Shown here: one piece after another, positions 1 through 64,000 of the stretch
Layout: each line of letters opens with the position of its first letter
Numbering within the stretch: position 1 is the stretch's first letter
From: an uncultured Eubacteriales bacterium
Lineage (GTDB): Bacteria; Acidobacteriota; Aminicenantia; Aminicenantales; Saccharicenantaceae
Assembly: GCA_964585685.1 (NCBI GenBank)
Contig: CAZPEP010000044.1
Coordinates: 5,458 to 69,457, forward strand
Direction of reading: 5' to 3'
Length of the DNA: 64,000 nucleotides
Made by a program: the position numbers and the translations under genes
Notes under the pieces: generated by a model
Database searches by the model: none
Seen by the model: the letters and a program-made list of their open reading frames with translations, nothing else
What the model was told of the DNA's origin: nothing

Positions 1-35
1 TCAGAACGTGGATTAAGAGGAAGGAAACAACTTCT

Positions 36-581
36 ATGGCCGGCCCATGGTCCTCGGACAGGGATCTCGAAGCCCTTCTGGCCCGGTTCACGAACTTCAT
101 CCGGGCCCAAATCCAGAAGTTCGAGGTCCAGAGGTTCGGGATCGATCCGGACGATATCGCTCAGGAGGTTCGGATCAAGATCTGGAAACTCATCAAGAGT
201 GAGAAAAATATCAGCAGTTATGCGGCCTATATTAAGAAGATCGTGGATACCGTGGTGATAGACCAGCTCCGGCTGCTGAAGAAGGACGAACAGCTCTATA
301 GAATGGAGAAGCAAAAACAGGTCGCAGAGCAATTGAACGGATACAGGCCCGAGGTCCTTCGGAACGCCCTGATGAAGGAGGCCGTCGGAAAGGCTGTCGA
401 ATCCCTCATCGAGAGCCGAAGGAACGTGGTCAAGCTCTACCTTTTCGAACTGAGCATCGAGGAGATCTCCCGGTTTTACGGCTGGAGTCTGCACAAGACG
501 CGCAATCTTCTGTATAGGGGCCTGGCCGACCTGAAAAGGTCCCTAAAAAGGGCGGATATCGGAAATGGGCATGAGCGATAG
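36..581 (+). CDS. ECF-type RNA polymerase sigma-70 family factor
   Basis: 181 aa. Sigma region 2 and region 4 helix-turn-helix (LYLFELSIEEISRFYGWSLHKTRNLLYRGLADLKRSL). The 3' end overlaps the downstream anti-sigma start by 17 nt, as in typical sigma/anti-sigma operons. Confidence 0.85.
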   Translation: MAGPWSSDRDLEALLARFTNFIRAQIQKFEVQRFGIDPDDIAQEVRIKIWKLIKSEKNISSYAAYIKKIVDTVVIDQLRLLKKDEQLYRMEKQKQVAEQLNGYRPEVLRNALMKEAVGKAVESLIESRRNVVKLYLFELSIEEISRFYGWSLHKTRNLLYRGLADLKRSLKRADIGNGHER

Positions 582-1248
582 CGAACTTCGTCGGATCTAT
601 CGGTCCTACGTCTCGGGAAGGACCTTGGCGGCCAGGGAAGGATGCCCTCCTATCGAGGACCTCCGGGAGGCCTTCGAGGACACGACACCGCAAGCGGCCA
701 AGTACGAGATCGTCGATCATATCTCCGCCTGTTCGGATTGCGCCCGGGAATTCGAGTTCATCCGAGAGGTTCGGGCGAGGGAAAAGGAACTTGCCGCGGG
801 GATACGGGAGCTCACCCGGCACCGCCGCCCCCCCATCCTGTTCCTTTCCCGGCCCCTCCGGGGCTATGCTTTCGGAATGCTGATGCTCGCCGTCGTGATC
901 TCGGGCGTCATCGTGTTCAAGCATGACCGCGCCCAAGACGAGGGACGGAGCGGGTCCACCACGATCCCCGAGGCCCTCTCCCCGTCCGGATTCGTCGAGG
1001 CTCCTCCCCCCCTGATATTCAGGTGGAAGCCGGTCATTCGGGCCGCCTCCTATGTCGTCGAGATCTACGATGAGTCCCTGCAGCTTATTTGGGAAAGCCC
1101 CCCGGTCTCGACCACAGTGGCGATTCTTCCCGATCCGCTAAAGGAAGCGCTTTCGAGCGACAAGAATTACTATTGGTCGGTGCTGGCGCTCGATTCGGAA
1201 GGGAAAATCGGCGAATCGAAGTTCGAAGCCTTCTCCCTCGATCGCTGA
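565..1248 (+). CDS. Anti-sigma factor: zf-HC2 zinc finger, single transmembrane helix, periplasmic C-terminal domain
   Basis: N-terminal HxxxCxxC motif (HISACSDCAREF). Hydrophobic helix LRGYAFGMLMLAVVISGVIVF. The C-terminal roughly 90 aa are paralogous to the C-terminus of the 59159..59812 product. Confidence 0.7.
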   Translation: MGMSDSELRRIYRSYVSGRTLAAREGCPPIEDLREAFEDTTPQAAKYEIVDHISACSDCAREFEFIREVRAREKELAAGIRELTRHRRPPILFLSRPLRGYAFGMLMLAVVISGVIVFKHDRAQDEGRSGSTTIPEALSPSGFVEAPPPLIFRWKPVIRAASYVVEIYDESLQLIWESPPVSTTVAILPDPLKEALSSDKNYYWSVLALDSEGKIGESKFEAFSLDR

Positions 1249-4178
1249 CCCACGGAGGCGCTTCCCCGCCCCCTCCCTTCGCGTGAGGAATCCGGGCCGA
1301 AATCCCCGTTCAAAACGAACGCGGCCCAGTGGAACGGATGGGCATATTTTGATCGCAGCATCCGGACCTTGGCAAACCTCAGGGCCGCGGCCTTGCCGTA
1401 GCCCCGCGACAGGTATTCATAGAAACCATCCATGAAATAGGCCGTAGACCTGTCCCCGATAGGCCAGAGCGTCGATACCACCGATTTTGATCCGGCATAG
1501 AAGAACATCCTTGGGAGCCCCAAAAGCCCTTCGCCTCGCTCCAGACTGCCCCGTCCCGTTTGACAGGCCGACAGGACGACGAGGTCGGCGTCCAACCTCA
1601 GGTTATAGATCTCCCGTGCCTGAAGGATCCCGTCCTCCCCGTCGTTCCGACCGACCGAGAGGATCAGGGCTGATCGAAACGGGACCTTCTCATCCAAGAG
1701 CCCATGACAAGCGAAATGGACGATCCGGTAATCCTCAAGGGCCAGCACTTTCAGGTCCTCCTCCGCGGCCCGGGTCCCAAGCAGGATGTCTTTGGACCCT
1801 TTGGGGAAATGCCCGGCGATATCCAAGACCTCTTTCTTGCTGAACGGCAACTGGGAAAGATCGAAACCCTGTCCCTTATAGATCTCACCGACCGTCCATC
1901 CCGCCGTGGCATGCCCTTCCTTATCGACCGTCCCCGCCTTTGTCAAGGCGGGAGCGCCGAGGGCCAGAAGCGTCTTGCGCCACGGCCCAGCCGCTTTCCG
2001 GGAAAGGAAAACGAGGGAAGAAGAAGAAGGGGCATAGGATATCTCGAATCGTTCGATAAGATATCCCGAGACCGGAGCGCCGGACGGACGCAGCGTCTCG
2101 AACGGAAGGTAGTAAAGGATGCCGTCAGGGACGATAATGAGTCGTTTGAGCCCCTCGACGGGAAGGCCGGCGAGGGGCGGGAGGAGCTCGTCGGCGATCC
2201 TTTCCGCCGCGAGTCTCCCAGTAAACCCCTTCCTATCGGGAATCGAGAGGGCCTTGAGATAGCCCCTCAAGGACCTTTCGATCACCTCTCTGGGAGGGAG
2301 ATCGAAGAGCCTCACGCCGTTCTTGGTGATGAAGAACATGTAGGACCGGGCATCGCCGAGGAAGTATTCGATCAGACCCGTCTTTTCGTCCAGAAATTCG
2401 TTCCGAAGTCTTTGGATCGAATAAAGATCGGACGAGACCAAGCCCACAAGTCCGGGCTGTTCGGCTTTCATTTCGGAGATGAGCCTCAGCGATTCGTCTT
2501 CGGCGCGGCCGAGCTTCTTGAGCTTCTCGCCACGCTCCGCCTGCCTCAGGGCAGGATTGGATAACTCCAGAATGAGCGCCGAGATCTCCCTGGATATCTC
2601 TTCCTCCCTCTCCTTCAGGCCCTGCGTCAACCCGACCCGAAAATCGATCCTGGCCTCTCCCAGGCACTCGAGAAAAGCGCGGGCTTTCGCCTTTTCGACG
2701 ATGACGAACATCTCCTCGAGGCGGGTCCCGGACGGGTCCTCGTGGGAGAGCCTAAACAAAAGATTCAGAAGGCTCTCGAAGATCCCGAGCTTGTTCCTGG
2801 CAAAGCCGGCCTTGAACGTTTCCAGGAAGATCCGGCTCCTGATCGTATCGATCACGTCCACGGATTTCTGATAATAATGGAGGGCGTTGACGAGGTCTCC
2901 CCGTTTTTCGAGACATTGACCGAGCCCAAAGTAGGATTCCCAGACGGTATCTTTAAATAGATGAATCGCAGGAAGATCAACCGCATTTGAAAAGAGCTTT
3001 CGAGATTCGTTCAATCTATTCATTTTAAGAAAAACATTTCCTAAATTATTATATATGTTGCCAATAGCCTCTATGTTTTTTTGCTCGTTTGCCTTTGATA
3101 GTGCTAATTTAAAAAAGCTGATTGCGGTATCATATTCATTAAGATTTATATATATCGTCCCTTTATTATTTAAAACTTCAATTTCGGTTTTGACATCTGG
3201 AGACTTGCTCAGCATGTTCAAGCATCTATTAAAATAGCCAAGAGCCTCAATAAAATCGGACCTAATGTTGCTCTGATATGCTTTCTTCTCGAGTACCACA
3301 CCAATGTTGTTGTATGTTTTACATACATCAAGTGCTCGCCCATTCTCTAAGTCAATAGACAATGAATTCTTAAAGTGAATGAGCGCGTTATCATAATCAC
3401 CAAGATTCATGCTAATAAGACCAATATTGCTAACACATTCTGCTTCGGTTTGGCTGTCATTAAGCGGCCTTAAAATAAGAAGCGCCTGCTGGAAATGTCG
3501 GAGGGCCTTTGAATAGTCCGTCGATTTCCAGAAGTAGAGGCCGAGGTTGTTCAGGCATCGCCCCTGTTCGATCTTGAGGTTGAGTCTCATTGCGATTTTC
3601 AGGGCCTCTTCATTGTTCGAGAGGAAGCTCTTCAGGTCGTTCATTTGCCAGTATGTCCCGCTCATCTGACGGAGGCACTTGGCGACGAACTCCTCGCCTT
3701 TGATCCTCCGGCCGATCGCGAGCGCTTCTGAGAACGCCTCCAGGGACCGGGGCAGGGCGTTCGAGAGACGGAGGTCCTTCCCCTGATTGTACAGCCGGAT
3801 GATGTCCAGGGCCGCCCGGCTGATGAAAAGTACTCCGTCCGAGCCGGGAGTCCCGGCCTTCCGGGAGGCCTCGGAAAAGTTCCCCTCGGCCTCGCGGATT
3901 CGCCCCAGGTTCCATTGGAGAAGTCCCAGCTTCATCAGGCACGCGGCTTCGGCCGCCGTATCGTTCGCTTGCCGCGAGATCGTCAAGGCCTCTTGGAACC
4001 GGTCGATGGAACTCTCGAAATCGCCGCGGGCCCTGGCCTCTTCCCCCTTCCGGAAAGCCAGAGTGTAGGCTCCATTGTCCCGAACCCCCGGCTTGTCGGG
4101 GAGGTCCGTCCCCGTCGCGGCCGCGAACCCGGCGAGGGCCCCCGCCAGAAGAATGATGACCCTGCTTCCCCTCCGCAT
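1170..4178 (-). CDS. Secreted TPR-repeat / CHAT-domain (caspase-like His-Cys) protein
   Basis: 1002 aa. N-terminal signal peptide. Long run of TPR-like repeats. C-terminal CHAT hallmarks HFACHG ... LSACQTG. Convergent 79-nt overlap with the anti-sigma gene. Contains an AT-rich internal segment. Confidence 0.8.
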   Translation of the reverse strand: MRRGSRVIILLAGALAGFAAATGTDLPDKPGVRDNGAYTLAFRKGEEARARGDFESSIDRFQEALTISRQANDTAAEAACLMKLGLLQWNLGRIREAEGNFSEASRKAGTPGSDGVLFISRAALDIIRLYNQGKDLRLSNALPRSLEAFSEALAIGRRIKGEEFVAKCLRQMSGTYWQMNDLKSFLSNNEEALKIAMRLNLKIEQGRCLNNLGLYFWKSTDYSKALRHFQQALLILRPLNDSQTEAECVSNIGLISMNLGDYDNALIHFKNSLSIDLENGRALDVCKTYNNIGVVLEKKAYQSNIRSDFIEALGYFNRCLNMLSKSPDVKTEIEVLNNKGTIYINLNEYDTAISFFKLALSKANEQKNIEAIGNIYNNLGNVFLKMNRLNESRKLFSNAVDLPAIHLFKDTVWESYFGLGQCLEKRGDLVNALHYYQKSVDVIDTIRSRIFLETFKAGFARNKLGIFESLLNLLFRLSHEDPSGTRLEEMFVIVEKAKARAFLECLGEARIDFRVGLTQGLKEREEEISREISALILELSNPALRQAERGEKLKKLGRAEDESLRLISEMKAEQPGLVGLVSSDLYSIQRLRNEFLDEKTGLIEYFLGDARSYMFFITKNGVRLFDLPPREVIERSLRGYLKALSIPDRKGFTGRLAAERIADELLPPLAGLPVEGLKRLIIVPDGILYYLPFETLRPSGAPVSGYLIERFEISYAPSSSSLVFLSRKAAGPWRKTLLALGAPALTKAGTVDKEGHATAGWTVGEIYKGQGFDLSQLPFSKKEVLDIAGHFPKGSKDILLGTRAAEEDLKVLALEDYRIVHFACHGLLDEKVPFRSALILSVGRNDGEDGILQAREIYNLRLDADLVVLSACQTGRGSLERGEGLLGLPRMFFYAGSKSVVSTLWPIGDRSTAYFMDGFYEYLSRGYGKAAALRFAKVRMLRSKYAHPFHWAAFVLNGDFGPDSSREGRGRGSASVGQRSREKASNFDSPIFPSESSASTDQ

Positions 4179-4195
4179 TGAAAAATTCCAAATCT

Positions 4196-4286
4196 ATATA
4201 ATATGAGACCGTCCGGGATGTCAATTTTATCTCATTCCCTGAAAACCTACCCGTTTCATTGACTTTTCTCCGTTCCGGCCTATACT
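4196..4286. promoter_or_regulatory. Divergent sigma-70-like promoters: TTGACT-16-TATACT (+, 4259..4286) and TTGACA-17-TTATAT (-, 4196..4224)
   Basis: Hexamers read directly in the AT-rich gap between the CHAT start (4178, minus) and the 4309 plus-strand gene. Confidence 0.45.
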
Positions 4287-4308
4287 TGTTTCCGGCCTGA
4301 CCCCTACA

Positions 4309-5265
4309 ATGAGACGTGCAACGATCCTGGCTGCGGCGGCGATCCTCCTGATCGTTGGACCTCTGTCCGCCCAGGCGAAAAGGACGCGGACGGCCGGGAA
4401 GCGATTGGTCGCCACCGTCCCTTTATCGTTCAAGTTCACGGGTTGGGTGTCCGGCGCACCGGCCAAAAAGCTGACGGGCAAGGCTCTTGTCGCTTATCTC
4501 GGCGGGGCCGCCGATGTGGCCCTGCAGTACGGAGTCAAGGACGTTTCCGTCCACCGCTTCAGGCCGGCGGCCCGCACGAAGAAGACCGCTGGCCGGGAAT
4601 TCACCCTCGAGCTGTTCCGGATGGATTCAGCCGCCGACGCTTTTGGCCTTTTCTCTCTCGGGCGCCGGAACGCGGACCGAGCGTCGGCCGCCGTGGCCGC
4701 GCCGAACGTAACCGGGCCGGACAGGGCCGCTTTCGTCAAAGGTTACGTCTATGTCAATATCCGGACAAAGGGGTGCGAGGAGGTCGATGTTGAGAAGATC
4801 GCGGCCGCCGCGGCCAAACGGATCGGTCTTCCCGCGGACCCGCCCCCGCCCGGAATCGCTGGACTCCCCAGGTCGAACATCGTCCCGGGAAGCGAGCGCT
4901 ACATCCGGGGGAATATCACGGCCGGGGCCGAATCTCCGCTCTTGAACAGGGATTTCTGGGGATTCCGGACGGGGACGAGCCGGGCCTTCACGGCCCGCTA
5001 CAGGCCCAAGGACAGTAAGCTCATCGTCGTGGAATTCGTCGAATTGCCTGAGGGCCTCGCCCGAAGCGCCCTCGAGCTCTTCAAGGAATATCTGGAGGAC
5101 GTCCGGGAAGAGGGCGGCGTCGTGACCGGCGCCGATGTCGCCGGAGGCGTCTGTCTCTTCGGCGTGTCCGGGAAGACCGCCGCTCTGATCATCGGAGAGC
5201 CGGACCCGGGGATCGCGCGGGCCCGCCTTTCGGAAGCTCTGGCCGAACCCGGGGACCGGAAATGA
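4309..5265 (+). CDS. Secreted hypothetical protein
   Basis: 318 aa. Signal peptide MRRATILAAAAILLIVGPLSAQA. Consistent GC3-rich codon usage. No recognisable catalytic motif. Confidence 0.5.
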   Translation: MRRATILAAAAILLIVGPLSAQAKRTRTAGKRLVATVPLSFKFTGWVSGAPAKKLTGKALVAYLGGAADVALQYGVKDVSVHRFRPAARTKKTAGREFTLELFRMDSAADAFGLFSLGRRNADRASAAVAAPNVTGPDRAAFVKGYVYVNIRTKGCEEVDVEKIAAAAAKRIGLPADPPPPGIAGLPRSNIVPGSERYIRGNITAGAESPLLNRDFWGFRTGTSRAFTARYRPKDSKLIVVEFVELPEGLARSALELFKEYLEDVREEGGVVTGADVAGGVCLFGVSGKTAALIIGEPDPGIARARLSEALAEPGDRK

Positions 5266-5287
5266 TTTTTTAGAGCGGCGCGGCCGG

Positions 5288-5752
5288 TCAAACAGGAGAT
5301 GTCAGCGCCGAGAACGTAAAGTCCCTATAGTGTTCAAGGATGTCCAGGATGAGGGCCTCCTTGGTGATCTTCATGATCTCCCCAGGGGAAAGTTCCTTCA
5401 TGAACTCCATGGCCCTCTCTTCCAAGACGGCGGACTTCGACTTTCTTCCTCTGAGAACGAGCCCAAGCTTGAGTTCGTAGGCGTTCTTCGGAAGGACGAC
5501 CCGATAGTGGAGGTTGTCCGTGTTCGAGCCGGGAAAGCTCAGTTCGAAGTTGATGGAACGGCCCTTGTCTTCGCGGAAACGGACCTTGACGCCGTAATCC
5601 CGCATCTCTTCCTTAAGGCTTTCGAAGGCCGGTTCAGCGATGAATTCGCAGAACTGGGCGAAGCTCTCCAAGGTATCGGCCTTGGCCTTCTCTATGAGCT
5701 TAAAGGCATCGAAGTGCTTTCTTAGCTCGTCCTTCCAGGTTTCTCCGGACAT
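5288..5752 (-). CDS. Hypothetical cytoplasmic protein
   Basis: 154-aa ORF with plausible composition; no recognised domain. Confidence 0.4.
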   Translation of the reverse strand: MSGETWKDELRKHFDAFKLIEKAKADTLESFAQFCEFIAEPAFESLKEEMRDYGVKVRFREDKGRSINFELSFPGSNTDNLHYRVVLPKNAYELKLGLVLRGRKSKSAVLEERAMEFMKELSPGEIMKITKEALILDILEHYRDFTFSALTSPV

Positions 5753-5971
5753 GGGCCCTTCCGTTTCCTAAGATATACGAATGATAGCACACTCCGGGAC
5801 GGAGTTTAAGGAGAAAGAACCCCCCGGGGGGGTTGGTGCCGGCTGATGTCAGCAAAAGGGGGGTGATGATTGAAAATTTGAGGGAGCCCTCTCCAGCCGG
5901 CCAAAGAGAGCCATTCCCATTATATCAGAGCCGAAGGCGAACGCAAGAAGAAACGCAGGATATTTTTGTTG

Positions 5972-6920
5972 TTAATAAATTTCGCCGCTTTCGCGGAGTG
6001 CCCCCCAAACAACTTCCGCGTCGAGGTTCGAAAGGGCGCGAGCGGCTAGCACACGGGTCCGGCCGAAAGGTTCCCAAGCGGGGATGTTCTCTTCGAGGAA
6101 GAGGGCCGTCACGCGCGCGCCGCATGCCGCCGCCAGATGGGTGATCCCCGAATCGTTTCCCAGATAAAGTGGGGCCTCAGCCAGGAGCCCCGCGAGCCCG
6201 AGGATCGACGGCCTCCGCGCCCAGGTCCAGCCGTGCGGGAGAGCCCCCCCCGCGAGGCGCCCGGCGATCGCGGGCCGTTCCTCCGCTTCCCCTGTGACGA
6301 AAACGCCGGGGATCCCTGCGTCCGCCAGCCGGCGGGCGATCTCAAGGAAATTTACGAAAGGCCAAAGCTTGGCCCTGCCCCCGCTTCCCGGATGGACGAC
6401 GGCGAACCGGCCTCCGCTAGGCAGATCGGTCCGGAGCCCGGCGCGCGCCGCGGTCATCCCTCCTTTCTTCGATCGAAGCCGGGAACACTCGTCAAAATCG
6501 GGCACGATCCCGTCCGGAAGAGGAAATCCGGATTCGGTGACCGCGAAAAATCGTCGGCTGATTGAAACGGAATGGGGAGGGGTCGGCGCGGTGAAAAGGA
6601 CCGTTCGGGCTCCCCGCGACTTCAATTCCCCTTCCATTTCGGGCGGGGGCGGCTTCTGCATCCAGCCGACGGCGAGGGACAACTCCGGCCGGGGGCCTGA
6701 CGGCGGAAAGCCCGCGTCCGCGAAAAGCGCCGAGGCCTCACGGCCCTCCACCGGGACTATCCCGTCCGTAATCCCGGCATCGAGGAACAGCCCCCCGTAC
6801 TCTCCCCTGCACAGGAGCGCAAATCGGCGCCCCGGCATAGTCCGGCGCACGTAGGTCATCGAGGGCAGGGCGACGAGAAGGTCGCCCAGGCCTCCCAGGC
6901 GGATCAGGAGAACATCCATG
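5972..6920 (-). CDS. Glycosyltransferase family 9 (LPS heptosyltransferase-like)
   Basis: MDVLLIRLGGLGDLLVALP N-terminus and LYLGNDSGITHLAAACG motif typical of GT9. The ORF-track start (7084) is over-extended; the real start is at the MDVLL methionine, about 6920. Confidence 0.75.
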
Positions 6921-7164
6921 GCGCCCTTAGATTGGGCAAAACGGCGGCCGAAGTCAATCCCTTGACTCCCCGGCATGAATGCCGGGGCCGGGCTTCCCAG
7001 TCCCGGTCCTGGCAAGGCAGGGACCGGGGCTTGTTCGGGGTTAACCCTGAGCCTCGCTACGCGCTTCGCGTTCCCGCCCTTCATGGCGGGGTAGCGTCGG
7101 CGAACGGGTCAAGAGGCCGGCCGCGTTCGTTGAACAGGCCACTTTTTGCGGTTCCCGCCGATTT

Positions 7165-8151
7165 ATGATAAGAATTGTCCCGATGAATTTACTCCCCGAA
7201 CGCAGGCCGCCGTCGCAGAGGCGCACTCTCCTCCTGGTTCTCAAAGTGTTTTTCAGCGTCTCCATCCTCTCCCTCATTCTCATTTATAAGGCACCGGTCC
7301 GGGACATCCTGGGAGTCTTATGGTCGGTCGGCCTCGGCTGGCTTGCCATGGCCTTTTCGCTCCACTCCATCGGGATCTTCGCGAGCGCTTATCGATGGCA
7401 GATCCTGGCCCGGGCCCAGGGGGACGAGATCCCCCTCGGCTACCTCATGAGATCCTACCTGGTAGGGACGTTCTTCAGCAATTTCCTTCCGTCGAGCTTC
7501 GGGGGCGATATCGTGCGCATCTGGGACGGCTCTCGGTACTCTCGGTCCCTGGTCCGGGCGTCGGCAGTCGTCGTCGTCGAACGGGCCACCGGGATCATCG
7601 TTCTGTTCCTCTTCGCTCTCATCGGCTCGCTCTTCAGGCTGGACATGGCCAATGACGTCCCGATCATATGGGCGGCGCTCGTCCTGGGGCTCGCCGGCTT
7701 GGCCCTAGCGGCCCTGTTCTTCACGCCCTTCGCGGAACGCCTCATCCGGGGGCTCCCCGGCGGAAAATTCCTCAGGGCCCCGAAAGAAAAGGTCCTCGCC
7801 TTCCGCACGATCATCCTCGATTATCGGCACCATAAAGGCCCGTTCCTCCGGGCCACTTTCTGGGCTTTGGTCCTCCAGGCCAACGTCGTGCTCTATTTCT
7901 TCCTTATCGGCAAGGCCTTCCGGCTCGATATCGGGTTCCCGGACTACTTCATTTTCGTTCCCATCGTCCTCCTCGTCCAAGCCATCCCCGTGACCATCAA
8001 CGGCCTGGGCCTCCGGGAGGGATCGACCGTCGAGATCTTCAGGTTCTACCTCATCCCCGCGGGGACGGCCGTCGCCTTCTCGCTCGTGGACGTGGGCTTC
8101 CGGCTGGTCCTGGGGGCGGTCGGCGGGATCATCTACGCTTTCAGGAAATGA
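7165..8151 (+). CDS. Flippase-like / lysyl-phosphatidylglycerol-synthase-TM-domain family integral membrane protein
   Basis: 328 aa, about 8 predicted TM helices. Conserved GGDIVRI and LGLREG motifs of the UPF0104/LPG_synthase_TM family. Confidence 0.6.
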   Translation: MIRIVPMNLLPERRPPSQRRTLLLVLKVFFSVSILSLILIYKAPVRDILGVLWSVGLGWLAMAFSLHSIGIFASAYRWQILARAQGDEIPLGYLMRSYLVGTFFSNFLPSSFGGDIVRIWDGSRYSRSLVRASAVVVVERATGIIVLFLFALIGSLFRLDMANDVPIIWAALVLGLAGLALAALFFTPFAERLIRGLPGGKFLRAPKEKVLAFRTIILDYRHHKGPFLRATFWALVLQANVVLYFFLIGKAFRLDIGFPDYFIFVPIVLLVQAIPVTINGLGLREGSTVEIFRFYLIPAGTAVAFSLVDVGFRLVLGAVGGIIYAFRK

Positions 8152-9311
8152 ACGCGCGCCTCCCCTTCCAGGCTCTCGGCCTCGGCCTCCTCGTCATCGT
8201 CGCAAACTCAGCGCCTGCTCTCCAGCGGGACGTCTCCGACTTCGAGACCCGCATCGCAAAGATAAACGCGCAGATCCGAGACCTCCAAGCAAAACTCGCA
8301 GACGAGGAGAAGAAGGAATCGTCCATCCTGTCCGCGCTCGAGCGAATCGGCCTCAGGAAGCGGCTGATCCGCGCGGAACTGGCGGCCGGCGCCGTCTCCG
8401 TCGAACGGACGGACGGCGAACTCGAGGCCCTCAGGAAGGAGATCGTGTTCCGGCGGATCGCGCTCGAGTCGGAGAGGCGTTCGGTCGAGAGAACCCTGGT
8501 GACGCTTTACAAGTTCGGGCGGTTCGACCTCCTTCAATTCATCCTGCGGTCCGATAACATCGAGGCGGTCCTTGCTGAGAGCAAGAGCTTGGCCTACCTC
8601 GCCCGCCACCGGAACGACGTCGTCGCGGGTTACTTGGCCTCCCTCTTCGAGCTGGGCGCGGCCGAAGCCAAGCTGGAAGCCAAGAAGGGCGAGATCACCG
8701 GCCTCCTCCGGACAGCAGGAGAGAAAAAGAAAGAGCTTGAGGCCGAGGAACGGAAAAACCGCGAGCTCGTTGCCGGCATCCAGCGCCACAAGAGGTCCTA
8801 CGCCCAGGCCCTCGAGGAGCTCGCGGAAAGCGGCCTTCAGCTCCAGGCCCTGATGAAGAGGATCGTTGACGAAAAGTACGAACTCCCCTACCCGTTCGTC
8901 CCCCTCTATGAGAGGATGGGGAAGCTCGCCTGGCCCGTTTCGGGAAGGATCATCACCCCCTTCGGGCCTCAGAAAAACGCCAGGTTCAACACGATCACCA
9001 CGAATAACGGCGTTGAGATCTCCCCGAAGAAGGAGAGCGCCCCCGTTCTGGCCGTCCATCCGGGCCGGGTCGTCTACGTGGACGCCTTCGAGGGGTACGG
9101 CAACCTGATCATCGTCGACCACGGCCTGACCTATTACACCCTCTACGGCCACTGTTCCGAGTTCCTGGCCGCCAAGGGGGACGCCGTCCAGGCGGGGCAA
9201 CCCATCGCCCTGTCCGGGGATTCAGGTTCCCTCAAGGGGGAATGCCTCTATTTCGAGATCCGGTTCAGGACGAAGGCCCTCGATCCCTTGAAATGGCTCA
9301 AGCGAAAGTGA
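8148..9311 (+). CDS. M23 family metallopeptidase with N-terminal coiled coil (EnvC-like murein hydrolase activator)
   Basis: Signal peptide. Long coiled-coil region. C-terminal LytM/M23 domain (HPGRVVYVDAFEGYGNLIIVDHGLTYYTLYGH). Start overlaps the preceding gene as ATGA. Confidence 0.8.
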   Translation: MNARLPFQALGLGLLVIVANSAPALQRDVSDFETRIAKINAQIRDLQAKLADEEKKESSILSALERIGLRKRLIRAELAAGAVSVERTDGELEALRKEIVFRRIALESERRSVERTLVTLYKFGRFDLLQFILRSDNIEAVLAESKSLAYLARHRNDVVAGYLASLFELGAAEAKLEAKKGEITGLLRTAGEKKKELEAEERKNRELVAGIQRHKRSYAQALEELAESGLQLQALMKRIVDEKYELPYPFVPLYERMGKLAWPVSGRIITPFGPQKNARFNTITTNNGVEISPKKESAPVLAVHPGRVVYVDAFEGYGNLIIVDHGLTYYTLYGHCSEFLAAKGDAVQAGQPIALSGDSGSLKGECLYFEIRFRTKALDPLKWLKRK

Positions 9312-9320
9312 TATAATGTA

Positions 9321-10469
9321 TTGTTTGAAACCATGAAATCCCCTCGCCTTCGACTCATCTTCCTCACGGCCTGCATCGGGCTATGCCTTTTCTTCGTCCT
9401 TGAGAGGAGTTTCCTTCCCGGCGTCCCGCAGAGGCCGTCCTTCAGGGGATTCGACCTGCTGGGCTCCGTTGCGCGTCTCGTCAAGAACGACTACCTCGAA
9501 GAGAGGGACCCGGCCCGGACGTTGGAGGGGGCTTGCCGGGGCCTCATCGATTCCCTTGACCCCGTCTCGAGCTATTTCGGCCGCGACGCCACGGCCAAGT
9601 ATCTCCGGCGGGATTCCCGCTGGGCCGATATCGGCGTCGTGCTCTTCAAGCGGTCCCACGGGCTGTTCCCTCAGGTCGCGGGGCTGGTGGAGGGCTCTCC
9701 AGCCGAAAAAGCCGGGGTCCGGCTCGACGATACCATCAGCGCCATGGACGGCCGGGGCACGCTCGACATGAGTTCCCTGGAAGCCAATCTCCACCTCAAG
9801 GATCTCGAACAGAAGCCGGTCGCCCTCAAGGTTGTCCGGGACGACAAGACCCTGGAGATCACGGTCCCGCGGGCCGTGATCTTCCCCGAGCCCTTCGCGT
9901 ACGCGGCGGAGGGCGCCTTCGCCGTCCTCGAGATCCACGGCCTTTACGCCCCATGCGTCGACGACATCGGGACCAAGGTCGTGCCGCTCCTTAAGGCCAG
10001 AAAGGCCCCTTATGTCCTTGACCTTAGGAACTGTTCCGAGGGCGAGATCGAGGAAGCGCAAAAGCTCCTTAACGTTTTCGTTCAATCGCCGAAGATCGGC
10101 GACTTCGAGAAGAAGGGCGGGATCAAAGAACCTGTCGCCTGCGCAGCCGCCCCCGACCTGGACCGGCTTCCCGTCGCTGTATGGGTCAACGGTGCAACGA
10201 TGGGGCCGGCCGAGCTCGTGGCGGCCGTCCTGCAGGAGACCCGGAAGGTCAGGGTCATCGGCGCCGCGACGCCGGGGCTCGTCTCGAGGCAGGAGCTGTT
10301 CCCTCTCGAGGACGACAGTTCCGTCCTCGTCACGTCGGGTGTTTTCACCCTCGCTTCGGGAAAGAAGCTCTGGGAGGAAGGCGTGACGCCGGACGACCGT
10401 CTCGACGCAGGAGACCAGGGCACCGCCGCCTACGTCAAGAGGACCTCGGCCCTCCTTCCCAAACGCTGA
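9321..10469 (+). CDS. S41 C-terminal processing (tail-specific) peptidase with PDZ domain
   Basis: N-terminal TM/signal segment. PDZ-like GLVEGSPAEKAGVRLDDTISAMDG. Peptidase S41 core downstream. Gene order envC-like / ctp / yibQ is a common envelope module. Confidence 0.75.
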   Translation: MFETMKSPRLRLIFLTACIGLCLFFVLERSFLPGVPQRPSFRGFDLLGSVARLVKNDYLEERDPARTLEGACRGLIDSLDPVSSYFGRDATAKYLRRDSRWADIGVVLFKRSHGLFPQVAGLVEGSPAEKAGVRLDDTISAMDGRGTLDMSSLEANLHLKDLEQKPVALKVVRDDKTLEITVPRAVIFPEPFAYAAEGAFAVLEIHGLYAPCVDDIGTKVVPLLKARKAPYVLDLRNCSEGEIEEAQKLLNVFVQSPKIGDFEKKGGIKEPVACAAAPDLDRLPVAVWVNGATMGPAELVAAVLQETRKVRVIGAATPGLVSRQELFPLEDDSSVLVTSGVFTLASGKKLWEEGVTPDDRLDAGDQGTAAYVKRTSALLPKR

Positions 10470-10472
10470 CCC

Positions 10473-11453
10473 ATGAGAAAGCGGCTCCTGCCGAAAGTGT
10501 TCTCCCATTGGCCTATCACCACGCTTGCCGCATGGGTTCTTTGCGGGCTGGCGGTCTCCGCGACGCTTATCCTCGACCATAGGAACTGGACGAGGGGCGA
10601 GAGGTCCTATGTTTTCACCGGGAGCCGCGAAAAGAAGGCCCCGGCGGCACGGCCGAAGGCCGCCCCTCTCCCCCCGATCCCCGAAAAGGCGAAACCGGAG
10701 AAGGCTCCCGAGCCAAAGGTCTCCGTGGTTCCGAAGGCGATCGCGCCCGTCAAGGAACCGCCCGCGGTCAAATCTTCCGCCCCAGCGGGCAAGGTCGCTC
10801 TGGTCGTAGATGACATGGGGAACAGCCTGGAAGCGCTGGATGAGCTCGTAGGCCTCGGCGAGCCCGTTACCGTCGCCGTCCTCCCCTACAGCCCCCATGC
10901 TCTAGAGACCGCCCGTAGGGCCCACGAGAAAGGCCTCGAGGTTCTCCTCCACCTCCCCCTGGAATCCCTGAACGGGAATGGCTCCGAAGCCGGCACGGAG
11001 GGTCTGATCCGTTCCGAGATGGGCGACGAAGAGATCCGGTCGCTCATGGCCGAGGAACTCGACCGGGTCCCGTACGTCCGGGGCGTTAACAACCACATGG
11101 GGTCCAAGGTCACGGCCGACACGGCGATGATGCGGACGATCCTGGAGCCACTCAGGGAACGGGGCCTCTTCTTCCTCGATAGCCGGACGAGCGGGAAATC
11201 CGTCGCTTATGATGTGGCCGTGGACATGGGCATGCCGGCGGTTTCCCGCCAGGTTTTCCTCGACGCCGACGGCGACGCCGGCCTGATCCGGGAGCGCCTG
11301 CTCGAGCTCTTCCGGATTGCCCGGAGGGACGGCCGGGCCGTCGGCATCTGCCATCCTTTCAAGGAGACCCTGCGGACACTCCGGGACAACTTCGGCCTGC
11401 TCCGGAGCTACCGGCTCGAAGCCGTCTTCGCGTCCGAGATGGCCCACCGTTAG
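10473..11453 (+). CDS. Divergent polysaccharide deacetylase (YibQ family)
   Basis: N-terminal TM helix, Pro/Lys-rich linker, then YibQ-type domain (VVDDMGNS ... HLPLE ... NNHMGSKVT). Confidence 0.7.
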   Translation: MRKRLLPKVFSHWPITTLAAWVLCGLAVSATLILDHRNWTRGERSYVFTGSREKKAPAARPKAAPLPPIPEKAKPEKAPEPKVSVVPKAIAPVKEPPAVKSSAPAGKVALVVDDMGNSLEALDELVGLGEPVTVAVLPYSPHALETARRAHEKGLEVLLHLPLESLNGNGSEAGTEGLIRSEMGDEEIRSLMAEELDRVPYVRGVNNHMGSKVTADTAMMRTILEPLRERGLFFLDSRTSGKSVAYDVAVDMGMPAVSRQVFLDADGDAGLIRERLLELFRIARRDGRAVGICHPFKETLRTLRDNFGLLRSYRLEAVFASEMAHR

Positions 11454-11528
11454 CCCGGGACGGACGCGCCCGGCTTGAATTCGTCCCCTCCATCCATTAT
11501 ATTAAACCTGACCGACAGGAGGCTTCCC

Positions 11529-12080
11529 ATGAAAAAGACCGCGAGCGTATGCCTGATGATGGCGAGCGTCCTCGCCGCCCTCTTCATGTATTCCTGCAGG
11601 TCCGTCCCGACCGAGGAGCTGAAAGCGTCCATCCTGGTGACGGACGTCGAGACCCAATGGGTCTCCAAATATTATCAGCCATGGCCTCCCCGGCTCATCC
11701 TCGTCCCCGTCGTATCCTTCCGGGTCAAGAACATCGGCACCTCGCCCCTCCAACACGTCAATTTCAACGCCATCTTCAAGTTCAAAGGGGACCCCGAGAA
11801 CTTGGGAGACAACTTCCTGGCCGCCATCCGCAACAAGGCCGTAAACCCGGGCGAAACGAGCGAGATCATCACCCTGAAGAGCAACTTCGGGGTCGAGGGT
11901 AAGACCGTCGCCTCCTTCAAGAACAACGTCCAGTGGAAGCCGACCGAGGTCAAGATCTTTGCCCGTTCGAGGGGGTCCCAGTTCACCCTCCTCGGTGAAT
12001 GGGACATTTCTCGGACGATCGATTTCGTCGAGCCTGCCCCCGTCGACGTCAAGAAAGGAAAACTGGGCCAGCCCGAATAA
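11529..12080 (+). CDS. Putative lipoprotein, function unknown
   Basis: Strong RBS aggagg before ATG at 11529. Signal peptide ending in a lipobox-like FMYSC. The ORF-track start at 11475 is over-extended. Confidence 0.5.
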   Translation: MKKTASVCLMMASVLAALFMYSCRSVPTEELKASILVTDVETQWVSKYYQPWPPRLILVPVVSFRVKNIGTSPLQHVNFNAIFKFKGDPENLGDNFLAAIRNKAVNPGETSEIITLKSNFGVEGKTVASFKNNVQWKPTEVKIFARSRGSQFTLLGEWDISRTIDFVEPAPVDVKKGKLGQPE

Positions 12081-12206
12081 ACGTGATCCTGCCCGCCAAG
12101 ATCTTCCTGACGCGGGGAAACGGACGACATAAGGAGAAGTTTGTCAGTTTCGAGATCGCACTGAGGGAAGCGGGGGCAATCCCCTCAACCGCCCTGGTCA
12201 CCTGAC

Positions 12207-13178
12207 CTACAGGTCCAGGGGGTTCGGCTTCAAGATCTTGATGTAGCTCTTCTCCTTGAGAGTCTTGAGGTAATCCTCGAGCTTCTTCTGCTTTTTCTCG
12301 GAGTAGAGCTTCTCCTCGACTTCCTTCTTGACCTCTTCGAACGTCCTTAGCCGGCTGTCCTTCTTCTCCTCCAGCTTGAGGATGTACCAGCCGTTTTTCG
12401 TCTGTACCCAGTCGCTCGTCTCACCCGCTTTGAGCTTGGCCGCCGATTGTTCGAGGGCCTTGTCCAATTCGCCCTTCCGGAACCGGCCGAGGTCCCCTTC
12501 GGCCTCCTTCGCCGGGCCGTCCGAGTATTCTTTGGCCAGCGCGTTGAAGGGCTCCCCGGCCTTGACCTTGCCGGAGATGAGCTTCCGCGCCTCTTCCAGG
12601 GCCTCCGGGGCCTTCCCCTCCGTGGAGAGGTAGATCGCGCGGACATGGTATTCCTCGGGCTCCGTAAACTCCTCGGGATGGAGCTTGTAATAGCCGACGA
12701 TCTCCGAATCATCAAGGACGATCGTCCGGTCCACCTCGGAATAGATGGTGGCCTGCCTCAGCATGTTGTCCTCGAGCTGTTTAACCCACTGGGCATAATC
12801 CAGCCCCTGCTGCTGGAGGCCCCTCTTCAGGTCGTCGTCGGACTCGATGTTGTTCTCCTTCTTGATGTTGTCGACGGCCATCTTGACCTGATCAGAGACG
12901 TTAAGGTTCTTCTCCTTGGCCTGCTGCATGAGGAGCAGGTCGGTGATCATCATGTTCAGCATTTCGTTCTTCAGCATCTGGTACTGCTTCTCGTACTCCT
13001 CCCCCTGAAGGGCGGACCGGAGCTGCTGGACGGTAGCATCGAACTGTTCCTTGTACTGGCTCAGGGTGATGACGTCATCGTTGACGACGGCGACGATCTC
13101 TTCGACGACCTGCCCGACGGCAGGCGCCAGGAAAACGGCGAGCCCTAAGAGGGCGAAGACGGGAATTTTTTTTCTCAT
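12207..13178 (-). CDS. SurA-like periplasmic chaperone / parvulin-type peptidyl-prolyl isomerase
   Basis: Signal peptide. SurA_N-like region. Parvulin rotamase domain (HVRAIYL ... GDLGRFRKGEL ... GWYILKLEE). Confidence 0.75.
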   Translation of the reverse strand: MRKKIPVFALLGLAVFLAPAVGQVVEEIVAVVNDDVITLSQYKEQFDATVQQLRSALQGEEYEKQYQMLKNEMLNMMITDLLLMQQAKEKNLNVSDQVKMAVDNIKKENNIESDDDLKRGLQQQGLDYAQWVKQLEDNMLRQATIYSEVDRTIVLDDSEIVGYYKLHPEEFTEPEEYHVRAIYLSTEGKAPEALEEARKLISGKVKAGEPFNALAKEYSDGPAKEAEGDLGRFRKGELDKALEQSAAKLKAGETSDWVQTKNGWYILKLEEKKDSRLRTFEEVKKEVEEKLYSEKKQKKLEDYLKTLKEKSYIKILKPNPLDL

Positions 13179-14155
13179 GGGAGGTTCCTTTGATAAGCGA
13201 AGGGTAATCTGTCGGGGTGCGAGCTCCAGGCGAGGGTCCTCTTGAGCTCTTCCAGGTGCGCGGCCAAGGCGTCTTTGACCTTGCCGGCCAGGACCTTGAG
13301 ACGGATGGCCGGGACCGCTTCCGCTTCCGGGAGGAGTTGGGGCGGGAACTTCCGGTCCACCCGGAATATATGGTAGCCGTAGGAGGATTCGACAACGGGA
13401 CTGAGGCGACCTTCCTCGAGCGGAAACACGACCTTCTCCATCTCGAAGGGTAGGTTCCCCGCCTTGAAGACCCCCATGGCGCCCCCCTTGAAGGCTTCAG
13501 GGCCGATCGATTCCTCCCGGGCGATCTTTCGGAACTCCTCTTCGGAAGCGTTCCTGAGCCTGCGGAGGACCTCCACAGCTTCATTTTCGGTCTCGAGGAG
13601 GATCTGGCTCACCCGGACCCGCTCGGAGACCAGGAAGTCCCTTTTATTCTCCTCGTAGAAAGCATGGACCTCGTCGTCCCGGACGCTGAGGCTGGCGAGG
13701 AATCGGCCGGAATATTTTTCGATAAGGGGCCTGTCAAACAGGTGCGGATCTCCCTCCGTCATGGTACCAGTTTCTCCGGGCGGGGCCTCGCCGGAAAGCT
13801 TCGCCAGATAGGTCTTCTCCTCTTCGGACGTCAGTGTCACGCCCTGCCCGCGGGCCGCCGCGAGGAGGAGCTTTTCCTCGACGAATCTGTCGTAAAGGCG
13901 GCTCAGCGAGACGGGCGAGAGCTCGCCCTTCCCGGCGTTGTCCCGGACATACCGGTCCAGGTCCGAATTGCGGAATTCCGTCCCTTCGACCTCTAGGATG
14001 ACCGTCTCCGCGGCCTTCGCGCCTCCGGAGGCCGAAGCTCTTCCGGCCTTCCCCCGGTCCCCGCAGGCGGCAGCGCAGGCGAAGCCGAGGATCGCCACGA
14101 GGGCGGCCGGCGGGAAGGTTCTGGAAAACGGGGCTCTCATCTTTTTTATATTCAA
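13175..14155 (-). CDS. Parvulin-type peptidyl-prolyl isomerase (PrsA/SurA-like), second copy
   Basis: Lipoprotein-like N-terminus (LGFACAAAC). Parvulin domain (VRVSQILL ... GGAMGVFKAGNL ... YGYHIFRVD). Translationally coupled to the upstream SurA-like gene. Confidence 0.7.
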   Translation of the reverse strand: MNIKKMRAPFSRTFPPAALVAILGFACAAACGDRGKAGRASASGGAKAAETVILEVEGTEFRNSDLDRYVRDNAGKGELSPVSLSRLYDRFVEEKLLLAAARGQGVTLTSEEEKTYLAKLSGEAPPGETGTMTEGDPHLFDRPLIEKYSGRFLASLSVRDDEVHAFYEENKRDFLVSERVRVSQILLETENEAVEVLRRLRNASEEEFRKIAREESIGPEAFKGGAMGVFKAGNLPFEMEKVVFPLEEGRLSPVVESSYGYHIFRVDRKFPPQLLPEAEAVPAIRLKVLAGKVKDALAAHLEELKRTLAWSSHPDRLPFAYQRNLP

Positions 14156-17100
14156 TTCATTGTAGTATAACCGGTCAACTCCTTCAAGATGCCGATGGTT
14201 GCCTCCAGGAAATCTGCGTCCGCCGCCGCGCCGAGGGTCAGCGCCATGACTCCCTGCGGGGTCATCGACCCGCGGTGCTTCTTGAGGAGGGCCGGGACGC
14301 GGGCGAGGTCCACGCCAGTGGTCGGCTCGAACTTGAAGACGAGTCTGTCCCCCGCCCGGTCCAACGATTCGATCCTGAGCCGGACTGCCAAGAACTTGAT
14401 CGCGCCGTAGCGCATAAGGTTCCCGACGCTCGCCGGGAGGTCCCCAAACCTGTCCCGGATCTCGCCTCGGATCCGATCGATCTCGCCCAGGTCCTCGATG
14501 GAGGACAGCCGCTTGTATAGGTTGAGCCTGAGGTTCACCTGCGGCAGGTAGTCCTCGGGCACCCGAATATCGGCCTTGAGGTTGATCTCCGTCTTGACCT
14601 CCTCGACCACCTCCCCTTTCTGTTCGCGGATGGCCTGGTCGAGCAGATGCATGAAATATTCGTAGCCGACCGCCTCGATGGTCCCGCTCTGCCGGTGGCC
14701 GAGGAGGTTGCCGGCGCCGCGGATCTCGAGGTCCTTAGCTGCCAGCCGGAACCCGGAACCCAGCTCGGAGAACTCCTTAAGGGCCTTAAGCCGCTCCCGG
14801 GCGAGCGGCGTGAGCTCCGTCAGCGGGGGCACGAGGAAATATGCGGTGGCCTGGCGGGAGGAGCGGCCCACCCGACCGCGCAATTGATAGAGCTGGGCCA
14901 GCCCAAAGAGGTCGGCCCGGTCGACGATCAGGGTATTGACCAGGGGGATGTCAATGCCGTTCTCGATGATCGTCGTGGAGACGAGGACGTTGTATTCGCG
15001 GGCGATGAAAGCCATCATCCGCTTCTCGAGTGCGGCGCCGGACATTTGGCCGTGAATCGTGACGACCCGGGCCTGCGGGACCAGTTTTTCCACGAGGCGG
15101 GCCACCCGGTCGATGTCCTCGATGCGGTTGTGGACGTAAAAGACCTGTCCCCCACGGTTGAGTTCCTGGCGGACGGCCGAAGCCACGAGCTTGGCATTCC
15201 ACGGGGTCACGACGGTGTGGACGGACAACCGGTCCCGGGGCGGCGTCTCGATCAGGCTGATGTCCCTGAGCCCGGTCAGGGACATGTTGAGGGTCCGGGG
15301 GATCGGCGTTGCCGTTAGGGTCAAGACGTCGATGTTCGCCCTGAGGCCCTTGATCCTCTCCTTGTGACTGACGCCGAACCTCTGCTCTTCGTCGACGATG
15401 AGGAGCCCGAGGTCCTTGAAAACGACATCCTTGGAAAGGATCCGATGCGTCCCGACGAGGATGTCGACGAACCCTTTTCCGACGTCCCCGAGGACGGCCT
15501 TCTGCTCGATTCGGGATTGGAGCCGGGTCAGCCCCTCGACGCTCACCGGGAAGAGAACCATCCGGGCCTTGAACGTCTTGAGGTGCTGGCTCGCCAGGAC
15601 CGTGGTCGGGCAAAGGACGGCCACCTGTTTCCCGTCCATGACGGCCTTGAAGGCGGCGCGCATCGCAACCTCGGTCTTCCCATAGCCGACATCGCCGCAG
15701 AGCAGGCGATCCATGGGAGTTTCCGACTCCATGTCCTTTATGATCTCGCGAATGGACTTAAGCTGGTCCTCCGTCTCCTCGTGCTCGAAGATCTTTTCGA
15801 ACTCCGTCCCCCACAGACCCTCGGGGCTGAAGGATATGCCCCGGACCGACTTCCTCAGGGCGTAGAGCTCGAGGAGCTCCCGGGCGATAGCTTCGACGGC
15901 CTTTCTGGTCCGGGCCTTGGTCTTCTGCCACGTGATCGTCCCCAGCTTGTCGAGGGGGGGCGCGGCGTCGCCGGCCTTGGAAAATTTCTGGACGAGGTTC
16001 AGGTCCTCGACCGGGACAAGCAGCTTGTCGCCGTCGCGGTAGAGGAGCTCGATGAACTCCCGGGACCTTCCGTCGACCTCGACCCGCCGCAGGCCGTGGA
16101 AGATGCCGACGCCGTAATCCGTATGAACGACGAGGTCGCCGCTTTCGAGGTCCTGGAACTGGGAGAAGAAAGGCTTCCGGGAAGCACGATGGACGAGGAC
16201 CTTCTCCTCGGTGAAGATGTCCCGCTCGGCAAAGATGATGACCTTGGCCCGCGGATAAGCGAACCCTTCGCCCAGGCCGCCGAGGAGGAGGCTGATCTCA
16301 CCGCTCTTCGGAACGGCGAGGGGATCGGAGGATTCGATCGCCTGGATGCCGCTTTCCTCGAGCAGGGTGGCCAGCCTCTGCCGGGTGCCCTGGTTGGAGA
16401 GATAGACATAACAAAGCTCCCGTTCCCACTGGAGCTTCTTGAGGTATTCCAGGAAGAACCCGATCTTGTTTTCGAACTTTGGGACCGGCTGGAAGGCAAA
16501 CGAGACCGTCTTCCGATCCGGCTCGGCGACCAGTTCCTGGATGACGAGGGCGTCCCGGGAAACGGCCTTCCAGAGGGAGGGCGGGTAGATCGTCCCGGGC
16601 GGGAGGGCGAAGGTCCTGCTTCCCGCCAGTTCGCCGTGATGGCTCACGAGTTCCTCCCTGGCCTTTACCCATTCCCGCTCGATCTCGTCCCGGTCGTCGA
16701 GGATGAAAACGGAGTCCCCGAGATACCGGGTGAACGGGACGAACCGATCCGCGGCGAGGAGGGACAGATAGACGAACGAGGGGAGGTATTCGCCGCCCTC
16801 AAGGAAGCGAATCTTCTCCTCGAGGTCCGCCCGGGCCTCCCCGCCGGCCTTGCGGGCGAGCCGGACCCAGTCCTCAAGGAACTCGGGCGTGCCGGGGAAC
16901 TCCCGGAGGGAGGGCACGAGAGCCCGGTCCAGGCGGCGGAGCGAGCGTTGGGTACCCGTATCGAATTCTCTGAGCGAGGCCACTGTGTCGGCGGCGAACT
17001 CGATCCGGACGGGATTCGCCTGCCAGGGCGGAAAGACGTCCACGATACCGCCGCGCCAGGCGTATTCTCCGGGCGAAGCGATGATGTCCTCACGCGAATA

Positions 17101-17589
17101 CCCGTATTCGGCGAAGGTTCGGAGGAGGATATCTCGGTCGGCATTTTCCCCGACCTCAAGCTTCATGAACGAGCGCTCAAGCTCCTCCGGGCAAGGGATG
17201 GGCTTCAAGAGCCCGAACGGGTTCGTCAGGACCAGCGAAGGCTTCCCGGGCCGGGCCTCGTGCAGGAATCGCATCCTCGAGGATACCGCCTCGAGGGAAG
17301 GGGGGATCTCCAGGTACGGGTCGTCGGAGAGCGCCGGAAGGACGCCCGTCCCGAGCGTCGAGCGGAATTGGCCCAGGAAGAACCGGCATTCCTTTTCGAG
17401 GGGAGAGAGGTCCCGGGAAGGAGGGCGGACGCATACCATCCTCCTCCCGAGCTTCAGGGCGAGACAGGCCAGGAGATAGGGTTTGGCGGCGTCCGTGATG
17501 CCGGCGATCCGGAGCCCCTTGTCTCCGCTCAGGACGGACTCGAGGATCTCCTTGAATTCCGGCGTATCGAAGAGAAAACCCAGACTCAC
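14152..17589 (-). CDS. mfd: Transcription-repair coupling factor Mfd
   Basis: 1145 aa. UvrB-homology N-terminus. RNAP-interacting domain. DEAD/DEAH superfamily 2 helicase motifs (GDVGYGKTEVAMRAAF, DEEQRFGV). TRG motif region. Confidence 0.95.
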   Translation of the reverse strand: MSLGFLFDTPEFKEILESVLSGDKGLRIAGITDAAKPYLLACLALKLGRRMVCVRPPSRDLSPLEKECRFFLGQFRSTLGTGVLPALSDDPYLEIPPSLEAVSSRMRFLHEARPGKPSLVLTNPFGLLKPIPCPEELERSFMKLEVGENADRDILLRTFAEYGYSREDIIASPGEYAWRGGIVDVFPPWQANPVRIEFAADTVASLREFDTGTQRSLRRLDRALVPSLREFPGTPEFLEDWVRLARKAGGEARADLEEKIRFLEGGEYLPSFVYLSLLAADRFVPFTRYLGDSVFILDDRDEIEREWVKAREELVSHHGELAGSRTFALPPGTIYPPSLWKAVSRDALVIQELVAEPDRKTVSFAFQPVPKFENKIGFFLEYLKKLQWERELCYVYLSNQGTRQRLATLLEESGIQAIESSDPLAVPKSGEISLLLGGLGEGFAYPRAKVIIFAERDIFTEEKVLVHRASRKPFFSQFQDLESGDLVVHTDYGVGIFHGLRRVEVDGRSREFIELLYRDGDKLLVPVEDLNLVQKFSKAGDAAPPLDKLGTITWQKTKARTRKAVEAIARELLELYALRKSVRGISFSPEGLWGTEFEKIFEHEETEDQLKSIREIIKDMESETPMDRLLCGDVGYGKTEVAMRAAFKAVMDGKQVAVLCPTTVLASQHLKTFKARMVLFPVSVEGLTRLQSRIEQKAVLGDVGKGFVDILVGTHRILSKDVVFKDLGLLIVDEEQRFGVSHKERIKGLRANIDVLTLTATPIPRTLNMSLTGLRDISLIETPPRDRLSVHTVVTPWNAKLVASAVRQELNRGGQVFYVHNRIEDIDRVARLVEKLVPQARVVTIHGQMSGAALEKRMMAFIAREYNVLVSTTIIENGIDIPLVNTLIVDRADLFGLAQLYQLRGRVGRSSRQATAYFLVPPLTELTPLARERLKALKEFSELGSGFRLAAKDLEIRGAGNLLGHRQSGTIEAVGYEYFMHLLDQAIREQKGEVVEEVKTEINLKADIRVPEDYLPQVNLRLNLYKRLSSIEDLGEIDRIRGEIRDRFGDLPASVGNLMRYGAIKFLAVRLRIESLDRAGDRLVFKFEPTTGVDLARVPALLKKHRGSMTPQGVMALTLGAAADADFLEATIGILKELTGYTTMN

Positions 17590-17632
17590 CCGGACATTCT
17601 AGACCATTCGTCCGATTCCGTCCATTTTCCCC

Positions 17633-19789
17633 CTAGATCCTCAGCCAGTAGGAGAACTTGAGATAGATGCTGTAGTTCTTCCGGTCGTACCGGCGGAAGA
17701 TGTTCCGGTCATAGTTGCTGTCGAATCCCGCGTAGATCAGCGTCCCAGGCCCGACGACGTAGCTCGCCAGGACGCTGCCGAAGATCTGCTTGTAAAAGAG
17801 ATTGTAGTCAAGGATGGCCCTGAAGGCGAGCTTCTTCGAGGCCTGGCAGGTCGTCCGTAGCCGGACGACGTTGTAGTCCCAGAGCCGGTCCCCTCCCCAT
17901 TTCCTCCAGAAGGTCTCCTTGCTGAAGTCCGTACCCACCTGGATCCGCTTGCTCGGCTTGAAATTCAGGGAGATCCCGTACCGGTTGCTGTAGCCGAGGA
18001 AGGGGTCCTCCGGGTCGTAGTTGACGGCGTTTCCCGTCATGAAGAAGAAACTGAAAGGGAGCCGGCGGATAATGCTGAACTGGGACTGAACCTCGAGGGT
18101 GGTCTTGTTGAACGCGACGCCCGCGAATCGTTCCAAGCTCGAGATCAGGACGGCCTCCAACTGGTTGAACTCCGTGAAGCGGAAGGAGATCCGGGACCTG
18201 AACCAACGGTCCTGGACCGTATCGGAGAAATAGGCCTCCCTCTGCCCCGCCTCGAGGTTCAGGTTGACGCGGTTGAGGAACCGCTTATCCGGATAGAGCG
18301 TGAAGAACACGTAGGCGCCAGCCGACCGGTAATCGACGCGGTTGACGAAGCCCGAGGAGGCTTCGAAGTCCGGATGGAGGGACTTCCAATAGGCCCCGCC
18401 TCCCCAATATTTCGAGAAGTAGTAGGCATCCGCGTAGAGGGCGGGGGCGAAGGTCGTCTCCTGGCCATCGTCCCGGCTCTTCGACCCCACGGCCTGGAAC
18501 GTGAAGAACCACTTGTCATTGAAACGGAACTGGCCGTCGAAGCCGGCGACCCTGTTCCAAGAACCGTCGATCTCCTTGTCGGCCAAGGAAAAGCCCAGGT
18601 AGGATTCCTTGAAGACGTCGGTCTTCAACCGGACGATATTGAACAGGGCCTTGTCGTCCTTCGCGGCGCTCCCGCCGTCGTGGACGTCCCAGAGGCTCTC
18701 GGAAGGATGCCGGTCGTAGGCCGAAAGGAGGGCGTAGGCGATCCGTCCTGTCTTCCCTGAGAGCTTAACCCCCCAAGCCGGGTCGATGATCCGGCGTGTG
18801 TAGACCATCTCGATCTCGGGAAACTGGAACAACTCCATCCCTTCGAGGAAGAAGGGCCTCTTTTCCTGGTACCGGAGGGCGTACCTCAGGTTGACGTCGA
18901 TCTGGGGGGCGTCGGCTTCGATATGGCTGAAGTCCGGATTGGCGGTGAGGTCCAAGGTCATGTCGGAGTTGATCCCGTACTTGAGGTTAACGCCCGGCTC
19001 GAGATCGGGCTTTTCGCCCTCCCTCTTCAGGGCGGTCAGGATGGGCATGATCTCCAGGTTCTTCCCCTTCTCGACCTTTCCCCGGACTAGGAATTGCCCG
19101 CCCTGCGAGAGGAGCCCCGGGATATCCCTCGAGACGGTCGGCCAGATGATGATCTCTCCCGTCCGGGGGAGGTTCCGGCCGAGGACGATGTTCCATAACT
19201 TGTCCTCGCTATCCGGGAAACGGAAGCTCTTGAAGGGGATGGCGGCTTCGATCGTATAGCCCAGCTCGTCGATCCGCCCGTCGGACGCGAAGACCGTGTC
19301 CCAACTGTCGTCGATGTTATCGTTGCCGCCGCCCTCGGTCCGCATGCCGTCCATCTGGATCCCGACCGGGTTCAGGATGAACGTGAACGCGCGGCGCTTC
19401 TCGTTGAACGTGTCGAGGAACAGGACGATCCAGTCATCGTCAATGATGTTATCGCGGTTGGTGATAGAACAGCGGATCTTTCCGGGCTGTACATCGAAGC
19501 AACGGAACGCGATGTAAAGGTTCTTCGCGTCGTGGCCCAGGTAGGCGATCGTCCGTTCGGTCGGTATCCCGTTCTCCTTGGGCGTGAGCTGGACGAAGTT
19601 CTCGATCTTAAGCGCCCCGGCTTCCCAGAGGGGTTCGTCCAGGACACCATCGATCTTCGGGGTCATCGTAAGCCTGGGGATCTCGAGGCGTTCCCCGGTC
19701 CCGGCGAAAGCGGCCACGGACGCCATCGACGCCAAGAGTCCGATGCCCGTCACCGAAAAAAGCCTTCGTATCGAACCTGATATGGTCAT
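17633..19789 (-). CDS. DUF5916 / CBM9-like domain outer-membrane protein
   Basis: 718 aa. Signal peptide. N-terminal carbohydrate-binding-family-9-like region (PKIDGVLDEPLWEAG). Long beta-rich C-terminal part ending in an aromatic residue pattern (YWLRI) typical of OM beta-barrels. Confidence 0.6.
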   Translation of the reverse strand: MTISGSIRRLFSVTGIGLLASMASVAAFAGTGERLEIPRLTMTPKIDGVLDEPLWEAGALKIENFVQLTPKENGIPTERTIAYLGHDAKNLYIAFRCFDVQPGKIRCSITNRDNIIDDDWIVLFLDTFNEKRRAFTFILNPVGIQMDGMRTEGGGNDNIDDSWDTVFASDGRIDELGYTIEAAIPFKSFRFPDSEDKLWNIVLGRNLPRTGEIIIWPTVSRDIPGLLSQGGQFLVRGKVEKGKNLEIMPILTALKREGEKPDLEPGVNLKYGINSDMTLDLTANPDFSHIEADAPQIDVNLRYALRYQEKRPFFLEGMELFQFPEIEMVYTRRIIDPAWGVKLSGKTGRIAYALLSAYDRHPSESLWDVHDGGSAAKDDKALFNIVRLKTDVFKESYLGFSLADKEIDGSWNRVAGFDGQFRFNDKWFFTFQAVGSKSRDDGQETTFAPALYADAYYFSKYWGGGAYWKSLHPDFEASSGFVNRVDYRSAGAYVFFTLYPDKRFLNRVNLNLEAGQREAYFSDTVQDRWFRSRISFRFTEFNQLEAVLISSLERFAGVAFNKTTLEVQSQFSIIRRLPFSFFFMTGNAVNYDPEDPFLGYSNRYGISLNFKPSKRIQVGTDFSKETFWRKWGGDRLWDYNVVRLRTTCQASKKLAFRAILDYNLFYKQIFGSVLASYVVGPGTLIYAGFDSNYDRNIFRRYDRKNYSIYLKFSYWLRI

Positions 19790-19900
19790 GCGTGCAGTTT
19801 CTTTCCCAACGTGTTAACGAAAAGCCGGCCCAAAAGGTTCGAGGGGAACACCCGGAATCTCAAGACGCGGCGCCGGAGACGGCGCGGACCGAATTTTGGA

Positions 19901-20107
19901 TCACGGCTTCGGGGCCGCCACGTCCACGACCCGGCCGTCCTCGAGACGGCATCGGAAGAGATCCGTGACCTCGCCCGTCTTCGGGTCGAGCGTCCGTTTT
20001 CTTGAAAGAACATCCCGGACTTCCAGCCGGCGGCCTTCGATGACGGTGAAGCGCGGGGTCTCGGCAGCCTTGTGGCCGGCGTAGAATTCGCCGGAAACGG
20101 TCTTCAT
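19901..20107 (-). CDS. Small hypothetical protein (68 aa)
   Basis: Has its own extended -10 promoter (TGaTATAAT, minus strand at 20138..20146) and a G-rich RBS. Non-shadow composition. Confidence 0.4.
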   Translation of the reverse strand: MKTVSGEFYAGHKAAETPRFTVIEGRRLEVRDVLSRKRTLDPKTGEVTDLFRCRLEDGRVVDVAAPKP

Positions 20108-20137
20108 GTGCGCTCCCCCGAGGTTATCGAAGATGTC

Positions 20138-20177
20138 ATTATATCATGTTGTCAAAGCCCCGCCGGGCCGATATAAT
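20138..20177. promoter_or_regulatory. Bidirectional promoter: TTGTCA-17-TATAAT on + (20149..20177) for the 20231 gene; extended -10 TGaTATAAT on - (20138..20146) for the 68-aa ORF
   Basis: Near-perfect sigma-70 consensus hexamers with exact 17-nt spacing, read directly. AGGAGGGA RBS precedes ATG 20231. Confidence 0.6.
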
Positions 20178-20230
20178 TCCAGTCCAGCGTCGGCGGAATC
20201 CCGTCCGACGAACCGAACCAGGAGGGAACG

Positions 20231-21379
20231 ATGAAACTGATCGGGCTCAAAAAAACCGCGGGCTTCGCTCTCGGCATCCTGGCCGTTTCGGCGCTCCTCG
20301 GCGCCCAAGCGCCGGAACGCTTCTTTGACACCGCGTCCGTCAAACACGAGGGCGTGCGGCTCGTCGTCTTCTATCCCTCCGTCGGATCGATCCGGGCCCT
20401 CTCGGCCCTAAGGAAGACGGGGGCCCTGGACGTTCCGGGGCTCGTCGTCGTCGGCGTCCATCACGCCCGGGAAGCGACCGAATATGAGGACGCTCGCGCC
20501 TATGTCCGGGAGAACGGCATCGACTGGTTCCGTTTCCACACCGTCTCGGCGGACATCTCCGAAGACGCTCTCTTCAGGATGAACGCCTGCACTCCCGAGT
20601 ACGAGAGGATCTTCCGGGCCTCCGACGGCATCATCTTCTTCGGCGGCCCCGATATTCCCCCCTCCATCTACAACGAAAAGACGAATCTCCTGACCGTGAT
20701 CGAGGACCCCGTTCGCCATGATTTCGAGATCTCCGCATTATTCCACCTTTTGGGCGGGCTCCAGGATCCGGCATTTAAGGCGCTCCTCGACGACAAGCCC
20801 GGCTTCCCGGTCCTGGGGATCTGTCTGGGCTGTCAGAGCCTGAACGTCGCCACGGGCGGGACCCTCATCCAGGATATCTGGTCCGAGGTCTACAACAAGC
20901 CGGACGTTGAGGATGTCCTCGCCCTCGACCCCGAGCTTTGGCACAACAATCCCTATAACCGGATTTATCCCCAGGAAAATCTGATGCCCCAAAACTTCCA
21001 CGGGATCCGGCTTGAAGAGCACGGGATCTTCTGTTCGGAAATGGGCTTCGGAACGGCCGACCATCCGCGCGTCCTCAGCTCCCACCACCAGGCGTTGGAA
21101 AAATTGGGCAAAGAGCTCAAGGTCATCGCCACTTCCATGGATGGGAAGATCGTTGAGGCCGTCGCGCATGAGAAATACCCCAACGTCCTCGGCATCCAAT
21201 TCCACCCGGAGAACCGGATGCTCTGGGAGAGCGATCCCGTCCACCGCCAGGCCCCCGGCGAAGCGCCTTTCAGCTTCAAGGGGCTCCTCGAGGAGACACC
21301 GCCGAGCACCGAATTCAACAGGGATATCTGGCGGTGGCTCGGCCAAAAGCTGATCAAGGCGTCCAGGCCGCGGGCTTAG
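20231..21379 (+). CDS. Secreted class-I glutamine amidotransferase-like hydrolase (peptidase C26 / gamma-glutamyl hydrolase-like)
   Basis: Signal peptide. Catalytic Cys motif GICLGCQ. Histidine region with IQFHPE. Confidence 0.7.
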   Translation: MKLIGLKKTAGFALGILAVSALLGAQAPERFFDTASVKHEGVRLVVFYPSVGSIRALSALRKTGALDVPGLVVVGVHHAREATEYEDARAYVRENGIDWFRFHTVSADISEDALFRMNACTPEYERIFRASDGIIFFGGPDIPPSIYNEKTNLLTVIEDPVRHDFEISALFHLLGGLQDPAFKALLDDKPGFPVLGICLGCQSLNVATGGTLIQDIWSEVYNKPDVEDVLALDPELWHNNPYNRIYPQENLMPQNFHGIRLEEHGIFCSEMGFGTADHPRVLSSHHQALEKLGKELKVIATSMDGKIVEAVAHEKYPNVLGIQFHPENRMLWESDPVHRQAPGEAPFSFKGLLEETPPSTEFNRDIWRWLGQKLIKASRPRA

Positions 21380-21468
21380 GGAACCGGATCGAGACCTCCG
21401 CGCCCCGCGCCTTGACAATACACTATTATTATTATAGGATATAGGAAGATTTAACGAAAGGAGCTCTC

Positions 21469-21543
21469 ATGAAGCGTTTCCTGATTCCGAGAGTATCGCA
21501 CTGTAAAAGCGGCTGCTTGCCGCCCTCCCGAGCAAGAGGCTAA
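21469..21543 (+). CDS. Possible 24-aa upstream ORF / leader peptide (MKRFLIPRVSHCKSGCLPPSRARG)
   Basis: Strong RBS (aaaggag) 7 nt before ATG. Sits 108 nt upstream of the parvulin lipoprotein gene. Shares the MKRF start with the downstream paralog 24203. Confidence 0.25.
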   Translation: MKRFLIPRVSHCKSGCLPPSRARG

Positions 21544-21651
21544 AAGGCTCGCCCGAGAGAGGGCCTGATCCAACCGACGCCTCGGTTGCAAACAGATCCT
21601 CAATATGGTTAACTCTCTTTCCGCCTCTAATGGGCTTAAAAGGAGATCAAG

Positions 21652-22665
21652 ATGAAGAGGATACCGGTTTTATTGCTTGTTTTCGCATTCCTTTTCCCGA
21701 GCTGTAACCGTAAGGCCGAAAAAATGGTGCTCAAGGATGGCACCCCGGCCTTCAAGCTTGCCAGGGACCTGGCGGTCAAGATCCCCATGCTTGATCCCGT
21801 GGAGAATAATGTCCTCATCCGGACCCGGAAGTTTGACATAACGACCGGCGAGACCATACAGGTCCTCCTGGGGAACTTCGGGAATCAAACCGAACAGCTC
21901 AAGGAGTTCGACTCTATTCAACTGAGGGAGTCCATCGAGACCGCCGCCGTCGAGCTCGCCGAGAAAAAACTCCTGCTCCAAGAAGCCGAGAGGGCCAAGG
22001 TGTTCGTCGACCCCGCTGTCCTGGACGAGGTCATTAAGGCTGAACACGAGCGGCTCGGCGGCAAAGAGAAGTTCCTGGAGTCTCTAAAGACGATCGAAGT
22101 CGATGCCGAAACCATCATGAAGAGCCTTGCGGAACAGGTCCGGATAGATGCCTTCTTGGAGAAGACGCTGAACAAGAACGTTACCGTCACGGCTGAAGAA
22201 GTGGCCAGGACCTACGGAGAGGACCTGACGGCTTCCGTCCGCCACATCCTCCTTCTGACACAGGGAAAGACAGGGCCGGAAAAGACTAAAATCCGGAAGC
22301 GGATGGCGGGGATCCTGGCCAGGGCCCGATCCGGGGAGGACTTCGCTGAGCTGGCGAAACAGTACTCCGAAGAGCCGGGCAGCAAGGAGAGCGGGGGCAT
22401 GTATGCGGTCCTCCGCGGGATTACGGACAAGGCCTTTGAGGATGCCGCCTTCTCCGTTCCGATCGGCCAGATTAGCGACATCGTGGAAACGACCTATGGG
22501 TATCACATCCTCCAGATCATCAGCCGGGAGAAAGAGACCCGACCGTTTGACGAGGTCAAGGGCGAGATCGAAAAGCGTATCGCCGGGAGAAAGCGAAAAG
22601 TGATCTTGGACACCTTCCTGACAAAAATAAGGGACAAAGCAGGATTCAAGACCGTGGGCTTCTGA
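21652..22665 (+). CDS. Parvulin-type PPIase lipoprotein (PrsA-like), paralog 1
   Basis: Lipobox LFPSC. Parvulin domain (SVRHILLL ... YGYHILQI). About 60% identical to the 24203..25222 product. Lower GC than paralog 2. Confidence 0.75.
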   Translation: MKRIPVLLLVFAFLFPSCNRKAEKMVLKDGTPAFKLARDLAVKIPMLDPVENNVLIRTRKFDITTGETIQVLLGNFGNQTEQLKEFDSIQLRESIETAAVELAEKKLLLQEAERAKVFVDPAVLDEVIKAEHERLGGKEKFLESLKTIEVDAETIMKSLAEQVRIDAFLEKTLNKNVTVTAEEVARTYGEDLTASVRHILLLTQGKTGPEKTKIRKRMAGILARARSGEDFAELAKQYSEEPGSKESGGMYAVLRGITDKAFEDAAFSVPIGQISDIVETTYGYHILQIISREKETRPFDEVKGEIEKRIAGRKRKVILDTFLTKIRDKAGFKTVGF

Positions 22666-22712
22666 TCCCGCACGTCCGTTCTCCATCCCGGGAAGATGAC
22701 TTCCGGACTTGA

Positions 22713-22740
22713 ACGTCCCGGCGGACGTTTATGTTTCTCT
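22713..22740 (+). terminator. Putative intrinsic terminator after PPIase paralog 1
   Basis: Stem ACGTCC (22713..22718), loop CGGC, stem GGACGT (22723..22728), followed by T-rich TTATGTTTCTCT. Confidence 0.4.
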
Positions 22741-22944
22741 GTCCCGCGGATTCGAATTGACAGCCGCGGGGCCGACCTCTACAATGACACCGTGACCACC
22801 GCTAGGTTCCGCCGCCCCCCGACATCCGAAGGCATCCACGCGCACCTCGTCGGCTACGTCAACCTCTTCAGCGGGCTGTAATCCCAATTCGGCCCATCCC
22901 CGTCCCACCAGCGGCTCACCCCCATATTCGCTGAAGGAGGCATC

Positions 22945-24087
22945 ATGAAAAAGATCGTCGTGTTAGGCTCGGGCCTGGTCGGCGGCCCGATAGCCCTCGA
23001 CCTCGCCAAGGATAAGGATTTCAAGGTCACTGTCGTCGATATCGATGCCCAAGCTCTGGCTCGGGTCAAGAAGACCAGGGGCGTCACCGCCATCCAGGAA
23101 GATCTTTCGGACGCGAAGATCGTCCGAAGGATCGTCCAGAAGCACGACATGGTCGTCAGCGCCGTACCCGGCTTCATGGGCTTCAAAACCCTCCAGACCG
23201 TTCTCGAAGCCGGCAGGACCGTGGTCGACATCGCGTTCTTCCCCGAGGACGCGTTCGAACTGGACGCCCTCGCCCGGAAGAACGACGTCACCGCCGTCGT
23301 GGACTGCGGCGTCGCCCCCGGCATGAGCAACATCCTCGCCGCCCACGCCTGCCAGAAGCTCGACGAGCCCGCAAGCATCACGATCTACGTCGGCGGCCTG
23401 CCCGAGGTCCGGGAGTGGCCCTATGAATACAAGGCTGTCTTCTCCCCGGCCGACGTCATCGAAGAATACGTCCGGCCGGCCCGCTACATAGAGAACGGGC
23501 AGATGGTGATCCGCCCCGCCCTGTCCGACCCCGAGCTCATGAACTTCCCGGTCGTCGGGACCCTCGAGGCCTTCAACACGGACGGCCTGCGCACCCTGGC
23601 CAGGACCCTTGACGTCCCCAACATGAAGGAGAAGACCCTCCGCTACCCCGGCCACATCGAGAAGATGGCCGTCCTGAGGGAGACGGGCTTCTTCGAAACC
23701 CGGGAGATCGAGATCAATGGAGCCCGCATCCGCCCGGTCGATTTCACGGCGAAGCTCCTCTTCCCGAAATGGAAGCTTCATGAAGGCGAGGTTGACCTCA
23801 CCGTCATGAGGGTCCTCGTCGAAGGCCGGAAGAAGGGCCGGTCCGTCAGCATGACCTACGACCTCTTCGACCGCTATGACGAAGCGACCGGCGTCCATTC
23901 CATGGCCCGGACGACCGGCTACACGGCCACTGTGGCGGCCCGCATGATCGCCCGCGGCCTGTTCGTCCGCAAGGGCGTCTCGGCCCCCGAATCCATCGGC
24001 CAGGTCCCCGAATGCGTGAAGTTCATGCTGGACGGGCTGAAGGAGCGCGGCATCGTCTATCACGAAACCGTCGTGACGTGCAAATGA
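22945..24087 (+). CDS. Saccharopine dehydrogenase NADP-binding family oxidoreductase
   Basis: Rossmann motif VVLGSGLVGG. Family-typical core (VVDCGVAPGMSN, YPGH). Confidence 0.8.
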   Translation: MKKIVVLGSGLVGGPIALDLAKDKDFKVTVVDIDAQALARVKKTRGVTAIQEDLSDAKIVRRIVQKHDMVVSAVPGFMGFKTLQTVLEAGRTVVDIAFFPEDAFELDALARKNDVTAVVDCGVAPGMSNILAAHACQKLDEPASITIYVGGLPEVREWPYEYKAVFSPADVIEEYVRPARYIENGQMVIRPALSDPELMNFPVVGTLEAFNTDGLRTLARTLDVPNMKEKTLRYPGHIEKMAVLRETGFFETREIEINGARIRPVDFTAKLLFPKWKLHEGEVDLTVMRVLVEGRKKGRSVSMTYDLFDRYDEATGVHSMARTTGYTATVAARMIARGLFVRKGVSAPESIGQVPECVKFMLDGLKERGIVYHETVVTCK

Positions 24088-24202
24088 CGTGTAAATAAGG
24101 AGCGAGATAGGCGAGACGAGTCGTCGGGCGGGACGGGGCATTTGAATATGGACACGCGATGTGGTTTAATATCTATCCGATTCCAGCGGCTTCAAGGAGA
24201 CA

Positions 24203-25222
24203 ATGATGAAGAGATTCGCGGCATTATCGCTCGCCTTGGCGTTCCTCCTCCCGGGTTGCGCTCGGAAGGCCGAGAACGTCGGGCTCAAGGAAGGAACGCC
24301 GGCTTTCCAGCTGGCCAAGGACCTTTCAGCCAAGGTCCCCTCGCTCGACCCGGCAGCCAACAACGTCCTCGTCAGGACTAAAAGGTTCAACGTCACCACC
24401 GGGGATGTCCTCCTGGCTCTCCGGGACAACGCGGGAACCCAGACCGCCCGGCTCAAGGACCTCGAAATCGCCCAGCTGAAATCGGTCATCGAGCGCACCG
24501 CCATTCAGTTCGCAGAGAAGGAGCTCCTGCTCAACGAGGCCATAAAGGCCAAGACCGCCGCTCCAGCCGGGTATCTGGAGAACACCCTCAAAGCCGAGTA
24601 TGAACAGGCCGGCGGGGAACAAAAGTTTCTCGACAACCTGAAGGCGAACGAGCTCGACATCGAACATATCAAGAAGAGCTTCGGTGAGCAGATCCTTATC
24701 AACGCCTTCCTTGAATCCAAGCTGTCCAAGGAAATCGCCGTCGCTCCCGAGGACGTCGCCAAGGCCTACGCGGAGGATAGGACAGCCTCCGTCCGGCACA
24801 TCCTCCTGCTGACGCAGGGGAAGACGGACACCGAGAAGACCGAGGCCCGCAAGAAGATCGAGGAGATCCTCGCCAAGGCCAAGGCCGGCGAGGATTTCGC
24901 CGCCTTGGCCAAGCAGTACTCCGAGGACCCGGGGTCCAAGGAAAACGGCGGCCTGTACGAGAATTTCGGCCGCGGGGCCATGGTCAAGCCGTTTGAGGAC
25001 GCCGCCTTCTCAGTTCCCGTCGGGGAGCTCAGCGGAATCGTGGAAACGACTTACGGCTACCACCTCCTGAAGATCGTCGACCGCAAGAAGGAGACCCGCG
25101 CGCTGGACGAGGCCAAGGGCGAGATCGAAGCGCAGCTCAAGCAGGGGAAACAGCAGGGGGCTTACACGTCCTTTATGACGAAGCTAAAGGAGAAAGCCGG
25201 CTTCAAGACCGTGGGCTTCTGA
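24203..25222 (+). CDS. Parvulin-type PPIase lipoprotein (PrsA-like), paralog 2
   Basis: Lipobox LLPGC. Parvulin domain. Same C-terminus (KAGFKTVGF) and conserved 3' flank as paralog 1. Confidence 0.75.
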   Translation: MMKRFAALSLALAFLLPGCARKAENVGLKEGTPAFQLAKDLSAKVPSLDPAANNVLVRTKRFNVTTGDVLLALRDNAGTQTARLKDLEIAQLKSVIERTAIQFAEKELLLNEAIKAKTAAPAGYLENTLKAEYEQAGGEQKFLDNLKANELDIEHIKKSFGEQILINAFLESKLSKEIAVAPEDVAKAYAEDRTASVRHILLLTQGKTDTEKTEARKKIEEILAKAKAGEDFAALAKQYSEDPGSKENGGLYENFGRGAMVKPFEDAAFSVPVGELSGIVETTYGYHLLKIVDRKKETRALDEAKGEIEAQLKQGKQQGAYTSFMTKLKEKAGFKTVGF

Positions 25223-25301
25223 TCCCGGACGTTCGTTCGTTTTCCGGCGTGAAAAATCTCCCGGCCTTGAACGGGTCCGGCGATAGGACTATCATCGGCC
25301 C

Positions 25302-26078
25302 ATGGATCTGCTGACGATTGCCTTGCTGGCCCTGATCCAAGGGATCACCGAGTTTCTGCCGGTGTCCTCGTCCGGCCACTTGGTCATCGCCCAGCATTTT
25401 CTTTCCTGGAATCGGGACAACGTCCTTCTCGACGCGACGCTCCATCTCGGGACGGCGGCCGCCATCGTCTGGGTGTTCCGGAACGACATCCGGACGCTCG
25501 TCGCGGGCCTCTTCTCGCGGGACGCAGCGAAGAAGCGGGACTCTTTCCGCACCTCGGCGTTCCTGGCCCTCGGGACGATCCCGGCCGCGGCGGCGGGACT
25601 GGCCTTCAAGGGTTTCTTCGAACGGATGTTCCTCGACCCCCGGACGACGGGAGCCCTGTTCTTCGTTACGGCGGCCTTCCTCTTCGCCTCCGCCCTGCGA
25701 AAAAGGCTGTCCGCCCCGCTCAATGCCCGGAAAGCGGCCGCGATCGGATTCGCCCAAGCCCTGGCCATCTTGCCCGGCGTGTCCCGTTCTGGTACGACGA
25801 TCAGCACCGCGCTCCTGCTCGGAACGGAAAGAAAGGAAGCCGGGCGCTTCTCCTTTCTCCTGGGGCTGCCGGTCATCTTCGGGGCCGCCCTCCTGGAGCT
25901 GCGGGGGGTGTCCGCAACGTCCCTGCCCCCCGGGTTGTTCCTCGCAGCGTTCGCCATCAGCCTCGCCGTCGGCGTCATCGCCCTGAAGCTGCTGCTTGGT
26001 TTCATCGACCGCGGCAAGCTCCATTATTTCGGATATTATCTGGTCGCGCTAGGGGTCGCCTGCCTCGTTTTCTTATGA
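25302..26078 (+). CDS. uppP: Undecaprenyl-diphosphatase
   Basis: BacA/UppP signature N-terminus (QGITEFLPVSSSGHL). 8-TM architecture. PGVSRSG motif. Confidence 0.9.
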   Translation: MDLLTIALLALIQGITEFLPVSSSGHLVIAQHFLSWNRDNVLLDATLHLGTAAAIVWVFRNDIRTLVAGLFSRDAAKKRDSFRTSAFLALGTIPAAAAGLAFKGFFERMFLDPRTTGALFFVTAAFLFASALRKRLSAPLNARKAAAIGFAQALAILPGVSRSGTTISTALLLGTERKEAGRFSFLLGLPVIFGAALLELRGVSATSLPPGLFLAAFAISLAVGVIALKLLLGFIDRGKLHYFGYYLVALGVACLVFL

Positions 26079-26102
26079 ACGGCCCCGGGGCGATGGCATG
26101 AC

Positions 26103-27155
26103 ATGAAAAGGCTATTCGGCATTCTCGCCGCCGTGATCGTCGCCACGCCCCTCGCGGCCGGAACGACCCGACCCGTCCGCGACGACGTCGGCTTCTGTTG
26201 GAACCCTGCCGGCATGGCCCGGCTCGTAGTATACCTGGACTCCCGGGACAAGGACGGCTTTCCCGGCGAGGGGCTGGTCGCGGCCATCGCGCCCCACGAC
26301 GATTACCTCTACGCGGGACGTATCTATCATCCGCTCTTCAAGACCCTCCGGGCGAAGGAAGTCGTCATCTTCGGCGTCACGCACGGCGCGGTCCGTAAGG
26401 AGATCGGCGACCCCCACGGCGTCCTCATTCTCGAAGGATACGACGCGTTTCCGGGGCTGACGAAACCGATCGGGATCTCAGGGCTCCGGGAGCGCATCAA
26501 GGCCCGTCTGGACAAGGACATGTTTTTGGTCAGCGACAGGGCCCACGAGCTCGAGCACTCCATCGAAGCGCTCCTGCCCTTCCTCCAGTACTACAACCCG
26601 GACGTGAAGATCACACCCATTATGGTCGCGCCCATGCCGTACGACAGGATGGACACGGTCGCGACAAAGCTGGCCGCCGTCATCGCGGGGTACATCAAGG
26701 AAAAGGGTCTGGTCCCCGGAAAGGACATCGCCTTCCTCATCTCCTCGGACGGCAACCATTATGGGAAGGATTTCGATAACTCCCCGTTCGGCGAGGGGGC
26801 CGAGGCCTGGGAAAAGGCGACTGCCCTCGACCGTCATCTCATCGCAAGCTACCTCACAGGTCCGATGGATGCGGCCAAGATCGAGGGGCTAACGAAAGAG
26901 CTCTGGGGCGAGACCTATATCGATTACAGGAACACCTACTGGTGCGGCAAATATTCCGTCCCCTTCGGGCTCCTCGCCGCGGAGAAGATCGTCGCCCTGG
27001 CAGCGAACAAGAAGCTCTCGGGAACGCTTTTCCGTTATTCGGACACCTACAGCGAGGGCGCCATCCCGCTCACCAAGACGGGAATGGGTACGACCGCTCC
27101 CTTCTCCCTGCGCCACTGGGTCAGTTTCTGTTCGATCGGCTATGGCGTCGAATAG
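26103..27155 (+). CDS. MEMO1-family protein (AmmeMemoRadiSam system protein B homolog) with N-terminal signal peptide
   Basis: IAPHDDY and HSIE metal-site motifs of the Memo/extradiol-dioxygenase-like fold. Hydrophobic N-terminal signal. Confidence 0.7.
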   Translation: MKRLFGILAAVIVATPLAAGTTRPVRDDVGFCWNPAGMARLVVYLDSRDKDGFPGEGLVAAIAPHDDYLYAGRIYHPLFKTLRAKEVVIFGVTHGAVRKEIGDPHGVLILEGYDAFPGLTKPIGISGLRERIKARLDKDMFLVSDRAHELEHSIEALLPFLQYYNPDVKITPIMVAPMPYDRMDTVATKLAAVIAGYIKEKGLVPGKDIAFLISSDGNHYGKDFDNSPFGEGAEAWEKATALDRHLIASYLTGPMDAAKIEGLTKELWGETYIDYRNTYWCGKYSVPFGLLAAEKIVALAANKKLSGTLFRYSDTYSEGAIPLTKTGMGTTAPFSLRHWVSFCSIGYGVE

Positions 27156-27190
27156 AGCCCCGGGAGGACGGCGGCGAGACAGGCCAGCCC

Positions 27191-27679
27191 TCAACGCCGA
27201 GACGCGGCGGCCTTGATCCTGTCGATGAGGCTCGAGCTGGAGTGCCCGTCGAGATAGGGTACGATGACGACCCTACCGCCGGCGGCCTCGACCTCGGCCC
27301 GGCCCACCACCCGGTCGGGGCCCCAATCTCCGCCCTTGACCAGGACGTCGGGCAGGAGCTCGGCGACGATCTTCCGGGGCGTCGGCTCCACGAACCATGT
27401 CACGTAGTCAACGTCCGCGAAGGCGGACAGGACCTCGAGCCTCTCGCGGAGCGGAAAAACGGGGCGCGCCCGCCCCTTGAGCCTTCGGATCGAGGCGTCC
27501 GTATTCAGGGCAACGATGAGGACGTCCCCTTTCTCCCGGGCTTTGCGAAAGAGTCGGACATGCCCGGCATGCATGAGGTCGAAACAACCGTTCGTGAAGA
27601 CAACCGTCTTCCCCTTCCTCTTGAGCGCCAACCGGATGGGGAGGAGCTCGCGACGGCTCTTGATCTTGGGGTTTCTCAC
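27191..27679 (-). CDS. hldC: D-glycero-beta-D-manno-heptose 1-phosphate adenylyltransferase (RfaE domain II, cytidylyltransferase fold)
   Basis: VVFTNGCFDLMHAGHV nucleotidyltransferase motif. About 163 aa. GTG start overlaps the wzt stop as GTGA. The ORF-track ORF 27191..28132 is over-extended into wzt. Confidence 0.8.
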   Translation of the reverse strand: MRNPKIKSRRELLPIRLALKRKGKTVVFTNGCFDLMHAGHVRLFRKAREKGDVLIVALNTDASIRRLKGRARPVFPLRERLEVLSAFADVDYVTWFVEPTPRKIVAELLPDVLVKGGDWGPDRVVGRAEVEAAGGRVVIVPYLDGHSSSSLIDRIKAAASRR

Positions 27680-28956
27680 GGCCGCTTCTTGCCCGGGGAC
27701 CCCATCTCGACCGTCGGGCTGAAGGTCCACTCGTGCGGCAGACGGGCGATGCCGACGTCCTTGGTGGGGGAGGAAACCAGGAACGAATAGAGGTTCTGAT
27801 GATAGTCGTAGGGATAGCCGTCCCTCTTGTGAACGGCCACGTCGAGGTAGTACGTCCCGTTGATCAGGTTGAGCTTCCCGATCCGGAACTCGACCCGCCC
27901 CTCGCCGCCGATGCGCACGGGCTCCAGGTCCTCGAGATGCGTGTTGGTCCCGTAGCAGGAGATGCCCTGGGAGTTGAAGATCCCGACCCCGAAGACGAAA
28001 TCCGACGCCGGGGAAGGCGCAGCGACATCCATCTCGATGACCAGGCCCTCGTCCGGAGAAAAGACGTGCTTCGGCTGGCCCTGGAGGTTCCGGAGGGTCA
28101 CCTTGCGGATCTCGATCTCGCGTCCCCCCCATCGGTTCTCGCGCCGCTCGTCACCGCTGCCCTCGGAGGTGGCCGCGCCCTCGATCTTCTTCTCGAAGGC
28201 CTTTTCCTGCTTCACGGTGACGTCCTGGAGGTAGGCGTCAACAATCCTTTTCGGCTCGCCGGCGGCCGCCACGCGGCCGTTCTTGAGCCAGACGACCCGG
28301 TCGCAGATCTTCTCCACGGTGGCCAGATCGTGGCTGACGAAGAGGATGGTCTTCTTCCGGCGGCGGAAGTCGTCGATCCGGTCGAGGCACTTGGGGATGA
28401 AGGAGGCGTCGCCGACGGCCAGGACCTCGTCGATGAGGAGGATCTCCGGATTGACGTTGATGGCCACGGAGAAGCCGAGCCGCATGTACATCCCGGAGCT
28501 ATAGGTCTTGACGGGGGCGTCGATGAAGTCCTCGAGCTCGGCGAACCGGACGATCTCATCGAACTTCTCGTTGATCTCTTTCTTGGTCAGACCCAGCATG
28601 ATGCCGTTGATGAAGACGTTCTCCCGGCCGGTGATCTCGGGGTGGAACCCGGCGCCGAGCTCGATGAGAGCCGAGACCTTGCCCACCGTGGCGACCCGGC
28701 CGGAGCTCGGCTTGGCGATCCCGGCCACGATCTTGAGCATCGTGCTTTTGCCCGAGCCGTTCTCTCCGATGAGCCCGAAGGTCCGGCCCTTTTCGACATT
28801 GAAACTGACGCCGTCAAGGGCGGTCACCAGCTCGTCCCCTTTGATGGATCCGATCAGGTCGCCCTTGACCATTGCGCTCTTGAACGTCTGGAAGCGGTGC
28901 CGGGCGGAATATTTCTGGTAGAAGCGGGAAACGTTGTCGACCTCGATGGCATACAC
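27676..28956 (-). CDS. wzt: O-antigen/polysaccharide ABC exporter ATP-binding protein with C-terminal carbohydrate-binding domain
   Basis: Walker A GENGSGKST, ABC signature and Walker B. About 170-aa C-terminal extension beyond the NBD, as in Wzt. Confidence 0.85.
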   Translation of the reverse strand: MYAIEVDNVSRFYQKYSARHRFQTFKSAMVKGDLIGSIKGDELVTALDGVSFNVEKGRTFGLIGENGSGKSTMLKIVAGIAKPSSGRVATVGKVSALIELGAGFHPEITGRENVFINGIMLGLTKKEINEKFDEIVRFAELEDFIDAPVKTYSSGMYMRLGFSVAINVNPEILLIDEVLAVGDASFIPKCLDRIDDFRRRKKTILFVSHDLATVEKICDRVVWLKNGRVAAAGEPKRIVDAYLQDVTVKQEKAFEKKIEGAATSEGSGDERRENRWGGREIEIRKVTLRNLQGQPKHVFSPDEGLVIEMDVAAPSPASDFVFGVGIFNSQGISCYGTNTHLEDLEPVRIGGEGRVEFRIGKLNLINGTYYLDVAVHKRDGYPYDYHQNLYSFLVSSPTKDVGIARLPHEWTFSPTVEMGSPGKKRP

Positions 28957-29772
28957 TCAGACCTCCTCCGAGAACGAGTCGCGCAGCCTGTCGAAGACGG
29001 TGTACCCGATCACGAACAACAGCAGGCCGGCGAGGAGGGTGACGCCGAGCTTTTTCCAATGGATCAGTTCCCCGTAGAACAGGCAGCTCTGATAGCCGCT
29101 GATGATGTGGGTCATGGGATTAAGGTTGAGGAGGACGCTAAGGAAGTGCGATTTTTTGATGGCCGGCAGGTCGAGCGAGTAGATGATCGGCGTGGAGAAG
29201 AACCAGAAGGTGAGGAGATTGGCCAGGATGTCCTTTATGTCGCGAAAATGCACGGTGAGCGATGAGATGAGCAGGCTGAGCCCCAGGCAGAAGACATACT
29301 GGACCAGGATGACGACGGGCAAGAAGAGTATCCAGAGCGTAAACGACTTTCCCATGATTGGGATGAAGATGAGCAGGATGGGCAGACCGAACAGGAAATG
29401 GACGAGATTGCTCGTCACCGTGACCACGGGCAGGATCTCAGCCGGGAAAAGGATCTTCTTGATCAGGTTGCCGTTGATCATCAGGACGTTGGCCGATTCC
29501 AGGGACGATGAGGTGAACCAGGTCCAAGGCAGGACGCCGCAGAACATATATAGGGCATAAAGCCATGGCGTATCGCCGATGCTCAGGTCTTTGGGCTTGA
29601 GGATGAAGCCGAAGACGACCGTGTAGACGGTCATGAGGAGGAGGGGGTTAAAGAAGGACCAGAGGAAGCCCAGGACGGTGCCGCGATAACGGGCCTTGAG
29701 TTCCCGGCTGACCAGATTCTGGATGAGGACCCGGTACTTCCATACTCCCTTTAGGTTCCGAAACAGGTTCAT
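28957..29772 (-). CDS. wzm: ABC-2 type polysaccharide exporter permease
   Basis: 271 aa, 6 TM helices, ABC-2 family. Immediately adjacent to wzt. Confidence 0.8.
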   Translation of the reverse strand: MNLFRNLKGVWKYRVLIQNLVSRELKARYRGTVLGFLWSFFNPLLLMTVYTVVFGFILKPKDLSIGDTPWLYALYMFCGVLPWTWFTSSSLESANVLMINGNLIKKILFPAEILPVVTVTSNLVHFLFGLPILLIFIPIMGKSFTLWILFLPVVILVQYVFCLGLSLLISSLTVHFRDIKDILANLLTFWFFSTPIIYSLDLPAIKKSHFLSVLLNLNPMTHIISGYQSCLFYGELIHWKKLGVTLLAGLLLFVIGYTVFDRLRDSFSEEV

Positions 29773-30486
29773 GGCCCCGTCCTCCCGGAAAAGACCGCCT
29801 CAGCCTCGGCGGTGTACTCCCCGTCTCTGCCGTAGAGGATGAAGTGCGGAAGGACCCGTGTCTCAGGAGACTCGCGCCCGCACTCCACCAGGAAAAGATT
29901 GGCCGCTTGGCCCTCGCGCGGGCAAATGGGCCGGATGGCCTTGAGTTTCAGGTCATGCCCGTTCACAGCGTCTTCGAAGTCCTTTCTCCGCCTTTCCGGA
30001 TAGACGAAATAGGCCCGGCCGCCTCCTTTGAGGAAGGCCCGAGTCGCCCGCATTATATCAAAAATGTCGCCGTTAATCTCATGCTTGGCGACGCTCTTCT
30101 CCTCGCTCGCACTGAGCCGGCCGGTCCGGCCGCGGATATAGGGGGGATTGGCGAAGACGACGTCGAACCTCCGGCCGGGGTCCCACGTCCGGAAATCGGC
30201 CCGGACGACCTCGATCCGGTCTTCGAGCCCGTTGAGGATGACGTTCCGCCGGGCCAGGTCGGCCAGACCTTCCTGGATTTCAATGGCCGTGATGCGCGCG
30301 AACGGCTTGATGCTGAGCAGGATGGAAATGACACCGCTCCCCGTCCCCAGCTCGAGGAGCTCGTCGGACGGACGCGTCCTCACGAAGTCCGCGAGGAGCG
30401 GGGCATCCACCGAGAACCGGTACCCCTTCCGCCCCTGGAGGATGCGGAAGCGCCCGTGGTAGAAAGGGTCCAGGGTCTCGTCCCGG

Positions 30487-30512
<26 letters not shown>
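29769..30512 (-). CDS. N6-adenine-specific methyltransferase (tRNA m6A37 TrmN6/YfiC-like)
   Basis: SAM-binding LELGTGSG and catalytic VVFANPPY motifs. Confidence 0.6.
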
Positions 30513-32195
<1,683 letters not shown>

Positions 32196-32204
32196 TCATA
32201 AAGG

Positions 32205-33068
32205 CTATTTGGCCAGCGCATCGACCGCGGTCATGATCTCCAGAAGTTCCTTGGTGATCGTCGCCTGCCGGATCTTGTTCAGCACGAGGACAAGGTCCGT
32301 GATGAGGTCCCCGGCGTTCTTGGTGGCGTTGTCCATGGCCATCATCCGGGCCGCCTGTTCAGCCGCCTGAGACTCGCCGAGAGCGTGGAGAACCTGGCTC
32401 TCCACGTAGAGGGGCAGGACCGCCGCGACCAGCCCGGCGGCCTCGGGCTCCCAGTCGGACGGGGCGGCAGGGACCCCGTCGGTGGCCGGCGGCAAGGACA
32501 CCGGCAGTAGCCGGTCGACGACGATGCGGGGGGCGACGATGGACTTGAACTCGTTGTAAACGAGGTAGATCGCGTCGGTCCTTTGAAGGGCATAGAGCCT
32601 AATCAGGAACCCGGCGAGTTCCCGGACCTCGTCCCGGCCGAGCTTGTCCGTCCGTTCGGGATACGCCCGGTCGACGCGGAGGCGGGCCCTCCGGAACTCG
32701 TTGACGGCCTTTTTGCCTAAGAGGACGAGCCCCGGCTCGGCCGTCAGGGACTTTTCCTTGAGGAAGGACCGGGCCTTCGCCAGGAGGTTGGCGTTGAAAG
32801 CCCCGGCCAGGCCCTTGTCCGAAGTCACGATCACGACCTCGGCCTTCATCTCCCTCCGCTCGGCAAGCAGGGGATGGCCCTCCGCCCCCGCCAGGGAGGC
32901 GACCCGGGCGGCGATCTCGGGGAAGACGTGCCAATACGGCCTCGATTCGAGGACGTGCCTATGGGCATTTTTATACTTGACCATTGAGACGGTCTTCATC
33001 GCCTGGGTGATCTGCTGGCTGTTCCGGACGCTCCGGATGCGTCGGCGGAGGTTGATGAGGGTGGGCAC
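32205..33068 (-). CDS. atpG: ATP synthase F1 gamma subunit
   Basis: LINLRRRIRSVRNSQQITQAMKTV conserved N-terminus. Likely GTG start near 33068, just after the atpA stop. Confidence 0.9.
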   Translation of the reverse strand: MPTLINLRRRIRSVRNSQQITQAMKTVSMVKYKNAHRHVLESRPYWHVFPEIAARVASLAGAEGHPLLAERREMKAEVVIVTSDKGLAGAFNANLLAKARSFLKEKSLTAEPGLVLLGKKAVNEFRRARLRVDRAYPERTDKLGRDEVRELAGFLIRLYALQRTDAIYLVYNEFKSIVAPRIVVDRLLPVSLPPATDGVPAAPSDWEPEAAGLVAAVLPLYVESQVLHALGESQAAEQAARMMAMDNATKNAGDLITDLVLVLNKIRQATITKELLEIMTAVDALAK

Positions 33069-33069
33069 G

Positions 33070-34596
33070 CTATTTCGCCGCCGCTTTGAACCGGACGTTG
33101 AATTCGGCGAGGGCCGCTCCGATGTCCTCGTCAAGGGACGCGTCGATCTGCTTTTTCGTGGCGATCCGGGTCAGCAAGTCAGGCCGCTCCGCCTCGACGA
33201 ACGCGAAAAGCTTCTTTTCGTATTCCCGGACCCGGTCGAGACCGAAAACGTCGAGGAACCCGCGGTTACCGGCGTAAATAATGAGGACCTGCTTCTCCAC
33301 CGGGAGCGGGACGAACTGGTCCTGCTTGAGAATCTCGGTCAGTCGCACGCCCCTGTCGAGCTGGGCCTGACTCGTCTTATCGAGCTCCGTCCCGAACTGG
33401 GCGAATGTCTGGAGCTCGCGATACTGGGTCAGATCGAGCCGGAGCCTACCGGCAACCTGCTTCATGGCCTTGATCTGGGCGTTCCCGCCGACCCGAGAGA
33501 CCGAGATGCCGACATCGATGGCGGGCCGGATGCCCGAGTTGAAAAGCTCGGGAACGAGGTAGATCTGCCCGTCGGTGATGGAAATGACGTTGGTCGGGAT
33601 GTATCCTGAGACGTCCCCGGCCTGGGTCTCGATGATCGGCACGGCCGTGAGGGATCCGCCGCCCTGCTCGTCGTTGAGCTTGGCCGCCCGCTCGAGGAGT
33701 CGGGAGTGAAGATAGAAGACGTCGCCCGGGTAGGCCTCCCGTCCCGGTGGGCGCCTCAGGAGGAGGGAGATCTCGCGGTAGGCCGCGGCGTGCTTTGACA
33801 GGTCGTCGTAGATGATGAGGGCGTGCCCACCGTTGTCCCGGAAGTACTCGCCGATGGCGCAGCCCGAATAGGGGGCCAGGTACTGGAGGGGGGACGGGTC
33901 GCTGGCCGAGGACGCGACGACGATGGTGTACTCCATAGCCCCATGGTCCTCGAGGCTCTTGACGATCTGGGCGATCGTCGAGTTCTTCTGGCCGATAGCA
34001 ACGTAGACGCAGATGACGCCGGAGCCCTTCTGATTGAGGATCGTGTCGGTGGCGATGACGGTCTTGCCGGTCTGGCGGTCGCCGATGATGAGCTCGCGCT
34101 GGCCGCGCCCGATAGGGATGATGGCGTCGATGGCCTTGATGCCCGTCTGGAGGGGCTCCCGTACCGGTTGGCGCTCCACGACGCCAGGGGCGAGCCGTTC
34201 GATGGCCATGTAGACGTCGGTCCTGATGGGGCCCTTCCCGTCCAGCGGCTTCCCCAGGGGATTGACCACGCGGCCGATGAGGGCCGGCCCGGCGGGAACC
34301 TGCATGATCTTATGGGTCCTCTTGACCACGTCGCCTTCCCTGACGAGGGAACTCTCGCCGAGGAGGACGGCCCCTACGCTTTCCTCCTCCAGGTTCAGGG
34401 CGATCCCGAAAACGCCCTGGGGGAACTCGAGCAGTTCGTTGTACATCGCGTGGTCTAGACCATGGATCCGGGCGATGCCGTCGCCGACCGAGGTCACCGT
34501 CCCGACCTCCCGGATGTCGACGTAGCTCTCGTAGCCCTCGATCTGGCGCTGGATGATTTTCGTGATCTCGTCGGCTTTGATGTCCATGGTCGTCAC
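33070..34596 (-). CDS. atpA: ATP synthase F1 alpha subunit
   Basis: GDRQTGKT P-loop and conserved alpha-subunit sequence. Confidence 0.95.
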
Positions 34597-35138
34597 TGCC
34601 CTTCCGTGATCTTTTCCTTGAGCCTGAGGAGGTCGCCCGCGACCGAGGCGTCGTAGACGATGTTCCCCTTCCGGAGGGCCAGCCCCCCGATGATCCCTGG
34701 GTCGATCCGGTAGCCCAGGCTCACCGGCCTTCCCTCCAGGCGCTCGAGGGCCGCCTCCAGGCGGACCTTCTGATCGTCCGTCAGCGGGACGACTGAAGAG
34801 ACCTCGAGTGTCGCAACCCCCCGTCTCTCGTTCCAGGCCTCGGGAGCGCCAGTCACGATCTCCGGGAGGAGCTCCAGCCGCCCGTGCTCTGCGAGGAGGA
34901 GGACGAGCCGGACGGTCTTGTCCAGGGCGCTCGCCCTTTCGAGGACCTCGCGGACGATCCCGGCCTTCTTCCGGGCGTTCATAAAGGGGTTCACCAGGGC
35001 CCGCCGGAGGTCGTCCCGGTCCCGGACCAGGCCGGCGAAGCCCTCGAGCTCCCCGAGGGCCCGGCGGAACTCGGCCCCGTCCGCTAGGGCGGCAACAAGC
35101 CCCTGGGTATACTTCTTAACCAGAATGGGATTTTTCAT
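34593..35138 (-). CDS. atpH: ATP synthase F1 delta subunit (OSCP)
   Basis: 181 aa, OSCP-like. Overlaps the atpA start by 4 nt. Confidence 0.8.
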
Positions 35139-35700
35139 TCAGCCTGGAAAGCCTTTCAATGGACTTGTCGACGAGCGCGCCCTGATCCCCCGCGGTGAGC
35201 CCTTTGCGGATCCTCTCCCGGGCGATCGAGGTCGCGGCTTCGGCGACGAAAGCTTTGAGCTCCCGGACGGCGGTCTTGGCCTGGGCGTCAATCTCCCTCC
35301 CGGCAAGGTCCCTGAGCCGAGCGCCCTCCTCGTCGGCCGCCCGCGCGATCCGTTCCTTCTCGAGCCGCCCGCGCGAAGCGGCCTCCGCCTTCATTCGCCC
35401 GATCTCGGCGGCGACGCCGTCCAGCCTCGTCCCGGCCGCCGCGCGCTTCTCCTCGGCCTCGACCCGGGAGGCATGAGCCTCGTCGAGGGAACGCCTGACG
35501 TCCGCCGATCGCTTTTCGAGGAGCGTCCGGACGGGCTTGTGGAGGAGAAAGCCCAGCCCGCCGAAGAGGATGAGGAAATTGACAACCTTCCCCAGGAAAT
35601 TCATGGGGGCTGCCGGGCGCCCGCCTTCCTCGGGGCTCGCCCCCATAAAGAGGAGCGCGAGGAGGATGATTGCGGCGGGTCCGATCTTCTTGAGCTTCAA
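35116..35700 (-). CDS. atpF: ATP synthase Fo subunit b
   Basis: N-terminal TM helix followed by a long charged helix (EAEEKRAAA ...). Confidence 0.75.
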   Translation of the reverse strand: MKLKKIGPAAIILLALLFMGASPEEGGRPAAPMNFLGKVVNFLILFGGLGFLLHKPVRTLLEKRSADVRRSLDEAHASRVEAEEKRAAAGTRLDGVAAEIGRMKAEAASRGRLEKERIARAADEEGARLRDLAGREIDAQAKTAVRELKAFVAEAATSIARERIRKGLTAGDQGALVDKSIERLSRLNEKSHSG

Positions 35701-36113
35701 TGCGCGACCTTCTTTTCGATGATGTCAGCCAAGCGCCCAGCTTCGCCCTCGAGCTGGTCCTTGAGCCGGCGGACCTGGTCCTCGATCTCGGCCTTAGCCT
35801 TCTCGATCCGGTCTCGGGCGTCCGCCTGGACCTCGGAGATGATTCGAGCCTTTTCCCCGAGGGCCTGGGCCTCGAGCTCCTCCCTGAGCCGTTCGGAGGA
35901 AGCCCGGGCCTCCTTAATCTCATCCTCGATCCGGCGGAGGTCCAGCTCGCCGGCCTCCAAGGCCTCCCGGGTCGCTTCTCTGTCCGCGGACTCGCTGGCT
36001 CGCCGTTTCTCCATGATCCGGCCCACAGGTTTGAAGAACACCCGGGTCAGGACGAGGACGAGGATCCAGACCAGGAGGAAGATGACGATGAACGTAAGAT
36101 CGATGGCCAACAT
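35697..36113 (-). CDS. ATP synthase Fo subunit b' (second b-type subunit)
   Basis: 138 aa. TM helix plus charged coiled helix. Precedes atpF with a 4-nt overlap. Confidence 0.7.
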   Translation of the reverse strand: MLAIDLTFIVIFLLVWILVLVLTRVFFKPVGRIMEKRRASESADREATREALEAGELDLRRIEDEIKEARASSERLREELEAQALGEKARIISEVQADARDRIEKAKAEIEDQVRRLKDQLEGEAGRLADIIEKKVAH

Positions 36114-36203
36114 GTCATTTTCCTGTCCGTAAGCGAAAAAAATGTAACATTTTCAGGCCGAAAAAGCAACTCGCCCCCCCGGCACCGCCCGTCCCGCCGG
36201 GGA

Positions 36204-37502
36204 TCAGGGCTCTCCGCGGGGAAGCGCCCTCTTGATTTCCCCGACGAGGAACAGGGAGCCTGCCGCCAGGATGGGCGTCCGCGCCCCGGCGAGGCGCTTG
36301 GCCAGTTCCAGGGCCTTCCCGACGTCCGGCTCGGTCAGAATATTGTCCCGGCGCCCCTTCCAGCAGCGGAGCACCTCCTCCGGTTCCGCCGCCCGGGCCA
36401 TCGGGACCCTCGTCAGGATGACCGTCCGGGCCAGGGGGAATAGGGGCGCGGCGATCGCCCGGATGTCCTTGTCCTTCATCGAGTCAAAGATCAGAATGAC
36501 CGGTTTCCGGACGATGTCGCGGACATAGGCGGCGAGCGCGGCGGCGCCCTCGGGGTTGTGGGCTCCGTCCAGGATGACCAGCGGCTTCAGGCCGATCCTC
36601 TCGAGGCGGCCTTCCCAATGGGTGCGGCCGACGGCCTCGACCGTCTTCCGTCGATCAAGCGGCCTCCAGACCCGGCCGAGGACCTCGGCCGCCCGAATGG
36701 TCACGGCCGCGTTCTCGCCCTGATGGAACCCCGGGAGGGACGGCTTGAATTCGTATCGGGTTCGTCCCGTGTTATATGCGAACTTGAAACCGCCCTTCGC
36801 CGGGCGGGAGGCGAAAGCCGTTCCGGGGCCGAAGACCTCGATGACGGGAGCCCGGAGTTCCCGGGCCCGCCGGCGGATCACCCTCAGGGCCGTTCCCTCG
36901 CGGACGCCGCAGACGAGCGGGACGCTTTCCTTGATGATCCCCGCCTTCTCGAAGGCGACCTCTCCCAGCGTGCGCCCCAGGTAATTCTGATGGTCCATGG
37001 ATACGGTCGTGATGACGGACAGAAGAGGCGTCACCGCGTTTGTGGCGTCGAACCTCCCGCCCATGCCGACCTCAAGGACCGCGAAGTCGACGGCTTCTTC
37101 TGCGAAATGGACCAGGGCCGCCGCCGTGAGGACCTCGAAGTACGTCGGCGGGTGGACGAGGCCCCCGGAGACAAGGAGCGCTTCGGCCCCTTTCCTGACG
37201 GCCGCAAGGGTGCGGCAGAAGTCCTTTTCGGGAATGATGTCGTCGCCGATCCGGATCCGCTCCTCGACGCTGACGAGATGGGGGGACGTGTACAGACCGG
37301 TCCGGAAGCCATGGTCTGACAGGATGCGGGCGAGCATGGCGGCGACCGACCCCTTTCCGTTCGTCCCTGCGATTAGGGCGGAAGGGAACCTCCGGTCGGG
37401 ATCCCCGAGGGACCCGAGAAGCGCCCGGATGTTTTCGAGGCCGAGCTTGATCCCGAACCGCTGGAGGGATTTCAGGTACTCGAGGCACCGCCCATGGGTC
37501 AT
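36204..37502 (-). CDS. folC: Folylpolyglutamate synthase / dihydrofolate synthase
   Basis: Mur-ligase P-loop AGTNGKGSV and FolC-type C-terminal domain. ATGA overlap with the accD stop. Confidence 0.85.
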   Translation of the reverse strand: MTHGRCLEYLKSLQRFGIKLGLENIRALLGSLGDPDRRFPSALIAGTNGKGSVAAMLARILSDHGFRTGLYTSPHLVSVEERIRIGDDIIPEKDFCRTLAAVRKGAEALLVSGGLVHPPTYFEVLTAAALVHFAEEAVDFAVLEVGMGGRFDATNAVTPLLSVITTVSMDHQNYLGRTLGEVAFEKAGIIKESVPLVCGVREGTALRVIRRRARELRAPVIEVFGPGTAFASRPAKGGFKFAYNTGRTRYEFKPSLPGFHQGENAAVTIRAAEVLGRVWRPLDRRKTVEAVGRTHWEGRLERIGLKPLVILDGAHNPEGAAALAAYVRDIVRKPVILIFDSMKDKDIRAIAAPLFPLARTVILTRVPMARAAEPEEVLRCWKGRRDNILTEPDVGKALELAKRLAGARTPILAAGSLFLVGEIKRALPRGEP

Positions 37503-38293
37503 TGGGCCCTGTTCAAGAAGAGGCGGAGCGCCCGGATGAGGTAGTCCCTAAGCTTCTTCCGGTCAACAACGTCGTCGACCATGCCGTGCTCGAGGAGGAA
37601 TTCCGACCTCTGAAACCCCTTGGGGAGCTTCTCCTTGATGGTCTGTTCGATGACCCTGGGGCCGGCGAAGCCGATCAAGGCCTGCGGCTCAGCGACGTTG
37701 ATGTCGCCCAGCATGGCGAAGCTCGCCGTCGTCCCGCCGGTCGTCGGGTCGGCCAGGACGGAGATGAAAGGGACCTTCGCCTCGCCCATCCGGGCGATCG
37801 CAGCGCTCGTCTTCATCATCTGCATCAGGGACATCATGCCTTCCTGCATTCTCATGCCGCCGGAACAGGAGACGATGATCACGGGGCGCCGCTCCTCGAC
37901 GGCCCTTTCGCAGGCACGGGCGATCTTCTCGCCGACGACCGACGCCACGCTGCCGCCCATGAAACCGAACTCCATGGCCAGGACGTAGACGGGGATGCCG
38001 CCCATCGTCCCCCGGGCCGTCTGAATGGCCTCGGAGAGGCCCGTGCGTGCCTGGCTGTCAGCGAGCCGCCGGGCGTATTTCTGGGTATCCTCGAAGCCCA
38101 GAAAATCGACCGGGAAGATGTTCTCGTCGAGCGTCTCGTACCGGCCGTCGTCGAACAGCATCCTGAGTCGCTCCGTCGAGGAGATCCGGAAGTGGAAATT
38201 GCAGGCGGGGCAGACGGAGAAATTGTCCAAAATATCCTGCTTATAGAGGATGCGCTGGCAGGAATTGCATCGGGTCCAGAGGCTGTCGTTCAT
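37499..38293 (-). CDS. accD: Acetyl-CoA carboxylase carboxyltransferase beta subunit
   Basis: N-terminal Zn-ribbon CNSCQ ... CPAC. Conserved carboxyltransferase core. Real start at MNDSLW (about 38293); the ORF-track start 38533 is over-extended. Confidence 0.9.
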   Translation of the reverse strand: MNDSLWTRCNSCQRILYKQDILDNFSVCPACNFHFRISSTERLRMLFDDGRYETLDENIFPVDFLGFEDTQKYARRLADSQARTGLSEAIQTARGTMGGIPVYVLAMEFGFMGGSVASVVGEKIARACERAVEERRPVIIVSCSGGMRMQEGMMSLMQMMKTSAAIARMGEAKVPFISVLADPTTGGTTASFAMLGDINVAEPQALIGFAGPRVIEQTIKEKLPKGFQRSEFLLEHGMVDDVVDRKKLRDYLIRALRLFLNRAQ

Positions 38294-38312
38294 GGTCCCT
38301 CTCTCGGCCGGC

Positions 38313-38810
38313 TCAGGCGGACACGTCTTTCTCTCGGACGGTTTTGTCCTTCGTCCGGGATGGCTTCGGCTTGATCTTCTGGGATAGGCCCTCGATGACA
38401 GCATCGGAGTCGGGGAGATCCTCTTCGATATCCTCCTCGTCGTGGAGGAGCTGCATGACCGAAGCGACGAACTTATCCGGGTCGACAGGCTTTTCAAAAT
38501 AGTCGGCGGCGCCGAAGGACGACAGGGCTTCATGCTTGTACTGGGGCCCCCTATAAAGCCCTGTGACGATGATCACCGGAACGCGCCCCCCCGACTCCTG
38601 GGAAATTTTCTTGGTCAGGTCGAAGCCGTGGATCTTGGGGAGGATGGCTTCCAAGACGACGAGGTCGGGCTTCTCGGACTTGAACTTATCGTAGGCCGCC
38701 TGCCCGTCCGCGGCCTTGATGATCTGGACCTTCTGCGTTTTCAGAAGCTTGACCATCGCCTCGAGGCTCACGCTGTCGTAATCGACGATGAGAACTTTTT
38801 TCCCGATCAT
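38313..38810 (-). CDS. Stand-alone receiver (REC) domain protein with Glu at the phospho-acceptor position
   Basis: MIGKKVLIVDYD ... KPDLVVLE(54)AILP ... VIIVTG ... FEKP. The canonical Asp of the LVVLD motif is Glu. Real start at MIGKK (about 38810). Confidence 0.7.
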   Translation of the reverse strand: MIGKKVLIVDYDSVSLEAMVKLLKTQKVQIIKAADGQAAYDKFKSEKPDLVVLEAILPKIHGFDLTKKISQESGGRVPVIIVTGLYRGPQYKHEALSSFGAADYFEKPVDPDKFVASVMQLLHDEEDIEEDLPDSDAVIEGLSQKIKPKPSRTKDKTVREKDVSA

Positions 38811-38963
38811 GGCGCACCGCGTCCGATTGTATTTAAATTGGTCACGGATGTCAACGAACCCCGGGGCCTGCGGCGGCAACATGACGGGTGCCAAGGGGCG
38901 TATGGCGGGAACGGGTGACATAGGATAAAATGGCCCTGGTAGACTCGGTATCGAGGGACAGGA

Positions 38964-40517
38964 ATGCACCAGGCTTCGCAAACGGGAGCGTATATTGAAG
39001 AGATCTATGGGAAGCTGCTCGGCCGCAAGCCCGATAAAGAAGGTCTGGCCTACTACACCGGCAGGCTGGATCGGGGCGAGCTGACCCTGCCGGAATTCGT
39101 ACGCCAACTGAAAAATTCAACGGAGTACTGGCTGCGCCGTTTCCCCGGGGATATCCCACGACGAACCCTGGAAAATACAGTACTGAACGACCGCGAGACC
39201 CGGGAAAAAAGAACCGTCCTACAGTCCCGGCCCTATATCTTTAACATCGACTTGATCGGGATCTGCAATATGATCCCGCCCTGCAGCATGTGTTACAATT
39301 GGAAAAACGGCGTGGGGCCGCGTCATCATCGCGGGCTGAAGATCAAAGAGATCAAGCGTTTCGGTGAGCACCTGGAGTTGGCCCACGAGGTGATCAACTG
39401 CGGCATCGGCGAGCCCCTTCTCAACCGCGAGTTGATCCCCATCCTGCAGCTTTTCTATAATTGGGGCAAACCCTTCGGCTTTAACACCAACGGCCTCGCC
39501 CTCAGCCCAGCCATGACCGAGCGTATGGTCCCGTATTTTGAGATTCTGACCATCCTCTTCTCCCTGGACGCCGCCACGGGGGAAACTTACGCTAAGGTCA
39601 GGGGCCGCTTTTTCGACCGCGTGGTGAAGAACATCGCCTATTATAGCGCCAGAAGGCGAGAAGTGGCGCCTGATGGGCTCGCCTCTAAGACCGGAATCGT
39701 TTTCATGCCCATGCGCTGTAACCGCCACGAGACGGCCGACTTTATCCGTTTAGGGGCTCGCCTGGGTGTCGACGTTGTAGAGCTCCGGGCTCTGAACCAG
39801 ATCAATGAAAACTGGGTCGTCCGTCGCGGCGACTTCACCTTTAACTACCAACAGGAGATTCTCACCCCGGCCGAACTCGAAGAGATCAGACAGGAGGCGG
39901 CGGAAGTCGCCGTCTCTGAAGGAGTTCGCCTGGATTGCCAGTATCAGGTATCCCCGGAGAGCACCTTTTTCTTTTTTATCCCGCCCCAATACCGGGATCT
40001 GGGCATCCGCTGCATCCTGCCCTGGCGTTTCATCCTGCCCTATCAGAACGGCAATACTGTCCCATGCTGCTTCATCTCTGACGATCTCGGCGACTGGCGC
40101 AAAACCGGCCTAGAAAAACTGTGGAACGGCCCGTTCATGCAGAAGCTGCGGGGCCAGATGGCCACGGGGAACCTGCCCGGTTTGTGCCGCCGTTTCCCCT
40201 CCTGCCCGGTGGTACAGGCCACGCTGTCCGAGGAAAAGCGCCTCCATTCCGGATCCGTTAGCCCGCCGGTCATTCCCCCGGCGATGGATATCTCCGCAAT
40301 GCAGCCGGCCTTGCGGATGAGGGCGTCGCAGAAGCAAACCTTTATGAAACATGCCGTCCATGCGTTGAGGAAACGCTTCAATTTGGAATTGAACCACAGC
40401 CTGGGCGAGCTGTTCGCACGCCAGGAGAAGATCAATCGCGACCTAGCCGAGGAGGTCGAACGCCTGAAGGCCGAGGTAGCGGAAGTGCGCCGGGAGAAGG
40501 ATAAACAGCAGGGCTGA
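38964..40517 (+). CDS. DUF4214 - radical SAM - SPASM-like domain protein with C-terminal coiled-coil module
   Basis: N-terminal DUF4214 signature (LLGRKPDKEGLAYYTGRLDRGELTLPEFVRQLKNSTEY). Cys cluster CNMIPPCSMC (CX5CX2C). C-terminal Cys-rich SPASM/twitch-like region (VPCCF ... CRRFPSCP). About 50-aa coiled-coil tail. Confidence 0.65.
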   Translation: MHQASQTGAYIEEIYGKLLGRKPDKEGLAYYTGRLDRGELTLPEFVRQLKNSTEYWLRRFPGDIPRRTLENTVLNDRETREKRTVLQSRPYIFNIDLIGICNMIPPCSMCYNWKNGVGPRHHRGLKIKEIKRFGEHLELAHEVINCGIGEPLLNRELIPILQLFYNWGKPFGFNTNGLALSPAMTERMVPYFEILTILFSLDAATGETYAKVRGRFFDRVVKNIAYYSARRREVAPDGLASKTGIVFMPMRCNRHETADFIRLGARLGVDVVELRALNQINENWVVRRGDFTFNYQQEILTPAELEEIRQEAAEVAVSEGVRLDCQYQVSPESTFFFFIPPQYRDLGIRCILPWRFILPYQNGNTVPCCFISDDLGDWRKTGLEKLWNGPFMQKLRGQMATGNLPGLCRRFPSCPVVQATLSEEKRLHSGSVSPPVIPPAMDISAMQPALRMRASQKQTFMKHAVHALRKRFNLELNHSLGELFARQEKINRDLAEEVERLKAEVAEVRREKDKQQG

Positions 40518-40556
40518 GCGATTGACTTTCCACGGGGCCTCTCATACAATCAGGCC

Positions 40557-40853
40557 ATGGAACGCCCGGAAATGCTTGCCCGCATTGCCGCGATCAAAGC
40601 CGAGGTCGACGCGGCCAACCCCGACATCATCCGCCGCCTGATCACCGGGCACCGCGTCTTCGTTCAGACATCGCACCGGGCCTCCCTTCCAGCCAGGCTG
40701 ATCAACAGCATCCGGCGGAAACTGCTCTTCGAGGTGGAGCGGGGGCTGGAGCCCGCGTTCGAGCGGCAGCGGGAGATCAACCTGCGCCTGCTCAAGGAGA
40801 TCGAGGCCCTTAAAGTGGCGCTGGAGCAAAAGGGGCATGGCGCCTGCGGCTGA
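40557..40853 (+). CDS. Small coiled-coil protein (98 aa) carrying the recurrent RQ-x2-IN ... EIE-x-LK module
   Basis: Same strand and operon context as flanking genes. C-terminal motif matches the tail of the preceding rSAM enzyme and the 43121..43648 protein. Confidence 0.45.
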   Translation: MERPEMLARIAAIKAEVDAANPDIIRRLITGHRVFVQTSHRASLPARLINSIRRKLLFEVERGLEPAFERQREINLRLLKEIEALKVALEQKGHGACG

Positions 40854-41925
40854 AGCTCGGGCCGAAGCCGGCCGCTCTCTGACCATCGCCGTCTGTGCGC
40901 CTCAGGTGCCTTTCGTCAGCGGCGGAGCCGAGGAGCACGTGGCCTCCCTGTGCCGGGAGTTGCGCGTCCGGGGTCACCGGGTGGAGCTGATCACCCTCCC
41001 TTACAAATGGTATCCCCGGGCCCAGTTATGGCGCAGCATGAAGATGTGGGAAATGGCCGACCTGAGCGAAGCGAACGGTCTCAAGATCGACCTGGTCATC
41101 GCCACCAAGTTTCCGTCCTATTTCGTTCACCACAGCCGCCAGGTGCTGTGGCTAATCCATCAATACCGTCAACTCTACGATCTCTACGGCACCCCGTATT
41201 CGGAATACACTCCGAACCGGTGGCGCGACCGTCGGCTCCACCGCCGCTTCGTGGCCCGCGATACAGCCGCGCTTGCCCGTTTTGCCAAACGTTTCACCAA
41301 TTCGGACAACACCCGGCAACGGATGTACAGATACAACGGGTTGGAGGCCGAGACCCTCTACCACCCCCCCAAGCTGGCCGATCGCCTTCAATGTCTGGAA
41401 TACGGCGATTACATTCTTTCGGTGGGCCGTTTGGACCAGCTCAAGAGGACCGAAGGCCTGATCCATGCTTTGGCGCGGACGAAGTCTGCGGTCCGGGCCG
41501 TGATCGCCGGAACCGGGCCCGAAGAGCACGGCCTCAAGCAGCTGACCCGTGACCTGGGCCTTACGGCGCGGGTGGAGTTTCCCGGATATGTCGATGACGA
41601 TCGTCTGATCGACCTTTATGGCCGCTGCCTGGCCGTTTTTTTCGCTCCGCTCGACGAGGATTACGGGTACGTCACCTTGGAGGCCTTCCTAGCCGCCAAA
41701 CCCGTTCTGACCTGCAGCGACTCCGGCGGGTCCTTGGAATTCGTGGCTCACGAACGGAACGGGTTCGTTCTGCCGCCCGGAGATTGGGCCGCGGCGGCTT
41801 CCTGCATCGACCGCCTCTACCGCGACCGTGAGCTCTGCCGGAGCCTGGGCGCAACCGGCAGGGCAGCGGTGAGCGCCCTCACGTGGGATCATGTGCTTAC
41901 CCGATTGCTGGAGGGAGCGGTATGA
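40837..41925 (+). CDS. Glycosyltransferase family 4
   Basis: GT-B fold. C-terminal EX7E-type region (TLEAFLAAKPVLTCSDSGGSLEFVAHERNGFV). Confidence 0.8.
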   Translation: MAPAAEARAEAGRSLTIAVCAPQVPFVSGGAEEHVASLCRELRVRGHRVELITLPYKWYPRAQLWRSMKMWEMADLSEANGLKIDLVIATKFPSYFVHHSRQVLWLIHQYRQLYDLYGTPYSEYTPNRWRDRRLHRRFVARDTAALARFAKRFTNSDNTRQRMYRYNGLEAETLYHPPKLADRLQCLEYGDYILSVGRLDQLKRTEGLIHALARTKSAVRAVIAGTGPEEHGLKQLTRDLGLTARVEFPGYVDDDRLIDLYGRCLAVFFAPLDEDYGYVTLEAFLAAKPVLTCSDSGGSLEFVAHERNGFVLPPGDWAAAASCIDRLYRDRELCRSLGATGRAAVSALTWDHVLTRLLEGAV

Positions 41926-43124
41926 AGATCGCCTGGTTCAGCCCGCTTTCCCCCGTACCGAGCGGTATCGCCGATTATAGCGAAGAGCTGCTGCCGAGCC
42001 TCGCCCGGCATGCGAGCATCGATATCTATATCGACCCCTCCTACACCCCGAGCAATGCCGGGATCGCCCGTTCTTTCTCCATCCGGCCGTTCGACCCGAG
42101 GGCTTTCAAGGCCGAGGATTATGACCGCATCGTGTATCATATGGGCAACGACTTCTTGGCCCACCGCTATATCCATGAAGCCATGCTGCGCTTTCCCGGG
42201 GTGGTAGTCCTCCACGATCTCGTGCTGATGGGCTTCTACGCCGCCCGCCAGGGTGCCGGCAGGGACTTCCCCGGCTTCATCCGCTTCCTGCAGCAGTTGT
42301 ACCCGGATAAAGCGGCTTGGATAGGAGAGCAGTGTGCCGGTCGCTACCCCTTTCCGCTCTGGGAAAGCAGGATGGCGCTGCAACTGCCGATGAACGAAGA
42401 GGTCTGCCGCCTGGCCGCGGGCGTCATCGCCCATTCCCATTACGTCATGGCACGGCTCTGGCTGCAGGACGGAAAACCCGCCGCCGTCATCCCCCACCAT
42501 GGCCACCCCACCCATCCCTTCGACCGGGAGGCGATTCGGGCCGGGCTCGGCGTGAAGCCAGAACAGATCTTCCTCGTCTCCACCGGATATGTCACCCGCA
42601 ATAAGCGCTATGGCCTGGTGTTGGACGTATTGAAGGAGCTGGGCCGGCCCGACCTGAGCTACCTGATCGTGGGCCGCGACGACGACGGCATTTTGCCGCG
42701 GATGCTGAACACCGGCCGGCCTGACGTGCAAACCCGGGGATTCGCGCCCTTGGCGGAGTTGGAACAGATGATCGCCGCCTGCGATATCGGCATAAACCTG
42801 CGCAATCCCACCATGGGCGAAAGCTCCGGATCTCTCCTGCGCATGATGAGCTACGGCCGGCCGGTCATCGTGAGCGACAGTGGTTCCTACAGCGAGATTC
42901 CCGATCATTGTGCCGTCAAGATCGATACCGGGATCGATGAAAAGGAAATGCTCAAAGATTTCATCGTTGCCCTGGCCGATGGCCCCGACTTGCGGGCCGC
43001 CCTGGGCCGCGAGGCGGCGCGCTATGCCGGCGAAACATGCGGCATCGACCGTTGTGCCGACATGTACGCAGCGTTTCTGCGCGACATGCAACCCGTGCGC
43101 CCGGCGCGGAGGGAACCTCGATGA
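41922..43124 (+). CDS. Glycosyltransferase family 4
   Basis: Start at MKIAWFS (41922; the ORF-track start is over-extended). GESSGSLLRMMSYGRPVIVSD donor-binding motif. Confidence 0.75.
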   Translation: MKIAWFSPLSPVPSGIADYSEELLPSLARHASIDIYIDPSYTPSNAGIARSFSIRPFDPRAFKAEDYDRIVYHMGNDFLAHRYIHEAMLRFPGVVVLHDLVLMGFYAARQGAGRDFPGFIRFLQQLYPDKAAWIGEQCAGRYPFPLWESRMALQLPMNEEVCRLAAGVIAHSHYVMARLWLQDGKPAAVIPHHGHPTHPFDREAIRAGLGVKPEQIFLVSTGYVTRNKRYGLVLDVLKELGRPDLSYLIVGRDDDGILPRMLNTGRPDVQTRGFAPLAELEQMIAACDIGINLRNPTMGESSGSLLRMMSYGRPVIVSDSGSYSEIPDHCAVKIDTGIDEKEMLKDFIVALADGPDLRAALGREAARYAGETCGIDRCADMYAAFLRDMQPVRPARREPR

Positions 43125-43648
43125 GCGAGATGAATCAGAACAAAACGGACATCAGCGGGAGGCTGCAGGGACTGCGCCGGGAATTCGCCCTCCGGGCGGA
43201 AGGGGCCGGAACCATCGAAGCCATTGCCGGCGGCCCGGTGGACCGCGATCTTCCGCCGGATTACTGGGGCTTTACCGATGAAGACTTGGAAAACGAACTT
43301 TGGAACCGCCTCCTCGAGTTGGACCGGGCCCCGCTTGACCCGGCTCAGGCCATGGATATCCCGCCCGGCAGCCTTTCACCGGCCAAGCACGGTCTATCGG
43401 GAAAGATCAAAGGCGGATTCAAGAACCTTCTGCTGCAGCTGGCCAAGCCCCTGGTGCGTATTACGCTGGCGAGGCAAGGCAATCTGAACCGCCAACTCGA
43501 ACACCTCCAATTCATCCAGTTCCTGGCGGTCAAGCAACTGCGTCAGCGCCTGCAGCGGCTGGAACGTGAGAATCGCGATCTGCGCTTCCGCTTGGCCGAA
43601 CTGGAAATCGAGAATGCCCCCGATGGAGAGACCTCCGGCCATGAGTGA
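43121..43648 (+). CDS. Coiled-coil protein (about 175 aa) with C-terminal recurrent module
   Basis: Start MSEMNQ overlaps the preceding GT4 stop as ATGA. C-terminal LARQGNLNRQLEHLQ ... RLERENRDLRFRLAELE coiled coil. Confidence 0.5.
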   Translation: MSEMNQNKTDISGRLQGLRREFALRAEGAGTIEAIAGGPVDRDLPPDYWGFTDEDLENELWNRLLELDRAPLDPAQAMDIPPGSLSPAKHGLSGKIKGGFKNLLLQLAKPLVRITLARQGNLNRQLEHLQFIQFLAVKQLRQRLQRLERENRDLRFRLAELEIENAPDGETSGHE

Positions 43649-45032
43649 GCGTTCCCCGGCCGAACGGCCGGCCCGACATGCTCCGGCAGGGCGGGTTTGG
43701 GAAAAGGCATTTCTGAAGCGGATCGCCGAACAGGGACAGGCGGGAACCTGGGAATACGCGCGGGCCATCACCGAGTGCCTGCAAACTTCGGTGGCGAGCT
43801 CCGACCTGTTGGACCGGATCGGCAACGCCATTGCCGATCGCGCAGGTCTTCGCACCGCCATCAATACCGTCGACCTCTGCCAGCTGCTGCTCGGACTGAG
43901 AAAGCCGCGCATCGCCATCTACGACCACACCTGGCAGTTCATCGGCGGGGCGCAGAAATACGGCGCCACGCTGGCCGAAGCCTTGCAGGATATGGGCGAG
44001 ATCACCTTGATCGGAAATCGCCCCTTCTCCACCGAGCAGCTGTCCGCCTGGTACCGGCTGGATCTCAAGGATTGCTCCAGCCGCCTGATAGCCCTCCCCT
44101 TTTTCGAGGAAAAGGGCGGTGATTATATCGATCCCGCCGAGATCGTCTCGCGCGCCATGGCCAATCCGTTTCATGCCGTCAGCCGGGCGACTCTGGGCTA
44201 CGACCTCTTCATCAACAATGGCATGTTGGAAATGGTCTTGCCCCTGGCCACCCGCTCTATCTTCATCACTCACTTCCCGGAACGGCGGGCGCGCAGCTAT
44301 TTCTACGTGGACCGCTACGACCGCGTTGTGTGCAACAGCCGCTATACCGCCGGCTGGATCGAAAAGCGTTGGGGGCTCGAACCCCATGTTCAAATCTATC
44401 CCCCCGTCGACATGCCGGGGCCGCGCCCTGAAAACAAGGAGCCGATCATCCTGTCGGCAGCGCGCTTCGATCCCGGGGGGAACAAGCAACAGCTCGACAT
44501 GATCCGCGTTCTTCAAGCGCTCATCCGCCGTCACGCCCGGGCCAGCCGCGGCTGGCGCTTGATCCTTGCCGGCGGCAGCCATGGCGATAACCCATATCTC
44601 CATCAGGTACAACAGTTCCTGACGGACAACCCTGGTCTGCCGGTGGAGCTGCGGGTGAACATCTCGGCGGCCGAGCTTCAGGAATTGTATCGCCGGGCCT
44701 CCCTGTTCTGGCATTTCTGCGGTCTGGGACAAAGCGACCCGGCCCTTGTGGAGCATTTCGGCATGACCGTTGCCGAGGCTATGCAGAGCGGCTGCATTCC
44801 CCTGGTCTTCGATGGCGGCGGCATGCGCGAGATCGTCCGATCCGCAGAGAATGGCTATCTTTTCTCAAGCCTCGTCGAATTGGTCGGCGTCACCGCCAGG
44901 CTGTTCGACAGGCCCGCGTTGCGTGCCAACCTGGCCGAGGCGGCCTGGAACGCCGGACGGGCTTTCGCTAAAGAGATTTTCGCCGGACGCGTGCGGGCCC
45001 TGGTCCGGGAGCTGCTGGCCCCGGCGCCATAA
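43641..45032 (+). CDS. Glycosyltransferase family 4
   Basis: Start MSERSP overlaps the previous stop as ATGA. EHFGMTVAEAMQSGCIPLVFDGGG motif. Confidence 0.75.
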   Translation: MSERSPAERPARHAPAGRVWEKAFLKRIAEQGQAGTWEYARAITECLQTSVASSDLLDRIGNAIADRAGLRTAINTVDLCQLLLGLRKPRIAIYDHTWQFIGGAQKYGATLAEALQDMGEITLIGNRPFSTEQLSAWYRLDLKDCSSRLIALPFFEEKGGDYIDPAEIVSRAMANPFHAVSRATLGYDLFINNGMLEMVLPLATRSIFITHFPERRARSYFYVDRYDRVVCNSRYTAGWIEKRWGLEPHVQIYPPVDMPGPRPENKEPIILSAARFDPGGNKQQLDMIRVLQALIRRHARASRGWRLILAGGSHGDNPYLHQVQQFLTDNPGLPVELRVNISAAELQELYRRASLFWHFCGLGQSDPALVEHFGMTVAEAMQSGCIPLVFDGGGMREIVRSAENGYLFSSLVELVGVTARLFDRPALRANLAEAAWNAGRAFAKEIFAGRVRALVRELLAPAP

Positions 45033-45114
45033 GCTACCCAAGGACACCCCTCTTTCAAGGCTCTGGCCTTTTTAGGATGGACTGGAGGCGGCTGTTTGTG
45101 CTATATTTTATAAG

Positions 45115-46083
45115 ATGAACATAACAGGACGGATAGAGATTTCCTTGGTCATCCCCGTCTATAACGAGGAGGAAAGCCTCCCCGAGCTTTATGAACAGCT
45201 CGGCCGGGTCTGCCCCGGCCTGGGGAAACATTACGAGATCATATTTGTCGACGACGGGAGCACCGATGGCTCTTTCGAGGTCCTGACGCGCCTCCGGGCG
45301 GGAGACCCGCGGGTCAAGATCATCCGGTTCCGGAGGAACTTCGGCCAGACGGCCGCCCTGGCCGCAGGGTTCGACAACGCCCGGGGGGAGGTCATCGTCA
45401 CCCTGGACGCCGACCTCCAGAACGATCCCGCCGATATCGCCGCCCTCATCGGGAAGATCGACGAAGGCTTCGACATCGTCTCGGGTTGGAGGAAAAACCG
45501 GAAGGACCGGTTCCTGTCCCGGAGACTCCCCTCCATCCTGGCGAACCGCCTCATCTCCCGATTCACGGGGGTCAAGCTTCACGATTACGGCTGCACGCTC
45601 AAGGCCTTCCGTAAGGAAGTCGTCAAGAACATCAGCCTCTACGGCGAGCTTCACCGGTTCATCCCGGCCATCGCCAGCACGATGGGCGTCTCCATCGCCG
45701 AGATCGAGGTCCGCCACCGGCCCCGCCTGAAGGGCAAGTCCAAGTACAATATCATGAGGACCCCCAAGGTCCTCCTGGACCTCCTAACGGTCAAGTTCCT
45801 CCTGAGCTATTCGACCCGCCCCCTGCAGATCTTCGGCCTGTTCGGCATGGCCGGCGGCCTGGCGGGCGGGGTCATGGGCCTCTGGCTTTCGTACGAGAGG
45901 CTCGTCCTCAAGCACAGTATCGCCAACCGGCCCCTGCTCCTCCTGGCTGTTCTGCTTGTCGTCATCGGCATCCAGTTCATCACTCTCGGCCTCCTGGCCG
46001 AGATCATGGTCCGCGCCTACCACGAATCCTCCGCTAAGAAGATCTACCACATCAAGGAAACCGTCGAATCCGACCGGCCATGA
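45115..46083 (+). CDS. GT2 polyprenyl-phosphate glycosyltransferase (ArnC/GtrB-like) with two C-terminal TM helices
   Basis: SLVIPVYNEEESL, DDGSTDGS and DADLQNDP (DXD) motifs. C-terminal membrane anchor. Preceded by an AT-rich promoter-like gap (45033..45114). Confidence 0.85.
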   Translation: MNITGRIEISLVIPVYNEEESLPELYEQLGRVCPGLGKHYEIIFVDDGSTDGSFEVLTRLRAGDPRVKIIRFRRNFGQTAALAAGFDNARGEVIVTLDADLQNDPADIAALIGKIDEGFDIVSGWRKNRKDRFLSRRLPSILANRLISRFTGVKLHDYGCTLKAFRKEVVKNISLYGELHRFIPAIASTMGVSIAEIEVRHRPRLKGKSKYNIMRTPKVLLDLLTVKFLLSYSTRPLQIFGLFGMAGGLAGGVMGLWLSYERLVLKHSIANRPLLLLAVLLVVIGIQFITLGLLAEIMVRAYHESSAKKIYHIKETVESDRP

Positions 46084-47246
46084 AGATCCTCATGCTCGCC
46101 CCCGAGCCGTTCTTCCAGCCTCGGGGAACCCCCATAAGCGTCTATTTCCGGAACGCAGCGCTCACCGCCCTCGGCCATGAAGTCGACCTCGTCACCTACC
46201 CCCTGGGCGAGGACGTAAAGATGGCCAATCTAAGGATCTTCCGCTTGCCGAACTTCCTCTGCCTCGGAAAGATCAAGATTGGCCCCTCTGCCGCCAAAGT
46301 CCCGCTCGACGTGGCCCTCACCCTGAAGGCCCTCGGCCTGATCCTCCGTTCGCGCTATGACCTCGTCTACTCCCACGAGGAAGCGGCTTTCCCCGGCATC
46401 CTCCTGAGCAAGCTCGCCCGTATTCCCCATCTCTACGACATGCACTCGAGCCTGCCCCAGCAGCTCGAAAACTTCGAGTTCACGAGATCGCCCCTGCTCA
46501 AACGGCTCTTCACCCGCATGGAGCGATTCATTCTCAGGAACTCGCACGCTGTCATCGTGATCTGCCCCGACCTCATGAACAAGGTCCGGGCCGAGGGCTT
46601 CGGAGACAAGACCATCCTCATCGAGAACGTCCTCGATTTCCCCGCCCCTGAAACCGGCCCGGGAGAGTTCGAGCTCATGAAGCGCGAACTGGCCCCCGGC
46701 GGCGAAAAGATCATCCTTTACGCCGGGAACTTCGGGCCTTATCAAGGTGTGTCGCTGCTCGTCGAAGCCGCGGCCCATATCCGGGAGAAGGCTATCCTCG
46801 TCCTTCTCGGCGGGAGCCCGGCCGAACGGGCGGAACTCGAGACCAAAGCCGCCGGGCTCGGCGTTGCGGACCGGGTCGTCGTCCTCGACAGGGTCGCCCC
46901 CACCCGCGTCCCGCTGTTCGTGAAGGCCGCCGACGTCCTCGTCTCGCCTAGGATGACGGGCACGAACACGCCCCTGAAGATTTATTCCTTCCTCAAGTCG
47001 GGCAAGCCGCTCGTCGCGACGCGGCTCTATACACACACCCAGGTCCTAGACGACACGATCTCCGTCCTGGTCGAGGCGACGCCGGAGGCCATGGCCGCAG
47101 GGTTGGATTTCGCGCTGACGGACCCGGAAGCGGGGCGGCGGGCCGCGGCGGCCGCGGCGCTCGCGAAGCGGGAATACACGTTCGCGGCCTACCGGGACAG
47201 GATCGTTCGATGTCTCGGGATGGCCATGGAGAACTTCGGGCGGTAG
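46080..47246 (+). CDS. Glycosyltransferase family 4
   Basis: GT-B fold; ILYAGNFGPYQG ... SPRMTGTNTPLKIYSFLKSGKPLVAT. Confidence 0.8.
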   Translation: MKILMLAPEPFFQPRGTPISVYFRNAALTALGHEVDLVTYPLGEDVKMANLRIFRLPNFLCLGKIKIGPSAAKVPLDVALTLKALGLILRSRYDLVYSHEEAAFPGILLSKLARIPHLYDMHSSLPQQLENFEFTRSPLLKRLFTRMERFILRNSHAVIVICPDLMNKVRAEGFGDKTILIENVLDFPAPETGPGEFELMKRELAPGGEKIILYAGNFGPYQGVSLLVEAAAHIREKAILVLLGGSPAERAELETKAAGLGVADRVVVLDRVAPTRVPLFVKAADVLVSPRMTGTNTPLKIYSFLKSGKPLVATRLYTHTQVLDDTISVLVEATPEAMAAGLDFALTDPEAGRRAAAAAALAKREYTFAAYRDRIVRCLGMAMENFGR

Positions 47247-47256
47247 GAGCCTTCGG

Positions 47257-48225
47257 ATGCAGGCATTCGTCACGGGCGCGTCCGGATTCATCGGGGCCCA
47301 TCTCGTCCGCCGCCTGGCGGCGGGCGGTTGGAAGGTCCGCGTTCTTGTCCATACGAGTCCCGTTTCTCTCGTCCCGGGCCTCGAGACCGTCTACGGCGAT
47401 ATCCGAGACCCCGGCTCCTGGAAGGAAGCCCTCGCGGGGACGAACGTCCTCTTCCATTTGGCGGCGGCCCTCGGCTCTTCCCGCCTCTCCGGGGACGAGT
47501 TCCTGAAGATCAACGCCCTGGGAACGGAAGCCCTCCTCGGGGCGGCTCAGGAAACCGGCGTCGGAAAGACCGTCCACGTCAGTTCGGCCGGCGTCATCGG
47601 TGCGGTCAAGCCCGGGGCGATCGCAGATGAAGGCATGTCTCCGAACCCCCGGAACGACTACGACCGGAGCAAGGTCGAGGCGGAACGGATCGCCATGGAC
47701 TTCGCGGGGCGCGGGATGGACCTCGTCATCGCCCGGCCCGGCTGGGTTTACGGACCCGGTGACCACCGGACCTTAAAGATCATCAAGGCCGTCGCCGACC
47801 GCCGGTTCGCCCTCGTCGCGCCGGACCACGGCCGGCAAACCCCCGTCTTCATCGGCGATCTTGTCGACGGCCTCCTGCTCGCGGCCGAAAAAGGAAAACG
47901 CGGGGAGATCTATCACCTGACGGGAGACGAGGTGCTCACGGTCCGCCGCATGGCCGCGGTCCTCGCAGACGCCTGCGGCGTCCCGGTCCCGAAGCTGCGC
48001 ATCCCCGTGCTTCCGGCGAAGCTCGCCGCCTGGGCGCTCGAAAAGGCCTTCGCGCCATTCGGGAGGGAAGCCCCGCTCAACCGGTCGAGGCTTGCCTTCT
48101 TCATCCACCCCAAAGCTCTGTCGAACGAAAAGGCCCGGCGCGAGCTCGGCTTCCGGCCGGAAGTCGATTTCCGGACGGGGATGGCCCGGGCGGTCGCCTG
48201 GTACCGGCAGCAGGGCTGGCTATAG
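47257..48225 (+). CDS. NAD-dependent epimerase/dehydratase (extended SDR)
   Basis: VTGASGFIGAHL Rossmann motif. YxxxK catalytic pair (YDRSK). Confidence 0.85.
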   Translation: MQAFVTGASGFIGAHLVRRLAAGGWKVRVLVHTSPVSLVPGLETVYGDIRDPGSWKEALAGTNVLFHLAAALGSSRLSGDEFLKINALGTEALLGAAQETGVGKTVHVSSAGVIGAVKPGAIADEGMSPNPRNDYDRSKVEAERIAMDFAGRGMDLVIARPGWVYGPGDHRTLKIIKAVADRRFALVAPDHGRQTPVFIGDLVDGLLLAAEKGKRGEIYHLTGDEVLTVRRMAAVLADACGVPVPKLRIPVLPAKLAAWALEKAFAPFGREAPLNRSRLAFFIHPKALSNEKARRELGFRPEVDFRTGMARAVAWYRQQGWL

Positions 48226-48383
48226 GCCGACCCGGTCCCGTCTCTAGTTCTTTTCACGGAAAAGAAGACCTCTTTTTCATCTGAATTTCCAATCTACCAA
48301 CCGAATCGAACAAGATATGAACACCACGGGGATTTGGGAGCATCAAACTAAAGTAAGGTTAGAGGCCTAGGATTCGGAGCTCG

Positions 48384-49139
48384 TCAGGCCCCGGGGTCGC
48401 GGCGGTCATGGATCTTGAGTTGGCGCACACCGCGGGCGAAGGAAAATTCGGGAACGGGCCCCGTGACCACCGACCCGGCTCCGACGACGCTGCTCCGGCC
48501 GACGGTGACGCCGTCGAGGACGAGGACGCCCGCCCCGAGCCAAACGTCGTCGTCGATCCGGATCCCGTTCTTCGAGAGCGACGGCTGGAACATGACGGGC
48601 TTCGCGAGGTCCGCAAAACTGTGGTTGCCGCCGGCCACGAGGTAGCAATTTCCGGCCAGGATGCAGTATTTCCCGAGGCGCACCTCGGTCTCCGAGAGGA
48701 TCGTGCAGTTGGCAGAGACGTTGCAGTAATCCCCCAAGTATATGGACCCTTCCTTGCAACTCAGGATGGCGTTCCGGCCGATGTAGGCGTTCTCCCCGAT
48801 GACGATGCCCTCGTTCGCCGAGCCCTTGGCGTCGAGGACCGCGCGGTCGTCGACGAATGTCCCAGCGCCGACACTGATCTTGTGGGGATGGCGGATAGTG
48901 ATCCCCCTGCCGAAGACGCACCCTTTCCCGACCGACTTGAAGAGGCACGGATAGAAGACCTTCCGGAGGAAATAGCCGAAGGCGCCCGGGGCGTCGGACA
49001 CGCACGACGTGACGAACTCATACTTGAGGAGGCTCCAGATTCCCTTCCGGCCAGGGAAGATCTCCATGTATTTAGCGGTCAGGGACCGGTCCCCTGCCAG
49101 GAGCTCCTTATGGATGCTGCCGCGGAATTCTTCGTTCAC
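48384..49139 (-). CDS. Hexapeptide-repeat (left-handed beta-helix) acetyltransferase, WcaF-like
   Basis: Repeated [LIV]-G-x-x-x-x hexapeptides (IGENAYIGRNAILS ...). Encoded antisense to the surrounding plus-strand GT operon. Confidence 0.8.
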   Translation of the reverse strand: MNEEFRGSIHKELLAGDRSLTAKYMEIFPGRKGIWSLLKYEFVTSCVSDAPGAFGYFLRKVFYPCLFKSVGKGCVFGRGITIRHPHKISVGAGTFVDDRAVLDAKGSANEGIVIGENAYIGRNAILSCKEGSIYLGDYCNVSANCTILSETEVRLGKYCILAGNCYLVAGGNHSFADLAKPVMFQPSLSKNGIRIDDDVWLGAGVLVLDGVTVGRSSVVGAGSVVTGPVPEFSFARGVRQLKIHDRRDPGA

Positions 49140-49191
49140 GCTCCACCTCTGTTCGTGATCCCGGCATCATTATAACACGGGGCCGAGCCGA

Positions 49192-50352
49192 TTGTCTTCG
49201 CAGGGGAAATATGGCATAAATAGGGGCGGAAACGCCGCCATGACGAGCCCCATCAACAACGACTGCGCCCATTTCCGCGGGGATAAGCCCTGCGGGTTCA
49301 AGCGTCTCTGCGGGGATTGTCCCGAATACGACCCTCTCGGCGCGCGGACGAAGGTCCTCGTCCTCAAGTGCCGGGCCCAGGGAGACGTCCTGAGGACGAC
49401 CGCCCTCCTGCCGGGTCTAAAGCGGAAGTACCCAAGGGGCCACGTCACCTGGCTCGTGGACGGCGAGAGCATCGATCTCCTGGTGGGCAATCCGCTCGTG
49501 GACGCCGTCCTCCCCTTCGGGTTGGAAGCGACCCTGCCGCTCGAGGTTCGGGAATTCGACGTCCTCGTCTGCCTCGATAAGGAACCGGGGATAGCGGCCC
49601 TCGCGACGAAGGTCCGGGCCGTACGAAAGTACGGGTTCGGGATGAACGCCCATGGGAACCTCTCGGCCTTCAACGATGCCGCGGCCTATGCCCTGCGGCT
49701 GGGGATCGACGACGACCTCAAGTACCGGACGAACCTGAAGACCTACCAGGAGATCGCGGCCGAGGCGGCGGAGGTCGAATACGCACGGGACGAATACGTC
49801 TACGAGCTCGGGGACGAAGAAAAGCGGAAGGCCCGGGAGTTCATGAAGACGCATGGCATCGACGCCTCCCGGCCGACCGTCGGGCTCAACACGGGCGCGG
49901 GAACGAAATTCGAGACCAAGCAATGGCCGGCGGAGCACTATCGGGAGCTCGTCCGCGGCCTGGCCGATGAGCTCGGCGCGAACGTATTCCTCCTTGGCGG
50001 ACCAAGGGAAGAGGCGCTTAACACGACCATCACCGCGGGGGCTCCGCCTCGGGTCTACAACACCGGAAACAGCCACTCTCTTCCCGACTTCGCCGGCTTT
50101 ATCTCCCTGATGGACGTCCTCGTCACCTCGGATACGCTGGGCATGCACCTGGCCATCGCCTTGAAAAAGAAAGTCGTTGCCCTGTTCGGCCCGACCTGCC
50201 CTCAGGAGATCGACCTCTATGATCGCGGCGTGAAGCTCTTCACGGGGGCCGCGTGCGCTCCGTGCTACAAACAGACCTGCCCGGATGCCGTCTGCATGAA
50301 GGGGATCCGGCCGGACCGGGTCCTCGAAGAGGTCGGGCGCCTTATCGCCTGA
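49192..50352 (+). CDS. Glycosyltransferase family 9 (heptosyltransferase-like) with Cys-rich N- and C-terminal extensions
   Basis: GT9 core (KVLVLKCRAQGDVLRTTALLPGLK ... TSDTLGMHLAIAL). N-terminal CX8CX5CX2C cluster. C-terminal CAPCYKQTCPDAVC. Start probably MTSPINN (about 49240). Confidence 0.75.
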   Translation: MSSQGKYGINRGGNAAMTSPINNDCAHFRGDKPCGFKRLCGDCPEYDPLGARTKVLVLKCRAQGDVLRTTALLPGLKRKYPRGHVTWLVDGESIDLLVGNPLVDAVLPFGLEATLPLEVREFDVLVCLDKEPGIAALATKVRAVRKYGFGMNAHGNLSAFNDAAAYALRLGIDDDLKYRTNLKTYQEIAAEAAEVEYARDEYVYELGDEEKRKAREFMKTHGIDASRPTVGLNTGAGTKFETKQWPAEHYRELVRGLADELGANVFLLGGPREEALNTTITAGAPPRVYNTGNSHSLPDFAGFISLMDVLVTSDTLGMHLAIALKKKVVALFGPTCPQEIDLYDRGVKLFTGAACAPCYKQTCPDAVCMKGIRPDRVLEEVGRLIA

Positions 50353-50357
50353 ACGTC

Positions 50358-51119
50358 ATGGCCGACGAACGCCGTCGCATCGTCGTGATGATCCCGACCT
50401 ACAACGAGGCGGAGAACATCGCCGGCCTCGTGCGCGAGATCCTTTCCCTACCGATGGGCGCCGACCTGAGCGTCCTTGTCGTCGACGACGACTCCCCGGA
50501 CGGGACCGGGCGCATCGCGAAAGCGCTGGGCCGGGAGGACGGCCATGTCCATGCCCTCATCCGGACGAAGCGGAGGGGCCGGGGGGCCGCCGGGATTGAC
50601 GGGTTCAAGGCCGCCCTGGCCCTCGCACCGGACTTCGTCGTCGAGATGGACGGGGACTTCTCCCACCCTCCTCGGCACATCCCGGAACTGGTCGCGGCCA
50701 TGGACCGGTATGATGTCGTCCTGGGTTCGCGCTTCGTTCCGGGAGGCCGGGATGCAGACCGGGGCCTCGTCCGCAGGTTCATCACCCTCCTTGTCCGCCT
50801 ATTCATCCGGAGGAAGTTCCGTTTCCAGGTGAAGGACGTTTCCTCGGGCTTCCGCTGTTTTCGGAGGGAGGTCCTCGAAGCCGTCGACCTCGACGACTGC
50901 ATCTCGGTCGGCCCGTCCGTCGTCCTCGAGGTCCTGTACAAGGCTTCCCTCCGGGGCTTCCGGCTCGGCGAGATTCCCATCGTCTTTGTCGACCGGAAGA
51001 AAGGGAAGACCAAGCTCGATCTCCTCACGCTCGTCGAGACCCTGGTAACGGCCCTAAGGATTGAGCGCCGCTTCCGGCCGGTCCCCGGGTCCTCCCGGGA
51101 GGGCCCTGGTCAGACATGA
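50358..51119 (+). CDS. GT2 polyprenyl-phosphate mannose/glucose synthase-like (DPM1-like, no membrane anchor)
   Basis: VVMIPTYNEAENI, DDDSPDGT and EMDGDFSHPP motifs. Start at MADERRR (50358). Confidence 0.8.
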   Translation: MADERRRIVVMIPTYNEAENIAGLVREILSLPMGADLSVLVVDDDSPDGTGRIAKALGREDGHVHALIRTKRRGRGAAGIDGFKAALALAPDFVVEMDGDFSHPPRHIPELVAAMDRYDVVLGSRFVPGGRDADRGLVRRFITLLVRLFIRRKFRFQVKDVSSGFRCFRREVLEAVDLDDCISVGPSVVLEVLYKASLRGFRLGEIPIVFVDRKKGKTKLDLLTLVETLVTALRIERRFRPVPGSSREGPGQT

Positions 51120-51943
51120 AAAGAACACGACGTCACGCCCTCGGCCAGCATTTTCTCGTCAACCGCTCCGTCCTCGACAAGATCGTCCGGACGATCGCCC
51201 CGGAGGCATCCGACGTCATCGTCGAGATCGGCCCGGGGAAGGGCGGCCTGACCTTCCTCCTCGCCGAGCGGGCGGGCCGCGTTATCGCCATCGAGAAGGA
51301 CCCGGCCTTCATCCCCCTCCTCAGGGAAAAGGCGGGCCCGAACCTGAGCGTCGTCGAGGCGGACATCCTCAAAACGGACTTCGTGAGCCTTCTCGAGGAC
51401 GCGGGCGGCGCGTTCGGACGGGCGAAGCTCGTCGGGAACCTCCCCTATTCCGTGTCCTCTCCCATCCTGTTCATGGCCCTCGCCGCCCACGCCATATTCG
51501 CGAAGTGCGTCTTCCTCATCCAGAAGGAGGTCGCCGAAAGGGTCTGCGGCCGGCCGGGCACCAAGGACCATGCGCCCATATCCATCCTCCTCCAGAATCG
51601 CTTCGAGGCTCGCATCGAATTCCGCGTCTCCCCGGGGTCCTTCTCCCCGCCGCCCAAGGTCGATTCGGCTCTCCTCTCCCTGACGCGCCGGGAAACGTCG
51701 CTCTTTCGCTTCGACGACGAGGACAGGTTCCGCGCCTTCCTCCGCGCGGCCTTCGCTCACCGCCGGAAGCTGCTCGCCAAAAACCTTGAAATGAGCGGCC
51801 TCCCCCGCGCCCGCATCGAAGCGGCCTACGGCGCCCTCGGGCTCGCCCGCAACGCCCGCGCCGAAGAGCTCCCCGCCAACCGCCTCGTCACCCTCTACCG
51901 CGCTCTTTACGAATCTCCGGACAGCGCTGTTCCAACGTCCTGA
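51116..51943 (+). CDS. rsmA: 16S rRNA (adenine1518/1519-N6)-dimethyltransferase
   Basis: LGQHFLVN and VIVEIGPGKGGLT KsgA signatures. Confidence 0.9.
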   Translation: MKRTRRHALGQHFLVNRSVLDKIVRTIAPEASDVIVEIGPGKGGLTFLLAERAGRVIAIEKDPAFIPLLREKAGPNLSVVEADILKTDFVSLLEDAGGAFGRAKLVGNLPYSVSSPILFMALAAHAIFAKCVFLIQKEVAERVCGRPGTKDHAPISILLQNRFEARIEFRVSPGSFSPPPKVDSALLSLTRRETSLFRFDDEDRFRAFLRAAFAHRRKLLAKNLEMSGLPRARIEAAYGALGLARNARAEELPANRLVTLYRALYESPDSAVPTS

Positions 51944-52025
51944 GAATGGGATCGCCTTCTCAATGGTCGATTGAATTGCGTGCCCGCTTTTTACATGTTA
52001 TAAATGACGGCGGGATATTACGTCC

Positions 52026-53003
52026 ATGACGAAGCTCGAGTACTACCGGAGGCTGTGGGCCATCTTCCGGGCCTACAGGAAGAGGGAAACGATCCTCCCC
52101 TATCTCCCCATCCGGCTCTGGATCGAACCGACGAGTTTCTGCAACCTCAAGTGCGTCATGTGCCCGAACAAGGACCTTGACCGGAGGGACAAGGGCTATA
52201 TGCCGCTCGAGCTCTTCCGGAAGATCGTCGACGAGGCCGCCGGGTTCGTCCACGAGGCCAACCTCATCCACCGAGGCGAATCCCTCCTTCACCCGGATTT
52301 CTTCGAGATGGTCCGGGCCGCGAGCGCGGCGGGGATCGTGACCAAGCTCCACACGAACGCCACACTCCTTGACGCAGACAAGGCCCATCGGCTTATCGAA
52401 GCGGGGCTCCATCAGCTGACCTTCTCCTTCGACGGCTACGACAAGGCCACCTACGAGCGCATCCGGGTCAACGGCACGTTCGAGAAGACCATCGAGAACA
52501 TCCGCAGCTTCCACCGGGTGCGGAAAGAGCTCGGGGCGAAGAGGCCGCGCACGATCCTGGAGCTCATCGATTTCCCCGATATCTACCGGAACGTCGGCCG
52601 GCAGGAAAAGCGGGCATTCCTCGAAAGATTCAAGGAATTCCCGCCGGACAGGATCCGGATCAAGGACATGCATAACTGGGCGGGCGATATCGGCGGACCG
52701 GGAAAGGGCCGGACGTACGCACCGTGCACGTTCCCCTGGGCGTCCCTCATCGTCTTCTGGGACGGCCGGGTCCTCCCGTGCACCCAGGATTTTTTCGGGG
52801 ACCTCGCGGTCGGCGACGCCGGCAAGTCGTCCTTGGCCGACATTTGGAACGGCGAGCGCATGGTCGAGATCCGAAAAAGGGCCGCCGAAGGGGATATCAA
52901 GGACCTCGCCCCGTGCTCGGCCTGCGACCGGCCCTGGCGGGAAACGTTCCTCGGGGTGCCCAGGGAATACATCTGGAAGCTCCTCCTGCGCCGGATGCCC
53001 TGA
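52026..53003 (+). CDS. Radical SAM / SPASM-domain protein
   Basis: Canonical CNLKCVMCP (CX3CX2C). C-terminal auxiliary-cluster cysteines (CTFPW ... LPCTQD ... APCSACDRP). Confidence 0.8.
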   Translation: MTKLEYYRRLWAIFRAYRKRETILPYLPIRLWIEPTSFCNLKCVMCPNKDLDRRDKGYMPLELFRKIVDEAAGFVHEANLIHRGESLLHPDFFEMVRAASAAGIVTKLHTNATLLDADKAHRLIEAGLHQLTFSFDGYDKATYERIRVNGTFEKTIENIRSFHRVRKELGAKRPRTILELIDFPDIYRNVGRQEKRAFLERFKEFPPDRIRIKDMHNWAGDIGGPGKGRTYAPCTFPWASLIVFWDGRVLPCTQDFFGDLAVGDAGKSSLADIWNGERMVEIRKRAAEGDIKDLAPCSACDRPWRETFLGVPREYIWKLLLRRMP

Positions 53004-53039
53004 TCCGGCCCTCGCCAAATTGACACCCCTTTCGCGGCC

Positions 53040-54989
53040 GTGATATATTCGGTCCGGAAAATGAAGGTTTCGAACCTCGCCTCGGTGTTCCTGGTCCTTT
53101 CGTCGAGCCTTATCCCGGCCTATCCGAGCGACAGGGCATGGTTCGCCATAAGCAGGCCAACCTCATCGCTCCCCCGCCTCAAGGAGGACCGGGCCGGAGC
53201 CCTGCGCGCCCTTTGGCTCGAAGGCGGGGAAGGCGGGAGCTCGATCGTACTCGGACGCGTCGGCGGTGACTCCGTCGAGAGGGACGGCATCGTGGCGGCA
53301 ACGAACGGGACCGCTCTTTCCCCCGATTTCGATTTCGACGCCCTCAACAGGCCCTGGGTCGCCTGGATAGACAATGCCGGGGAAACGCCCCGGGTCTGCG
53401 TCCGGGAGCCCGTCACGAACCGGACATGGAGGATCAGCCCTCCGTCCCTCCTCTCCGCCTCCAGGGTTAAGGTCCTGGCGGGAGGCCCGTCGGAGGTTTG
53501 GGTCTTCTGGACGGGGCACGACCTCGGCCGGGACGAAACGTTCTTCCGCCGCTTCAACGGAGCGGCGTGGTCGCCAACCGCGCGGCTCCACGCGGACAGC
53601 GCTTCTCCCCGGATCCTGATGGATGCGGTGTTGAGCCCGGACGGGCGCCCATGGGTCGTCTGGTCCCGTTATGACGGGGAGGATTACGAGGTCTACGGCT
53701 CCCGGTGGGAAGGGGCCGGATGGTCAGGCGAGGAAACGCTCACGGACGACACGGGTTCCGACGCCTGGCCCGGCATCGTTTGCCTCCGAGGCTCTCTCCC
53801 TGCCGTCGTCTGGGCCAACGTCCACGGACGGGCGAACTCCCTGCGCGCCCGAGTATTCGCCGCAGGCTCATGGGGGCCGACGCTCGAACTCCTCGCCACG
53901 GGAGAAGAGATCGCCGAACCCCGCGTCTCGACCCGCGAAGGAAGGCTCGTCATCGCCTGGAGGTCCGACGGGGAGATCCGCTCGATGACCCTGTCCTATG
54001 ACCAGCTGAGGACGCGGAGAAACCCCGCCCCGGAGGCGGGCGACCCTGCCCTCGCGGAGGTCGGGCGGGACGAGAACACGTACACGGCGTTCGGCGACGA
54101 GATCACGTACGGCTGGATCGACGGCGGCCCCGCCGTTGAGCTCGGCTACGTTCCGAGGCTCGAAACCCGCCTTACGGAGCGTTTCGGCTTTTCTGCGGTC
54201 GCCAACGAGGGTGTCCCCGGCGAGACCACGGTCAACGGTTTGGGCCGGATGAACGACGTCCTCGCGAGCAACCCTGGCCGCTACCTCCTTCTGATGGAGG
54301 GGACCAACGACGTCGTCACGCCGGACCTTTCGCTTGACGCGAGCGCCTTCAACCTCGAGCAGATGGTCCTGAAGTGCGTCGACGCCGGCGTCCTTCCCGT
54401 CCTCTCGACCATCATTCCGAGGAACGACTCCTATTGGAGCGACGCGCTCTTCCGGAAACGGATCGCCGGCCTCAACGACGAGGTCGCCCGGATCGCCCTG
54501 AACCTAAAACTCCCGTTCGTCGACATGTTCAACACCTTCCTGGATTTCCCCGAGGCCGACGGGGGCTGGCCCTCTCTGCTTTCCGACTACGCCCACCCCA
54601 ACGAGCGGGGATACGAGGTCATCGCCCGAACCTGGGCCGAGGCGATAGGGAGGATCCCTTTCCCCCCTTCCCCGATCACGGTCCGCCGTTCGACGGAGCG
54701 GTCCCTCCTCGCCAACCGGAAGGTCAATTACCTGACCTGGCGCCACAGCCAGAAGATCCGAAACCCGTTCCTGTTCCGAAGCTACAGGATCTTCAAGAAG
54801 GACCTGGCGGAGCCCATAGCTGAATACCGACTGATCGCCGTCCTCCCTTACTCGCCGTTCCACAACCCGCAGAAGTACAACGACCTCGATATCCTCGAGA
54901 CCCACCGCTACCGCTACGCCGTCTCCCTAGTCGCCGTCGACGGCATCGAGGGCCCCCTGTCCGACCCCGCGGACGAATTCGAACTGTGA
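53040..54989 (+). CDS. Secreted multidomain protein: W-rich tandem repeats / SGNH-fold hydrolase domain with GDE in place of GDS / C-terminal Fn3-like domain
   Basis: Signal peptide. Five spaced [VW]xW motifs. SGNH blocks AFGDEITYG (block I, Glu354 at 54099..54101), MEGTNDV (block III), DYAHPNERG (block V). Confidence 0.55.
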   Translation: MIYSVRKMKVSNLASVFLVLSSSLIPAYPSDRAWFAISRPTSSLPRLKEDRAGALRALWLEGGEGGSSIVLGRVGGDSVERDGIVAATNGTALSPDFDFDALNRPWVAWIDNAGETPRVCVREPVTNRTWRISPPSLLSASRVKVLAGGPSEVWVFWTGHDLGRDETFFRRFNGAAWSPTARLHADSASPRILMDAVLSPDGRPWVVWSRYDGEDYEVYGSRWEGAGWSGEETLTDDTGSDAWPGIVCLRGSLPAVVWANVHGRANSLRARVFAAGSWGPTLELLATGEEIAEPRVSTREGRLVIAWRSDGEIRSMTLSYDQLRTRRNPAPEAGDPALAEVGRDENTYTAFGDEITYGWIDGGPAVELGYVPRLETRLTERFGFSAVANEGVPGETTVNGLGRMNDVLASNPGRYLLLMEGTNDVVTPDLSLDASAFNLEQMVLKCVDAGVLPVLSTIIPRNDSYWSDALFRKRIAGLNDEVARIALNLKLPFVDMFNTFLDFPEADGGWPSLLSDYAHPNERGYEVIARTWAEAIGRIPFPPSPITVRRSTERSLLANRKVNYLTWRHSQKIRNPFLFRSYRIFKKDLAEPIAEYRLIAVLPYSPFHNPQKYNDLDILETHRYRYAVSLVAVDGIEGPLSDPADEFEL

Positions 54990-55002
54990 TATAATCCGGT
55001 CC

Positions 55003-57354
55003 ATGAAACGTTCCCAGGCGAAGAGGAACGGCACGTCGTCGCGCCCGGAAAAGCGCAAGCCGGGCTTGGCCGTCGAGATCGTCGCCGTCCTTATGATCTT
55101 CGTCGGCATCTTCGCTCTCCTCAGTCTGGCTAGCTACAATCACCGCGACCCGTCTTGGGCCAATTCCCTGGAGGCGGGGCACGGCGTGCACAACTACGCC
55201 GGCCGGGCGGGAGCCCATTTCGCCGAAGCCCTGCTCCAGTTCCTCGGACTCATGGCCTTTTTCATCCCCTTCGCCTTCGGGTTCGTCGGGATCAAGGCCA
55301 TTCTCCCCGACGGCCGGTCCCGGCTCGTCGCCCGGACGGTCGGAGTCGTGCTCCTGCTCCTCATCCTCTGCCCCCTGCTCTTCCTCCTTTTCGGGAGCTT
55401 CCCGTGGGGGAAGGCCGAGATCCGGGCGGGAGGGATCCTGGGGGACCTTCTGTCTTCAGCCCTCGTCGGCTACCTGAATCCCACCGGCTCGCTTATTCTG
55501 CTGGCCGCCGCACTCGTCCTCTTTCTCCTGTTCTCCACGCGCTGGTCGCTCGCCCGGACGGCGCGGCTCTCCCGCAAGGCATTCGATTCGGCGTTCCAGA
55601 ACGTCACGATCAAGGTCACCCGTTACCAGAAGACCAAAGAACGGGAGAAGCGACGGGAAAAGGTTGCCAAGAAGTGGGCCGCCGCGGCCGTAACACCCGA
55701 GGAAAAGCCGGACGCCGAGGGAACCGACCGGAAGGAAGCCCGGCAGCTGGAAAAGGAACGGGAGAAAGAGCGGAAACGCCGGGAAAAGGAGGCGAAAAAG
55801 AAGAAGGAGAGGGCTCCCGCCGGCCCGGCCCCCGCCGAGAACCTGCTTTTTCCCGACCTCGGCAAGAAGGGCGATTATAACTTCCCCCCGTTCAGCCTCC
55901 TCGAACCGGGCAAGCCCTCGGAGAAGATCGACAAGAACGAGCTCTACGAGAAGAAGCGGCGGATCGAGGATAAGCTCAAGGAGTTTGACGTGGCCGGCGA
56001 GGTTCGCGAGTACCACCCCGGCCCGGTTATCACGACCTACGAGCTGTTCCCCGACCCCGGCATCAAGGTCTCCCGGGTGGCCAGCCTCACCGAGGACCTG
56101 TCCCTCGCCCTCGAGGCCGAGTCGGTCCGCATCCAGAGGATCCCGGGCAAATCCTCTCTCGGCGTCGAGATCCCCAACAACAAGCGCGAGGTCATCAAGC
56201 TCCGGGACATCATCCAGTCGGAGAAGTTCCTGAATTCGCAATCGAAGCTGACGATCGCCCTGGGCAAGAACGTCCACGGCGAGGTCTACATCACCGACCT
56301 GGCCATCATGCCCCATCTCCTGATCGCCGGGGCCACAGGGTCGGGAAAGAGCGTCGCCCTCAACGCGATCATCGCCAGCATCCTTTACAAAGCAACGCCG
56401 GACGAGGTCAAGCTCCTCCTCATCGATCCCAAGCGGCTCGAGTTCTCGCTCTACGAGGGCATCCCCCACCTTCTGGCGCCGGTCATCAACGATCCGAAGA
56501 AAGCGGGCTTCATCCTCTTCGACGCCGTCCGGAAGATGGAGGAGAGGCTGCGTCTCCTCGGCCAGATGAAGGTCCGGGACATCACCCAGTTCAACAAGAC
56601 CGTCGAGCAGACGCTCCAGGAAAAGAAGGGGAAGCTGACCGAGGAGGAGAAGAAGATCCTCAAGCCCCTCCCCTACATCGTCATCATCATCGACGAGCTG
56701 GCCGAGCTGATGATGGTCAGCGCCCAGGAGGTCGAGAGCAGCATCACCCGCCTGGCCCAGCTGGCCCGGGCCGTCGGCATCCACCTCGTCATGGCCACCC
56801 AGCGGCCCTCGATCGACGTCATCACCGGGACGATCAAGAACAACTTTGGCTGCCGCATCGCCTTCCGCGTCCCGTCCAAGATCGACTCCCGGATTATTCT
56901 CGACGGGGGCGGCGCCGACAAGCTGCTCGGCCTCGGCGACATGCTCTTCCTGCCGCCGAACTTCCCGCGCCTGATGAGGCTCCACTGCGCCTATATCTCT
57001 ATTCCCGAGGTCAAGAGGCTCGTCAAGTTCGTCAAGGAGCAGGGCACGCCCGAATACGACGAGCGCATCGTCGAAGCCGTCAAGGGCGACATCGACCAGC
57101 TCTGGGAGGAGTTCGGGGAAAAGGACGAACTCTACGACAAGGCCCTCGAGCTCGTGCTCCTCACGGGCCAGGCCTCGGCCTCGTACCTCCAGCGACGCCT
57201 GAAGCTTGGCTACGCCCGCGCGGCGCGGATCATCGACCAGATGGAGAACGACGGGGTCATCGGCCATTCCGAGGGCAGCAAAGCCCGGGAGATCCTCGTC
57301 GACGCCAAGTCCTACCTAAAGGACAATGTGCGTCGCCAGCCCCGCAACGAATGA
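55003..57354 (+). CDS. ftsK: DNA translocase FtsK
   Basis: N-terminal TM domain. Pro/Lys/Glu-rich linker. Motor domain with Walker A GATGSGKS. C-terminal gamma (winged-helix) domain. Confidence 0.9.
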   Translation: MKRSQAKRNGTSSRPEKRKPGLAVEIVAVLMIFVGIFALLSLASYNHRDPSWANSLEAGHGVHNYAGRAGAHFAEALLQFLGLMAFFIPFAFGFVGIKAILPDGRSRLVARTVGVVLLLLILCPLLFLLFGSFPWGKAEIRAGGILGDLLSSALVGYLNPTGSLILLAAALVLFLLFSTRWSLARTARLSRKAFDSAFQNVTIKVTRYQKTKEREKRREKVAKKWAAAAVTPEEKPDAEGTDRKEARQLEKEREKERKRREKEAKKKKERAPAGPAPAENLLFPDLGKKGDYNFPPFSLLEPGKPSEKIDKNELYEKKRRIEDKLKEFDVAGEVREYHPGPVITTYELFPDPGIKVSRVASLTEDLSLALEAESVRIQRIPGKSSLGVEIPNNKREVIKLRDIIQSEKFLNSQSKLTIALGKNVHGEVYITDLAIMPHLLIAGATGSGKSVALNAIIASILYKATPDEVKLLLIDPKRLEFSLYEGIPHLLAPVINDPKKAGFILFDAVRKMEERLRLLGQMKVRDITQFNKTVEQTLQEKKGKLTEEEKKILKPLPYIVIIIDELAELMMVSAQEVESSITRLAQLARAVGIHLVMATQRPSIDVITGTIKNNFGCRIAFRVPSKIDSRIILDGGGADKLLGLGDMLFLPPNFPRLMRLHCAYISIPEVKRLVKFVKEQGTPEYDERIVEAVKGDIDQLWEEFGEKDELYDKALELVLLTGQASASYLQRRLKLGYARAARIIDQMENDGVIGHSEGSKAREILVDAKSYLKDNVRRQPRNE

Positions 57355-57381
57355 AGTGCCCTCCTGCCCTCCGCCAATCCT

Positions 57382-57524
57382 AAATCCCCATTTTTTCAAA
57401 AATCCCCCAATAGTCCCCCTTTTTCAAAGGGGGATACTGATGAGGTGTCCACCTTTTTTATAGGGGTTAGGGGGGACTTAGTAGCTACCCCCCTTTGTAA
57501 AAGGGGGGCTGGGGGGATTTAATT
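57382..57524. repeat. Nested G5/C5 palindromic element with two GC hairpins, overlapping the HD-GYP stop codon
   Basis: Hairpin 1: TCCCCC-TTTTTCAAA-GGGGGA (57414..57434). Hairpin 2: CCCCCC-TTTGTAAAA-GGGGGG (57488..57508). Outer inverted repeats AAATCCCCC (57400..57408) / GGGGGGATTT (57511..57520) and AGTCCCCC (57412..57419) / GGGGGACT (57471..57478). Confidence 0.5.
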
Positions 57525-58292
57525 GACCGAGGGGAGCAGACCGGGAAATCGGACATCGGTCCGAGCCTGGCGCCAGGAGGAGACGGGGATGGACAGGAAT
57601 ACGTCCACGACGGCGGGATCGAACTGCCTGCCGCTTGCTCTTCCGATCTCCCGGAGGGCCTCCTCGAAGCGCCACCCCTTGCGATAGGGACGGTCGGAGG
57701 TGATGGCATCCAGGGTGTCGGCCAGGGCGAAGACCCGGGCCACGAGGGGAATGCTCCGGCCGGCGAGCCCGCGCGGATAGCCCGTGCCGTCGAACCGCTC
57801 GTGGTGACAGAGAATGATCTCCCCGGCCTCCTCCAGGAAACCGAGCCCCTCGGTCATTTTGTAACCAAGGACGGGGTGCTCCCTGACAATCTCCCTCTCG
57901 ATGGCGGTCAGGGCGCCGGGTTTGTTCAGGATGGAGGCGGGCACGCCCGCCTTCCCTATGTCATGGAGGAGGGCGCCGCGTTCTATGCCCGCCAAGGTCC
58001 GGTGATCCCGGATTCCCATGGCGTCGGCCAGGATGGACGCATAGGCGGCCACGAACCGGGAATGCCCGTCGGCTTCCCCTCCTCCGGCTTCGGCCGCGAG
58101 GAGCCCGACCAAGCGGGAATTGAAGAACGTCCCGATGCCGGATGGACGGGAGGCGCGGGATCCGCTCCGGTCCCCGGATTCCCTACCGCCGGGTTCCGCC
58201 GGCGGCGCGGACGGGAACACGTAGAAATAGGTCCTGAGTCCGTTCGCGTCTTCCAAAACGAGCCGTTTTTCCCTGTCCATCATCCCGATCAT
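57519..58292 (-). CDS. HD-GYP domain c-di-GMP phosphodiesterase
   Basis: HDIGK ... GYP-type metal-dependent phosphohydrolase motifs (LLHDIGKAGVP, ILCHHERFDGTGYP). Confidence 0.85.
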   Translation of the reverse strand: MIGMMDREKRLVLEDANGLRTYFYVFPSAPPAEPGGRESGDRSGSRASRPSGIGTFFNSRLVGLLAAEAGGGEADGHSRFVAAYASILADAMGIRDHRTLAGIERGALLHDIGKAGVPASILNKPGALTAIEREIVREHPVLGYKMTEGLGFLEEAGEIILCHHERFDGTGYPRGLAGRSIPLVARVFALADTLDAITSDRPYRKGWRFEEALREIGRASGRQFDPAVVDVFLSIPVSSWRQARTDVRFPGLLPSVN

Positions 58293-58566
58293 CTCACGTT
58301 TCCCTTTTTTCTCCGGGAGCGCTCAAAAGGCTCCGGCGCTCAAGCAGGGGCCCCAGCCGGCGATCGGGCTGGTTTCGACGAGTTCGAAGCCGTCCTCCCT
58401 GAGCCGTGTCTCGATGTAAGAGCAGAATTCCTGTTCGTCCCTGATCACAACACAGTCGCGTTCCCGGGGGCCTTTCGAAAATTCACTTTCGATCATGGGC
58501 ATCCGTCCTTTCATCGAGCAATAGGTTAGTCGGGGGATAGGGCGGAAAATTGACGGAAATCCAGGC

Positions 58567-58595
58567 TTGTCAACTCATTGGGCGCCCTTTATAAT
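58567..58595 (+). promoter_or_regulatory. Sigma-70 consensus promoter TTGTCA-17-TATAAT upstream of the second ECF sigma gene
   Basis: Exact hexamers with 17-nt spacer. Lies inside the over-extended ORF-track start, so the real start codon is downstream (TTG about 58629). Confidence 0.55.
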
Positions 58596-59102
58596 ACGGG
58601 CGTGACCGAGAACAGGGCCGGGATCGACTTGGATGAGCTTGTCCTCAAGTTCAGGCCCGTCGTGGCCTTCCGGGTCCGAAAGGCCATCGGGGGGGCTACC
58701 CCAGACTGGGAGGACGTGGCCGACGGGGTCATCACCCAGGTCATTGAAAAGATCCGGAACGGGGAATTCCGCGGGGAATCCTCCATAGGGACGTTCATCT
58801 ACACCATCACGAGCCGCCGGATCATCGACCACATCCGTGAGAAGACCAAGGTCCTGAGGCACGCCCCGGAGCCCGCCCCCTTTCCGGACCCCAGCGAGGC
58901 GGTCGAGACTCAGGAACGGGCCGCCCTGATCGCCGAAGCCGTTAAGGGGCTCAAGCCGAAGTTCCGGGAAGTCCTTTACCTCTATTACTATAAGGAATTG
59001 CCCCGGGAGGAAGTGGCCAAAAGGCTGGGGATCCCGCCCCGCCGGGTCAGCGAACGCGTCAATTACGCCCTCAAGCTCATCAAAAAGGACATGAAAAAAT
59101 GA
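58578..59102 (+). CDS. ECF-type sigma-70 family factor (second copy); true start probably about 58629
   Basis: Region 2 (DWEDVADGVITQVIEKIRNGEF) and region 4 HTH (LYLYYYKELPREEVAKRLGIPPRRVSERV). Confidence 0.8.
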   Translation: MGALYNTGVTENRAGIDLDELVLKFRPVVAFRVRKAIGGATPDWEDVADGVITQVIEKIRNGEFRGESSIGTFIYTITSRRIIDHIREKTKVLRHAPEPAPFPDPSEAVETQERAALIAEAVKGLKPKFREVLYLYYYKELPREEVAKRLGIPPRRVSERVNYALKLIKKDMKK

Positions 59103-59158
59103 GCCTTTCTTCCATTTTCCCCTCTCCCGGACGACTAAAGGGTTGAAATCAAGGAAAG

Positions 59159-59812
59159 GTGGCGGAAATGAAGACATGCCGTTATGAGAGTTGGATCGAC
59201 GGCTACCTCCTCGGGAAGCTCAGCGAGAAGGAGACCGGGGAGTTCGAGAAACATTATTTCGAGTGCGCTCCCTGTTTCGCGAAGCTGGCCGAGCAGGACG
59301 AGATCATCGGCGTGCTGAAGCGCGACCGGTCTGCGTTCGTCGCCGAGGAGCGGCCTGCCATCGAGACGAGGAAGACCGCCTGGTACGATAGGGCCTTCTC
59401 ATTCTTCACCCCCCGCCAGTGGGCGTTCGCCGGAGCGGCCGCCGCCCTGCTCGTCGCCGTCCTCACCGTCACCTCCCTCTTCCGCAACGCCCCGCCCGAG
59501 TTCGTGTTGAACGGGGAGGACACGGTCCGCGGGAGCTCCCTGACCCTGATCTCCCCGGTCATCGACATCGGCTCCATACCCGCCTTTTTCGAGTGGAGGG
59601 CGCTCGGGACGGACGTGGAATACCAGGTCTCCATCTACAACGGCAAGCTCCTCTGGAAGACGACGACCAGGGACAGCCGCCTCAGTCTCCCCGACGACAT
59701 CAAGGCCCTTATGACCGCCGGCCAAAAGTACTCCTGGCAGGTCAAGGCCTTCTCCTCCCAGGGCACCCTCATTGCCGTCTCCAGCCGGGTCCAGTTCACG
59801 ATCAATCATTGA
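59159..59812 (+). CDS. Anti-sigma factor: zf-HC2, transmembrane helix, periplasmic domain paralogous to 565..1248
   Basis: HYFECAPCFAKL zinc finger. TM helix FAGAAAALLVAVLTV. C-terminal FxWR ... IY ... LxW ... LPD ... YxWxVxA pattern shared with the first anti-sigma. Confidence 0.7.
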   Translation: MAEMKTCRYESWIDGYLLGKLSEKETGEFEKHYFECAPCFAKLAEQDEIIGVLKRDRSAFVAEERPAIETRKTAWYDRAFSFFTPRQWAFAGAAAALLVAVLTVTSLFRNAPPEFVLNGEDTVRGSSLTLISPVIDIGSIPAFFEWRALGTDVEYQVSIYNGKLLWKTTTRDSRLSLPDDIKALMTAGQKYSWQVKAFSSQGTLIAVSSRVQFTINH

Positions 59813-60115
59813 GACCCAAGGCCGCCCCGTATCCGAGGTCCTCGCTCGTGCCCGCCTTCGAAGGGCTGAGAGATTCCCTGCAAGGCGTTCTCAATCGGAG
59901 AGGATTGCCGCACGAAGGACGGAGGGGATATCCTGACGGAAGCTCTCTGGAGGTAGGAGCGGGCAAGGTTCCCCGTCCGTAAGGACGGGGAGAGCGACGA
60001 CCGGAAGGGGAGCGGAATTGACACGCTGGGGCAATTCCGCGTCTTCCGGAAGGATGTCCCTGAGTCCTTCGAAGGCAATCCCACTCAGAATCAGAAGGAG
60101 CCTGCGAAGGGGATT

Positions 60116-60802
60116 CTAATCCTCGATGTTGTGGTCGTCCATGTCCTCGATGTAGAGCCGGCCCTTGGTTTGCTCCTCGAAGGCCAGACAGCACATCAGC
60201 CGCCCGCAGAGGCCGGAGATCTTCGTCGGGTTGATGACGATCTGCTGTTTTCGGGCCTTCTGGATGGTCACGGGCTCGAACGTCCTCATAAAGGTCGCGC
60301 AACAGAGCATCCGGCCGCACGTCCCCAGCCCGCCGATCATCTTGGCCTCGTCCCGGACGCCGACCTGGCGCATTTCGATCCGCATCCTCAGCTCCTTGGC
60401 CAGGTCTTTGACAAGCTGGCGGAAATCAATCCGGCCGTCCGCCGTATAATAGAAGATCCCCTTCTTTTCGTTGAAGAAGTAGCGCACCGAGACCAGCTTC
60501 ATCGGCAGATTCCGGGACGTAATCCTCTGGAGGCAGAGCTCAAAGGCCAGCCCTTCCTTTTCCTGGAGCCAGGCGAACTTCTGCCGGTCATCCTCGGTGG
60601 CCTTCCGGATGATCTGGACCGCCCCCAGGCCCGCCCGCGGGTTGCAGCAGACCGGACTGGAATCGTCGACGACGACCGCCAGGTCCCCGCCGAGCTCCGA
60701 TTCCAAGATGCAGTAGTCCCCGGCGCTCAGGGGCTCCTCGCCCTTCCGGGCGCGGACGATCTTCCCCGTCGATTCGGATAACAGACAAACGATGTCAGGC
60801 AT
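60116..60802 (-). CDS. yaaT: PSP1 C-terminal domain protein (YaaT/RicT-like)
   Basis: Conserved PSP1 core with Cys-rich C-terminal half (GTCGRMLCC ... GLCGRLMCC). Located directly downstream of holB. Confidence 0.85.
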   Translation of the reverse strand: MPDIVCLLSESTGKIVRARKGEEPLSAGDYCILESELGGDLAVVVDDSSPVCCNPRAGLGAVQIIRKATEDDRQKFAWLQEKEGLAFELCLQRITSRNLPMKLVSVRYFFNEKKGIFYYTADGRIDFRQLVKDLAKELRMRIEMRQVGVRDEAKMIGGLGTCGRMLCCATFMRTFEPVTIQKARKQQIVINPTKISGLCGRLMCCLAFEEQTKGRLYIEDMDDHNIED

Positions 60803-61817
60803 GTGGCGCTTCCCCTAAATTCGAATAGAACGCGGCCGCCAGGAGGTTGAGGTTCATGTTCCTGTCCAGGCCCGTCAGGGCCGCGTCAACGGAACCCAGG
60901 CACGACTGGAGCTGCCGGAGGTTCCAGAGCTCCGTCGCTGCCCGGATCTCTTCCTCGAGGTCGGGGTTGAGCAGGAACCGGCCCTCCCCGCCCTCCTTGA
61001 TCAAGAGGACGTCCCGGGCGAAGGAGGCGAACAGCTTCAGCGTCCGCCGGAGGTCGTCCCCCCCCATGGCGCGCGTAACAAAGGCGAACTCGTTCAGGAA
61101 ATCGGACCCCCCTCCTCCCGCGAGCAGGGCCCGGAACAGGGCCCAGGCTCCCTGCCGTCCCTCAAGGGCCTCGTCCCAGTCCCGGTCGAGGGCGTTTTCC
61201 ATGCTGCCGTTGGCCAGGAACGCGAGGAGTTTCGCCCGGTCGGCGGGGTGCCCCCCGGCAACGAGGGCCCGGGCGATCTCCTCCCTGGCGACGAGGGAGA
61301 ATTCTAGGGTTCGGCACCGGGACCGGATCGTGGGCAGGACGAGGTGCGGTTTTTCGGTGACCAGGATAAGAGTCGAGGCGGCCGGGGGCTCTTCGAGGAC
61401 CTTCAGGATGGAGTTGGAGGCTTCTTCGCTCATGACGTCCGCCCCCCGGACGATGAAGACCCGAGCCCTGCCGGACATCGGCCTGAGGTAGGCCATCTGC
61501 TTGAGCAGGCGGATCTGTTCGATCGCGATCTTCTTCTTGTTCTCTACGATCGAGACGAGCATGACGTCCGGGGCGAGGCCCTGCTTCTCAGGGTCCCGAG
61601 AGGCCGCCTCGATCACCCGGCAGGACGAGCAGGCATCGCAGGCGTCGTCCTCGAGGTTCAGGCAGTTCAAGGCCTTGGCTACGGTCACGGCCGTCGCCGT
61701 CTTGCCCACGCCCTCCGGGCCGGAGAACAGGAGCGAATTGGGGAGCCTGTGCCTCCGGAGAGCCATCTGCAGGATGTGCTTGACCCGGTCGTTGCCTGTG
61801 ATGTCTATAAACGCCAT
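60795..61817 (-). CDS. holB: DNA polymerase III delta-prime subunit
   Basis: AAA+ clamp-loader P-loop GPEGVGKT. Zn-module cysteines (CLNLEDDACDACSSC). SRC motif (TIRSRC). Confidence 0.8.
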   Translation of the reverse strand: MAFIDITGNDRVKHILQMALRRHRLPNSLLFSGPEGVGKTATAVTVAKALNCLNLEDDACDACSSCRVIEAASRDPEKQGLAPDVMLVSIVENKKKIAIEQIRLLKQMAYLRPMSGRARVFIVRGADVMSEEASNSILKVLEEPPAASTLILVTEKPHLVLPTIRSRCRTLEFSLVAREEIARALVAGGHPADRAKLLAFLANGSMENALDRDWDEALEGRQGAWALFRALLAGGGGSDFLNEFAFVTRAMGGDDLRRTLKLFASFARDVLLIKEGGEGRFLLNPDLEEEIRAATELWNLRQLQSCLGSVDAALTGLDRNMNLNLLAAAFYSNLGEAPHA

Positions 61818-61823
61818 GGTACC

Positions 61824-64000
61824 CTAGCCGTCCTTCTTTCCGGCGGGATCGACGGGGAGCGACTTCCGGAGGAAGCGGCCGGTGTGGGACCCCTCGACGG
61901 CCGCGACCTCCTCTGGAGTCCCTTGGGCGACGATCCGCCCGCCGTCCTCGCCCCCCTCGGGCCCGAGGTCAATAATATAATCGCAAAACTTGATGACATC
62001 AAGGTTGTGTTCGATGACGAGGACCGTGTTCCCCATCCCCGTGAGCTCCGCGAGAACTTCGAGGAGCTTGCGGACGTCGTCGAAGTGGAGCCCTGTCGTC
62101 GGCTCGTCCAAGAGGTAGAGAGTCCGGCCCGTGCCCTTCCGCCCCAGTTCCTTGGTCAGCTTGATGCGCTGAGCTTCGCCGCCCGAAAGGGTTGGGGCAG
62201 GCTGTCCGAGGCGGACGTATCCCAGTCCGACGCGCTTCAGGGTGGCGAGCTTCCGTTTTAGGGCGGGATCGGTCTTCAGATATTCGTAGGCCTCGTCCAC
62301 GGTCATCGCGAGGAAATCGGCGATGTTCCGGCCCTTGTAGGCAACCGCCAGAGTCTCCTTGTTGTACCGCTTCCCCCCGCAGCGGTCGCAGGTCACGAAG
62401 ACGTCGGGCAGGAAGTGCATCTCGATCTTCCGGACGCCCGCCCCCTGGCATTCTTCGCACCGGCCGGCTTTGACGTTGAAGCTGAACCGGCCCGAGCCGA
62501 ATCCCCGGGCCCTGGCCTCGGGCGTCCGCGCGAAGAGCTCGCGCAGGACCGTGAAGAGCCCCGTGTAGGTCGCCGGGTTGGAGCGCGGCGTCCTACCGAT
62601 GGGTTTCTGATCGACCGAGATGACCTTGTCGATCTGGTCCGCTCCGGTCATGCCGGCGTGGACCCCGGCCTTGTGGCCGGCCTTGTAGAGGGAGTTGACG
62701 AGGCTCTTGTACAGGATGTCGTGGACAAGGGTGCTCTTCCCCGATCCGGAGACCCCGGTAACGGCCGTCATCACGGACAGGGGGAGTCGGACGTCGATCC
62801 CCTTGAGATTGTGCTCGGTCGCCTTGTGCACGGTCAGCCAGCCCGTCGGGCGCCGCCGCGACGCGGGCACGGGGACGCATTTCTCGCCGCGCAGGTACTG
62901 GGCGGTGAGGGAATCTGAAGACTCCAGAATCTCGGCGAGCGGCCCCTCGGCCACCTTGAATCCCCCGCCTTCGCCCGCGCCGGGCCCGAGGTCCAGGATG
63001 TGGTCGGCGGCCCGGATCGTCTGCTCGTCGTGCTCCACGACGACGATGGTGTTTCCGGCGTCCCGCAGGCCCTTGAGCATGGAGATCAGGCGGCCGTTGT
63101 CTCTTTGGTGGAGCCCGATGGTCGGTTCGTCCAGAACGTAGAGGACCCCCCTCAGCCCGGCGCCGACCTGGGCGGCCAACCGGACCCGCTGGGCCTCCCC
63201 GCCCGAGAGGGAGATCGTGGGCCGACCCAGCTGGAGATAGGACATCCCCAGCCGGTCCATGATCTCGAGGCGGTCGCGGATCTCTTTGACGATCTTCTCG
63301 GCCACCTCTCTCAGGGCCGGCCGGAAGGCGAAGGCCGCCGCTTCCTCCCTCAGGCGGCCGATGGGCAGGTCGGCGAGCTCGATGATGTTCCGGCCCTGGA
63401 CCTTGACCATCAGGCTCTCTCTTTTGAGCCGGGCGCCCCCGCACAGGGGACAGACGTCCTCGGTCAGCTTGACCTCCCCCCAATCGTTCTCCGCGGTCCG
63501 GGAGCCCAGACCGTGGCATTCGGGGCAGGCCCCGTAAGGGCTGTTGAAGGAGAAATTGCGGGGCTCGGGCTCGGGAAGGCTGATCTCGCAGGCCGGGCAC
63601 CGAAGCCTCAGGGAGAAATAATGCTCCCTCCCCGTGCCGTTAACGACGAGGACCTCGCCCTCGGAAACATCGACGGCCTTGGCGACGGCCTCGGCCAGCC
63701 GGCGGCGGGAGATCTCGGAGACTCGGACCTCGTCGACGAGGACCTCGACCGTGTGCTTCCGGGTCTTTTCCAGGGGGATCGGATCGTCCAGGTCCCGTAT
63801 CGTGCCGTTGACGCGGACGCGGAGGAAGCCCTTCTTCCGCAGGCGCTCGAAGAGCCGGTGGTACTCTCCCTTCCGGCCTTTGACCACGGGGGCGAGGATC
63901 CTGACGGTCTGCCCGCGGAACGCGGCCAGGACCCTCGCGAGGATCTGGTCGGGGGTCTGGGGGACGACCTCCTTCCCGCAGCCGGGGCAGTGCGGGGTCC
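61824..64000 (-). CDS. uvrA: Excinuclease ABC subunit A (5'-truncated by window edge)
   Basis: Two ABC ATPase modules and Zn-finger motifs (CPECHGLG, CEECQGAG). The reading frame continues without a stop to position 64000. Confidence 0.95.
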   Translation of the reverse strand, partial: TPHCPGCGKEVVPQTPDQILARVLAAFRGQTVRILAPVVKGRKGEYHRLFERLRKKGFLRVRVNGTIRDLDDPIPLEKTRKHTVEVLVDEVRVSEISRRRLAEAVAKAVDVSEGEVLVVNGTGREHYFSLRLRCPACEISLPEPEPRNFSFNSPYGACPECHGLGSRTAENDWGEVKLTEDVCPLCGGARLKRESLMVKVQGRNIIELADLPIGRLREEAAAFAFRPALREVAEKIVKEIRDRLEIMDRLGMSYLQLGRPTISLSGGEAQRVRLAAQVGAGLRGVLYVLDEPTIGLHQRDNGRLISMLKGLRDAGNTIVVVEHDEQTIRAADHILDLGPGAGEGGGFKVAEGPLAEILESSDSLTAQYLRGEKCVPVPASRRRPTGWLTVHKATEHNLKGIDVRLPLSVMTAVTGVSGSGKSTLVHDILYKSLVNSLYKAGHKAGVHAGMTGADQIDKVISVDQKPIGRTPRSNPATYTGLFTVLRELFARTPEARARGFGSGRFSFNVKAGRCEECQGAGVRKIEMHFLPDVFVTCDRCGGKRYNKETLAVAYKGRNIADFLAMTVDEAYEYLKTDPALKRKLATLKRVGLGYVRLGQPAPTLSGGEAQRIKLTKELGRKGTGRTLYLLDEPTTGLHFDDVRKLLEVLAELTGMGNTVLVIEHNLDVIKFCDYIIDLGPEGGEDGGRIVAQGTPEEVAAVEGSHTGRFLRKSLPVDPAGKKDG

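Follow-up and report, generated by a model that had tools for sequence, protein, structure and literature searches.

Gene content and left boundary

The 64,000-nucleotide window analysed here comes from an uncultured Aminicenantes genome and carries, within one 15-kb stretch, two separate sugar-chain gene sets, each with an uncharacterised radical-SAM enzyme (rSAM-A and rSAM-B) that probably modifies a sugar. The 38–53 kb stretch is not one locus: it consists of a mobile six-gene cassette and a phylum-conserved block with different histories. HMM searches (Pfam, NCBIfam) bore out the gene inventory of an earlier note on this DNA, each listed product being confirmed, with small coordinate corrections, and the products being glycan-assembly enzymes as it had proposed. 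The genes that it assigned to the region thus stand, while its start at 38313 does not; this is the stop end of an unlisted minus-strand gene (38313–38810; Pfam Response_reg E 4e-21; start refined to the ATG at 38810) encoding a stand-alone response-regulator receiver protein, which is a left boundary and not a glycan enzyme. The gene adjoins accD in relatives, and the order accD–response regulator–ArnC-like GT2 is repeated in Aminicenantes.

A mobile cassette with rSAM-A

The first 6.2 kb (38859–45066), previously taken as part of a single locus of ~15 kb, form an accessory cassette that is missing from a close relative and occurs elsewhere with other flanks. In this relative (L008, ~84% nucleotide identity), blastn finds window positions 35852–38858 and 45067–51897 contiguous apart from roughly 70 bp at the cassette site, and a copy of the cassette with 83–87% nucleotide identity lies between different flanks in metagenome contigs L091 and L092. 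Third-position GC content (GC3) is 0.71–0.77 in five of the six cassette genes versus 0.81–0.88 in the flanking genes, a drop of about 0.1. The cassette genes (38964–45032) encode rSAM-A, the small helical proteins sCC1 and sCC2 and three GT4s, with starts and stops overlapping or at most 40 nt apart. They recur together on more than ten contigs: the set rSAM-A, sCC1, GT4a, GT4b, sCC2 and GT4c is found in L002, L091, L092, L097, L103, L104, L105, L109 and, without a detected sCC2, L110, with variants in L003 and L102 and partial copies on short contigs. Hydrophobic segments were predicted in none of the cassette proteins. Judged by its sequence, the cassette is a self-contained, apparently translationally coupled and horizontally mobile unit with six products, each predicted soluble.

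rSAM-A (38964–40517, plus strand) combines a DUF4214 domain, a radical-SAM core, a SPASM/twitch-like domain and, at its C-terminus, a long helix (residues 459–516). Its invariant core motif is the non-canonical CX5CX2C (C101, C107, C110), which explains why Pfam misses the radical-SAM core. In structure it comes closest to two RiPP maturases, SuiB and SkfB, which counts against a role in glycan synthesis, but BlsE and DesII score nearly as high. Two further observations point away from glycans: GT4 genes are missing from the surroundings of three or four rSAM-A orthologs (L088, L107, L090 and possibly L106), and a sister subfamily of roughly 600 aa sharing CX5CX2C has a non-glycan context. In contig L089 a GT4 and a CX5CX2C radical-SAM domain form one fusion protein, encoded beside a second rSAM-A-like gene and Wzm/Wzt with Wzt_C. 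Given this fusion and the recurrence of the six-gene unit, the link of rSAM-A to glycosyltransferase genes is strong.

The 98-aa helical protein sCC1 (40557–40853, plus strand) has no family match in Pfam or NCBIfam and duplicates the C-terminal tail of rSAM-A as a separate protein, with 40–42% identity over 74–84 aa to the tails of the rSAM-A orthologs P0021, P0022 and P0027; in some genomes (L102) it is fused to rSAM-A. It is rare, with only 15 cluster representatives among 1.84 billion. Its helical body is conserved, and its C-terminus varies and lacks any conserved core rich in Cys, Ser or Thr. Next come the conserved cassette members GT4a (40837–41925, plus strand; Glycos_transf_1 E 2e-30) and GT4b (41922–43124, plus strand), a divergent GT4-like protein with weak matches (Glycos_transf_1 E 5e-7, Glyco_transf_4 E 4e-3). 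sCC2 (43130–43648, plus strand; about 172 aa) has a C-terminal coiled-coil-like stretch and gave only weak coiled-coil-type matches and no family match; its orthologs lie between GT4b and GT4c on most cassette-bearing contigs. GT4c (43641–45032, plus strand; Glycos_transf_1 E 4e-15), also conserved in the cassette, is extended N-terminally by about 120 aa.

A phylum-conserved block with rSAM-B

The remaining 8 kb (45115–53003) correspond to a rearranged neighbourhood found across Candidatus Aminicenantes, in which accD, rsmA and ftsK travel along. Because of this phylum-wide conservation and these housekeeping genes, the block is not a variable O-antigen-type locus. It opens with an ArnC/GtrB-like polyprenyl-phosphate GT2 (45115–46083, plus strand; Pfam E 1e-37), which matches solved ArnC over the full structure length (E 1e-65) and GtrB (E 1e-40), scores 250 bits against the ArnC model NF007986 (cut-off 529) and has one C-terminal hydrophobic segment (266–301) as membrane anchor. 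The WcaI/stp3-like GT4d (46080–47246, plus strand; Pfam, NCBIfam) accompanies this GT2 and the SDR in relatives. The SDR (47257–48225, plus strand; Epimerase E 9e-35) is an extended, HpnA-like protein with a nucleotide-sugar epimerase/dehydratase/reductase fold, under the cut-off of the HpnA model TIGR03466 (186 bits, cut-off 368), and its best PDB match is dTDP-glucose 4,6-dehydratase (E 4e-31). On the minus strand follows a hexapeptide-repeat sugar O-acetyltransferase of WcaF/WbbJ type (48384–49139; Hexapep E 5e-14; WcaF subfamily E 2e-21, under cut-off).

The next gene encodes a Cys-rich, heptosyltransferase-like GT9 (49240–50352, plus strand; Glyco_transf_9 E 7e-27), which resembles 3tov, WaaF and WaaC in the PDB, is under the cut-offs of TIGR02193 and TIGR02195, and has eight cysteines forming two 4-Cys sites, invariant in all 36 orthologs. 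It is paired with a DPM1-like soluble GT2 (50358–51119, plus strand; Glycos_transf_2 E 1e-26) in 29 of the 51 relatives having enough flank. This GT2 is of the polyprenyl-phosphate hexose synthase type, has no predicted transmembrane segment, and its best solved match is the catalytic domain of Pyrococcus dolichol-phosphate mannose synthase (E 1e-31). Its stop is overlapped by 4 nt by the start of rsmA/ksgA (51116–51943, plus strand; TIGR00755 227.9 bits, cut-off 171), a 16S rRNA dimethyltransferase gene that is a housekeeping passenger.

rSAM-B (52026–53003, plus strand; 325 aa) matches Radical_SAM (E 6e-21) and SPASM (E 8e-14) in Pfam, and no NCBIfam model reaches its cut-off. The protein, with invariant cysteines, has the canonical CX3CX2C motif (C39, C43, C46) and a twitch-type auxiliary-cluster domain with four cysteines (C234, C252, C297, C300), whose spacing is identical to that of BtrN, a sugar-alcohol dehydrogenase. 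BtrN is also its closest solved relative by both profile and fold: PDB profile searches rank BtrN (E 2e-19) before BlsE, and Foldseek with the AlphaFold2 model (pLDDT 86) ranks BtrN, then DesII, SuiB and BlsE. DesII and BlsE, both high in these rankings, act on sugars.

Orthologs of rSAM-B are recognisable almost only from Aminicenantes. Of the 51 Aminicenantes loci whose upstream flank spans 6 kb or more, 47 have at least one block gene near rSAM-B. Its commonest immediate upstream neighbour is rsmA (27/51 loci), which counts against a glycan role, and in 21 of the 24 loci with another upstream neighbour, a block glycan gene is the first recognised gene upstream. PMT_2-type GT-C genes occur in the rSAM-B neighbourhood of two relatives (L005, L071), and in L173 a distantly related radical-SAM gene is flanked by a GT2 gene on one side and a gene for a DUF2079 membrane protein on the other.

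Outlying glycan genes in the window

The other genes that had been linked to the region are all present, 10–30 kb away from it. A minus-strand operon (27191–29772) encodes RfaE domain II (about 27191–27670; TIGR02199 178.9 bits, cut-off 181.5), Wzt with a Wzt_C carbohydrate-binding domain (27676–28956, by HMM) and Wzm (28957–29772, by HMM), and HMM searches place a second GT9 at 5972–7084. The F1Fo ATP-synthase operon, folC and accD (30756–38533) separate this operon from the 38–53 kb block. The methyltransferase encoded next to wzm has the look of TrmN, a tRNA methylase (the yfiC gene product), and not of a capping enzyme.

Discussion

The best reading, to which we give a probability of about 0.55, is that both radical-SAM enzymes tailor glycans. 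Both keep company with glycosyltransferase genes in relatives, and neither with RiPP precursors or sulfatases. As the earlier note had it, their role is undescribed: no family model (NCBIfam) or paper names a function for either. Against the tailoring reading, no initiating transferase, flippase or GT-C enzyme lies beside either set in the window, and the ORFs scanned in it include neither an initiating phosphoglycosyltransferase nor a GT-C enzyme.

The substrates, chemistry and cellular target of the two sets are inferred here. The cassette would add up to three sugars, on the cytoplasmic face, to an acceptor made elsewhere, perhaps a lipid-linked glycan or glycoconjugate core, after which rSAM-A would make one radical-mediated change on a sugar. 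Its DUF4214 domain may be a glycan-recognition module; in a 2026 preprint, the DUF4214 domain of Psh is proposed to help stabilise Psh on the O-antigen cap. The rSAM-A C-terminal helix, sCC1 and sCC2 could act as assembly or scaffold elements tying the enzyme to the transferases. The conserved block would be an envelope-glycan neighbourhood in which the ArnC-like and DPM1-like GT2s load sugars onto polyprenyl phosphate, while the GT4, SDR, O-acetyltransferase and putatively metal-binding GT9 build and tailor the product. rSAM-B, a BtrN-like twitch enzyme, most likely forms a keto sugar by abstracting a hydrogen at a carbinol carbon of a sugar. Such a step would account for the first half of an oxidation, an epimerisation or an amination; reduction of the intermediate could fall to the neighbouring SDR.

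It is rather unlikely, in our view, that rSAM-B is instead a conserved, non-glycan housekeeping enzyme of Aminicenantes (e.g. for cofactor, lipid or RNA modification), placed by conserved gene order like rsmA, accD and ftsK. Such a role would suit the frequent adjacency to rsmA, a family that forms one tight group of orthologs, uniformly 325 aa long and at least 48% identical across the phylum, as expected of a core function, and the arrangement in L071, where the stop that the rSAM-B start overlaps belongs to an SDF-family transporter gene and not to a glycan gene. Since accD, ftsK and an HD-domain gene also persist nearby, the linkage could reflect gene order inherited within one phylum, and the near-restriction of orthologs to Aminicenantes leaves no independent cross-phylum test of it. 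However, the closest solved relatives (BtrN, DesII, BlsE) act on sugars or cyclitols, PMT_2 GT-C genes occur near rSAM-B in relatives and, where it is parted from rsmA, the rSAM-B gene stays beside the ArnC-like GT2/GT4/SDR trio or the acetyltransferase.

The earlier note had joined the whole 38–53 kb stretch with Wzm, Wzt, RfaE-II and the 6-kb GT9 into one ABC-transporter-dependent, heptose-containing capped glycan pathway, with the radical-SAM enzymes perhaps epimerising sugars or installing the cap, a proposal that we consider improbable. It draws on the presence of Wzm and a Wzt with Wzt_C, an RfaE-II at its family cut-off, two GT9 genes, the direct adjacency of rSAM-A-like genes to such transporter genes in L089, and a cassette whose lack of its own flippase or polymerase fits chain growth on the cytoplasmic face. 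Yet the transporter genes are set apart by the ATP-synthase operon, the close relative without the cassette keeps the rest, the cassette is found elsewhere without these neighbours, the conserved block is unlike O-antigen loci, and the wzm-adjacent methyltransferase is TrmN-like; GT9 membership is moreover no proof of heptose, both GT9s being under heptosyltransferase equivalog cut-offs.

That the cassette modifies peptides or proteins, with rSAM-A acting like SPASM maturases on sCC1, sCC2 or another protein and the GT4s glycosylating the product, is very unlikely: the RiPP maturases among the best rSAM-A matches, the small ORF directly 3' of rSAM-A, and a weak GT4a match to TIGR04157 (Bacteroidetes glycosyltransferases named in NCBIfam for association with a radical-SAM gene, which we take to be part of a peptide system) are set against the homology of sCC1 to the rSAM-A tail, the conservation of its body and not its C-terminus, the near-level scores of BlsE and DesII, no detected protease, exporter or RiPP recognition element, and the L089 GT4 fusion with its Wzm/Wzt neighbours.

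Downstream of the block, a 649-aa protein (53040–54989, plus strand) combines an N-terminal 347 aa matching no family with a C-terminal SGNH/GDSL hydrolase domain (Lipase_GDSL_2 E 7e-26), and its gene follows rSAM-B in close relatives.

Results

A mobile cassette beside a conserved neighborhood

Since the window has a G+C content of ~62%, third-position GC was used to select real genes, which were then tested with HMMs. The gene inventory of the earlier note held throughout: the products it listed were confirmed by HMM, and the outlying Wzm, Wzt, RfaE-II and second GT9 are present as well. The same note had treated the 38-53 kb stretch as a single glycan locus of ~15 kb with two radical-SAM/SPASM enzymes, a view that did not survive comparison with relatives. 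Positions 35852-38858 and 45067-51897 are collinear with the related locus L008 at 84% nucleotide identity, and the site occupied by 38859-45066 in the window amounts to only ~70 bp in L008. Judging from this insertion or deletion and from the copies described below, the left 6.2 kb is an accessory, mobile cassette set beside a conserved neighborhood.

The cassette follows a response-regulator receiver gene (38313-38810, minus strand, HMM-supported) and carries six plus-strand genes, encoding the DUF4214/radical-SAM protein rSAM-A (38964-40517), the 98-aa helical protein sCC1 (40557-40853), the glycosyltransferases GT4a (40837-41925) and GT4b, which is divergent (41922-43124), the ~172-aa helical protein sCC2 (43130-43648) and the glycosyltransferase GT4c (43641-45032). 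rSAM-A and the three GT4 enzymes were assigned by HMM. Starts and stops of consecutive genes overlap or lie at most 40 nt apart, and no membrane segment was predicted in any of the six proteins. GC3 is 0.71-0.77 in five of the six genes vs 0.81-0.88 in the flanking genes. The six genes recur at 83-87% nucleotide identity, with unrelated flanks, in two other contigs, placed between a GT2 gene and tsaD in L091 and between lpdA and a sulfatase gene in L092. The same set is also found on L002, L097, L103, L104, L105, L109 and L110 (sCC2 was not detected in the L110 copy), either collinear or with rSAM-A divergent from the remaining five genes; L003 and L102 have variant forms, and some short contigs carry the set in part. 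Among 80 Aminicenantes loci containing rSAM-B, the radical-SAM enzyme of the conserved block, a single one (L079) has the cassette at the site found in the window. No obvious direct repeat was visible when the cassette junctions were read by eye, and the window ORFs that were scanned include no integrase. Genes for an initiating transferase, a flippase or nucleotide sugars are absent from the cassette, and we therefore infer that it may be a decorating module acting on an acceptor made elsewhere.

The conserved block (45115-53003) comprises, on the plus strand, an ArnC-like GT2 with a C-terminal membrane anchor (45115-46083), GT4d (46080-47246), an extended SDR (47257-48225), a GT9 (49240-50352), a soluble DPM1-like GT2 (50358-51119), rsmA (51116-51943) and rSAM-B (52026-53003), with a hexapeptide acetyltransferase on the minus strand (48384-49139); all were assigned by HMM, and both GT2 enzymes also by structure matches. 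A GDSL-domain protein and then ftsK lie downstream of rSAM-B. No NCBIfam model reached its cut-off for rSAM-A, rSAM-B, any GT4, the GT9 or the SDR, and the Rfam scan of the whole window returned zero non-coding RNAs. Promoter and terminator scans gave matches at consensus level only, including sites preceding the ArnC-like, rSAM-B and GDSL genes, and were not relied upon.

rSAM-A belongs to a rare family with a CX5CX2C motif

A word-indexed search of 5.8 billion proteins retrieved only 115 rSAM-A clusters at E <= 1e-5, none of them informatively named. The protein has the radical-SAM core fold and a glycine-rich SAM-binding motif, yet the canonical CX3CX2C motif of the superfamily is replaced by CX5CX2C (C101, C107, C110), and Pfam Radical_SAM does not match the window protein. 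In an alignment of 20 homologs, this motif, the GEP motif and the further cysteines C146, C350, C368, C369, C408 and C414 are invariant; across the whole clade, the motif invariably reads CN-x-x-P-x-C-x-x-C. The spacing is shared with HcgA of FeGP-cofactor biosynthesis, described as unique in its CX5CX2C motif, and HcgA demonstrates that a motif so spaced can still bind a cluster and cleave SAM (PMC10100467). Both rSAM-A and rSAM-B score above the Pfam SPASM cut-off. The seven-cysteine SPASM motif (CX9-15GX4C...CX2CX5CX3C...C) is nonetheless absent from rSAM-A, which has C350-x12-G-x4-C368 followed by C369, C408 and C414, a set that fits a single auxiliary cluster of the twitch type better than the two clusters of SPASM enzymes. 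The AlphaFold2 (AF2) model (pLDDT 85) displays an N-terminal helical DUF4214 domain, the radical-SAM core and a terminal helix of 58 residues.

Three lines of evidence connect rSAM-A with glycans. The first is its conserved association with GT4 glycosyltransferases. In the related locus L089, one gene (7400-9793) encodes a GT4 joined to a radical-SAM domain with CX5CX2C (CNINPPCVMC), and this fusion gene adjoins another rSAM-A-like gene, Wzm, a Wzt that carries Wzt_C, more GT2 and GT4 genes and a GDSL gene. Finally, a 2026 preprint reports that the RTX-DUF4214 protein Psh binds O-antigen, DUF4214 being proposed to stabilize the complex on the pseudaminic-acid cap. Exceptions are L088, L107 and L090, without a nearby GT4, and L106 may be another. 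The L089 locus also has two B12-binding radical-SAM genes, and the SPASM part of its fusion runs on in a different reading frame.

The glycan link does not extend over the whole family. At ~50 metagenome loci of a distant rSAM-A subfamily (~30% identity), GT2, DUF2079 and block genes were found in none, which limits the link to the clade of at least 44% identity. A stand-alone sister subfamily of ~600 aa (L121-L170, L171 and L172) has the same spacing, as CNVKPPCVYC, and no glycan genes nearby at these loci; one member is annotated from a Vicinamibacterales MAG and the rest lie on metagenome contigs. The motif therefore marks a sizeable uncharacterized radical-SAM clade.

The small cassette proteins

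Across 74-84 residues, sCC1 and the C-terminal tails of rSAM-A orthologs are 40-42% identical. The L102 enzyme contains sCC1 within its own chain, and genomes of the L002 type encode a tailless enzyme and, in a gene of its own, sCC1. The occurrence of both fused and split forms suggests that sCC1 acts together with rSAM-A and, with the variable C-terminus that follows the portion homologous to the rSAM-A tail, argues against sCC1 being a RiPP precursor. A RiPP system is further disfavored in that no precursor with a conserved core was found beside the putative maturase and in that rSAM-A differs from the SPASM/twitch maturases SuiB, SkfB and anSME by an N-terminal DUF4214 domain in place of a RiPP recognition element and by partners that are GT4 glycosyltransferases.

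sCC2 has zero cysteines. For the small proteins, Pfam returned only coiled-coil noise at E-values up to 5 and the word-indexed search only close orthologs; an exhaustive phmmer search of 1.84 billion representatives recovered small proteins only, 15 in all, and none fused to another enzyme. On these searches, the sCC1 family is tiny and occurs solely as small proteins. The idea that the small-protein motif is widespread in O-antigen methyltransferases or transferases found no support in the phmmer result and was dropped.

The conserved neighborhood of rSAM-B

Relatives of rSAM-B in species-representative genomes are almost all from Candidatus Aminicenantes, the closest at 94% and 87% identity; an identical sequence is present on a JGI metagenome contig, and many records labeled 'uncultured Eubacteriales' share the same gene order. 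For 51 Aminicenantes loci in which 6 kb or more of sequence precedes rSAM-B, we counted block orthologs in the flank. One or more were present in 47 of the 51: the ArnC-like GT2 in 37, rsmA in 35, the GT9 and the DPM1-like GT2 in 29 each, the acetyltransferase in 27, GT4d in 26 and the SDR in 25. rsmA is the upstream neighbor of rSAM-B in 27 loci, and for 21 of the other 24 the first recognized gene upstream is one of the glycan genes in the block. Besides the arrangement of the window, relatives display a PMT_2 GT-C gene and an ArnC paralog upstream of GT9-GT2-rsmA-rSAM-B, or rSAM-B placed after, or divergent from, an ArnC-like GT2-GT4d-SDR trio with rsmA elsewhere. The company of glycosyltransferases in which the earlier note had placed the two radical-SAM genes is borne out for both by context in relatives.

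The main rival explanation for rSAM-B is that its linkage to glycan genes reflects inherited gene order in one phylum. Alongside the glycan genes, the region also retains accD, ftsK, the response-regulator gene and an HD-domain gene, and all neighborhood data come from a single phylum, so this explanation, though rather unlikely, is a serious contender.

Many relatives have a gene for an SDF-family sodium:dicarboxylate symporter within the conserved neighborhood, lying between the SDR or ArnC-like GT2 and rSAM-B in L006, L007 and L071; there is none in the window. In L071, the stop of this upstream transporter gene overlaps the rSAM-B start, and sulfatase-family and PMT_2 GT-C genes lie downstream. 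A distant canonical-motif relative of rSAM-B, a 353-aa rSAM/SPASM protein, is encoded in a single example (L173, 9289-12990) by a gene that overlaps its neighbors, one for a small GT2 and the other for a membrane protein with DUF2079; this looks like a three-gene unit with the radical-SAM enzyme in the middle.

Among other block members, the ArnC-like GT2 is closer to ArnC structures than to GtrB, with a full-length ArnC match (E 1e-65), and scores 250 bits against the NF007986 ArnC equivalog, whose cut-off is 529. No formyltransferase-decarboxylase (ArnA), aminotransferase (ArnB), deformylase (ArnD) or ArnT was found in the window. The SDR is HpnA-like or dehydratase-like. The GT9 obtains 94.8 bits with Pfam GT9 (cut-off 22) and falls below the heptosyltransferase equivalogs TIGR02193 (77.8 vs 185.3) and TIGR02195 (75.1 vs 134.6). 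Its cysteines C9, C18, C24 and C27, and C339, C342, C347 and C352, are invariant in 36/36 Aminicenantes orthologs; the two four-cysteine sites bracket the heptosyltransferase-like fold, outside the regions aligning to WaaC/WaaF, and likely bind zinc or iron.

rSAM-B resembles BtrN

rSAM-B (325 aa) belongs to a tight ortholog group, with >1000 clusters at E <= 1e-10. It has the canonical CX3CX2C motif and four invariant C-terminal cysteines (C234, C252, C297 and C300), spaced C-x17-C-x44-C-x2-C, which we take to be nearly the spacing of BtrN. Four cysteines instead of the seven of the SPASM motif fit a one-cluster twitch-type domain and not a SPASM pair. A sequence profile search of the PDB ranked BtrN first (E 2e-19), covering the core and the twitch domain (residues 226-302), and BlsE second. 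Foldseek with the pLDDT-86 model also placed BtrN first (E 4e-14, TM 0.71 on BtrN), followed by DesII, SuiB and BlsE. The four-cysteine auxiliary-cluster domain and the fold match together correspond to a BtrN-type twitch enzyme.

Both proteins are small single-chain enzymes with one auxiliary cluster on four cysteines. Their identity is only ~19%, insufficient to call orthology, and rSAM-B exceeds BtrN by 75 aa, having a helix at the N-terminus and an extension at the C-terminus. BtrN, the 2-deoxy-scyllo-inosamine dehydrogenase of butirosin biosynthesis, comes from an aminoglycoside cluster, whereas rSAM-B lies in an envelope-glycan neighborhood of an anaerobic phylum. BtrN oxidizes a secondary alcohol of an aminocyclitol to a ketone. 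By analogy, the most economical view is that rSAM-B would abstract hydrogen from a sugar carbinol carbon; a keto product could then be reduced by the neighboring SDR, resulting in net epimerization, or be processed otherwise.

The ABC-transporter genes lie apart

Wzm (ABC2_membrane, E 2e-15) and Wzt (ABC_tran and Wzt_C, E 1e-30) are clear family members. RfaE domain II (~27191-27670, minus strand) scores at its family cut-off, and given RfaE-II the organism can probably make ADP-heptose, a step that no observation connects with either radical-SAM enzyme. These three genes and the second GT9 (5972-7084, minus strand) lie beyond the F1Fo ATP-synthase operon, folC and accD from the 38-53 kb block. 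Transporter, glycosyltransferases and terminator do not form one locus, as ~9 kb of ATP-synthase genes, folC and accD lies between; no chain terminator was identified in the window, and the window ORFs that were scanned include no initiating phosphoglycosyltransferase of the WecA/WbaP type. The proposal in the earlier note of one ABC-transporter-dependent pathway for a capped glycan containing heptose is kept here as a hypothesis.

A methyltransferase gene beside wzm (29769-30512, minus strand), at the head of the wzm-wzt-rfaE-II gene string, was considered as a cap enzyme and rejected: its product aligns along its entire length with the tRNA methylase TrmN (E 1.5e-14) and is more likely a tRNA enzyme than a glycan-capping one.

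Discussion

Radical-SAM enzymes acting on sugars, such as BtrN, DesII and BlsE, are known from antibiotic pathways; our literature search found no characterized radical-SAM enzyme tailoring a cell-envelope glycan. Searches on radical SAM and O-antigen, on radical SAM and capsular polysaccharide, and on radical SAM, SPASM, polysaccharide and glycosyltransferase together likewise found no characterized precedent. Together with the family searches, which gave no name, this agrees with the earlier note, which had called the role of the two enzymes undescribed. An older observation placed a radical-SAM gene beside a glycosyltransferase in a Brachyspira plasmid gene block (PMC4267127).

For the cassette, one close parallel is the WbdD/WbdA system. 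WbdD is a kinase-methyltransferase with a long C-terminal coiled coil that works with WbdA in ABC-transporter-dependent O-antigen synthesis. rSAM-A is similarly a soluble, predicted tailoring enzyme with a long C-terminal helix and GT4-type partners, and a Wzt with a carbohydrate-binding domain is encoded in the same genome and adjacent in L089. It differs in being a radical-SAM enzyme and in that the transporter of the window is not adjacent.

The block recalls three-component glycosylation, which combines a GtrB/ArnC-type synthase, a flippase and a GT-C. It has two GT2s of the polyprenyl-phosphate sugar synthase type and an SDR, and a PMT_2 GT-C is near in relatives; the window block itself has neither flippase nor GT-C. 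Three-component extracytoplasmic systems may use auxiliary epimerases (DprE1/DprE2 or SDR), an SDR epimerase sets the identity of the sugar added, and oxidize-then-reduce tailoring, as in the epimerization by DprE1/DprE2, is an established way to diversify the donor sugar (PMC11127046). We found no precedent in the literature for a radical-SAM enzyme in the oxidizing role of such systems.

In a broader reading, to which we give a probability of only about 0.15, this anaerobic phylum would regularly use radical-SAM chemistry to assemble its envelope glycans, with a cap role for rSAM-A and a DprE1-like role for rSAM-B. rSAM-A would then be a glycan-directed radical enzyme whose DUF4214 domain binds the growing chain; its coiled-coil tail, sCC1 and sCC2 would place it on the three-GT4 polymerase, as WbdD on WbdA, and it would install a terminal modification or cap recognized by the carbohydrate-binding domain of Wzt. 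rSAM-B would be an oxygen-independent counterpart of DprE1, oxidizing a polyprenyl-phosphate- or nucleotide-linked sugar to a keto intermediate that the neighboring SDR would reduce to the epimer.

If either enzyme modifies glycans, this would reveal an oxygen-independent route to diversify surface sugars and provide functions for DUF4214 and for a large unannotated radical-SAM clade; otherwise, the 'locus' is a composite and much of its apparent clustering is phylum-conserved gene order. The cassette, whose six genes are compact enough to express as a unit and combine the rare CX5CX2C motif with DUF4214, is the more tractable and unusual part compared with the conserved block. The latter offers a second candidate, a BtrN-like enzyme found across a whole uncultured phylum beside polyprenyl-phosphate sugar synthases.

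Other features of the window

A homolog of Memo-like/AmmeMemoRadiSam system protein B with an N-terminal hydrophobic leader is encoded between uppP (bacA) and rfaE-II (26103-27155); its usual radical-SAM partner was not found among the window ORFs scanned. The gene at 1170-4178 (minus strand) encodes a 1002-aa protein with many TPR-like repeats and a C-terminal part that, as read from its sequence, looks CHAT-protease-like; with a G+C of 0.515 vs ~0.62, it may be foreign. The second GT9 gene is divergent to a gene for an LPG_synthase_TM/HpnL-like, flippase-like membrane protein (7165-8151), which is followed by genes for M23 and S41 peptidases and, in divergent orientation, for a polysaccharide deacetylase. 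Four paralogs of SurA/PpiC-type peptidyl-prolyl isomerases are encoded within 13 kb (12207-14155, 21652-22665 and 24203-25222), two of them flanking mfd (14152-17589).

Follow-up and report, generated by a model that had tools for sequence, protein, structure and literature searches.

The receiver gene and its surroundings

The window, meaning the whole stretch of 64,000 nucleotides analysed here, carries on its minus strand a gene for a small receiver-domain protein (hereafter the receiver gene and the receiver protein), which stands at the head of a run of core metabolic genes and faces a set of glycan genes across a divergent junction. The features discussed below are:

38313..38810, minus strand, stop codon included: receiver gene, encoding a 165-aa Glu-type pseudo-receiver (ORF, Pfam, 966 homologues)
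38442..38798, minus strand: receiver (beta-alpha)5 fold, residues 5-123 (AlphaFold2 model, Foldseek)
38778..38780, minus strand: codon 11, TAC = Tyr, the second acidic (metal-ligand) position, equivalent to CheY Asp13 (alignments)
38649..38651, minus strand: codon 54, GAA = Glu, the phospho-acceptor column at the end of beta3 (RR468 and CheY alignments, codon read)
38373..38417, minus strand: C-terminal tail motif LPDSDAVIEGLSQKI, residues 132-146 (conservation, AlphaFold2 helix)
38826..38854, minus strand: sigma-70-type promoter TTGACA-17-TACAAT (11/12 consensus matches)
37499..38293, minus strand: accD, acetyl-CoA carboxylase carboxyltransferase beta (TIGR00515, E=3.5e-113)
36204..37502, minus strand: folC, overlapping the accD stop (TIGR01499, E=9e-107)
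35697..36113, minus strand: atpF', first of the ATP synthase genes after folC (ATP-synt_B)
38964..51100 (end approximate), plus strand: glycan island comprising a radical SAM/SPASM protein, GT4s, a GT2, an epimerase and a GT9 (Pfam)
51116..51907: ksgA
55003..57354: ftsK

The minus-strand ORF at 38313..38810 opens with ATG and specifies a 165-aa product, residues 6-118 of which match Pfam PF00072 (Response_reg) with E=1.2e-21 and 77.4 bits, against a gathering cut-off of 30.2 bits, with profile positions 1-110 of 111 covered. None of the NCBIfam models matched at cut-off; their regulator matches lay far below the cut-offs and spanned the receiver part only. A longer ORF of 264 aa, beginning with a TTG at 39107, was rejected: the orthologues are mostly 155-165 aa long and begin M..KK(I/V)LIVDYD, and the conserved promoter falls inside the extension. 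Neither Pfam, which gives Response_reg only, nor the AlphaFold2 model, which has a 45-aa tail with one helix, revealed a DNA-binding or other output domain, and because the protein has no such domain the JGI name 'DNA-binding response OmpR family regulator' is not justified.

The AlphaFold2 model, computed with 65 orthologues as input, displays five strand/helix pairs in a predicted doubly wound receiver fold with a mean pLDDT of 80. In Foldseek comparisons it is matched foremost by RR468, DivK and Spo0F, with TM-scores to the target of 0.84-0.88; the pseudo-receiver of FrzS (2i6f) appears at rank 40, and the search returned generic receivers alone with no specific pseudo-receiver neighbour. 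C-terminal to alpha5 an extra helix is modelled at residues 135-146, spanning most of LPDSDAVIEGLSQKI and followed by a disordered basic tail, and L132, P133 and L142 are invariant in the 65 orthologues. Residues 57-60, in the invariant beta3-alpha3 loop, have pLDDT values below 50.

We scanned one genome per species and found orthologues in 47 genomes (L003-L049), whose labels are nearly all Aminicenantes, Saccharicenans or Acidobacteriota. The order receiver gene, accD and folC on one strand is present in all 47 species loci, down to 52% receiver identity, a conservation that, lying within one class (Aminicenantia), may come partly from shared descent. The next gene is atpF' wherever the contig extends that far, and the same order through the atp genes is shared by loci L001 and L053. 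In the window accD starts 19 nt downstream of the receiver stop; the median gap among the species loci is 38 nt, and 41 of the 47 have one of at most 60 nt. Upstream, the -10 hexamer TACAAT of the promoter ends 15 nt before the receiver ATG, and a pattern of the form TTGnnn-16..18-TAnnnT occurs within 76 nt upstream of the ATG in 45 of 49 orthologous loci, mostly at about equal spacing amid differing flanking DNA. The receiver gene is thus the first to follow the promoter in a conserved housekeeping cluster of receiver, accD, folC and ATP synthase genes. It is probably co-transcribed with accD and folC, on an mRNA whose leader would be about 8 nt long and devoid of a Shine-Dalgarno sequence; an Rfam scan of the gene and leader found no element.

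The opposite side of the junction is far less uniform. Glycan genes were found upstream in one of the 47 species when the rSAM, GT4a and orf98 genes served as probes, which is an underestimate; with the GT2-GT4-epimerase trio (45115..48225 in the window) as probes they were recovered divergently upstream in 14 species loci, at 52-91% identity. Glycan genes thus lie upstream of the receiver gene in about 15 of 47 species, including L005, which has the rSAM/GT4 insertion of the window, and the trio was found in L053 and L054 too. About 30 of the 47 species have ksgA and ftsK as their divergent neighbours, glycan genes being absent within 6 kb; in the window these same two genes lie just past the glycan genes. 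The upstream side has been rearranged repeatedly, whereas the downstream side has not: the stable backbone therefore consists of ftsK-ksgA and the receiver-accD-folC-atp genes, divergently transcribed, and the glycan genes are a facultative island of variable content at the junction between them. This island may be old, and it is dispensable for retention of the receiver gene.

Glutamate at the phospho-acceptor position

A phmmer search against PDB sequences placed Thermotoga maritima RR468 at the top (E about 6e-17, approximately 35% identity), with its segment PDLIVLDIMMP pairing with PDLVVLEAILP of the receiver protein; hence Asp53 of RR468 corresponds to Glu54. Alignment with Escherichia coli CheY by BLASTP gave the same equivalence and extended it to the remaining positions: D12=Asp10, D13=Tyr11, D57=Glu54, T87=Thr83, Y106=Tyr104 and K109=Lys107. 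These alignments bear out the claim of the preliminary description that the residue in the CheY Asp57 column is Glu; the codon at 38649..38651, given there as GAG, is in fact GAA. A comparison with what a working receiver requires showed that: 1) the phospho-acceptor position, which calls for Asp, is occupied by Glu54. 2) In place of two consecutive Mg2+-holding acidic residues after beta1 there is Asp10 followed by Tyr11, which occupies the second acidic, direct Mg2+ ligand position, with Asp12 one residue beyond. 3) The Thr/Ser at the end of beta4 and the Lys at the end of beta5 are present as Thr83 and Lys107, both invariant. The earlier statement that the other conserved positions are retained consequently applies to the Thr of VIIVTG and the Lys of FEKP, while the supposed acidic pair DYD is not intact. 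Residues of the switch apparatus are kept throughout, namely Thr83, Gly84 (T+1), Tyr104 (K-3), Lys107, Pro108, Pro58 (D+4) and Gly62 (D+8).

As substitutions affect two of the five catalytic positions (Glu54 for the acceptor Asp and Tyr11 for a metal-binding Asp), phosphorylation at the canonical site is, judging from these residues, almost certainly impossible. Having neither the acceptor Asp nor the second acidic residue, the protein falls within the definition of a pseudo-receiver or ALR (PMC12632262, PMC4395418), and it would be active independently of Asp phosphorylation. Glu54 may or may not lock a constitutive 'on' state: an Asp-to-Glu replacement mimics phosphorylation in some receivers (NtrC) but alone fails to do so in others (CheY, PhoB and Spo0A), and is not a reliable phosphomimic (PMC4395418).

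The protein collection contains 966 homologues at E<=1e-5. We aligned the best 120 of these with the query; they are 62-93% identical to it, mostly 155-165 aa long and, wherever named, from Aminicenantales or Acidobacteriota. Glu54 is found in 121 of 121 and Tyr11 in 119 of 121 of these sequences, and the motifs DYD, LEAILPKIHG, VTGLYRGPQY(K/R) and ADYFEKP are invariant or nearly so among the orthologues. At the DNA level, a pattern search read codon 54 as GAG in 29 and GAA in 22 of 51 orthologue loci, 46 of them species genomes, all encoding Glu, and direct reading of the 47th species locus (L048) gave Glu as well; the use of both codons is the pattern expected under purifying selection on the amino acid. 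The species scan also returned three Chloroflexi loci, which at 31-34% identity lie outside the Glu-type clade defined below, and the one that was read (L052) has the ordinary DD...D pattern. A sequencing error at codon 54 can be discarded on the invariance of Glu in all 121 sequences and 47 species with both GAA and GAG in use. The broader notion of an artefact, be it a one-base error or a decaying pseudogene, further has to contend with an intact ORF and a conserved promoter, and with its probability practically nil, we consider it already refuted by these sequence comparisons.

The Glu-type clade and its TonB_C paralogues

A search of 1.84 billion cluster representatives revealed that, below approximately 60% identity, the nearest relatives of the receiver protein are not ordinary receivers but about 65 clusters with a common signature of the form D-[YF]-[DE] ... 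[LM]-E-[AP]-x-[LM]-x-K-x-H-G-F ... T-G-x-Y-[RK]-x3-Y-[KR]-x-E-A ... [YF]-F-E-K-P. The receiver protein belongs to this clade, displaying the signature as DYD, LEAILPKIHGF, TGLYRGPQYKHEA and YFEKP. The acceptor column holds Glu in all of the approximately 65 clusters and the second acidic position is Tyr or Phe clade-wide; the many multi-receiver hybrid kinases of the same match list have Asp at the acceptor column. Within the clade, conservation peaks in the beta3-alpha3 loop (mean 0.82), is high in the other active-site loops too, and falls to its minimum in alpha1 and alpha5 (0.43). The clade-specific residues of the active-site face lie in the beta3-alpha3 loop, EA(I/M)LPKxHGF, and in the beta4-alpha4 segment, TGxY(R/K)xxxY(K/R)xEA; both Glu54 and these residues are evidently under selection. 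The gene product is best explained as a soluble, single-domain, Asp-less pseudo-receiver of a distinct Glu-type clade.

A Pfam scan of 66 clade members detected a C-terminal TonB_C domain in 43, a Ser/Thr protein kinase domain (Pkinase) in 6 and PilZ in 1, and in one further architecture (P0123) the Glu-type receiver is fused to a canonical Asp-containing receiver. The receiver-TonB_C paralogues are named 'TonB family protein' of Candidatus Aminicenantales, Saccharicenans or Acidobacteriota. Of 50 long members, 47 have one strong hydrophobic segment separating the receiver from TonB_C; with a single trans-membrane (TM) segment, the Glu-type receiver is therefore predicted to form a cytoplasmic head, and the TonB_C end would be periplasmic. 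Stand-alone and TonB_C-bearing forms coexist in the same genomes: on one chromosome of 4,309,361 bp a receiver-TonB_C paralogue (P0357) lies at 2.21 Mb and a stand-alone orthologue at 0.91 Mb, and the paralogue P0315 and the stand-alone P0005 apparently share a contig of 1,030,592 bp, judged by equal size. The heads of the TonB_C paralogues resemble the receiver protein at 40-50% identity and share its signature (Glu, Tyr/Phe, KxHGF, TGxY...YKxEA), but in these paralogues the head is followed by a linker, a single TM helix and a TonB_C domain on the periplasmic side, some of them also having a Ser/Thr kinase, whereas the receiver protein ends after its 45-aa tail and its gene sits in the accD operon. 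The tails differ in their motifs: a pattern search found ELPDSDAVIEGL in only 4 of 66 clade members, and most paralogues carry (D/E)IDxxLxxTLxEFGL after the receiver. The gene neighborhoods of the receiver-TonB_C paralogues contain no ExbB/ExbD or other informative gene, but only a conserved ORF of 81-82 aa and LysE. A literature search for receiver-TonB fusions and Aminicenantes response regulators found no relevant paper in the collection covered.

Possible modes of action and comparison with known systems

The preliminary description had also called the protein a stand-alone orphan receiver, and this holds up: it has a single domain, and no histidine kinase turned up in scans that covered its neighbouring genes and large ORFs of the window. 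We propose, as moderately probable, that it is a phosphorylation-independent protein-interaction module controlled by its expression level. On this proposal the protein would not be phosphorylated by a kinase and would be held in one fixed, possibly active-like, conformation, making contact with other proteins via the conserved active-site face, the usual receiver dimer surface or both. Receiver domains commonly pair through the alpha4-beta5-alpha5 surface. Activity would then be set by the amount made, through expression together with core genes of lipid, folate and energy metabolism, with no signal-dependent phosphoryl switch involved. Other receiver-type domains would be the likeliest partners, in particular the Glu-type heads that the TonB-like paralogues carry, with the products of the receiver's own operon as a second possibility. 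Such an interaction module fits, by analogy, the documented repertoire of bacterial pseudo-receivers, which comprises constitutive activity set by expression, (hetero-)dimerisation, protein-protein contacts and ligand binding (PMC12632262). The state of the protein may nevertheless be regulated rather than fixed, because the full switch apparatus and the small T+1 residue are more receiver-like than in typical pseudo-receivers.

The most serious alternative is that of a small-ligand or metal sensor, in which the remodelled acidic pocket together with the invariant residues around it (Asp10, Tyr11, Asp12, Glu54, Lys59, His61, Tyr86, Arg87, Tyr91 and Lys92) would bind a metabolite or nucleotide and thereby switch the domain; the ligand might report energy or lipid status. 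The clustering of clade-specific, invariant aromatic and basic residues in loops round the former active site speaks for it, as do the kept switch residues and the existence of the mechanism in ShkA with c-di-GMP and in KaiA and CikA with quinones (PMC12632262). Yet no ligand was predicted by any of the tools used, Foldseek found only common-fold similarity to known ligand-binding pseudo-receivers, and the beta3-alpha3 loop is modelled at low confidence, so that we judge the sensor unlikely. A role in Hanks-type Ser/Thr kinase signalling, with the Glu-type receiver as substrate or docking module, is suggested by the Pkinase domain directly after the receiver in 6 of 66 clade members and has precedent in the Ser/Thr phosphorylation of other pseudo-receivers (plant pseudo-response regulators, GlnR; PMC12632262). 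However, a kinase domain is missing from most clade members, the stand-alone receiver gene has no kinase gene in its vicinity and no conserved Ser/Thr site was identified besides the catalytic Thr83, which leaves this role a slim chance.

The preliminary description had suggested that the protein could be a Glu-mimic receiver, constitutively 'on', and may regulate the divergent glycan locus without a kinase. In the window the receiver gene does stand back to back with glycosyltransferase genes, which is compatible with this, and the recurrence of the trio upstream in 14 further species loci as well as in L053 and L054 makes the adjacency probably old. But a regulator of this locus would have to act without a DNA-binding or other output domain, through an Asp-to-Glu change that is unreliable as a phosphomimic (PMC4395418); and the receiver gene is linked to accD-folC in 47 of 47 species, while glycan genes accompany it in only about 15, about 30 species retaining it beside an upstream ksgA-ftsK pair, the nearest 6 kb being free of glycan genes. 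As the island is facultative and the protein has no DNA-binding domain, direct regulation of the glycan locus is therefore unlikely, and this reading as a whole strikes us as improbable. Still less credence attaches to a working receiver in which Glu54, or the neighbouring Asp10 or Asp12, is phosphorylated by an unlinked histidine kinase. It could appeal to the retention of Thr83, Lys107, Asp10, the small T+1 residue and the Y-T coupling residue Tyr104, and Asp12 might partly stand in for the lost metal ligand; against this, the whole clade lacks the acceptor Asp as well as the direct Mg2+ ligand, and no modification of Glu is known to contribute to bacterial signalling (PMC4395418), making it a very improbable option.

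Pseudo-receivers make up several percent of receiver domains, and the switching of the bacterial ones is largely obscure (PMC12632262). Against this background a natural Asp-to-Glu receiver is by itself unsurprising, and the attractive link to the glycan locus does not stand. Less ordinary are the clade with its main architecture of receiver, TM helix and TonB_C, and the fixed place of the stand-alone copy heading the accD-folC-ATP synthase cluster, though alone these reveal no new mechanism. The case adds a sharply defined and strongly conserved Glu-type clade of unusual main architecture, together with a stand-alone copy that invariably opens an operon of core metabolic genes, and so offers a tractable system for studying the role of a 'frozen' receiver. 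A bolder and decidedly doubtful synthesis would take the Glu-type receivers as a distinct, undescribed pseudo-receiver lineage of Acidobacteriota whose main role is to control, as cytoplasmic heads, membrane-spanning TonB-like energy transducers and Hanks kinases. The Aminicenantes stand-alone copy would then be a highly expressed, soluble housekeeping partner, produced alongside acetyl-CoA carboxylase, FolC and ATP synthase, that pairs with the heads or binds a metabolite at the remodelled pocket. If this were true, the energy and lipid status of the cell would be linked to transport across the envelope or to its remodelling.

Among characterized proteins, the best sequence and fold matches are RR468, Caulobacter DivK, Bacillus Spo0F and CheY, which the receiver protein resembles in its stand-alone size and in acting, as proposed, through protein-protein contacts; these differ in possessing the acceptor Asp and both acidic residues and in being phosphorylated by cognate kinases. 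FrzS of Myxococcus xanthus offers a functional analogy, its pseudo-receiver serving purely as a protein-interaction or localisation module (2gkg match, E=3.3e-7). However, FrzS has Ala at the acceptor position and a long coiled-coil, binds SgmX through alpha3-beta4-alpha4, is only about 25% identical and does not have the clade motifs in common with the receiver protein. ChxR of Chlamydia trachomatis, an atypical regulator of the OmpR/PhoB type, likewise has Glu by nature at the acceptor position and is active independently of phosphorylation (PMC3960148, PMC4395418), and its activity does not need this Glu (PMC4395418). It is a constitutive dimeric transcription factor with a winged-helix DNA-binding domain, in contrast to the receiver protein, which has no output domain, and no specific sequence relationship between the two was detected.

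The closest parallel as a class is provided by the ALR/PsR proteins (Maule et al. 2015, PMC4395418; Bourret et al. 2025, PMC12632262). Asp-less receivers constitute about 4% of all receiver domains, with Glu as the commonest replacement (26%); their second acidic residue is usually lost (about 80% of PsRs have a non-acidic one), and Acidobacteria rank with the most ALR-rich phyla (PMC4395418, PMC12632262). The receiver protein shares with them the PF00072 fold, the replacement of the acceptor Asp by Glu, a non-acidic residue at the second acidic position, the retention of the first acidic residue and the Lys, and orphan status. It differs in standing alone with a short conserved tail, most characterised ALR/PsR proteins being transcription factors, and in keeping more of the switch apparatus (Thr, small T+1, Pro D+4, Gly D+8, Tyr K-3) than the average PsR. 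Thus, as a natural stand-alone Glu receiver it is uncharacterised but of an already well-documented kind.

Promoter and start sites at the receiver gene

The gene for the stand-alone Glu-type pseudo-receiver is preceded on its own strand by the following elements:

38826..38854 (-), near-consensus sigma-70 promoter, ending 15 nt before the receiver-gene ATG
38811..38825 (-), promoter-to-ATG interval, without a Shine-Dalgarno sequence

Since the promoter ends so close to the ATG, the sequence implies a leader of only about 8 nt that would lack a Shine-Dalgarno sequence. A -35/-10 pattern is found within 76 nt 5' of the ATG in 45 of the 49 orthologous loci, and in most of these its spacing is about equal despite diverging flanks. 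At the other end of the gene, the mechanically called accD ORF (37499..38533, (-)) starts at 38533 and shares sequence, in a different frame, with the receiver gene's 3' end. This start was rejected: homology, with a TIGR00515 match from residue 2, puts the true accD start at the 38293 ATG, 19 nt past the receiver stop.

The glycan genes and their flank

On the opposite strand, the glycan genes form a variable island of which one core is shared among 14 species loci, and several other genes are held in common only with L005, a locus with a stand-alone receiver orthologue:

38964..51100 (+), glycan gene cluster, between the receiver gene and ksgA/ftsK
45115..48225 (+), GT2-GT4-epimerase core, common to 14 species loci
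38964..40517 (+), rSAM/SPASM protein with an N-terminal DUF4214, in common only with L005
40557..40853 (+), 98-aa ORF, in common only with L005

Three further GT4 genes of the island are likewise in common only with L005. Beyond the island, a block comprising ftsK, an HD-domain protein, a sigma-70 factor, PSP1, DNA polymerase III delta' (holB) and uvrA (55003..63887) seems to keep the relative order that it has 5' of the receiver gene of L001 (1..7653), another orthologue locus; in the window Pfam confirms only ftsK and uvrA, the intervening genes being putative assignments from ORF sizes and order. This shared order would support the island interpretation. Elsewhere, the product of 1170..4178 (-), 1002 aa long, contains numerous TPR repeats and ends in a CHAT (caspase-like) domain.

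Receiver-TonB_C paralogues and a double-receiver fusion

The "TonB family proteins" P0127-P0269 belong to a large family in Aminicenantes/Acidobacteriota. In these proteins a Glu-type pseudo-receiver is joined by a linker to one TM helix, which a Pro-rich linker connects to TonB_C; some members have a Ser/Thr kinase inserted, and a conserved motif, (D/E)IDxxLxxTLxEFGL, stands after the receiver. We found no description of this architecture in the literature searched. At the three loci L055, L056 and L058 a conserved 81-82-aa ORF lies downstream of the gene, and LysE beyond that ORF, with an extra 193-aa ORF separating the two in L056; no ExbB/ExbD genes lie near it at any of the three. Separately, P0123 (311 aa) fuses a Glu-type pseudo-receiver and a canonical Asp-containing receiver in a single protein, a two-receiver fusion that resembles the receiver/pseudo-receiver pair of PleD.

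Follow-up and report, generated by a model that had tools for sequence, protein, structure and literature searches.

One of the questions raised by this locus concerns why a radical SAM enzyme should end in a segment that is also found in the small protein encoded next to it, and why small genes of this kind should sit among genes for glycosyltransferases. What is the shared segment, how many copies of it are there, and what might it do for the enzymes around it? A preliminary description of the window, by which is meant the whole 64-kb stretch of DNA that was analysed, held that a coiled-coil module occurs in three places, each immediately upstream of a GT4 gene, and that it may tether or space the enzymes or act as a chain-length ruler.

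The genes of the cluster all lie on the + strand. The first gene of the operon (38964..40517) encodes a 517-aa radical SAM (rSAM) enzyme with the domain order DUF4214, radical SAM and SPASM/twitch, and 39 nt downstream of it begins the gene for a stand-alone 98-aa protein, o98 (40557..40853), which belongs to a conserved family and in an AlphaFold2 model is composed of an N-terminal helix, a linker and a long module helix. There follow three glycosyltransferase genes, GT4a (40837..41925; 362 aa; Pfam Glycos_transf_1 E = 1.6e-30), GT4b (41922..43124) and GT4c (43641..45032), with the gene for a 175-aa protein, o175 (43121..43648), which is helical in its model, lying between the last two. The three GT4 proteins score 106, 30-31 and 56 Pfam bits, respectively, each above the gathering cut-off (Glycos_transf_1 / Glyco_trans_1_4). 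From o98 onwards every gene overlaps the next, by 17 nt (o98/GT4a), 4 nt (GT4a/GT4b), 4 nt (GT4b/o175) and 8 nt (o175/GT4c). For GT4b the likely start is an ATG at 41922, which shares the sequence ATGA with the stop codon of GT4a and has GGAGG in its context, the longest ORF beginning at a GTG at 41883. The start of o175 likewise forms an ATGA overlap with the stop of GT4b and has a ribosome-binding site, and the context of GT4c points to a start at 43641, its longest ORF beginning at a GTG at 43566.

The homology of two of the copies is clear. Copy 1 is the C-terminal tail of the rSAM enzyme (40308..40490, residues 449-509, ALRMRASQKQTFMKHAVHALRKRFNLELNHSLGELFARQEKINRDLAEEVERLKAEVAEVR) and copy 2 roughly the last two-thirds of the 98-aa protein (40653..40835, residues 33-93, RVFVQTSHRASLPARLINSIRRKLLFEVERGLEPAFERQREINLRLLKEIEALKVALEQKG), and the two align without a gap. 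Their Smith-Waterman score of 71 compares with 28.9±5.5 for shuffled sequences (z = 7.7) and is reached by none of 1000 shuffles, and hhalign of the two family profiles gives E = 4.6e-12 with a probability of 97.6% over 61 columns. A search for a DNA-level repeat between the module copies found none, which makes this an old homology at the level of the protein.

The copy in the 175-aa protein is a different matter. In pairwise comparison with the other two it does not rise above chance (z = 1.35 and -1.04), and HMMER profiles built without it miss it in the window, but comparison of profile with profile does find it, at residues 87-128 (43379..43504, PAKHGLSGKIKGGFKNLLLQLAKPLVRITLARQGNLNRQLEH). 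A profile that combines the 98-aa family with the tails matches the 175-aa family with E = 1.3e-3 and a score of 23.2, whereas 150 column shuffles give 11.2±2.5 and at most 18.7. A bridging profile made from the remote database hits P0084 (three repeats), P0079 and P0087 raises this to E = 9.3e-6, a probability of 83% and a score of 34.3, where 150 column shuffles give 10.4±1.8 with a maximum of 16.9 and the reversed alignment gives 15.1. Copy 3 is thus partly confirmed, as a probable remote homologue of copies 1 and 2 that is seen at the profile-profile level only, and given this divergence (HMMER-negative) a function in common with copies 1 and 2 would have to be assumed. Its place also differs from that first proposed, which put it at the C-terminal coil (RLERENRDL…). 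Of the stretches quoted earlier for this protein, LARQGNLNRQLEH does fall inside residues 87-128, whereas RLERENRDLRFRLAELE belongs to a separate C-terminal coil (43505..43612, LQFIQFLAVKQLRQRLQRLERENRDLRFRLAELEIE) that lies outside the shared module and has generic coil similarity only.

What, then, is the nature of the module? It comprises some 45-55 residues with the approximate consensus S-x-R-x2-L-x-G-x2-I-x2-L-R-R-[RK]-L-x2-E-…-L-x-P-x3-x-Q-x-E-I-N-x-R-L, followed by more helix. Across the three families and the remote hits the Gln is invariant and the Asn nearly so, the Gln lying on the hydrophobic seam of the helix and the Asn at its edge. AlphaFold2 renders residues 44-95 of the 98-aa protein as a single long helix (pLDDT 75-91, single-chain model), and the hydrophobic moment peaks at 1.11 for a period of 3.67, as against 0.49 at 3.5. 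The module is accordingly predicted to be a long amphipathic helix, so that the helical part of the original "coiled coil" stands while a canonical heptad character is improbable. For the 175-aa protein a single-sequence AlphaFold2 model, of low confidence, places residues 94-164 in one long helix, the best-confidence part of which is the C-terminal coil. Helix length is naturally polymorphic in the 175-aa family, through 11-residue tandem units present once, twice or three times, and is constant in the 98-aa and tail families.

The small ORFs are real genes. The 98-aa family extends over 33+ clusters at ≥60% identity, all of about 98 aa, with syntenic members down to 45% identity, and the gene has a dN/dS of 0.28-0.46. 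The exact 175-aa sequence is already on record as a "hypothetical protein". Neither protein falls into a described family: the 98-aa protein has no Pfam match at E ≤ 0.1 and no NCBIfam match at E ≤ 0.01, NCBIfam has nothing for the 175-aa protein, whose 203-aa longest-ORF form has only a sub-threshold Pfam match to DUF4600 (E = 0.049; 14.3 bits, where the cut-off is 27), and the remote module proteins P0084 and P0072 have no Pfam family. Profiles of the module (A8) and of the 175-aa family (A3), run against PDB sequences to E = 10, returned unrelated coiled coils at best (E ≥ 0.2). The module is both rare and specific, with only 36 representatives among 1.84 billion proteins, and among the 4278 ORFs of all loci examined its HMM matches these families only. 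Judged by a profile match that includes the R-R-[RK]…Q-x2-[IL]-N core, the 98-aa protein and the rSAM tail are strong members of the module family and the 175-aa protein is one by profile-profile comparison only.

The genomic company that the module keeps is also conserved. In this operon the 98-aa and 175-aa genes lie directly upstream of a GT4 gene, overlapping it as described above, whereas the rSAM tail lies upstream of the 98-aa gene, and the preliminary description was correct on this point for two of its three copies. The cassette 98-aa, GT4a, GT4b, 175-aa, GT4c is kept to about 45% identity, with or without the rSAM gene, and is seen in every locus whose sequence extends far enough downstream; L001, whose o98 is 62% identical, has even the same 17-nt and 8-nt overlaps. 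GT4a has orthologues behind o98-like genes in L038 (45% identity), L041/L042 (57%) and L043 (67%), L038 also having a GT4b orthologue (29% identical, E = 1e-69). In L040 an o98-like module protein replaces the 175-aa protein directly before a GT4c orthologue (36% identity, E = 1.6e-94). All of the remote module proteins with a readable context are encoded directly upstream of a GT4 gene: the next gene is an orthologue of GT4a for P0075 and P0060 and of GT4c for P0087, P0072 is followed by two GT4 genes, and P0084, which consists of three tandem modules, has a 4-nt overlap with the GT4 gene behind it. The search for the module on other enzymes was likewise productive, since P0079 joins it to a coil and a class I methyltransferase, with a B12-type rSAM gene upstream and orthologues of GT4a (45% identity) and GT4b, in that order, downstream. 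Because GT4 genes are abundant in these clusters, adjacency is weaker evidence than it appears, a weakness that is offset in part by the orthology of the GT4 partners.

The rSAM enzyme has the appearance of an optional add-on to this cassette, as it is found in only part of the related loci. Its catalytic body, with DUF4214 at residues 7-54, SPASM at 350-409 (E = 2e-6) and PF04055 in its orthologues, belongs to the SPASM/twitch enzymes ("MoaA/NifB/PqqE/SkfB family radical SAM enzyme"), and its scores against NCBIfam equivalogs are all far under their cut-offs. It differs from that group in its N-terminal DUF4214, in a C-terminal module homologous to the neighbouring small protein, and in a context of glycan synthesis and not of peptide or cofactor maturation. 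A Pro/Ser-rich linker of about 40 residues separates the body from the module. As far as was checked, the fusion is undescribed, as the earlier reading had it, with no Pfam or NCBIfam model for it and nothing relevant from a literature search. The tail is dispensable in nature, being cut by a nonsense codon in one lineage (L002/L016-18), and the whole enzyme is absent from many loci.

For the role of the module, the best reading, with about an even chance of being right, is that it acts as a docking or assembly helix of a GT4 complex and has been taken over by tailoring enzymes. The native form would be a small protein standing on its own, encoded by a gene in translational coupling with a GT4 gene, as with the 98-aa protein and GT4a, and the 175-aa protein would be a very diverged native form paired with GT4c. 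The amphipathic helix, with its buried polar Gln/Asn layer, would pair with its own GT4 enzyme, with a second module or with the two together, and through such pairing the three GT4 enzymes would be kept together in a single assembly line. The upstream sugar-tailoring rSAM enzyme has, in one clade, gained a copy of the module on its flexible Pro-rich linker, which would allow it to dock on the same GT4 complex, and in another lineage a methyltransferase has gained the module likewise. The proposal draws directly on the homology of the copies, the helix prediction, purifying selection, the synteny and coupling with GT4 genes and the portability of the module to other enzymes. From these we infer physical binding, the identity of the partners and the existence of the complex. 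The "tether" of the original suggestion fits the coupling, the conserved cassette, the GT4-adjacent relatives and P0079.

An amphipathic helix with a period of 3.6-3.67 would suit the surface of a membrane better than a heptad coil, and the module might instead be a tether that rests on the cytoplasmic side of the membrane, above all through its basic and hydrophobic N-terminal half (LLGRLINxLRRRLL), and brings the soluble GT4s and the rSAM enzyme to a lipid-linked substrate. The conserved RR[RK] cluster beside hydrophobic residues is in keeping with this, this half of the module fits membrane-surface binding as well as docking, and the C-terminal amphipathic helix of WbdD offers a precedent, since in WbdD an amphipathic membrane helix goes together with a polymerase-recruiting site (PMC11231755). 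Such a tether is nevertheless unlikely, as the C-terminal half is rich in Glu (E27, E29, E33, E37, E40, E41, E49 and E51 of the A5 consensus), which is unfavourable on anionic membranes, conservation is strongest in two polar residues, the Gln and the Asn, at or next to the hydrophobic face, suggesting specific helix-helix contacts, and P0084 carries three modules in one soluble-looking protein. It is less likely still that the helices form a ruler or spacer of the WbdD or WbbB type, setting the polymerising GT4s apart from a terminating or modifying rSAM enzyme and so fixing glycan length. Coiled-coil terminators that recruit GT polymerases are known (PMC11231755, PMC3482155), and the helix of the 175-aa family does vary in its one to three 11-residue units, but the ruler part of the preliminary description, with its analogy to WbdD and Wzt, finds no support here. 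Among the large ORFs of the 64-kb window Pfam and NCBIfam reveal no wzm/wzt (ABC2_membrane/Wzt pair) and no wzx/wzy, the only ABC_tran match in the window being UvrA, and the window holds no kinase or methyltransferase terminator. The PDB profile search listed no WbdD chain or other ruler protein to E = 10, the helix of about 50 residues is short, non-heptad in its periodicity and of one fixed length throughout the 98-aa and tail families, and in many lineages the cassette occurs without the rSAM gene.

Two further readings were also weighed. That the tail is a functionless leftover of a partial o98-like duplication captured at rSAM insertion, with copy 3 no more than generic helical similarity, is very improbable. 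The stop codon in one lineage, the frequent loss of the rSAM gene and the failure of pairwise and HMMER searches to detect copy 3 are what it would predict, yet in rSAM orthologues that are 62-82% identical the tail keeps 20 columns without any variation, with a dN/dS of 0.24-0.34, the profile-profile scores of copy 3 beat all 150 column shuffles and the reversed control, and in L040 the o98-like module stands in for the 175-aa protein. SPASM/twitch rSAM enzymes are often peptide maturases. The least probable reading, and one that would be surprising here, builds on this, making the 98-aa ORF a RiPP-like peptide substrate of the adjacent enzyme, with the likeness of the tail reflecting leader-like recognition. 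The best NCBIfam similarities of the rSAM enzyme do include maturases, the small ORF lies close behind its gene and some 98-aa members end in …GxCG. Against this, other members end in …GARG or …DQPR and so lack the C-terminal Cys, the conserved part of the 98-aa protein is a long helix, Pfam places DUF4214 and no RRE domain at the N-terminus of the rSAM enzyme, many loci have the 98-aa gene but no rSAM gene, namely L005, L006, L010, L013, L015, L023/24 and L028-L034, and a GT4 gene follows it wherever downstream sequence exists.

How does a docking helix compare with known glycan machinery? The Klebsiella O4, O7 and O12 terminators (ORF7-O4, ORF6-O7 and WbbB) are coiled-coil proteins in which GT and terminator domains are modular and variably distributed. 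The likeness is that one helical element is found free or fused to varied catalytic modules (here rSAM, in P0079 a methyltransferase) and that activities are split over separate polypeptides that need assembly (PMC11231755). Unlike the module cluster, they belong to ABC-transporter-dependent O-antigen systems in which a ruler function has been experimentally shown; the gene context here points to nothing of the kind, and no homology of the module to these terminators was detected. In the WbdD–WbdA pair of E. coli O9a and Klebsiella O3 the terminator bears a coiled coil and its C-terminal region recruits the GT4 mannosyltransferase polymerase. The module differs in that its helix, with its period of 3.67, is far shorter than a WbdD-type ruler, that it is mainly a separate small protein and not part of a terminator, and that the sole helix-bearing enzyme in the cluster, unlike WbdD or WbbB, is the rSAM enzyme, whose helix follows a flexible linker. 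As with WbdD–WbdA, a tailoring enzyme is extended by a helical segment outside its catalytic part, and the partners are presumed to be GT4 enzymes (PMC11231755, PMC3482155), and by analogy this likeness suggests that here too helical elements may serve to assemble a multi-enzyme glycan machine.

A tightly packed glycan operon on the + strand opens with a DUF4214–radical-SAM–SPASM enzyme of 517 aa (rSAM, 38964-40517), followed by the 98-aa ORF o98 (40557-40853), the glycosyltransferase genes GT4a (40837-41925) and GT4b (likely start 41922, end 43124), the 175-aa ORF o175 (43121-43648) and a third glycosyltransferase gene, GT4c (likely start 43641, end 45032). From o98 to GT4c the genes overlap their successors by 17, 4, 4 and 8 nt; GT4b and o175 each have a GGAGG-type site on their 5' side. 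Beyond GT4c come an ArnC-like GT2, a fourth GT4, an epimerase, a GT9, a GT2, KsgA, a second rSAM-SPASM enzyme and a GDSL protein. The ArnC-like GT2 (45115-46083, +), which matches the NF007986 model with 250 bits, a score under that model's cut-off, suggests a sugar transfer in the periplasm from a polyprenyl-phosphate donor. The second rSAM-SPASM enzyme of the cluster (52026-53003, +; 325 aa) is without both DUF4214 and the C-terminal tail of the first. Divergent from the operon is the gene for a response-regulator receiver protein (38313-39107, -) with an N-terminal extension of ~100 residues and no Pfam output domain, whose longest ORF reaches into the region where the rSAM starts. Elsewhere in the window lie four paralogous SurA/PpiC-type peptidyl-prolyl isomerases, two of them adjoining (12207-14155, -; 21652-22665, +; 24203-25222, +), and a TPR–CHAT protein of 1002 aa (1170-4178, -; CHAT E = 2e-70) that has no relation to the module finding.

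The module is a predicted helix of ~50 residues, of which copy 1 forms the rSAM tail (residues 449-509), where it is preceded by a Pro/Ser-rich linker of ~40 residues, and copy 2 occupies residues 33-93 of o98. The two align without gaps over 56-61 residues, with a Smith-Waterman score of 71 against 28.9±5.5 for shuffled sequences (z = 7.7; 0/1000 shuffles reach 71), and hhalign comparison of the tail and o98 families, using alignments taken from 34 related loci, gives E = 4.6e-12 (probability 97.6%, 61 columns). These figures uphold the homology between tail and o98 proposed in the preliminary description. No DNA-level repeat joining the module copies was found. Since distant o98 members, at 45% identity, have the stretch 'E-[IL]-N-H-x-L' in common with the tails, the tail descends from an o98-like ancestor and is not a recent copy of the present neighbour.

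The third copy, in o175, is visible only by profile-profile comparison. In pairwise alignment o175 resembles neither of the other copies significantly (z = 1.35 and -1.04), and HMMER profiles built without the o175 family gave no o175 match in the window. Compared with the o175 family by hhalign, a combined o98 and tail profile aligns in a single fixed register, L-x-G…[KR][KR]…Q-x2-L-N, at E = 1.3e-3; it scores 23.2 against 11.2±2.5 (maximum 18.7) in 150 column shuffles, and reversing the alignment lowers the score to 10.6. Bridging sequences, chosen from a large protein database with the o98 and tail profile alone, form a profile that reaches E = 9.3e-6 (probability 83%) and a score of 34.3 against 10.4±1.8 (maximum 16.9), with 15.1 for the reversed alignment. 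Because both comparisons outscore their shuffled and reversed controls, copy 3 is taken to be real but very diverged, spanning residues 87-128 (window 43379-43504), on the basis of profile-profile statistics and context. The earlier proposal of a copy in o175 is therefore borne out between profiles and finds no backing pairwise or by HMMER, and the C-terminal o175 stretch RLERENRDLRFRLAELE, which had been counted as part of the module, is instead a separate, generic coil.

What kind of helix is this? An AlphaFold2 model of o98, built on a 23-sequence alignment (mean pLDDT 74.5, pTM 0.38), has an N-terminal helix (3-19, 22-30) joined by a linker of low confidence to a continuous helix from 44 to 95 with pLDDT 75-91, and a single-sequence model of o175, of low confidence (mean pLDDT 58) and used solely for helix boundaries, has one helix at 94-164. 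The column-averaged hydrophobic moment of the module is strongest at a period of 3.67 (1.11) and weak at 3.5 (0.49). What is predicted is thus a long amphipathic helix whose periodicity is hendecad-like and not of the canonical heptad kind; the preliminary description had called the module a coiled coil. Its N-terminal half is basic and hydrophobic, with an RR[RK] cluster, and its C-terminal half is Glu-rich; an invariant Gln sits on the hydrophobic seam and a nearly invariant Asn at the seam edge.

The small proteins that carry the module are conserved. For o98 there are 33 database clusters at 60-95% identity, all of 93-111 aa, with further members at 45% identity, and the exact sequence of o175 is already on record as a 'hypothetical protein'. 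Substitutions in the small ORFs favour the third codon position, and o98 has a dN/dS of 0.28-0.46, the tail module one of 0.24-0.34 and the rSAM body one of 0.12-0.14. Such sequence evidence marks the small ORFs as genuine genes.

Of 1.84 billion representatives scanned exhaustively with HMMER, only 36 proteins contain the module at E ≤ 1e-3; most are stand-alone proteins of 95-126 aa, and one is an rSAM representative, with one further rSAM fragment. The genome matches are labelled Candidatus Aminicenantes or, on third-party bins, 'uncultured Clostridia/Eubacteriales', and the module family is small and limited to uncultivated lineages, including Aminicenantes-labelled genome bins. Among the 4278 ORFs of all collected loci the module HMM matches only the module families; a word-indexed database search with the generic module alignment returned known members and no new fusions, Pfam and NCBIfam gave no module match, and PDB sequences, searched with the module and the o175 family, yielded nothing beyond insignificant coiled-coil noise. 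A literature search on DUF4214, rSAM and glycosyltransferases produced nothing relevant. A series of stand-alone 'tail' ORFs of 52-73 aa (P0043-P0054) was rejected as free-standing genes: in the two examined, rSAM and GT4 are fragmented and overlap the tail ORF, and such ORFs are probably frameshift or assembly errors. In two related loci from ERZ250395xx assemblies (L035 and L036) many cassette genes are broken into short overlapping ORFs, splits that are probably assembly indel errors and that give rise to the spurious tail proteins P0050 and P0054 and probably to others of 52-73 aa.

The main functional evidence for the module is its gene context. The cassette o98, GT4a, GT4b, o175, GT4c recurs in this order in every locus that reaches far enough 3', down to 45% o98 identity, and the rSAM is limited to a clade nearer the window and absent from many loci. 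Remote module proteins, too, precede GT4 genes. Database protein P0079 combines an o98-like N-terminus and coil with a class I methyltransferase, and is followed by orthologues of GT4a (45% identity, E = 8e-119) and GT4b (E = 1e-69). Its locus, L038 of a remote lineage, reads from 861 to 7756 as a B12-binding radical SAM, P0079, the two GT4 orthologues and a 581-aa multi-pass membrane protein with no Pfam match. P0084 (L037, 8001-9158; 385 aa) carries three tandem modules (LLGPLIVWVRR…ERQ.VFNR), its gene sharing 4 nt with a GT4 gene; tblastn of it against PLSDB plasmids gave no match. A 219-aa protein of the same locus (15606-16265), also upstream of a GT4 gene, has by eye an o175-like layout (…GGLVRRFKAAL…KQAAVNQ…, C-terminal coil) and is not matched by the module HMM. 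The weakest module match, P0087, has a GT4c orthologue 2 nt 3' (36% identity, E = 1.6e-94), so that an o98-like module there takes the place held by o175 in the window; P0072 precedes two GT4 genes, and P0075 and P0060 each precede GT4a orthologues at 57-67% identity. Many methyltransferases of polysaccharide clusters presumably have an N-terminal module-like stretch, 'SHR-x-LG…QQ-x-EFN', for which P0079 and P0084 are the only support in the present analysis.

Natural variants also occur. In L007 and L009 (5743-5958 in both; P0078) an in-frame deletion has removed the rSAM body entirely, leaving just 5' of o98 a 65-aa ORF in which the first ~21 rSAM residues (…ETYAAEIYMKLLGR) are joined to the distal 44 module residues (LELNHS…). 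In one lineage represented by four assemblies (L002, at ~9700-9889, L016, L017 and L018) a Glu→stop change falls inside the tail module (RKRFNL*LNY…), with the module codons past the stop otherwise intact; because the stop cuts the tail off, the tail seems dispensable in that lineage or recently lost. Several o175 genes (L002, L010, L011, L013, L014, L018) carry two or three copies of an 11-residue unit, ITLEKQDRLNR (33 nt), that coincides exactly with the Q..LN core of the module; L014, at 8936-9044 and 8757-8839, has this 33-nt repeat × 3.3 and a 21-nt × 4 repeat in the o175 linker. Through these o175 repeats the length of the helix is polymorphic in hendecad units; in the window the copies are single, no tandem repeats having been found in this region.

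The most likely reading, with chances that we judge to be evenly balanced, is that the module is a docking or assembly helix for a putative GT4 complex. Stand-alone module proteins would then be small subunits synthesised in parallel with their GT4 partner, and tailoring enzymes would have taken up the module on flexible linkers and so joined the same complex, as with the rSAM here and the methyltransferase in P0079. A polar pair, Gln and Asn, placed on the hydrophobic face or beside it, points to specific helix-helix pairing by analogy with the buried Asn layers of coiled coils. A membrane-surface tether is unlikely: the basic amphipathic N-terminal half would suit it, but the acidic C-terminal half does not. 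That o98 is a RiPP-like substrate of the rSAM is extremely improbable, since o98 goes with the GT4 genes, not with the rSAM, and lacks a conserved Cys, and this reading was rejected on co-occurrence and conservation. It is very improbable, too, that the tail is a relic or the o175 match a chance helical similarity.

A chain-length ruler, as in WbdD/WbbB, is quite improbable because the system context is lacking, and the WbdD/Wzt-type ruler first suggested for these modules is not sustained: no wzm/wzt, wzx/wzy or WbdD-like gene was found in the 64-kb window, and the helix is short and non-heptad. The nearest known analogues are nonetheless the coiled-coil terminators of ABC-transporter-dependent O-antigen assembly, namely WbdD, WbbB and the O4 and O7 terminators, of which WbdD recruits the GT4 polymerase WbdA (PMC11231755, PMC3482155). 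The likeness is functional only, in that non-catalytic helices organise glycosyltransferase and tailoring modules that are separate in some cases and fused in others. On every testable criterion the present system differs from those of WbdD and WbbB, having no transporter, no terminator domain and no sequence similarity, with a helix that is short and of non-heptad periodicity. The family is unnamed and narrow, and presumably does a familiar job.

A bolder and more doubtful form of the docking reading treats the module as a portable 'GT4-docking tag', a helical address label of ~50 residues captured independently by unrelated tailoring enzymes. On these terms o98 and o175 would be obligate small subunits of particular GT4 enzymes, the SPASM radical-SAM enzyme and the class I methyltransferase of P0079 would be plugged into the same glycan assembly line, and the hendecad-unit length polymorphism of o175 would tune spacing within the complex. 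If docking is true, it would provide a simple, sequence-recognisable rule for complexes of soluble GT4s and tailoring enzymes outside the well-studied ABC-transporter O-antigen systems, where coiled-coil terminators do the job. Two families of conserved 'hypothetical' small proteins would gain a function, the likeness of a radical-SAM tail to a neighbouring protein would be explained, and a short tag would be at hand for bringing other enzymes to a glycan assembly line.

Follow-up and report, generated by a model that had tools for sequence, protein, structure and literature searches.

Radical SAM enzymes known to work with glycosyltransferases on envelope glycoconjugates are very few, and none of these has an expanded loop around its SAM-binding cluster. 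Among characterised radical SAM enzymes, a CX5CX2C motif has been described only for HcgA/HmdB of [Fe]-hydrogenase cofactor biosynthesis, where this spacing supports both the binding of a [4Fe-4S] cluster and the formation of 5'-deoxyadenosine, and QueE tolerates loop lengths up to CX14. RadicalSAM.org gives CX5CX2C only for Megacluster-4-10 and not for the SPASM/twitch Megacluster-1-1. For the helical domain DUF4214 (PF13946), the protein Psh (RTX-DUF4214) has been reported in a 2026 preprint to bind the LPS O-antigen.

The window analysed here, the whole stretch of 64,000 nucleotides, contains a gene for a 517-residue protein that brings these elements together, in the order DUF4214, radical SAM core, twitch domain, linker and coiled-coil tail. 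The initial annotation had described three parts, all of which are found; it had missed a fourth, made up of the linker and a 58-residue helix. It had also not recognised the combination of domains, which is indeed uncharacterised but not unique, since both it and the CX5CX2C motif recur in public metagenomes. A literature search found nothing on the family, nor any work joining radical SAM/SPASM with glycosyltransferase and polysaccharide. The features of the gene are as follows.

38964..40517, + strand: whole open reading frame, 517 amino acids (ORF list, JGI gene call, identical protein, AF2 model)
38964..39203, + strand: N-terminal helical domain, residues 1-80 (PF13946, PDB sequence matches, AF2 helices)
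38982-39125, + strand: Pfam DUF4214 match, residues 7-54 (27.8 bits)
39231..39953, + strand: radical SAM partial TIM-barrel core, approximately residues 90-330
39264..39293, + strand: SAM-cluster loop C101-NMIPP-C107-SM-C110, CX5CX2C (verified sequence CNMIPPCSMC; alignments)
39399..39416, + strand: C146 followed by a GGE-type SAM-binding motif, C-G-I-G149-E150-P151 (conservation in the alignment)
39483..39569, + strand: further SAM-site motifs N174-T-N176-G177 and S200-L-D202 (invariance; alignment to MoaA)
40011..40208, + strand: twitch-type domain, residues 350-415, C350-x12-G363-x4-C368-C369 ... C408-x5-C414 (PF13186, N_Twi_rSAM, cysteine conservation)
40251..40337, + strand: disordered linker, residues 430-458 (pLDDT <50 at residues 439-457; poorly conserved and of variable length)
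40338..40514, + strand: C-terminal long helix, residues 459-517, copy one of a 'SHR...RQxEINxxL' coiled-coil module (AF2 helix 459-516; BLASTP)

The same gene was called by JGI on two metagenome contigs, a 100% identical protein exists in NCBI/JGI (P0001), and a Shine-Dalgarno-like GAGGGA lies upstream of the ATG. The AF2 model has a pLDDT of 90.9 and a pTM of 0.80. As a check of the sequence gave neither a signal peptide nor a TM segment in the 517 residues, the protein is predicted to be soluble and cytoplasmic. There are 11 cysteines, at positions 101, 107, 110, 146, 252, 325, 350, 368, 369, 408 and 414.

The initial annotation had read the radical SAM triad as CX5CX2C, and this holds: the sequence CNMIPPCSMC was verified and its cysteines are homologous to those of canonical triads. 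No CX3CX2C, the canonical motif of the superfamily, exists among the 11 cysteines, so that a canonical triad does not lie elsewhere; variant spacings are, however, accepted in the superfamily, and the core has the partial TIM-barrel of the radical SAM fold. In an alignment of 113 sequences, comprising 83 CX5CX2C members and 30 canonical relatives, C101, C107 and C110 are invariant, and in the 83 full-length members, drawn from the close family and a sister clade, they are without exception kept as CN[MV]xPPCx[MY]C. Because the motif is kept across both groups, the spacing is neither an artefact of alignment nor a chance occurrence. The triad aligns with a two-residue gap to CNLN--CPIC of GDGT-MAS (7tol) and CNLS--CSFC of AbmM (8wm2), and profile and pairwise alignments also place CNL--KCVMC of a paralogue within the window against it. 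CX5CX2C is the form found in 100 of the best 144 representative clusters, CX6-CX8 forms occur too, and a crude NJ tree suggests approximately four changes of state in the loop insertion, which may thus not have a single origin.

The residues expected around the SAM are equally well conserved, with G149, E150, P151, N176, S200, D202 and R213 invariant across the 113 homologues; the GEP, N176 and S200/D202 motifs align to GGEP, TTNG and SLDA of MoaA (1tv7). C146, next to the GGE motif, is present in all 83 CX5CX2C members and in none of the 30 canonical relatives of the same alignment, and could take part in catalysis. A strict coupling of this cysteine with the loop insertion fails in the wider clade, where LHGxGEP or EDSFGEP is found with CX5, and is also broken by P0232, in which the cysteine is present with CX3 spacing. 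The initial annotation had proposed PF04055 as a check on the assignment. On the 517-residue protein this profile gave no match at E<=1, and so misses the gathering score of 29.5 bits, whereas other clade members reach 30-41 bits and precomputed matches exist for homologues that are 83% identical. It is very probable that the expanded-loop protein has the anatomy of an active radical SAM enzyme.

The cysteine-rich SPASM/twitch-like region that had been noted after the core is borne out by PF13186, which passes its gathering score (28.3 bits against a cut-off of 21.5, residues 350-409), by a local NCBIfam match to N_Twi_rSAM (residues 350-409) and by conserved cysteines. TIGR04085, also put forward as a check, was not among the NCBIfam matches. 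Five auxiliary cysteines are conserved, in the pattern C-x17-CC-x38-C-x5-C, and across the whole clade there are four or five but never seven, a count that rules out a full two-cluster SPASM. The CX9-15GX4C signature is retained (C350-x12-G363-x4-C368), while in the remainder of the seven-cysteine SPASM pattern, CX9-15GX4C ... CX2CX5CX3C ... C, the CX2CX5CX3C is reduced to CX5C. At the level of sequence this is the arrangement of a twitch domain, the hairpin being followed by the later pair C408-x5-C414, and because only five cysteines are conserved we describe the domain as twitch-like with one predicted cluster. A search with the twitch cysteines gave no sequence match among solved structures.

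At the N-terminus the DUF4214 signature claimed initially is clear, with PF13946 scoring 27.8 bits against a cut-off of 23.2 over residues 7-54, and the domain is present in most close homologues. The region had been put at about 110 residues; in the AF2 model it is nearer 80, folded as five helices with a pLDDT above 94. The secreted and S-layer contexts usual for DUF4214 do not fit this protein, which has no signal for export or membrane insertion. The only sequence matches in the PDB for this part are phycobilisome linker chains, and there is a weak Pfam match to the PBS-linker. Pfam gave no match to a PqqD/RRE domain.

The gene is the first of a six-gene module (38964-45032) in the order radical SAM gene, o98, GT4a, GT4b, o175 and GT4c.

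40557..40853, + strand: o98, small helical protein, module copy two (synteny; long helix 44-95)
40837..41925, + strand: GT4a glycosyltransferase (Glycos_transf_1 / Glyco_trans_1_4)
41922..43124, + strand: GT4b, divergent GT4-like protein (weak Glycos_transf_1 matches; conserved in close-family loci)
43121..43648, + strand: o175, small protein with module copy three as its C-terminal half (alignment A3; positional homologue)
43641..45032, + strand: GT4c glycosyltransferase (Glycos_transf_1; conserved in close-family loci)

The radical SAM gene, o98 and the three GT4 genes are syntenic in all nine of the distinct close-family loci with enough flanking sequence, whether the radical SAM gene is co-directional or divergent, and o175 is conserved too. 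In nine distinct loci an orthologue of GT4a, 50-84% identical, adjoins the radical SAM gene. The close-family proteins with three GT4 neighbours come from uncultured Aminicenantes. All NCBIfam scores of the glycosyltransferases are below their cut-offs, which prevents finer naming. Elsewhere in the clade the two activities are joined outright: P0278 is a single-ORF GT4::rSAM-SPASM fusion, P0328 one with two GT4s, and L005 holds a frame-split GT4::rSAM fusion inside a Wzm/Wzt glycan cluster, all with CX5CX2C. Further fusions are to a class-III aminotransferase and an aldo/keto reductase (P0233, P0248). BtrN works with a partner aminotransferase, and by analogy these fusions fit a BtrN-like chemistry through a keto intermediate. 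No priming phosphoglycosyltransferase, flippase or polymerase is conserved in the six-gene module; the acceptor might be lipid, protein or small molecule and need not be a polysaccharide of the classical type. In other Acidobacteriota, the sister clade with CX5CX2C has no glycosyltransferase neighbours, and therefore the longer loop is not in itself a mark of glycan chemistry. Apparent clusters of conserved neighbours in that clade proved to be antisense ORFs within the gene itself.

The tail of the radical SAM protein matches o98 in BLASTP (E 3e-7) and o175 aligns with the module, having a positional homologue in L003 (E 6e-14); by these comparisons the tail helix is homologous to o98 and o175 of the same operon. 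Tail and o98 are each predicted as one long helix after a disordered stretch. o98 overlaps the start of GT4a by 17 nt and adjoins it in all close-family loci; an o98-like module is fused to the radical SAM protein in L004/L010 and is free-standing in loci of the L003 type. Pfam gave no match for o98, o175 or the tail module. A profile search found 91 clusters of o98 homologues, proteins of 93-123 residues; as all of these were small, unfused proteins from the one lineage, the idea of a widespread adaptor was dropped.

We favour, with a probability of about 0.6, the explanation that the protein is active as a radical SAM enzyme and modifies what the neighbouring GT4s make, the glycan substrate being suggested by the GT4 context in a clade that has no characterised member. 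The reported binding of LPS O-antigen by a DUF4214 protein is in line with such a substrate. The SAM-binding [4Fe-4S] cluster would be ligated by C101, C107 and C110, whose loop exceeds the canonical length by two residues, and one auxiliary [4Fe-4S] cluster would be bound via C350, C368 (or C369), C408 and C414. On reduction the SAM cluster would cleave SAM to give the 5'-deoxyadenosyl radical, which would abstract hydrogen at a carbon atom in a sugar of the glycoconjugate that the three GT4s assemble, and the substrate radical would be resolved with the help of the auxiliary cluster. The likeliest outcome may be a keto-sugar formed by oxidation, as in the twitch dehydrogenase BtrN, with epimerisation as the alternative, though putting a name to the reaction by such analogies is speculative. 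The helical modules of the tail, o98 and o175 may serve to tether the GT4s to the enzyme. Only tentatively would we extend this to the GT4-linked branch of the large expanded-loop (CX5 to CX8) twitch clade as a glycan-tailoring machine, coupled to glycosyltransferases by fusion or by a coiled-coil module.

The alternative with the next best claim, though a distinctly weaker one, is that the enzyme modifies a RiPP-like peptide or small protein (o98, o175 or an unseen precursor) that is then glycosylated by the GT4s. Its top structural neighbours SuiB, SkfB, ChlB, TigE, PqqE and anSME act on peptides or proteins, the operon has two conserved small ORFs, GT4a has a weak match to TIGR04157, and pairs of radical SAM/SPASM and glycosyltransferase are known from predicted Bacteroidales peptide systems; a literature search lists PMC10352776 in this connection. 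It also counts against the favoured explanation that the structural neighbours include peptide maturases (SuiB, SkfB, ChlB, TigE, PqqE) in equal number to sugar or nucleotide enzymes (BlsE, DesII, MoaA, viperin). A RiPP maturase with an RRE was rejected as the N-terminus is the helical DUF4214 instead of an RRE/PqqD-type domain, and the small ORFs do not resemble leader-plus-core precursors. The body of o98 is conserved with variation confined to the last ~15 residues, and its C-terminal GACG, considered as a RiPP core, is not conserved. Moreover o98 and the tail are each modelled as one long helix, the module is in some genomes fused to the enzyme's own C-terminus, which would be unusual for a substrate, and the fusion of GT4 directly to the radical SAM enzyme suggests that both act on one glycosyl substrate.

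It is improbable that the target is the hydrocarbon portion, acyl or alkyl, of a glycolipid with a GT4-built head group, for instance in a C-C coupling as in GDGT-MAS/Tes. In favour of this, glycolipids are a common product of GT4 enzymes, membrane-spanning lipids are a known feature of Acidobacteriota, and genes for polysaccharide export and polymerisation are missing from the module. Of the solved structures, the archaeal tetraether synthase GDGT-MAS gives the best sequence-profile match (7tol, E 2.3e-5). Less probable again is a maturase of a cofactor or enzyme unrelated to the glycosyltransferases, such as an anSME-like activator of a sulfatase or a metallo-cofactor maturase: NCBIfam scores are far under the curated cut-offs of 380-400 and the gene fusions are to GT4. 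An anSME in particular was discounted, there being no match to an anSME NCBIfam model, only five auxiliary cysteines, and a sulfatase gene in just one of the loci compared (L003), whereas the GT4 set is conserved across them. That the protein is a degenerate homologue whose altered loop holds no SAM-cleaving cluster could be argued from the non-canonical spacing and from PF04055 falling below the reporting threshold, but it is scarcely credible when the three cysteines and all motifs for SAM contact show no variation throughout a deep clade, and when HcgA is catalytically active with this spacing and QueE tolerates much longer loops.

The locus offers a compact six-gene entry point, its link to GT4 resting on conserved synteny and independent gene fusions, into a clade of at least 100 clusters at 50% identity without a characterised member. 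Solving the reaction could add a new tailoring chemistry for the surface glycans or glycolipids of abundant but uncultured bacteria, the Aminicenantes and other Acidobacteriota, could explain how insertions of 2-5 residues are accommodated in the SAM-cluster loop of the SPASM/twitch subgroup, and could give DUF4214 its first intracellular role. A glycan-tailoring machine coupled to glycosyltransferases would, if true, be of a kind not described before. Current understanding is not overturned, as variant cysteine spacings and twitch domains are already established.

Compared with known systems, the protein shares with PF13946 proteins such as Psh a helical domain resembling the phycobilisome linker repeat; in contrast to them the domain is here predicted to be intracellular and is fused to a predicted Fe-S enzyme. 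HcgA has the same cluster spacing but belongs to another subgroup, related to HydE/HydG/BioB, while the close structural neighbours here are all SPASM/twitch, and the HcgA model is absent from the NCBIfam matches of our protein. Given the different subgroup and the restriction of CX5CX2C to Megacluster-4-10 in RadicalSAM.org, the motif arose independently of that in HcgA. A place in the HcgA/HmdB family, which would call for kinship with the HydE/HydG/BioB-like subgroup and an hcg gene neighbourhood, was rejected. No NCBIfam equivalog model matches the protein. Prokaryotic viperin (NF038283) was rejected, with 34.6 bits against a cut-off of 180 and a twitch domain present here, and a defence-system reading was set aside, the PADLOC pVip match being weak (40.9 bits) and confined to the core.

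The best structural neighbours of the AF2 model are SuiB, SkfB, BlsE, anSME, ChlB, TigE, MoaA and PqqE. Against SuiB, SkfB and anSME, the protein has an expanded cluster loop, five auxiliary cysteines rather than seven or eight, no recognisable precursor peptide, and the helical DUF4214 where SuiB-type peptide-modifying relatives have their substrate-recognition domain. BtrN and the twitch sugar enzymes (BlsE, SpeY, DesII-type) are 12-18% identical to it. They differ in having CX3CX2C rather than CX5CX2C in the loop and CX2C rather than CX5C as the last cysteine pair, and in lacking the conserved C146 and C369, the N-terminal DUF4214 and the C-terminal coiled-coil tail. Whereas BtrN and its kin belong to antibiotic pathways, the enzyme described here is set among GT4s in what is probably an envelope-glycan context.

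The radical SAM protein under study, here called rSAM, is encoded by a real open reading frame of 517 residues (38964-40517, plus strand) with a ribosome-binding-like site, GAGGGA, upstream of its ATG. The identical gene was called by JGI on two metagenome contigs, and a protein 100% identical to it is present in both NCBI and JGI. The cluster loop, CNMIPPCSMC at nucleotides 39264-39293, has the spacing CX5CX2C. This spacing, proposed in the initial annotation, is borne out by the sequence, as a canonical CX3CX2C motif was sought among all 11 cysteines of the protein and none was found. In a pairwise alignment CNMIPPCSMC is placed against CNL--KCVMC of a canonical radical SAM/SPASM paralogue encoded in the same window (52026-53003). 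With a family profile, the loop falls against CNLN--CPIC of GDGT-MAS (7tol) and CNLS--CSFC of 8wm2, and the iGEP, NsNG and SlDa motifs of the family against the SAM-contact motifs of MoaA. Judged from these alignments, the expanded triad and the canonical one are homologous. Cys101, Cys107, Cys110, Gly149, Glu150, Pro151, Asn176, Ser200, Asp202 and Arg213 are invariant in 113 homologues. PF04055 gave no match to rSAM at E<=1 in the Pfam search, and all the NCBIfam radical SAM matches, over residues 92-275, were below threshold. Since even relatives of rSAM score just 30-41 bits with PF04055 (cut-off 29.5), the miss reflects a divergent core and is no argument against the fold. We consider rSAM to be an active radical SAM enzyme in which the CX5CX2C triad holds the SAM cluster, with one auxiliary cluster in addition (probability around 0.9).

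The proposed cysteine-rich SPASM/twitch-like region is present. Residues 350-409 match SPASM in Pfam (28.3 bits, cut-off 21.5) and a twitch domain, the abridged form with one auxiliary cluster, in NCBIfam; the full seven-cysteine SPASM pattern is not present. The conserved cysteines are Cys350, Cys368, Cys369 (the second of a CC pair), Cys408 and Cys414. C350-x12-G363-x4-C368 fits the CX9-15GX4C signature, and the canonical CX2CX5CX3C is shortened to CX5C. Every clade member inspected has four or five cysteines here and never seven, in the pattern C-x17-C(C)-x~40-C-x2/5-C. By its cysteine pattern the auxiliary domain is twitch-like. The spacing presumably resembles that of the single auxiliary cluster of BtrN (C169/C187/C232/C235), which we take as a lead only. 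No solved relative turned up when the twitch segment was used as a sequence query.

The motif CN[MV]xPPCx[MY]C occurs in every full-length member of the close family (P0001-P0056) and of a sister group of ~600-residue proteins (P0057-P0088), and more distant relatives have the canonical loop. When 1.84 billion representatives were searched exhaustively, 6,959 matched at E<=1e-3, of which 1,145 reached E<=1e-10 and 75 reached E<=1e-30. Among the best 144 new representatives, CX5CX2C was found in 100 and CX3CX2C in 21, with CX6, CX7 or CX8 at the loop site in others. In a crude neighbour-joining tree the expanded state dominates a deep clade within which CX7 and CX8 are nested, with about four changes of loop state overall. 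Cys146 (39399-39401), three residues ahead of the GGE motif, is present in 83/83 sequences with the insertion and in 0/30 canonical relatives. In the wider clade it is replaced by histidine or aspartate in some CX5 members, and it is kept in most, not all, expanded-loop proteins. Cys146 and Cys369 (40068-40070) are conserved cysteines surplus to both predicted clusters; possible roles are as hydrogen-atom donor, extra ligand or in a redox function.

rSAM is the first gene of a same-strand run followed by o98, GT4a, GT4b, o175, GT4c, an ArnC-like GT2, a further GT4 (glycosyltransferase family 4) and an SDR epimerase. Farther downstream lie GT9, GT2, a KsgA-like gene, the second radical SAM gene, a GDSL-domain protein and FtsK. 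Features of this region are:

38313-38810, minus strand: single-domain response regulator, 165 residues, divergent from rSAM
40338-40514: rSAM tail, helical module of ~55 residues (SHR...RQxEINxxL)
40522-40550, plus strand: sigma-70-like promoter match, TTGACT-17-TACAAT, 10/12, consensus match only
40557-40853: o98, helical module
43121-43648: o175, helical module in its C-terminal half
52026-53003, plus strand: second radical SAM/SPASM gene, canonical CNLKCVMC (PF04055 75.7 bits, SPASM 52.1 bits), with a four-cysteine twitch-like C-terminus
53040-54989, plus strand: 649-residue protein with C-terminal GDSL lipase/acylhydrolase domain, directly 3' of the second radical SAM gene

By tblastn, each of the nine distinct close-family loci that have sufficient flanking sequence carries the set rSAM, o98, GT4a, GT4b and GT4c, with rSAM co-directional in some and divergent in others. 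For o175, a homologue in the corresponding position is present even at the most divergent of these loci (E 6e-14). The nearest locus, L007, has 81% identity and full synteny. The response regulator keeps its position only there (88% identity), which places it outside the core module. The promoter match sits in the 39-nt gap between rSAM and o98, so the GT4 genes may also be transcribed independently of rSAM. In the complete Aminicenantes genome OY969586.1 (L003, 1056-5268) the module is flanked by a 779-residue sulfatase-family protein and another radical SAM gene (452 residues), an arrangement that the other loci do not share. A scan of species-representative genomes found the close family in MAGs only, mostly Candidatus Aminicenantes, with some bins labelled Eubacteriales or Clostridia. 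The sister clade occurs in Vicinamibacteria, Thermoanaerobaculia, Holophagales and a few other phyla, with none of the module partners and no conserved neighbour whatever.

In the predicted model residues 439-457 of rSAM are disordered and residues 459-516 form a helix. This tail matches o98 (E 3e-7), and the operon holds three copies of the lineage-specific module. Aligned tails, o98 proteins and o175 C-terminal halves share IR(K/R)RLxxE...L.P.L..Q(K/R)EIN.R.LKEIE with invariant Gln and Asn. L003-type loci have a tailless rSAM and a separate o98 gene; at L004 and L010 it is the tail of rSAM itself that contains the best match to o98, with GT4a directly next. The module has no Pfam family, and a profile search found only 91 clusters of small free-standing proteins, mostly 93-123 residues, none with a Pfam domain. 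It is also fused to the C-terminus of some rSAM-family enzymes. The prediction for o98, whose body is conserved and whose C-terminus varies, is a long extended helix (pTM 0.36). The module may be a coiled-coil assembly element linking the enzyme to the GT4s.

Fusion partners in the wider CX5CX2C clade are various, and a so far unannotated domain, marked by FRW...D.R.L(A/G)V, recurs at either end:

P0278: GT4, radical SAM and SPASM in one ORF
P0328: two GT4s, radical SAM and SPASM
P0235: DUF4214, TPR and radical SAM
P0233: class-III aminotransferase and aldo/keto reductase fused to radical SAM
P0248: class-III aminotransferase fused to radical SAM
P0058, P0068 and L033 9608-11323 (sister clade): FRW-pattern domain, N-terminal ~170 residues
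P0051, P0054-P0056 (close relatives): FRW-pattern domain, C-terminal ~150 residues

The same catalytic core thus carries differing accessory domains (DUF4214, FRW-pattern domain, GT4, TPR, aminotransferase). A frame-split GT4::radical SAM gene adjoins P0053 within a Wzm/Wzt cluster that also holds GDSL and B12-radical SAM genes. In this locus, L005 (7400-10004), where a GDSL gene accompanies rSAM as one does the second radical SAM gene of the window, the twitch domain of the fusion is in another frame, with a stop after ...SASV and then MQYQPACRKPW...; either a frameshift introduced in sequencing or assembly, or a gene that is truly split, could explain this.

It is mainly because of the fusions and the synteny that we favour a glycosyl substrate for the GT4-linked branch, and on balance rSAM probably acts on the glycoconjugate that the neighbouring GT4s assemble. 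The fusions to aminotransferases and a reductase point to a keto intermediate; as the type of reaction we tentatively propose a dehydrogenation like that of BtrN, or an epimerisation. Among other substrates, a peptide or protein matured by rSAM seems unlikely and modification of a lipid or glycolipid tail more doubtful still, while maturation of an unrelated cofactor or enzyme is improbable. That rSAM is a degenerate homologue we regard as the least probable of all. The N-terminal DUF4214 was rightly recognised in the initial annotation (Pfam, residues 7-54, 27.8 bits, cut-off 23.2). The first 80 residues are modelled as a confident helical bundle related to phycobilisome linker repeats and, as rSAM has neither signal peptide nor transmembrane segment, the domain is intracellular in this protein. 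A 2026 preprint describes a secreted RTX-DUF4214 protein that binds LPS O-antigen, so the domain might plausibly bind a glycan or a partner in rSAM.

No literature on the rSAM family was found. The protein changes no established concept, and experimental follow-up is worthwhile. In RadicalSAM.org CX5CX2C is given for Megacluster-4-10 only and is absent for the SPASM/twitch megacluster. The one characterised enzyme that has this spacing, HcgA/HmdB, binds a [4Fe-4S] cluster and forms 5'-deoxyadenosine, so CX5CX2C is compatible with radical SAM chemistry. HcgA belongs to a different subgroup from rSAM.
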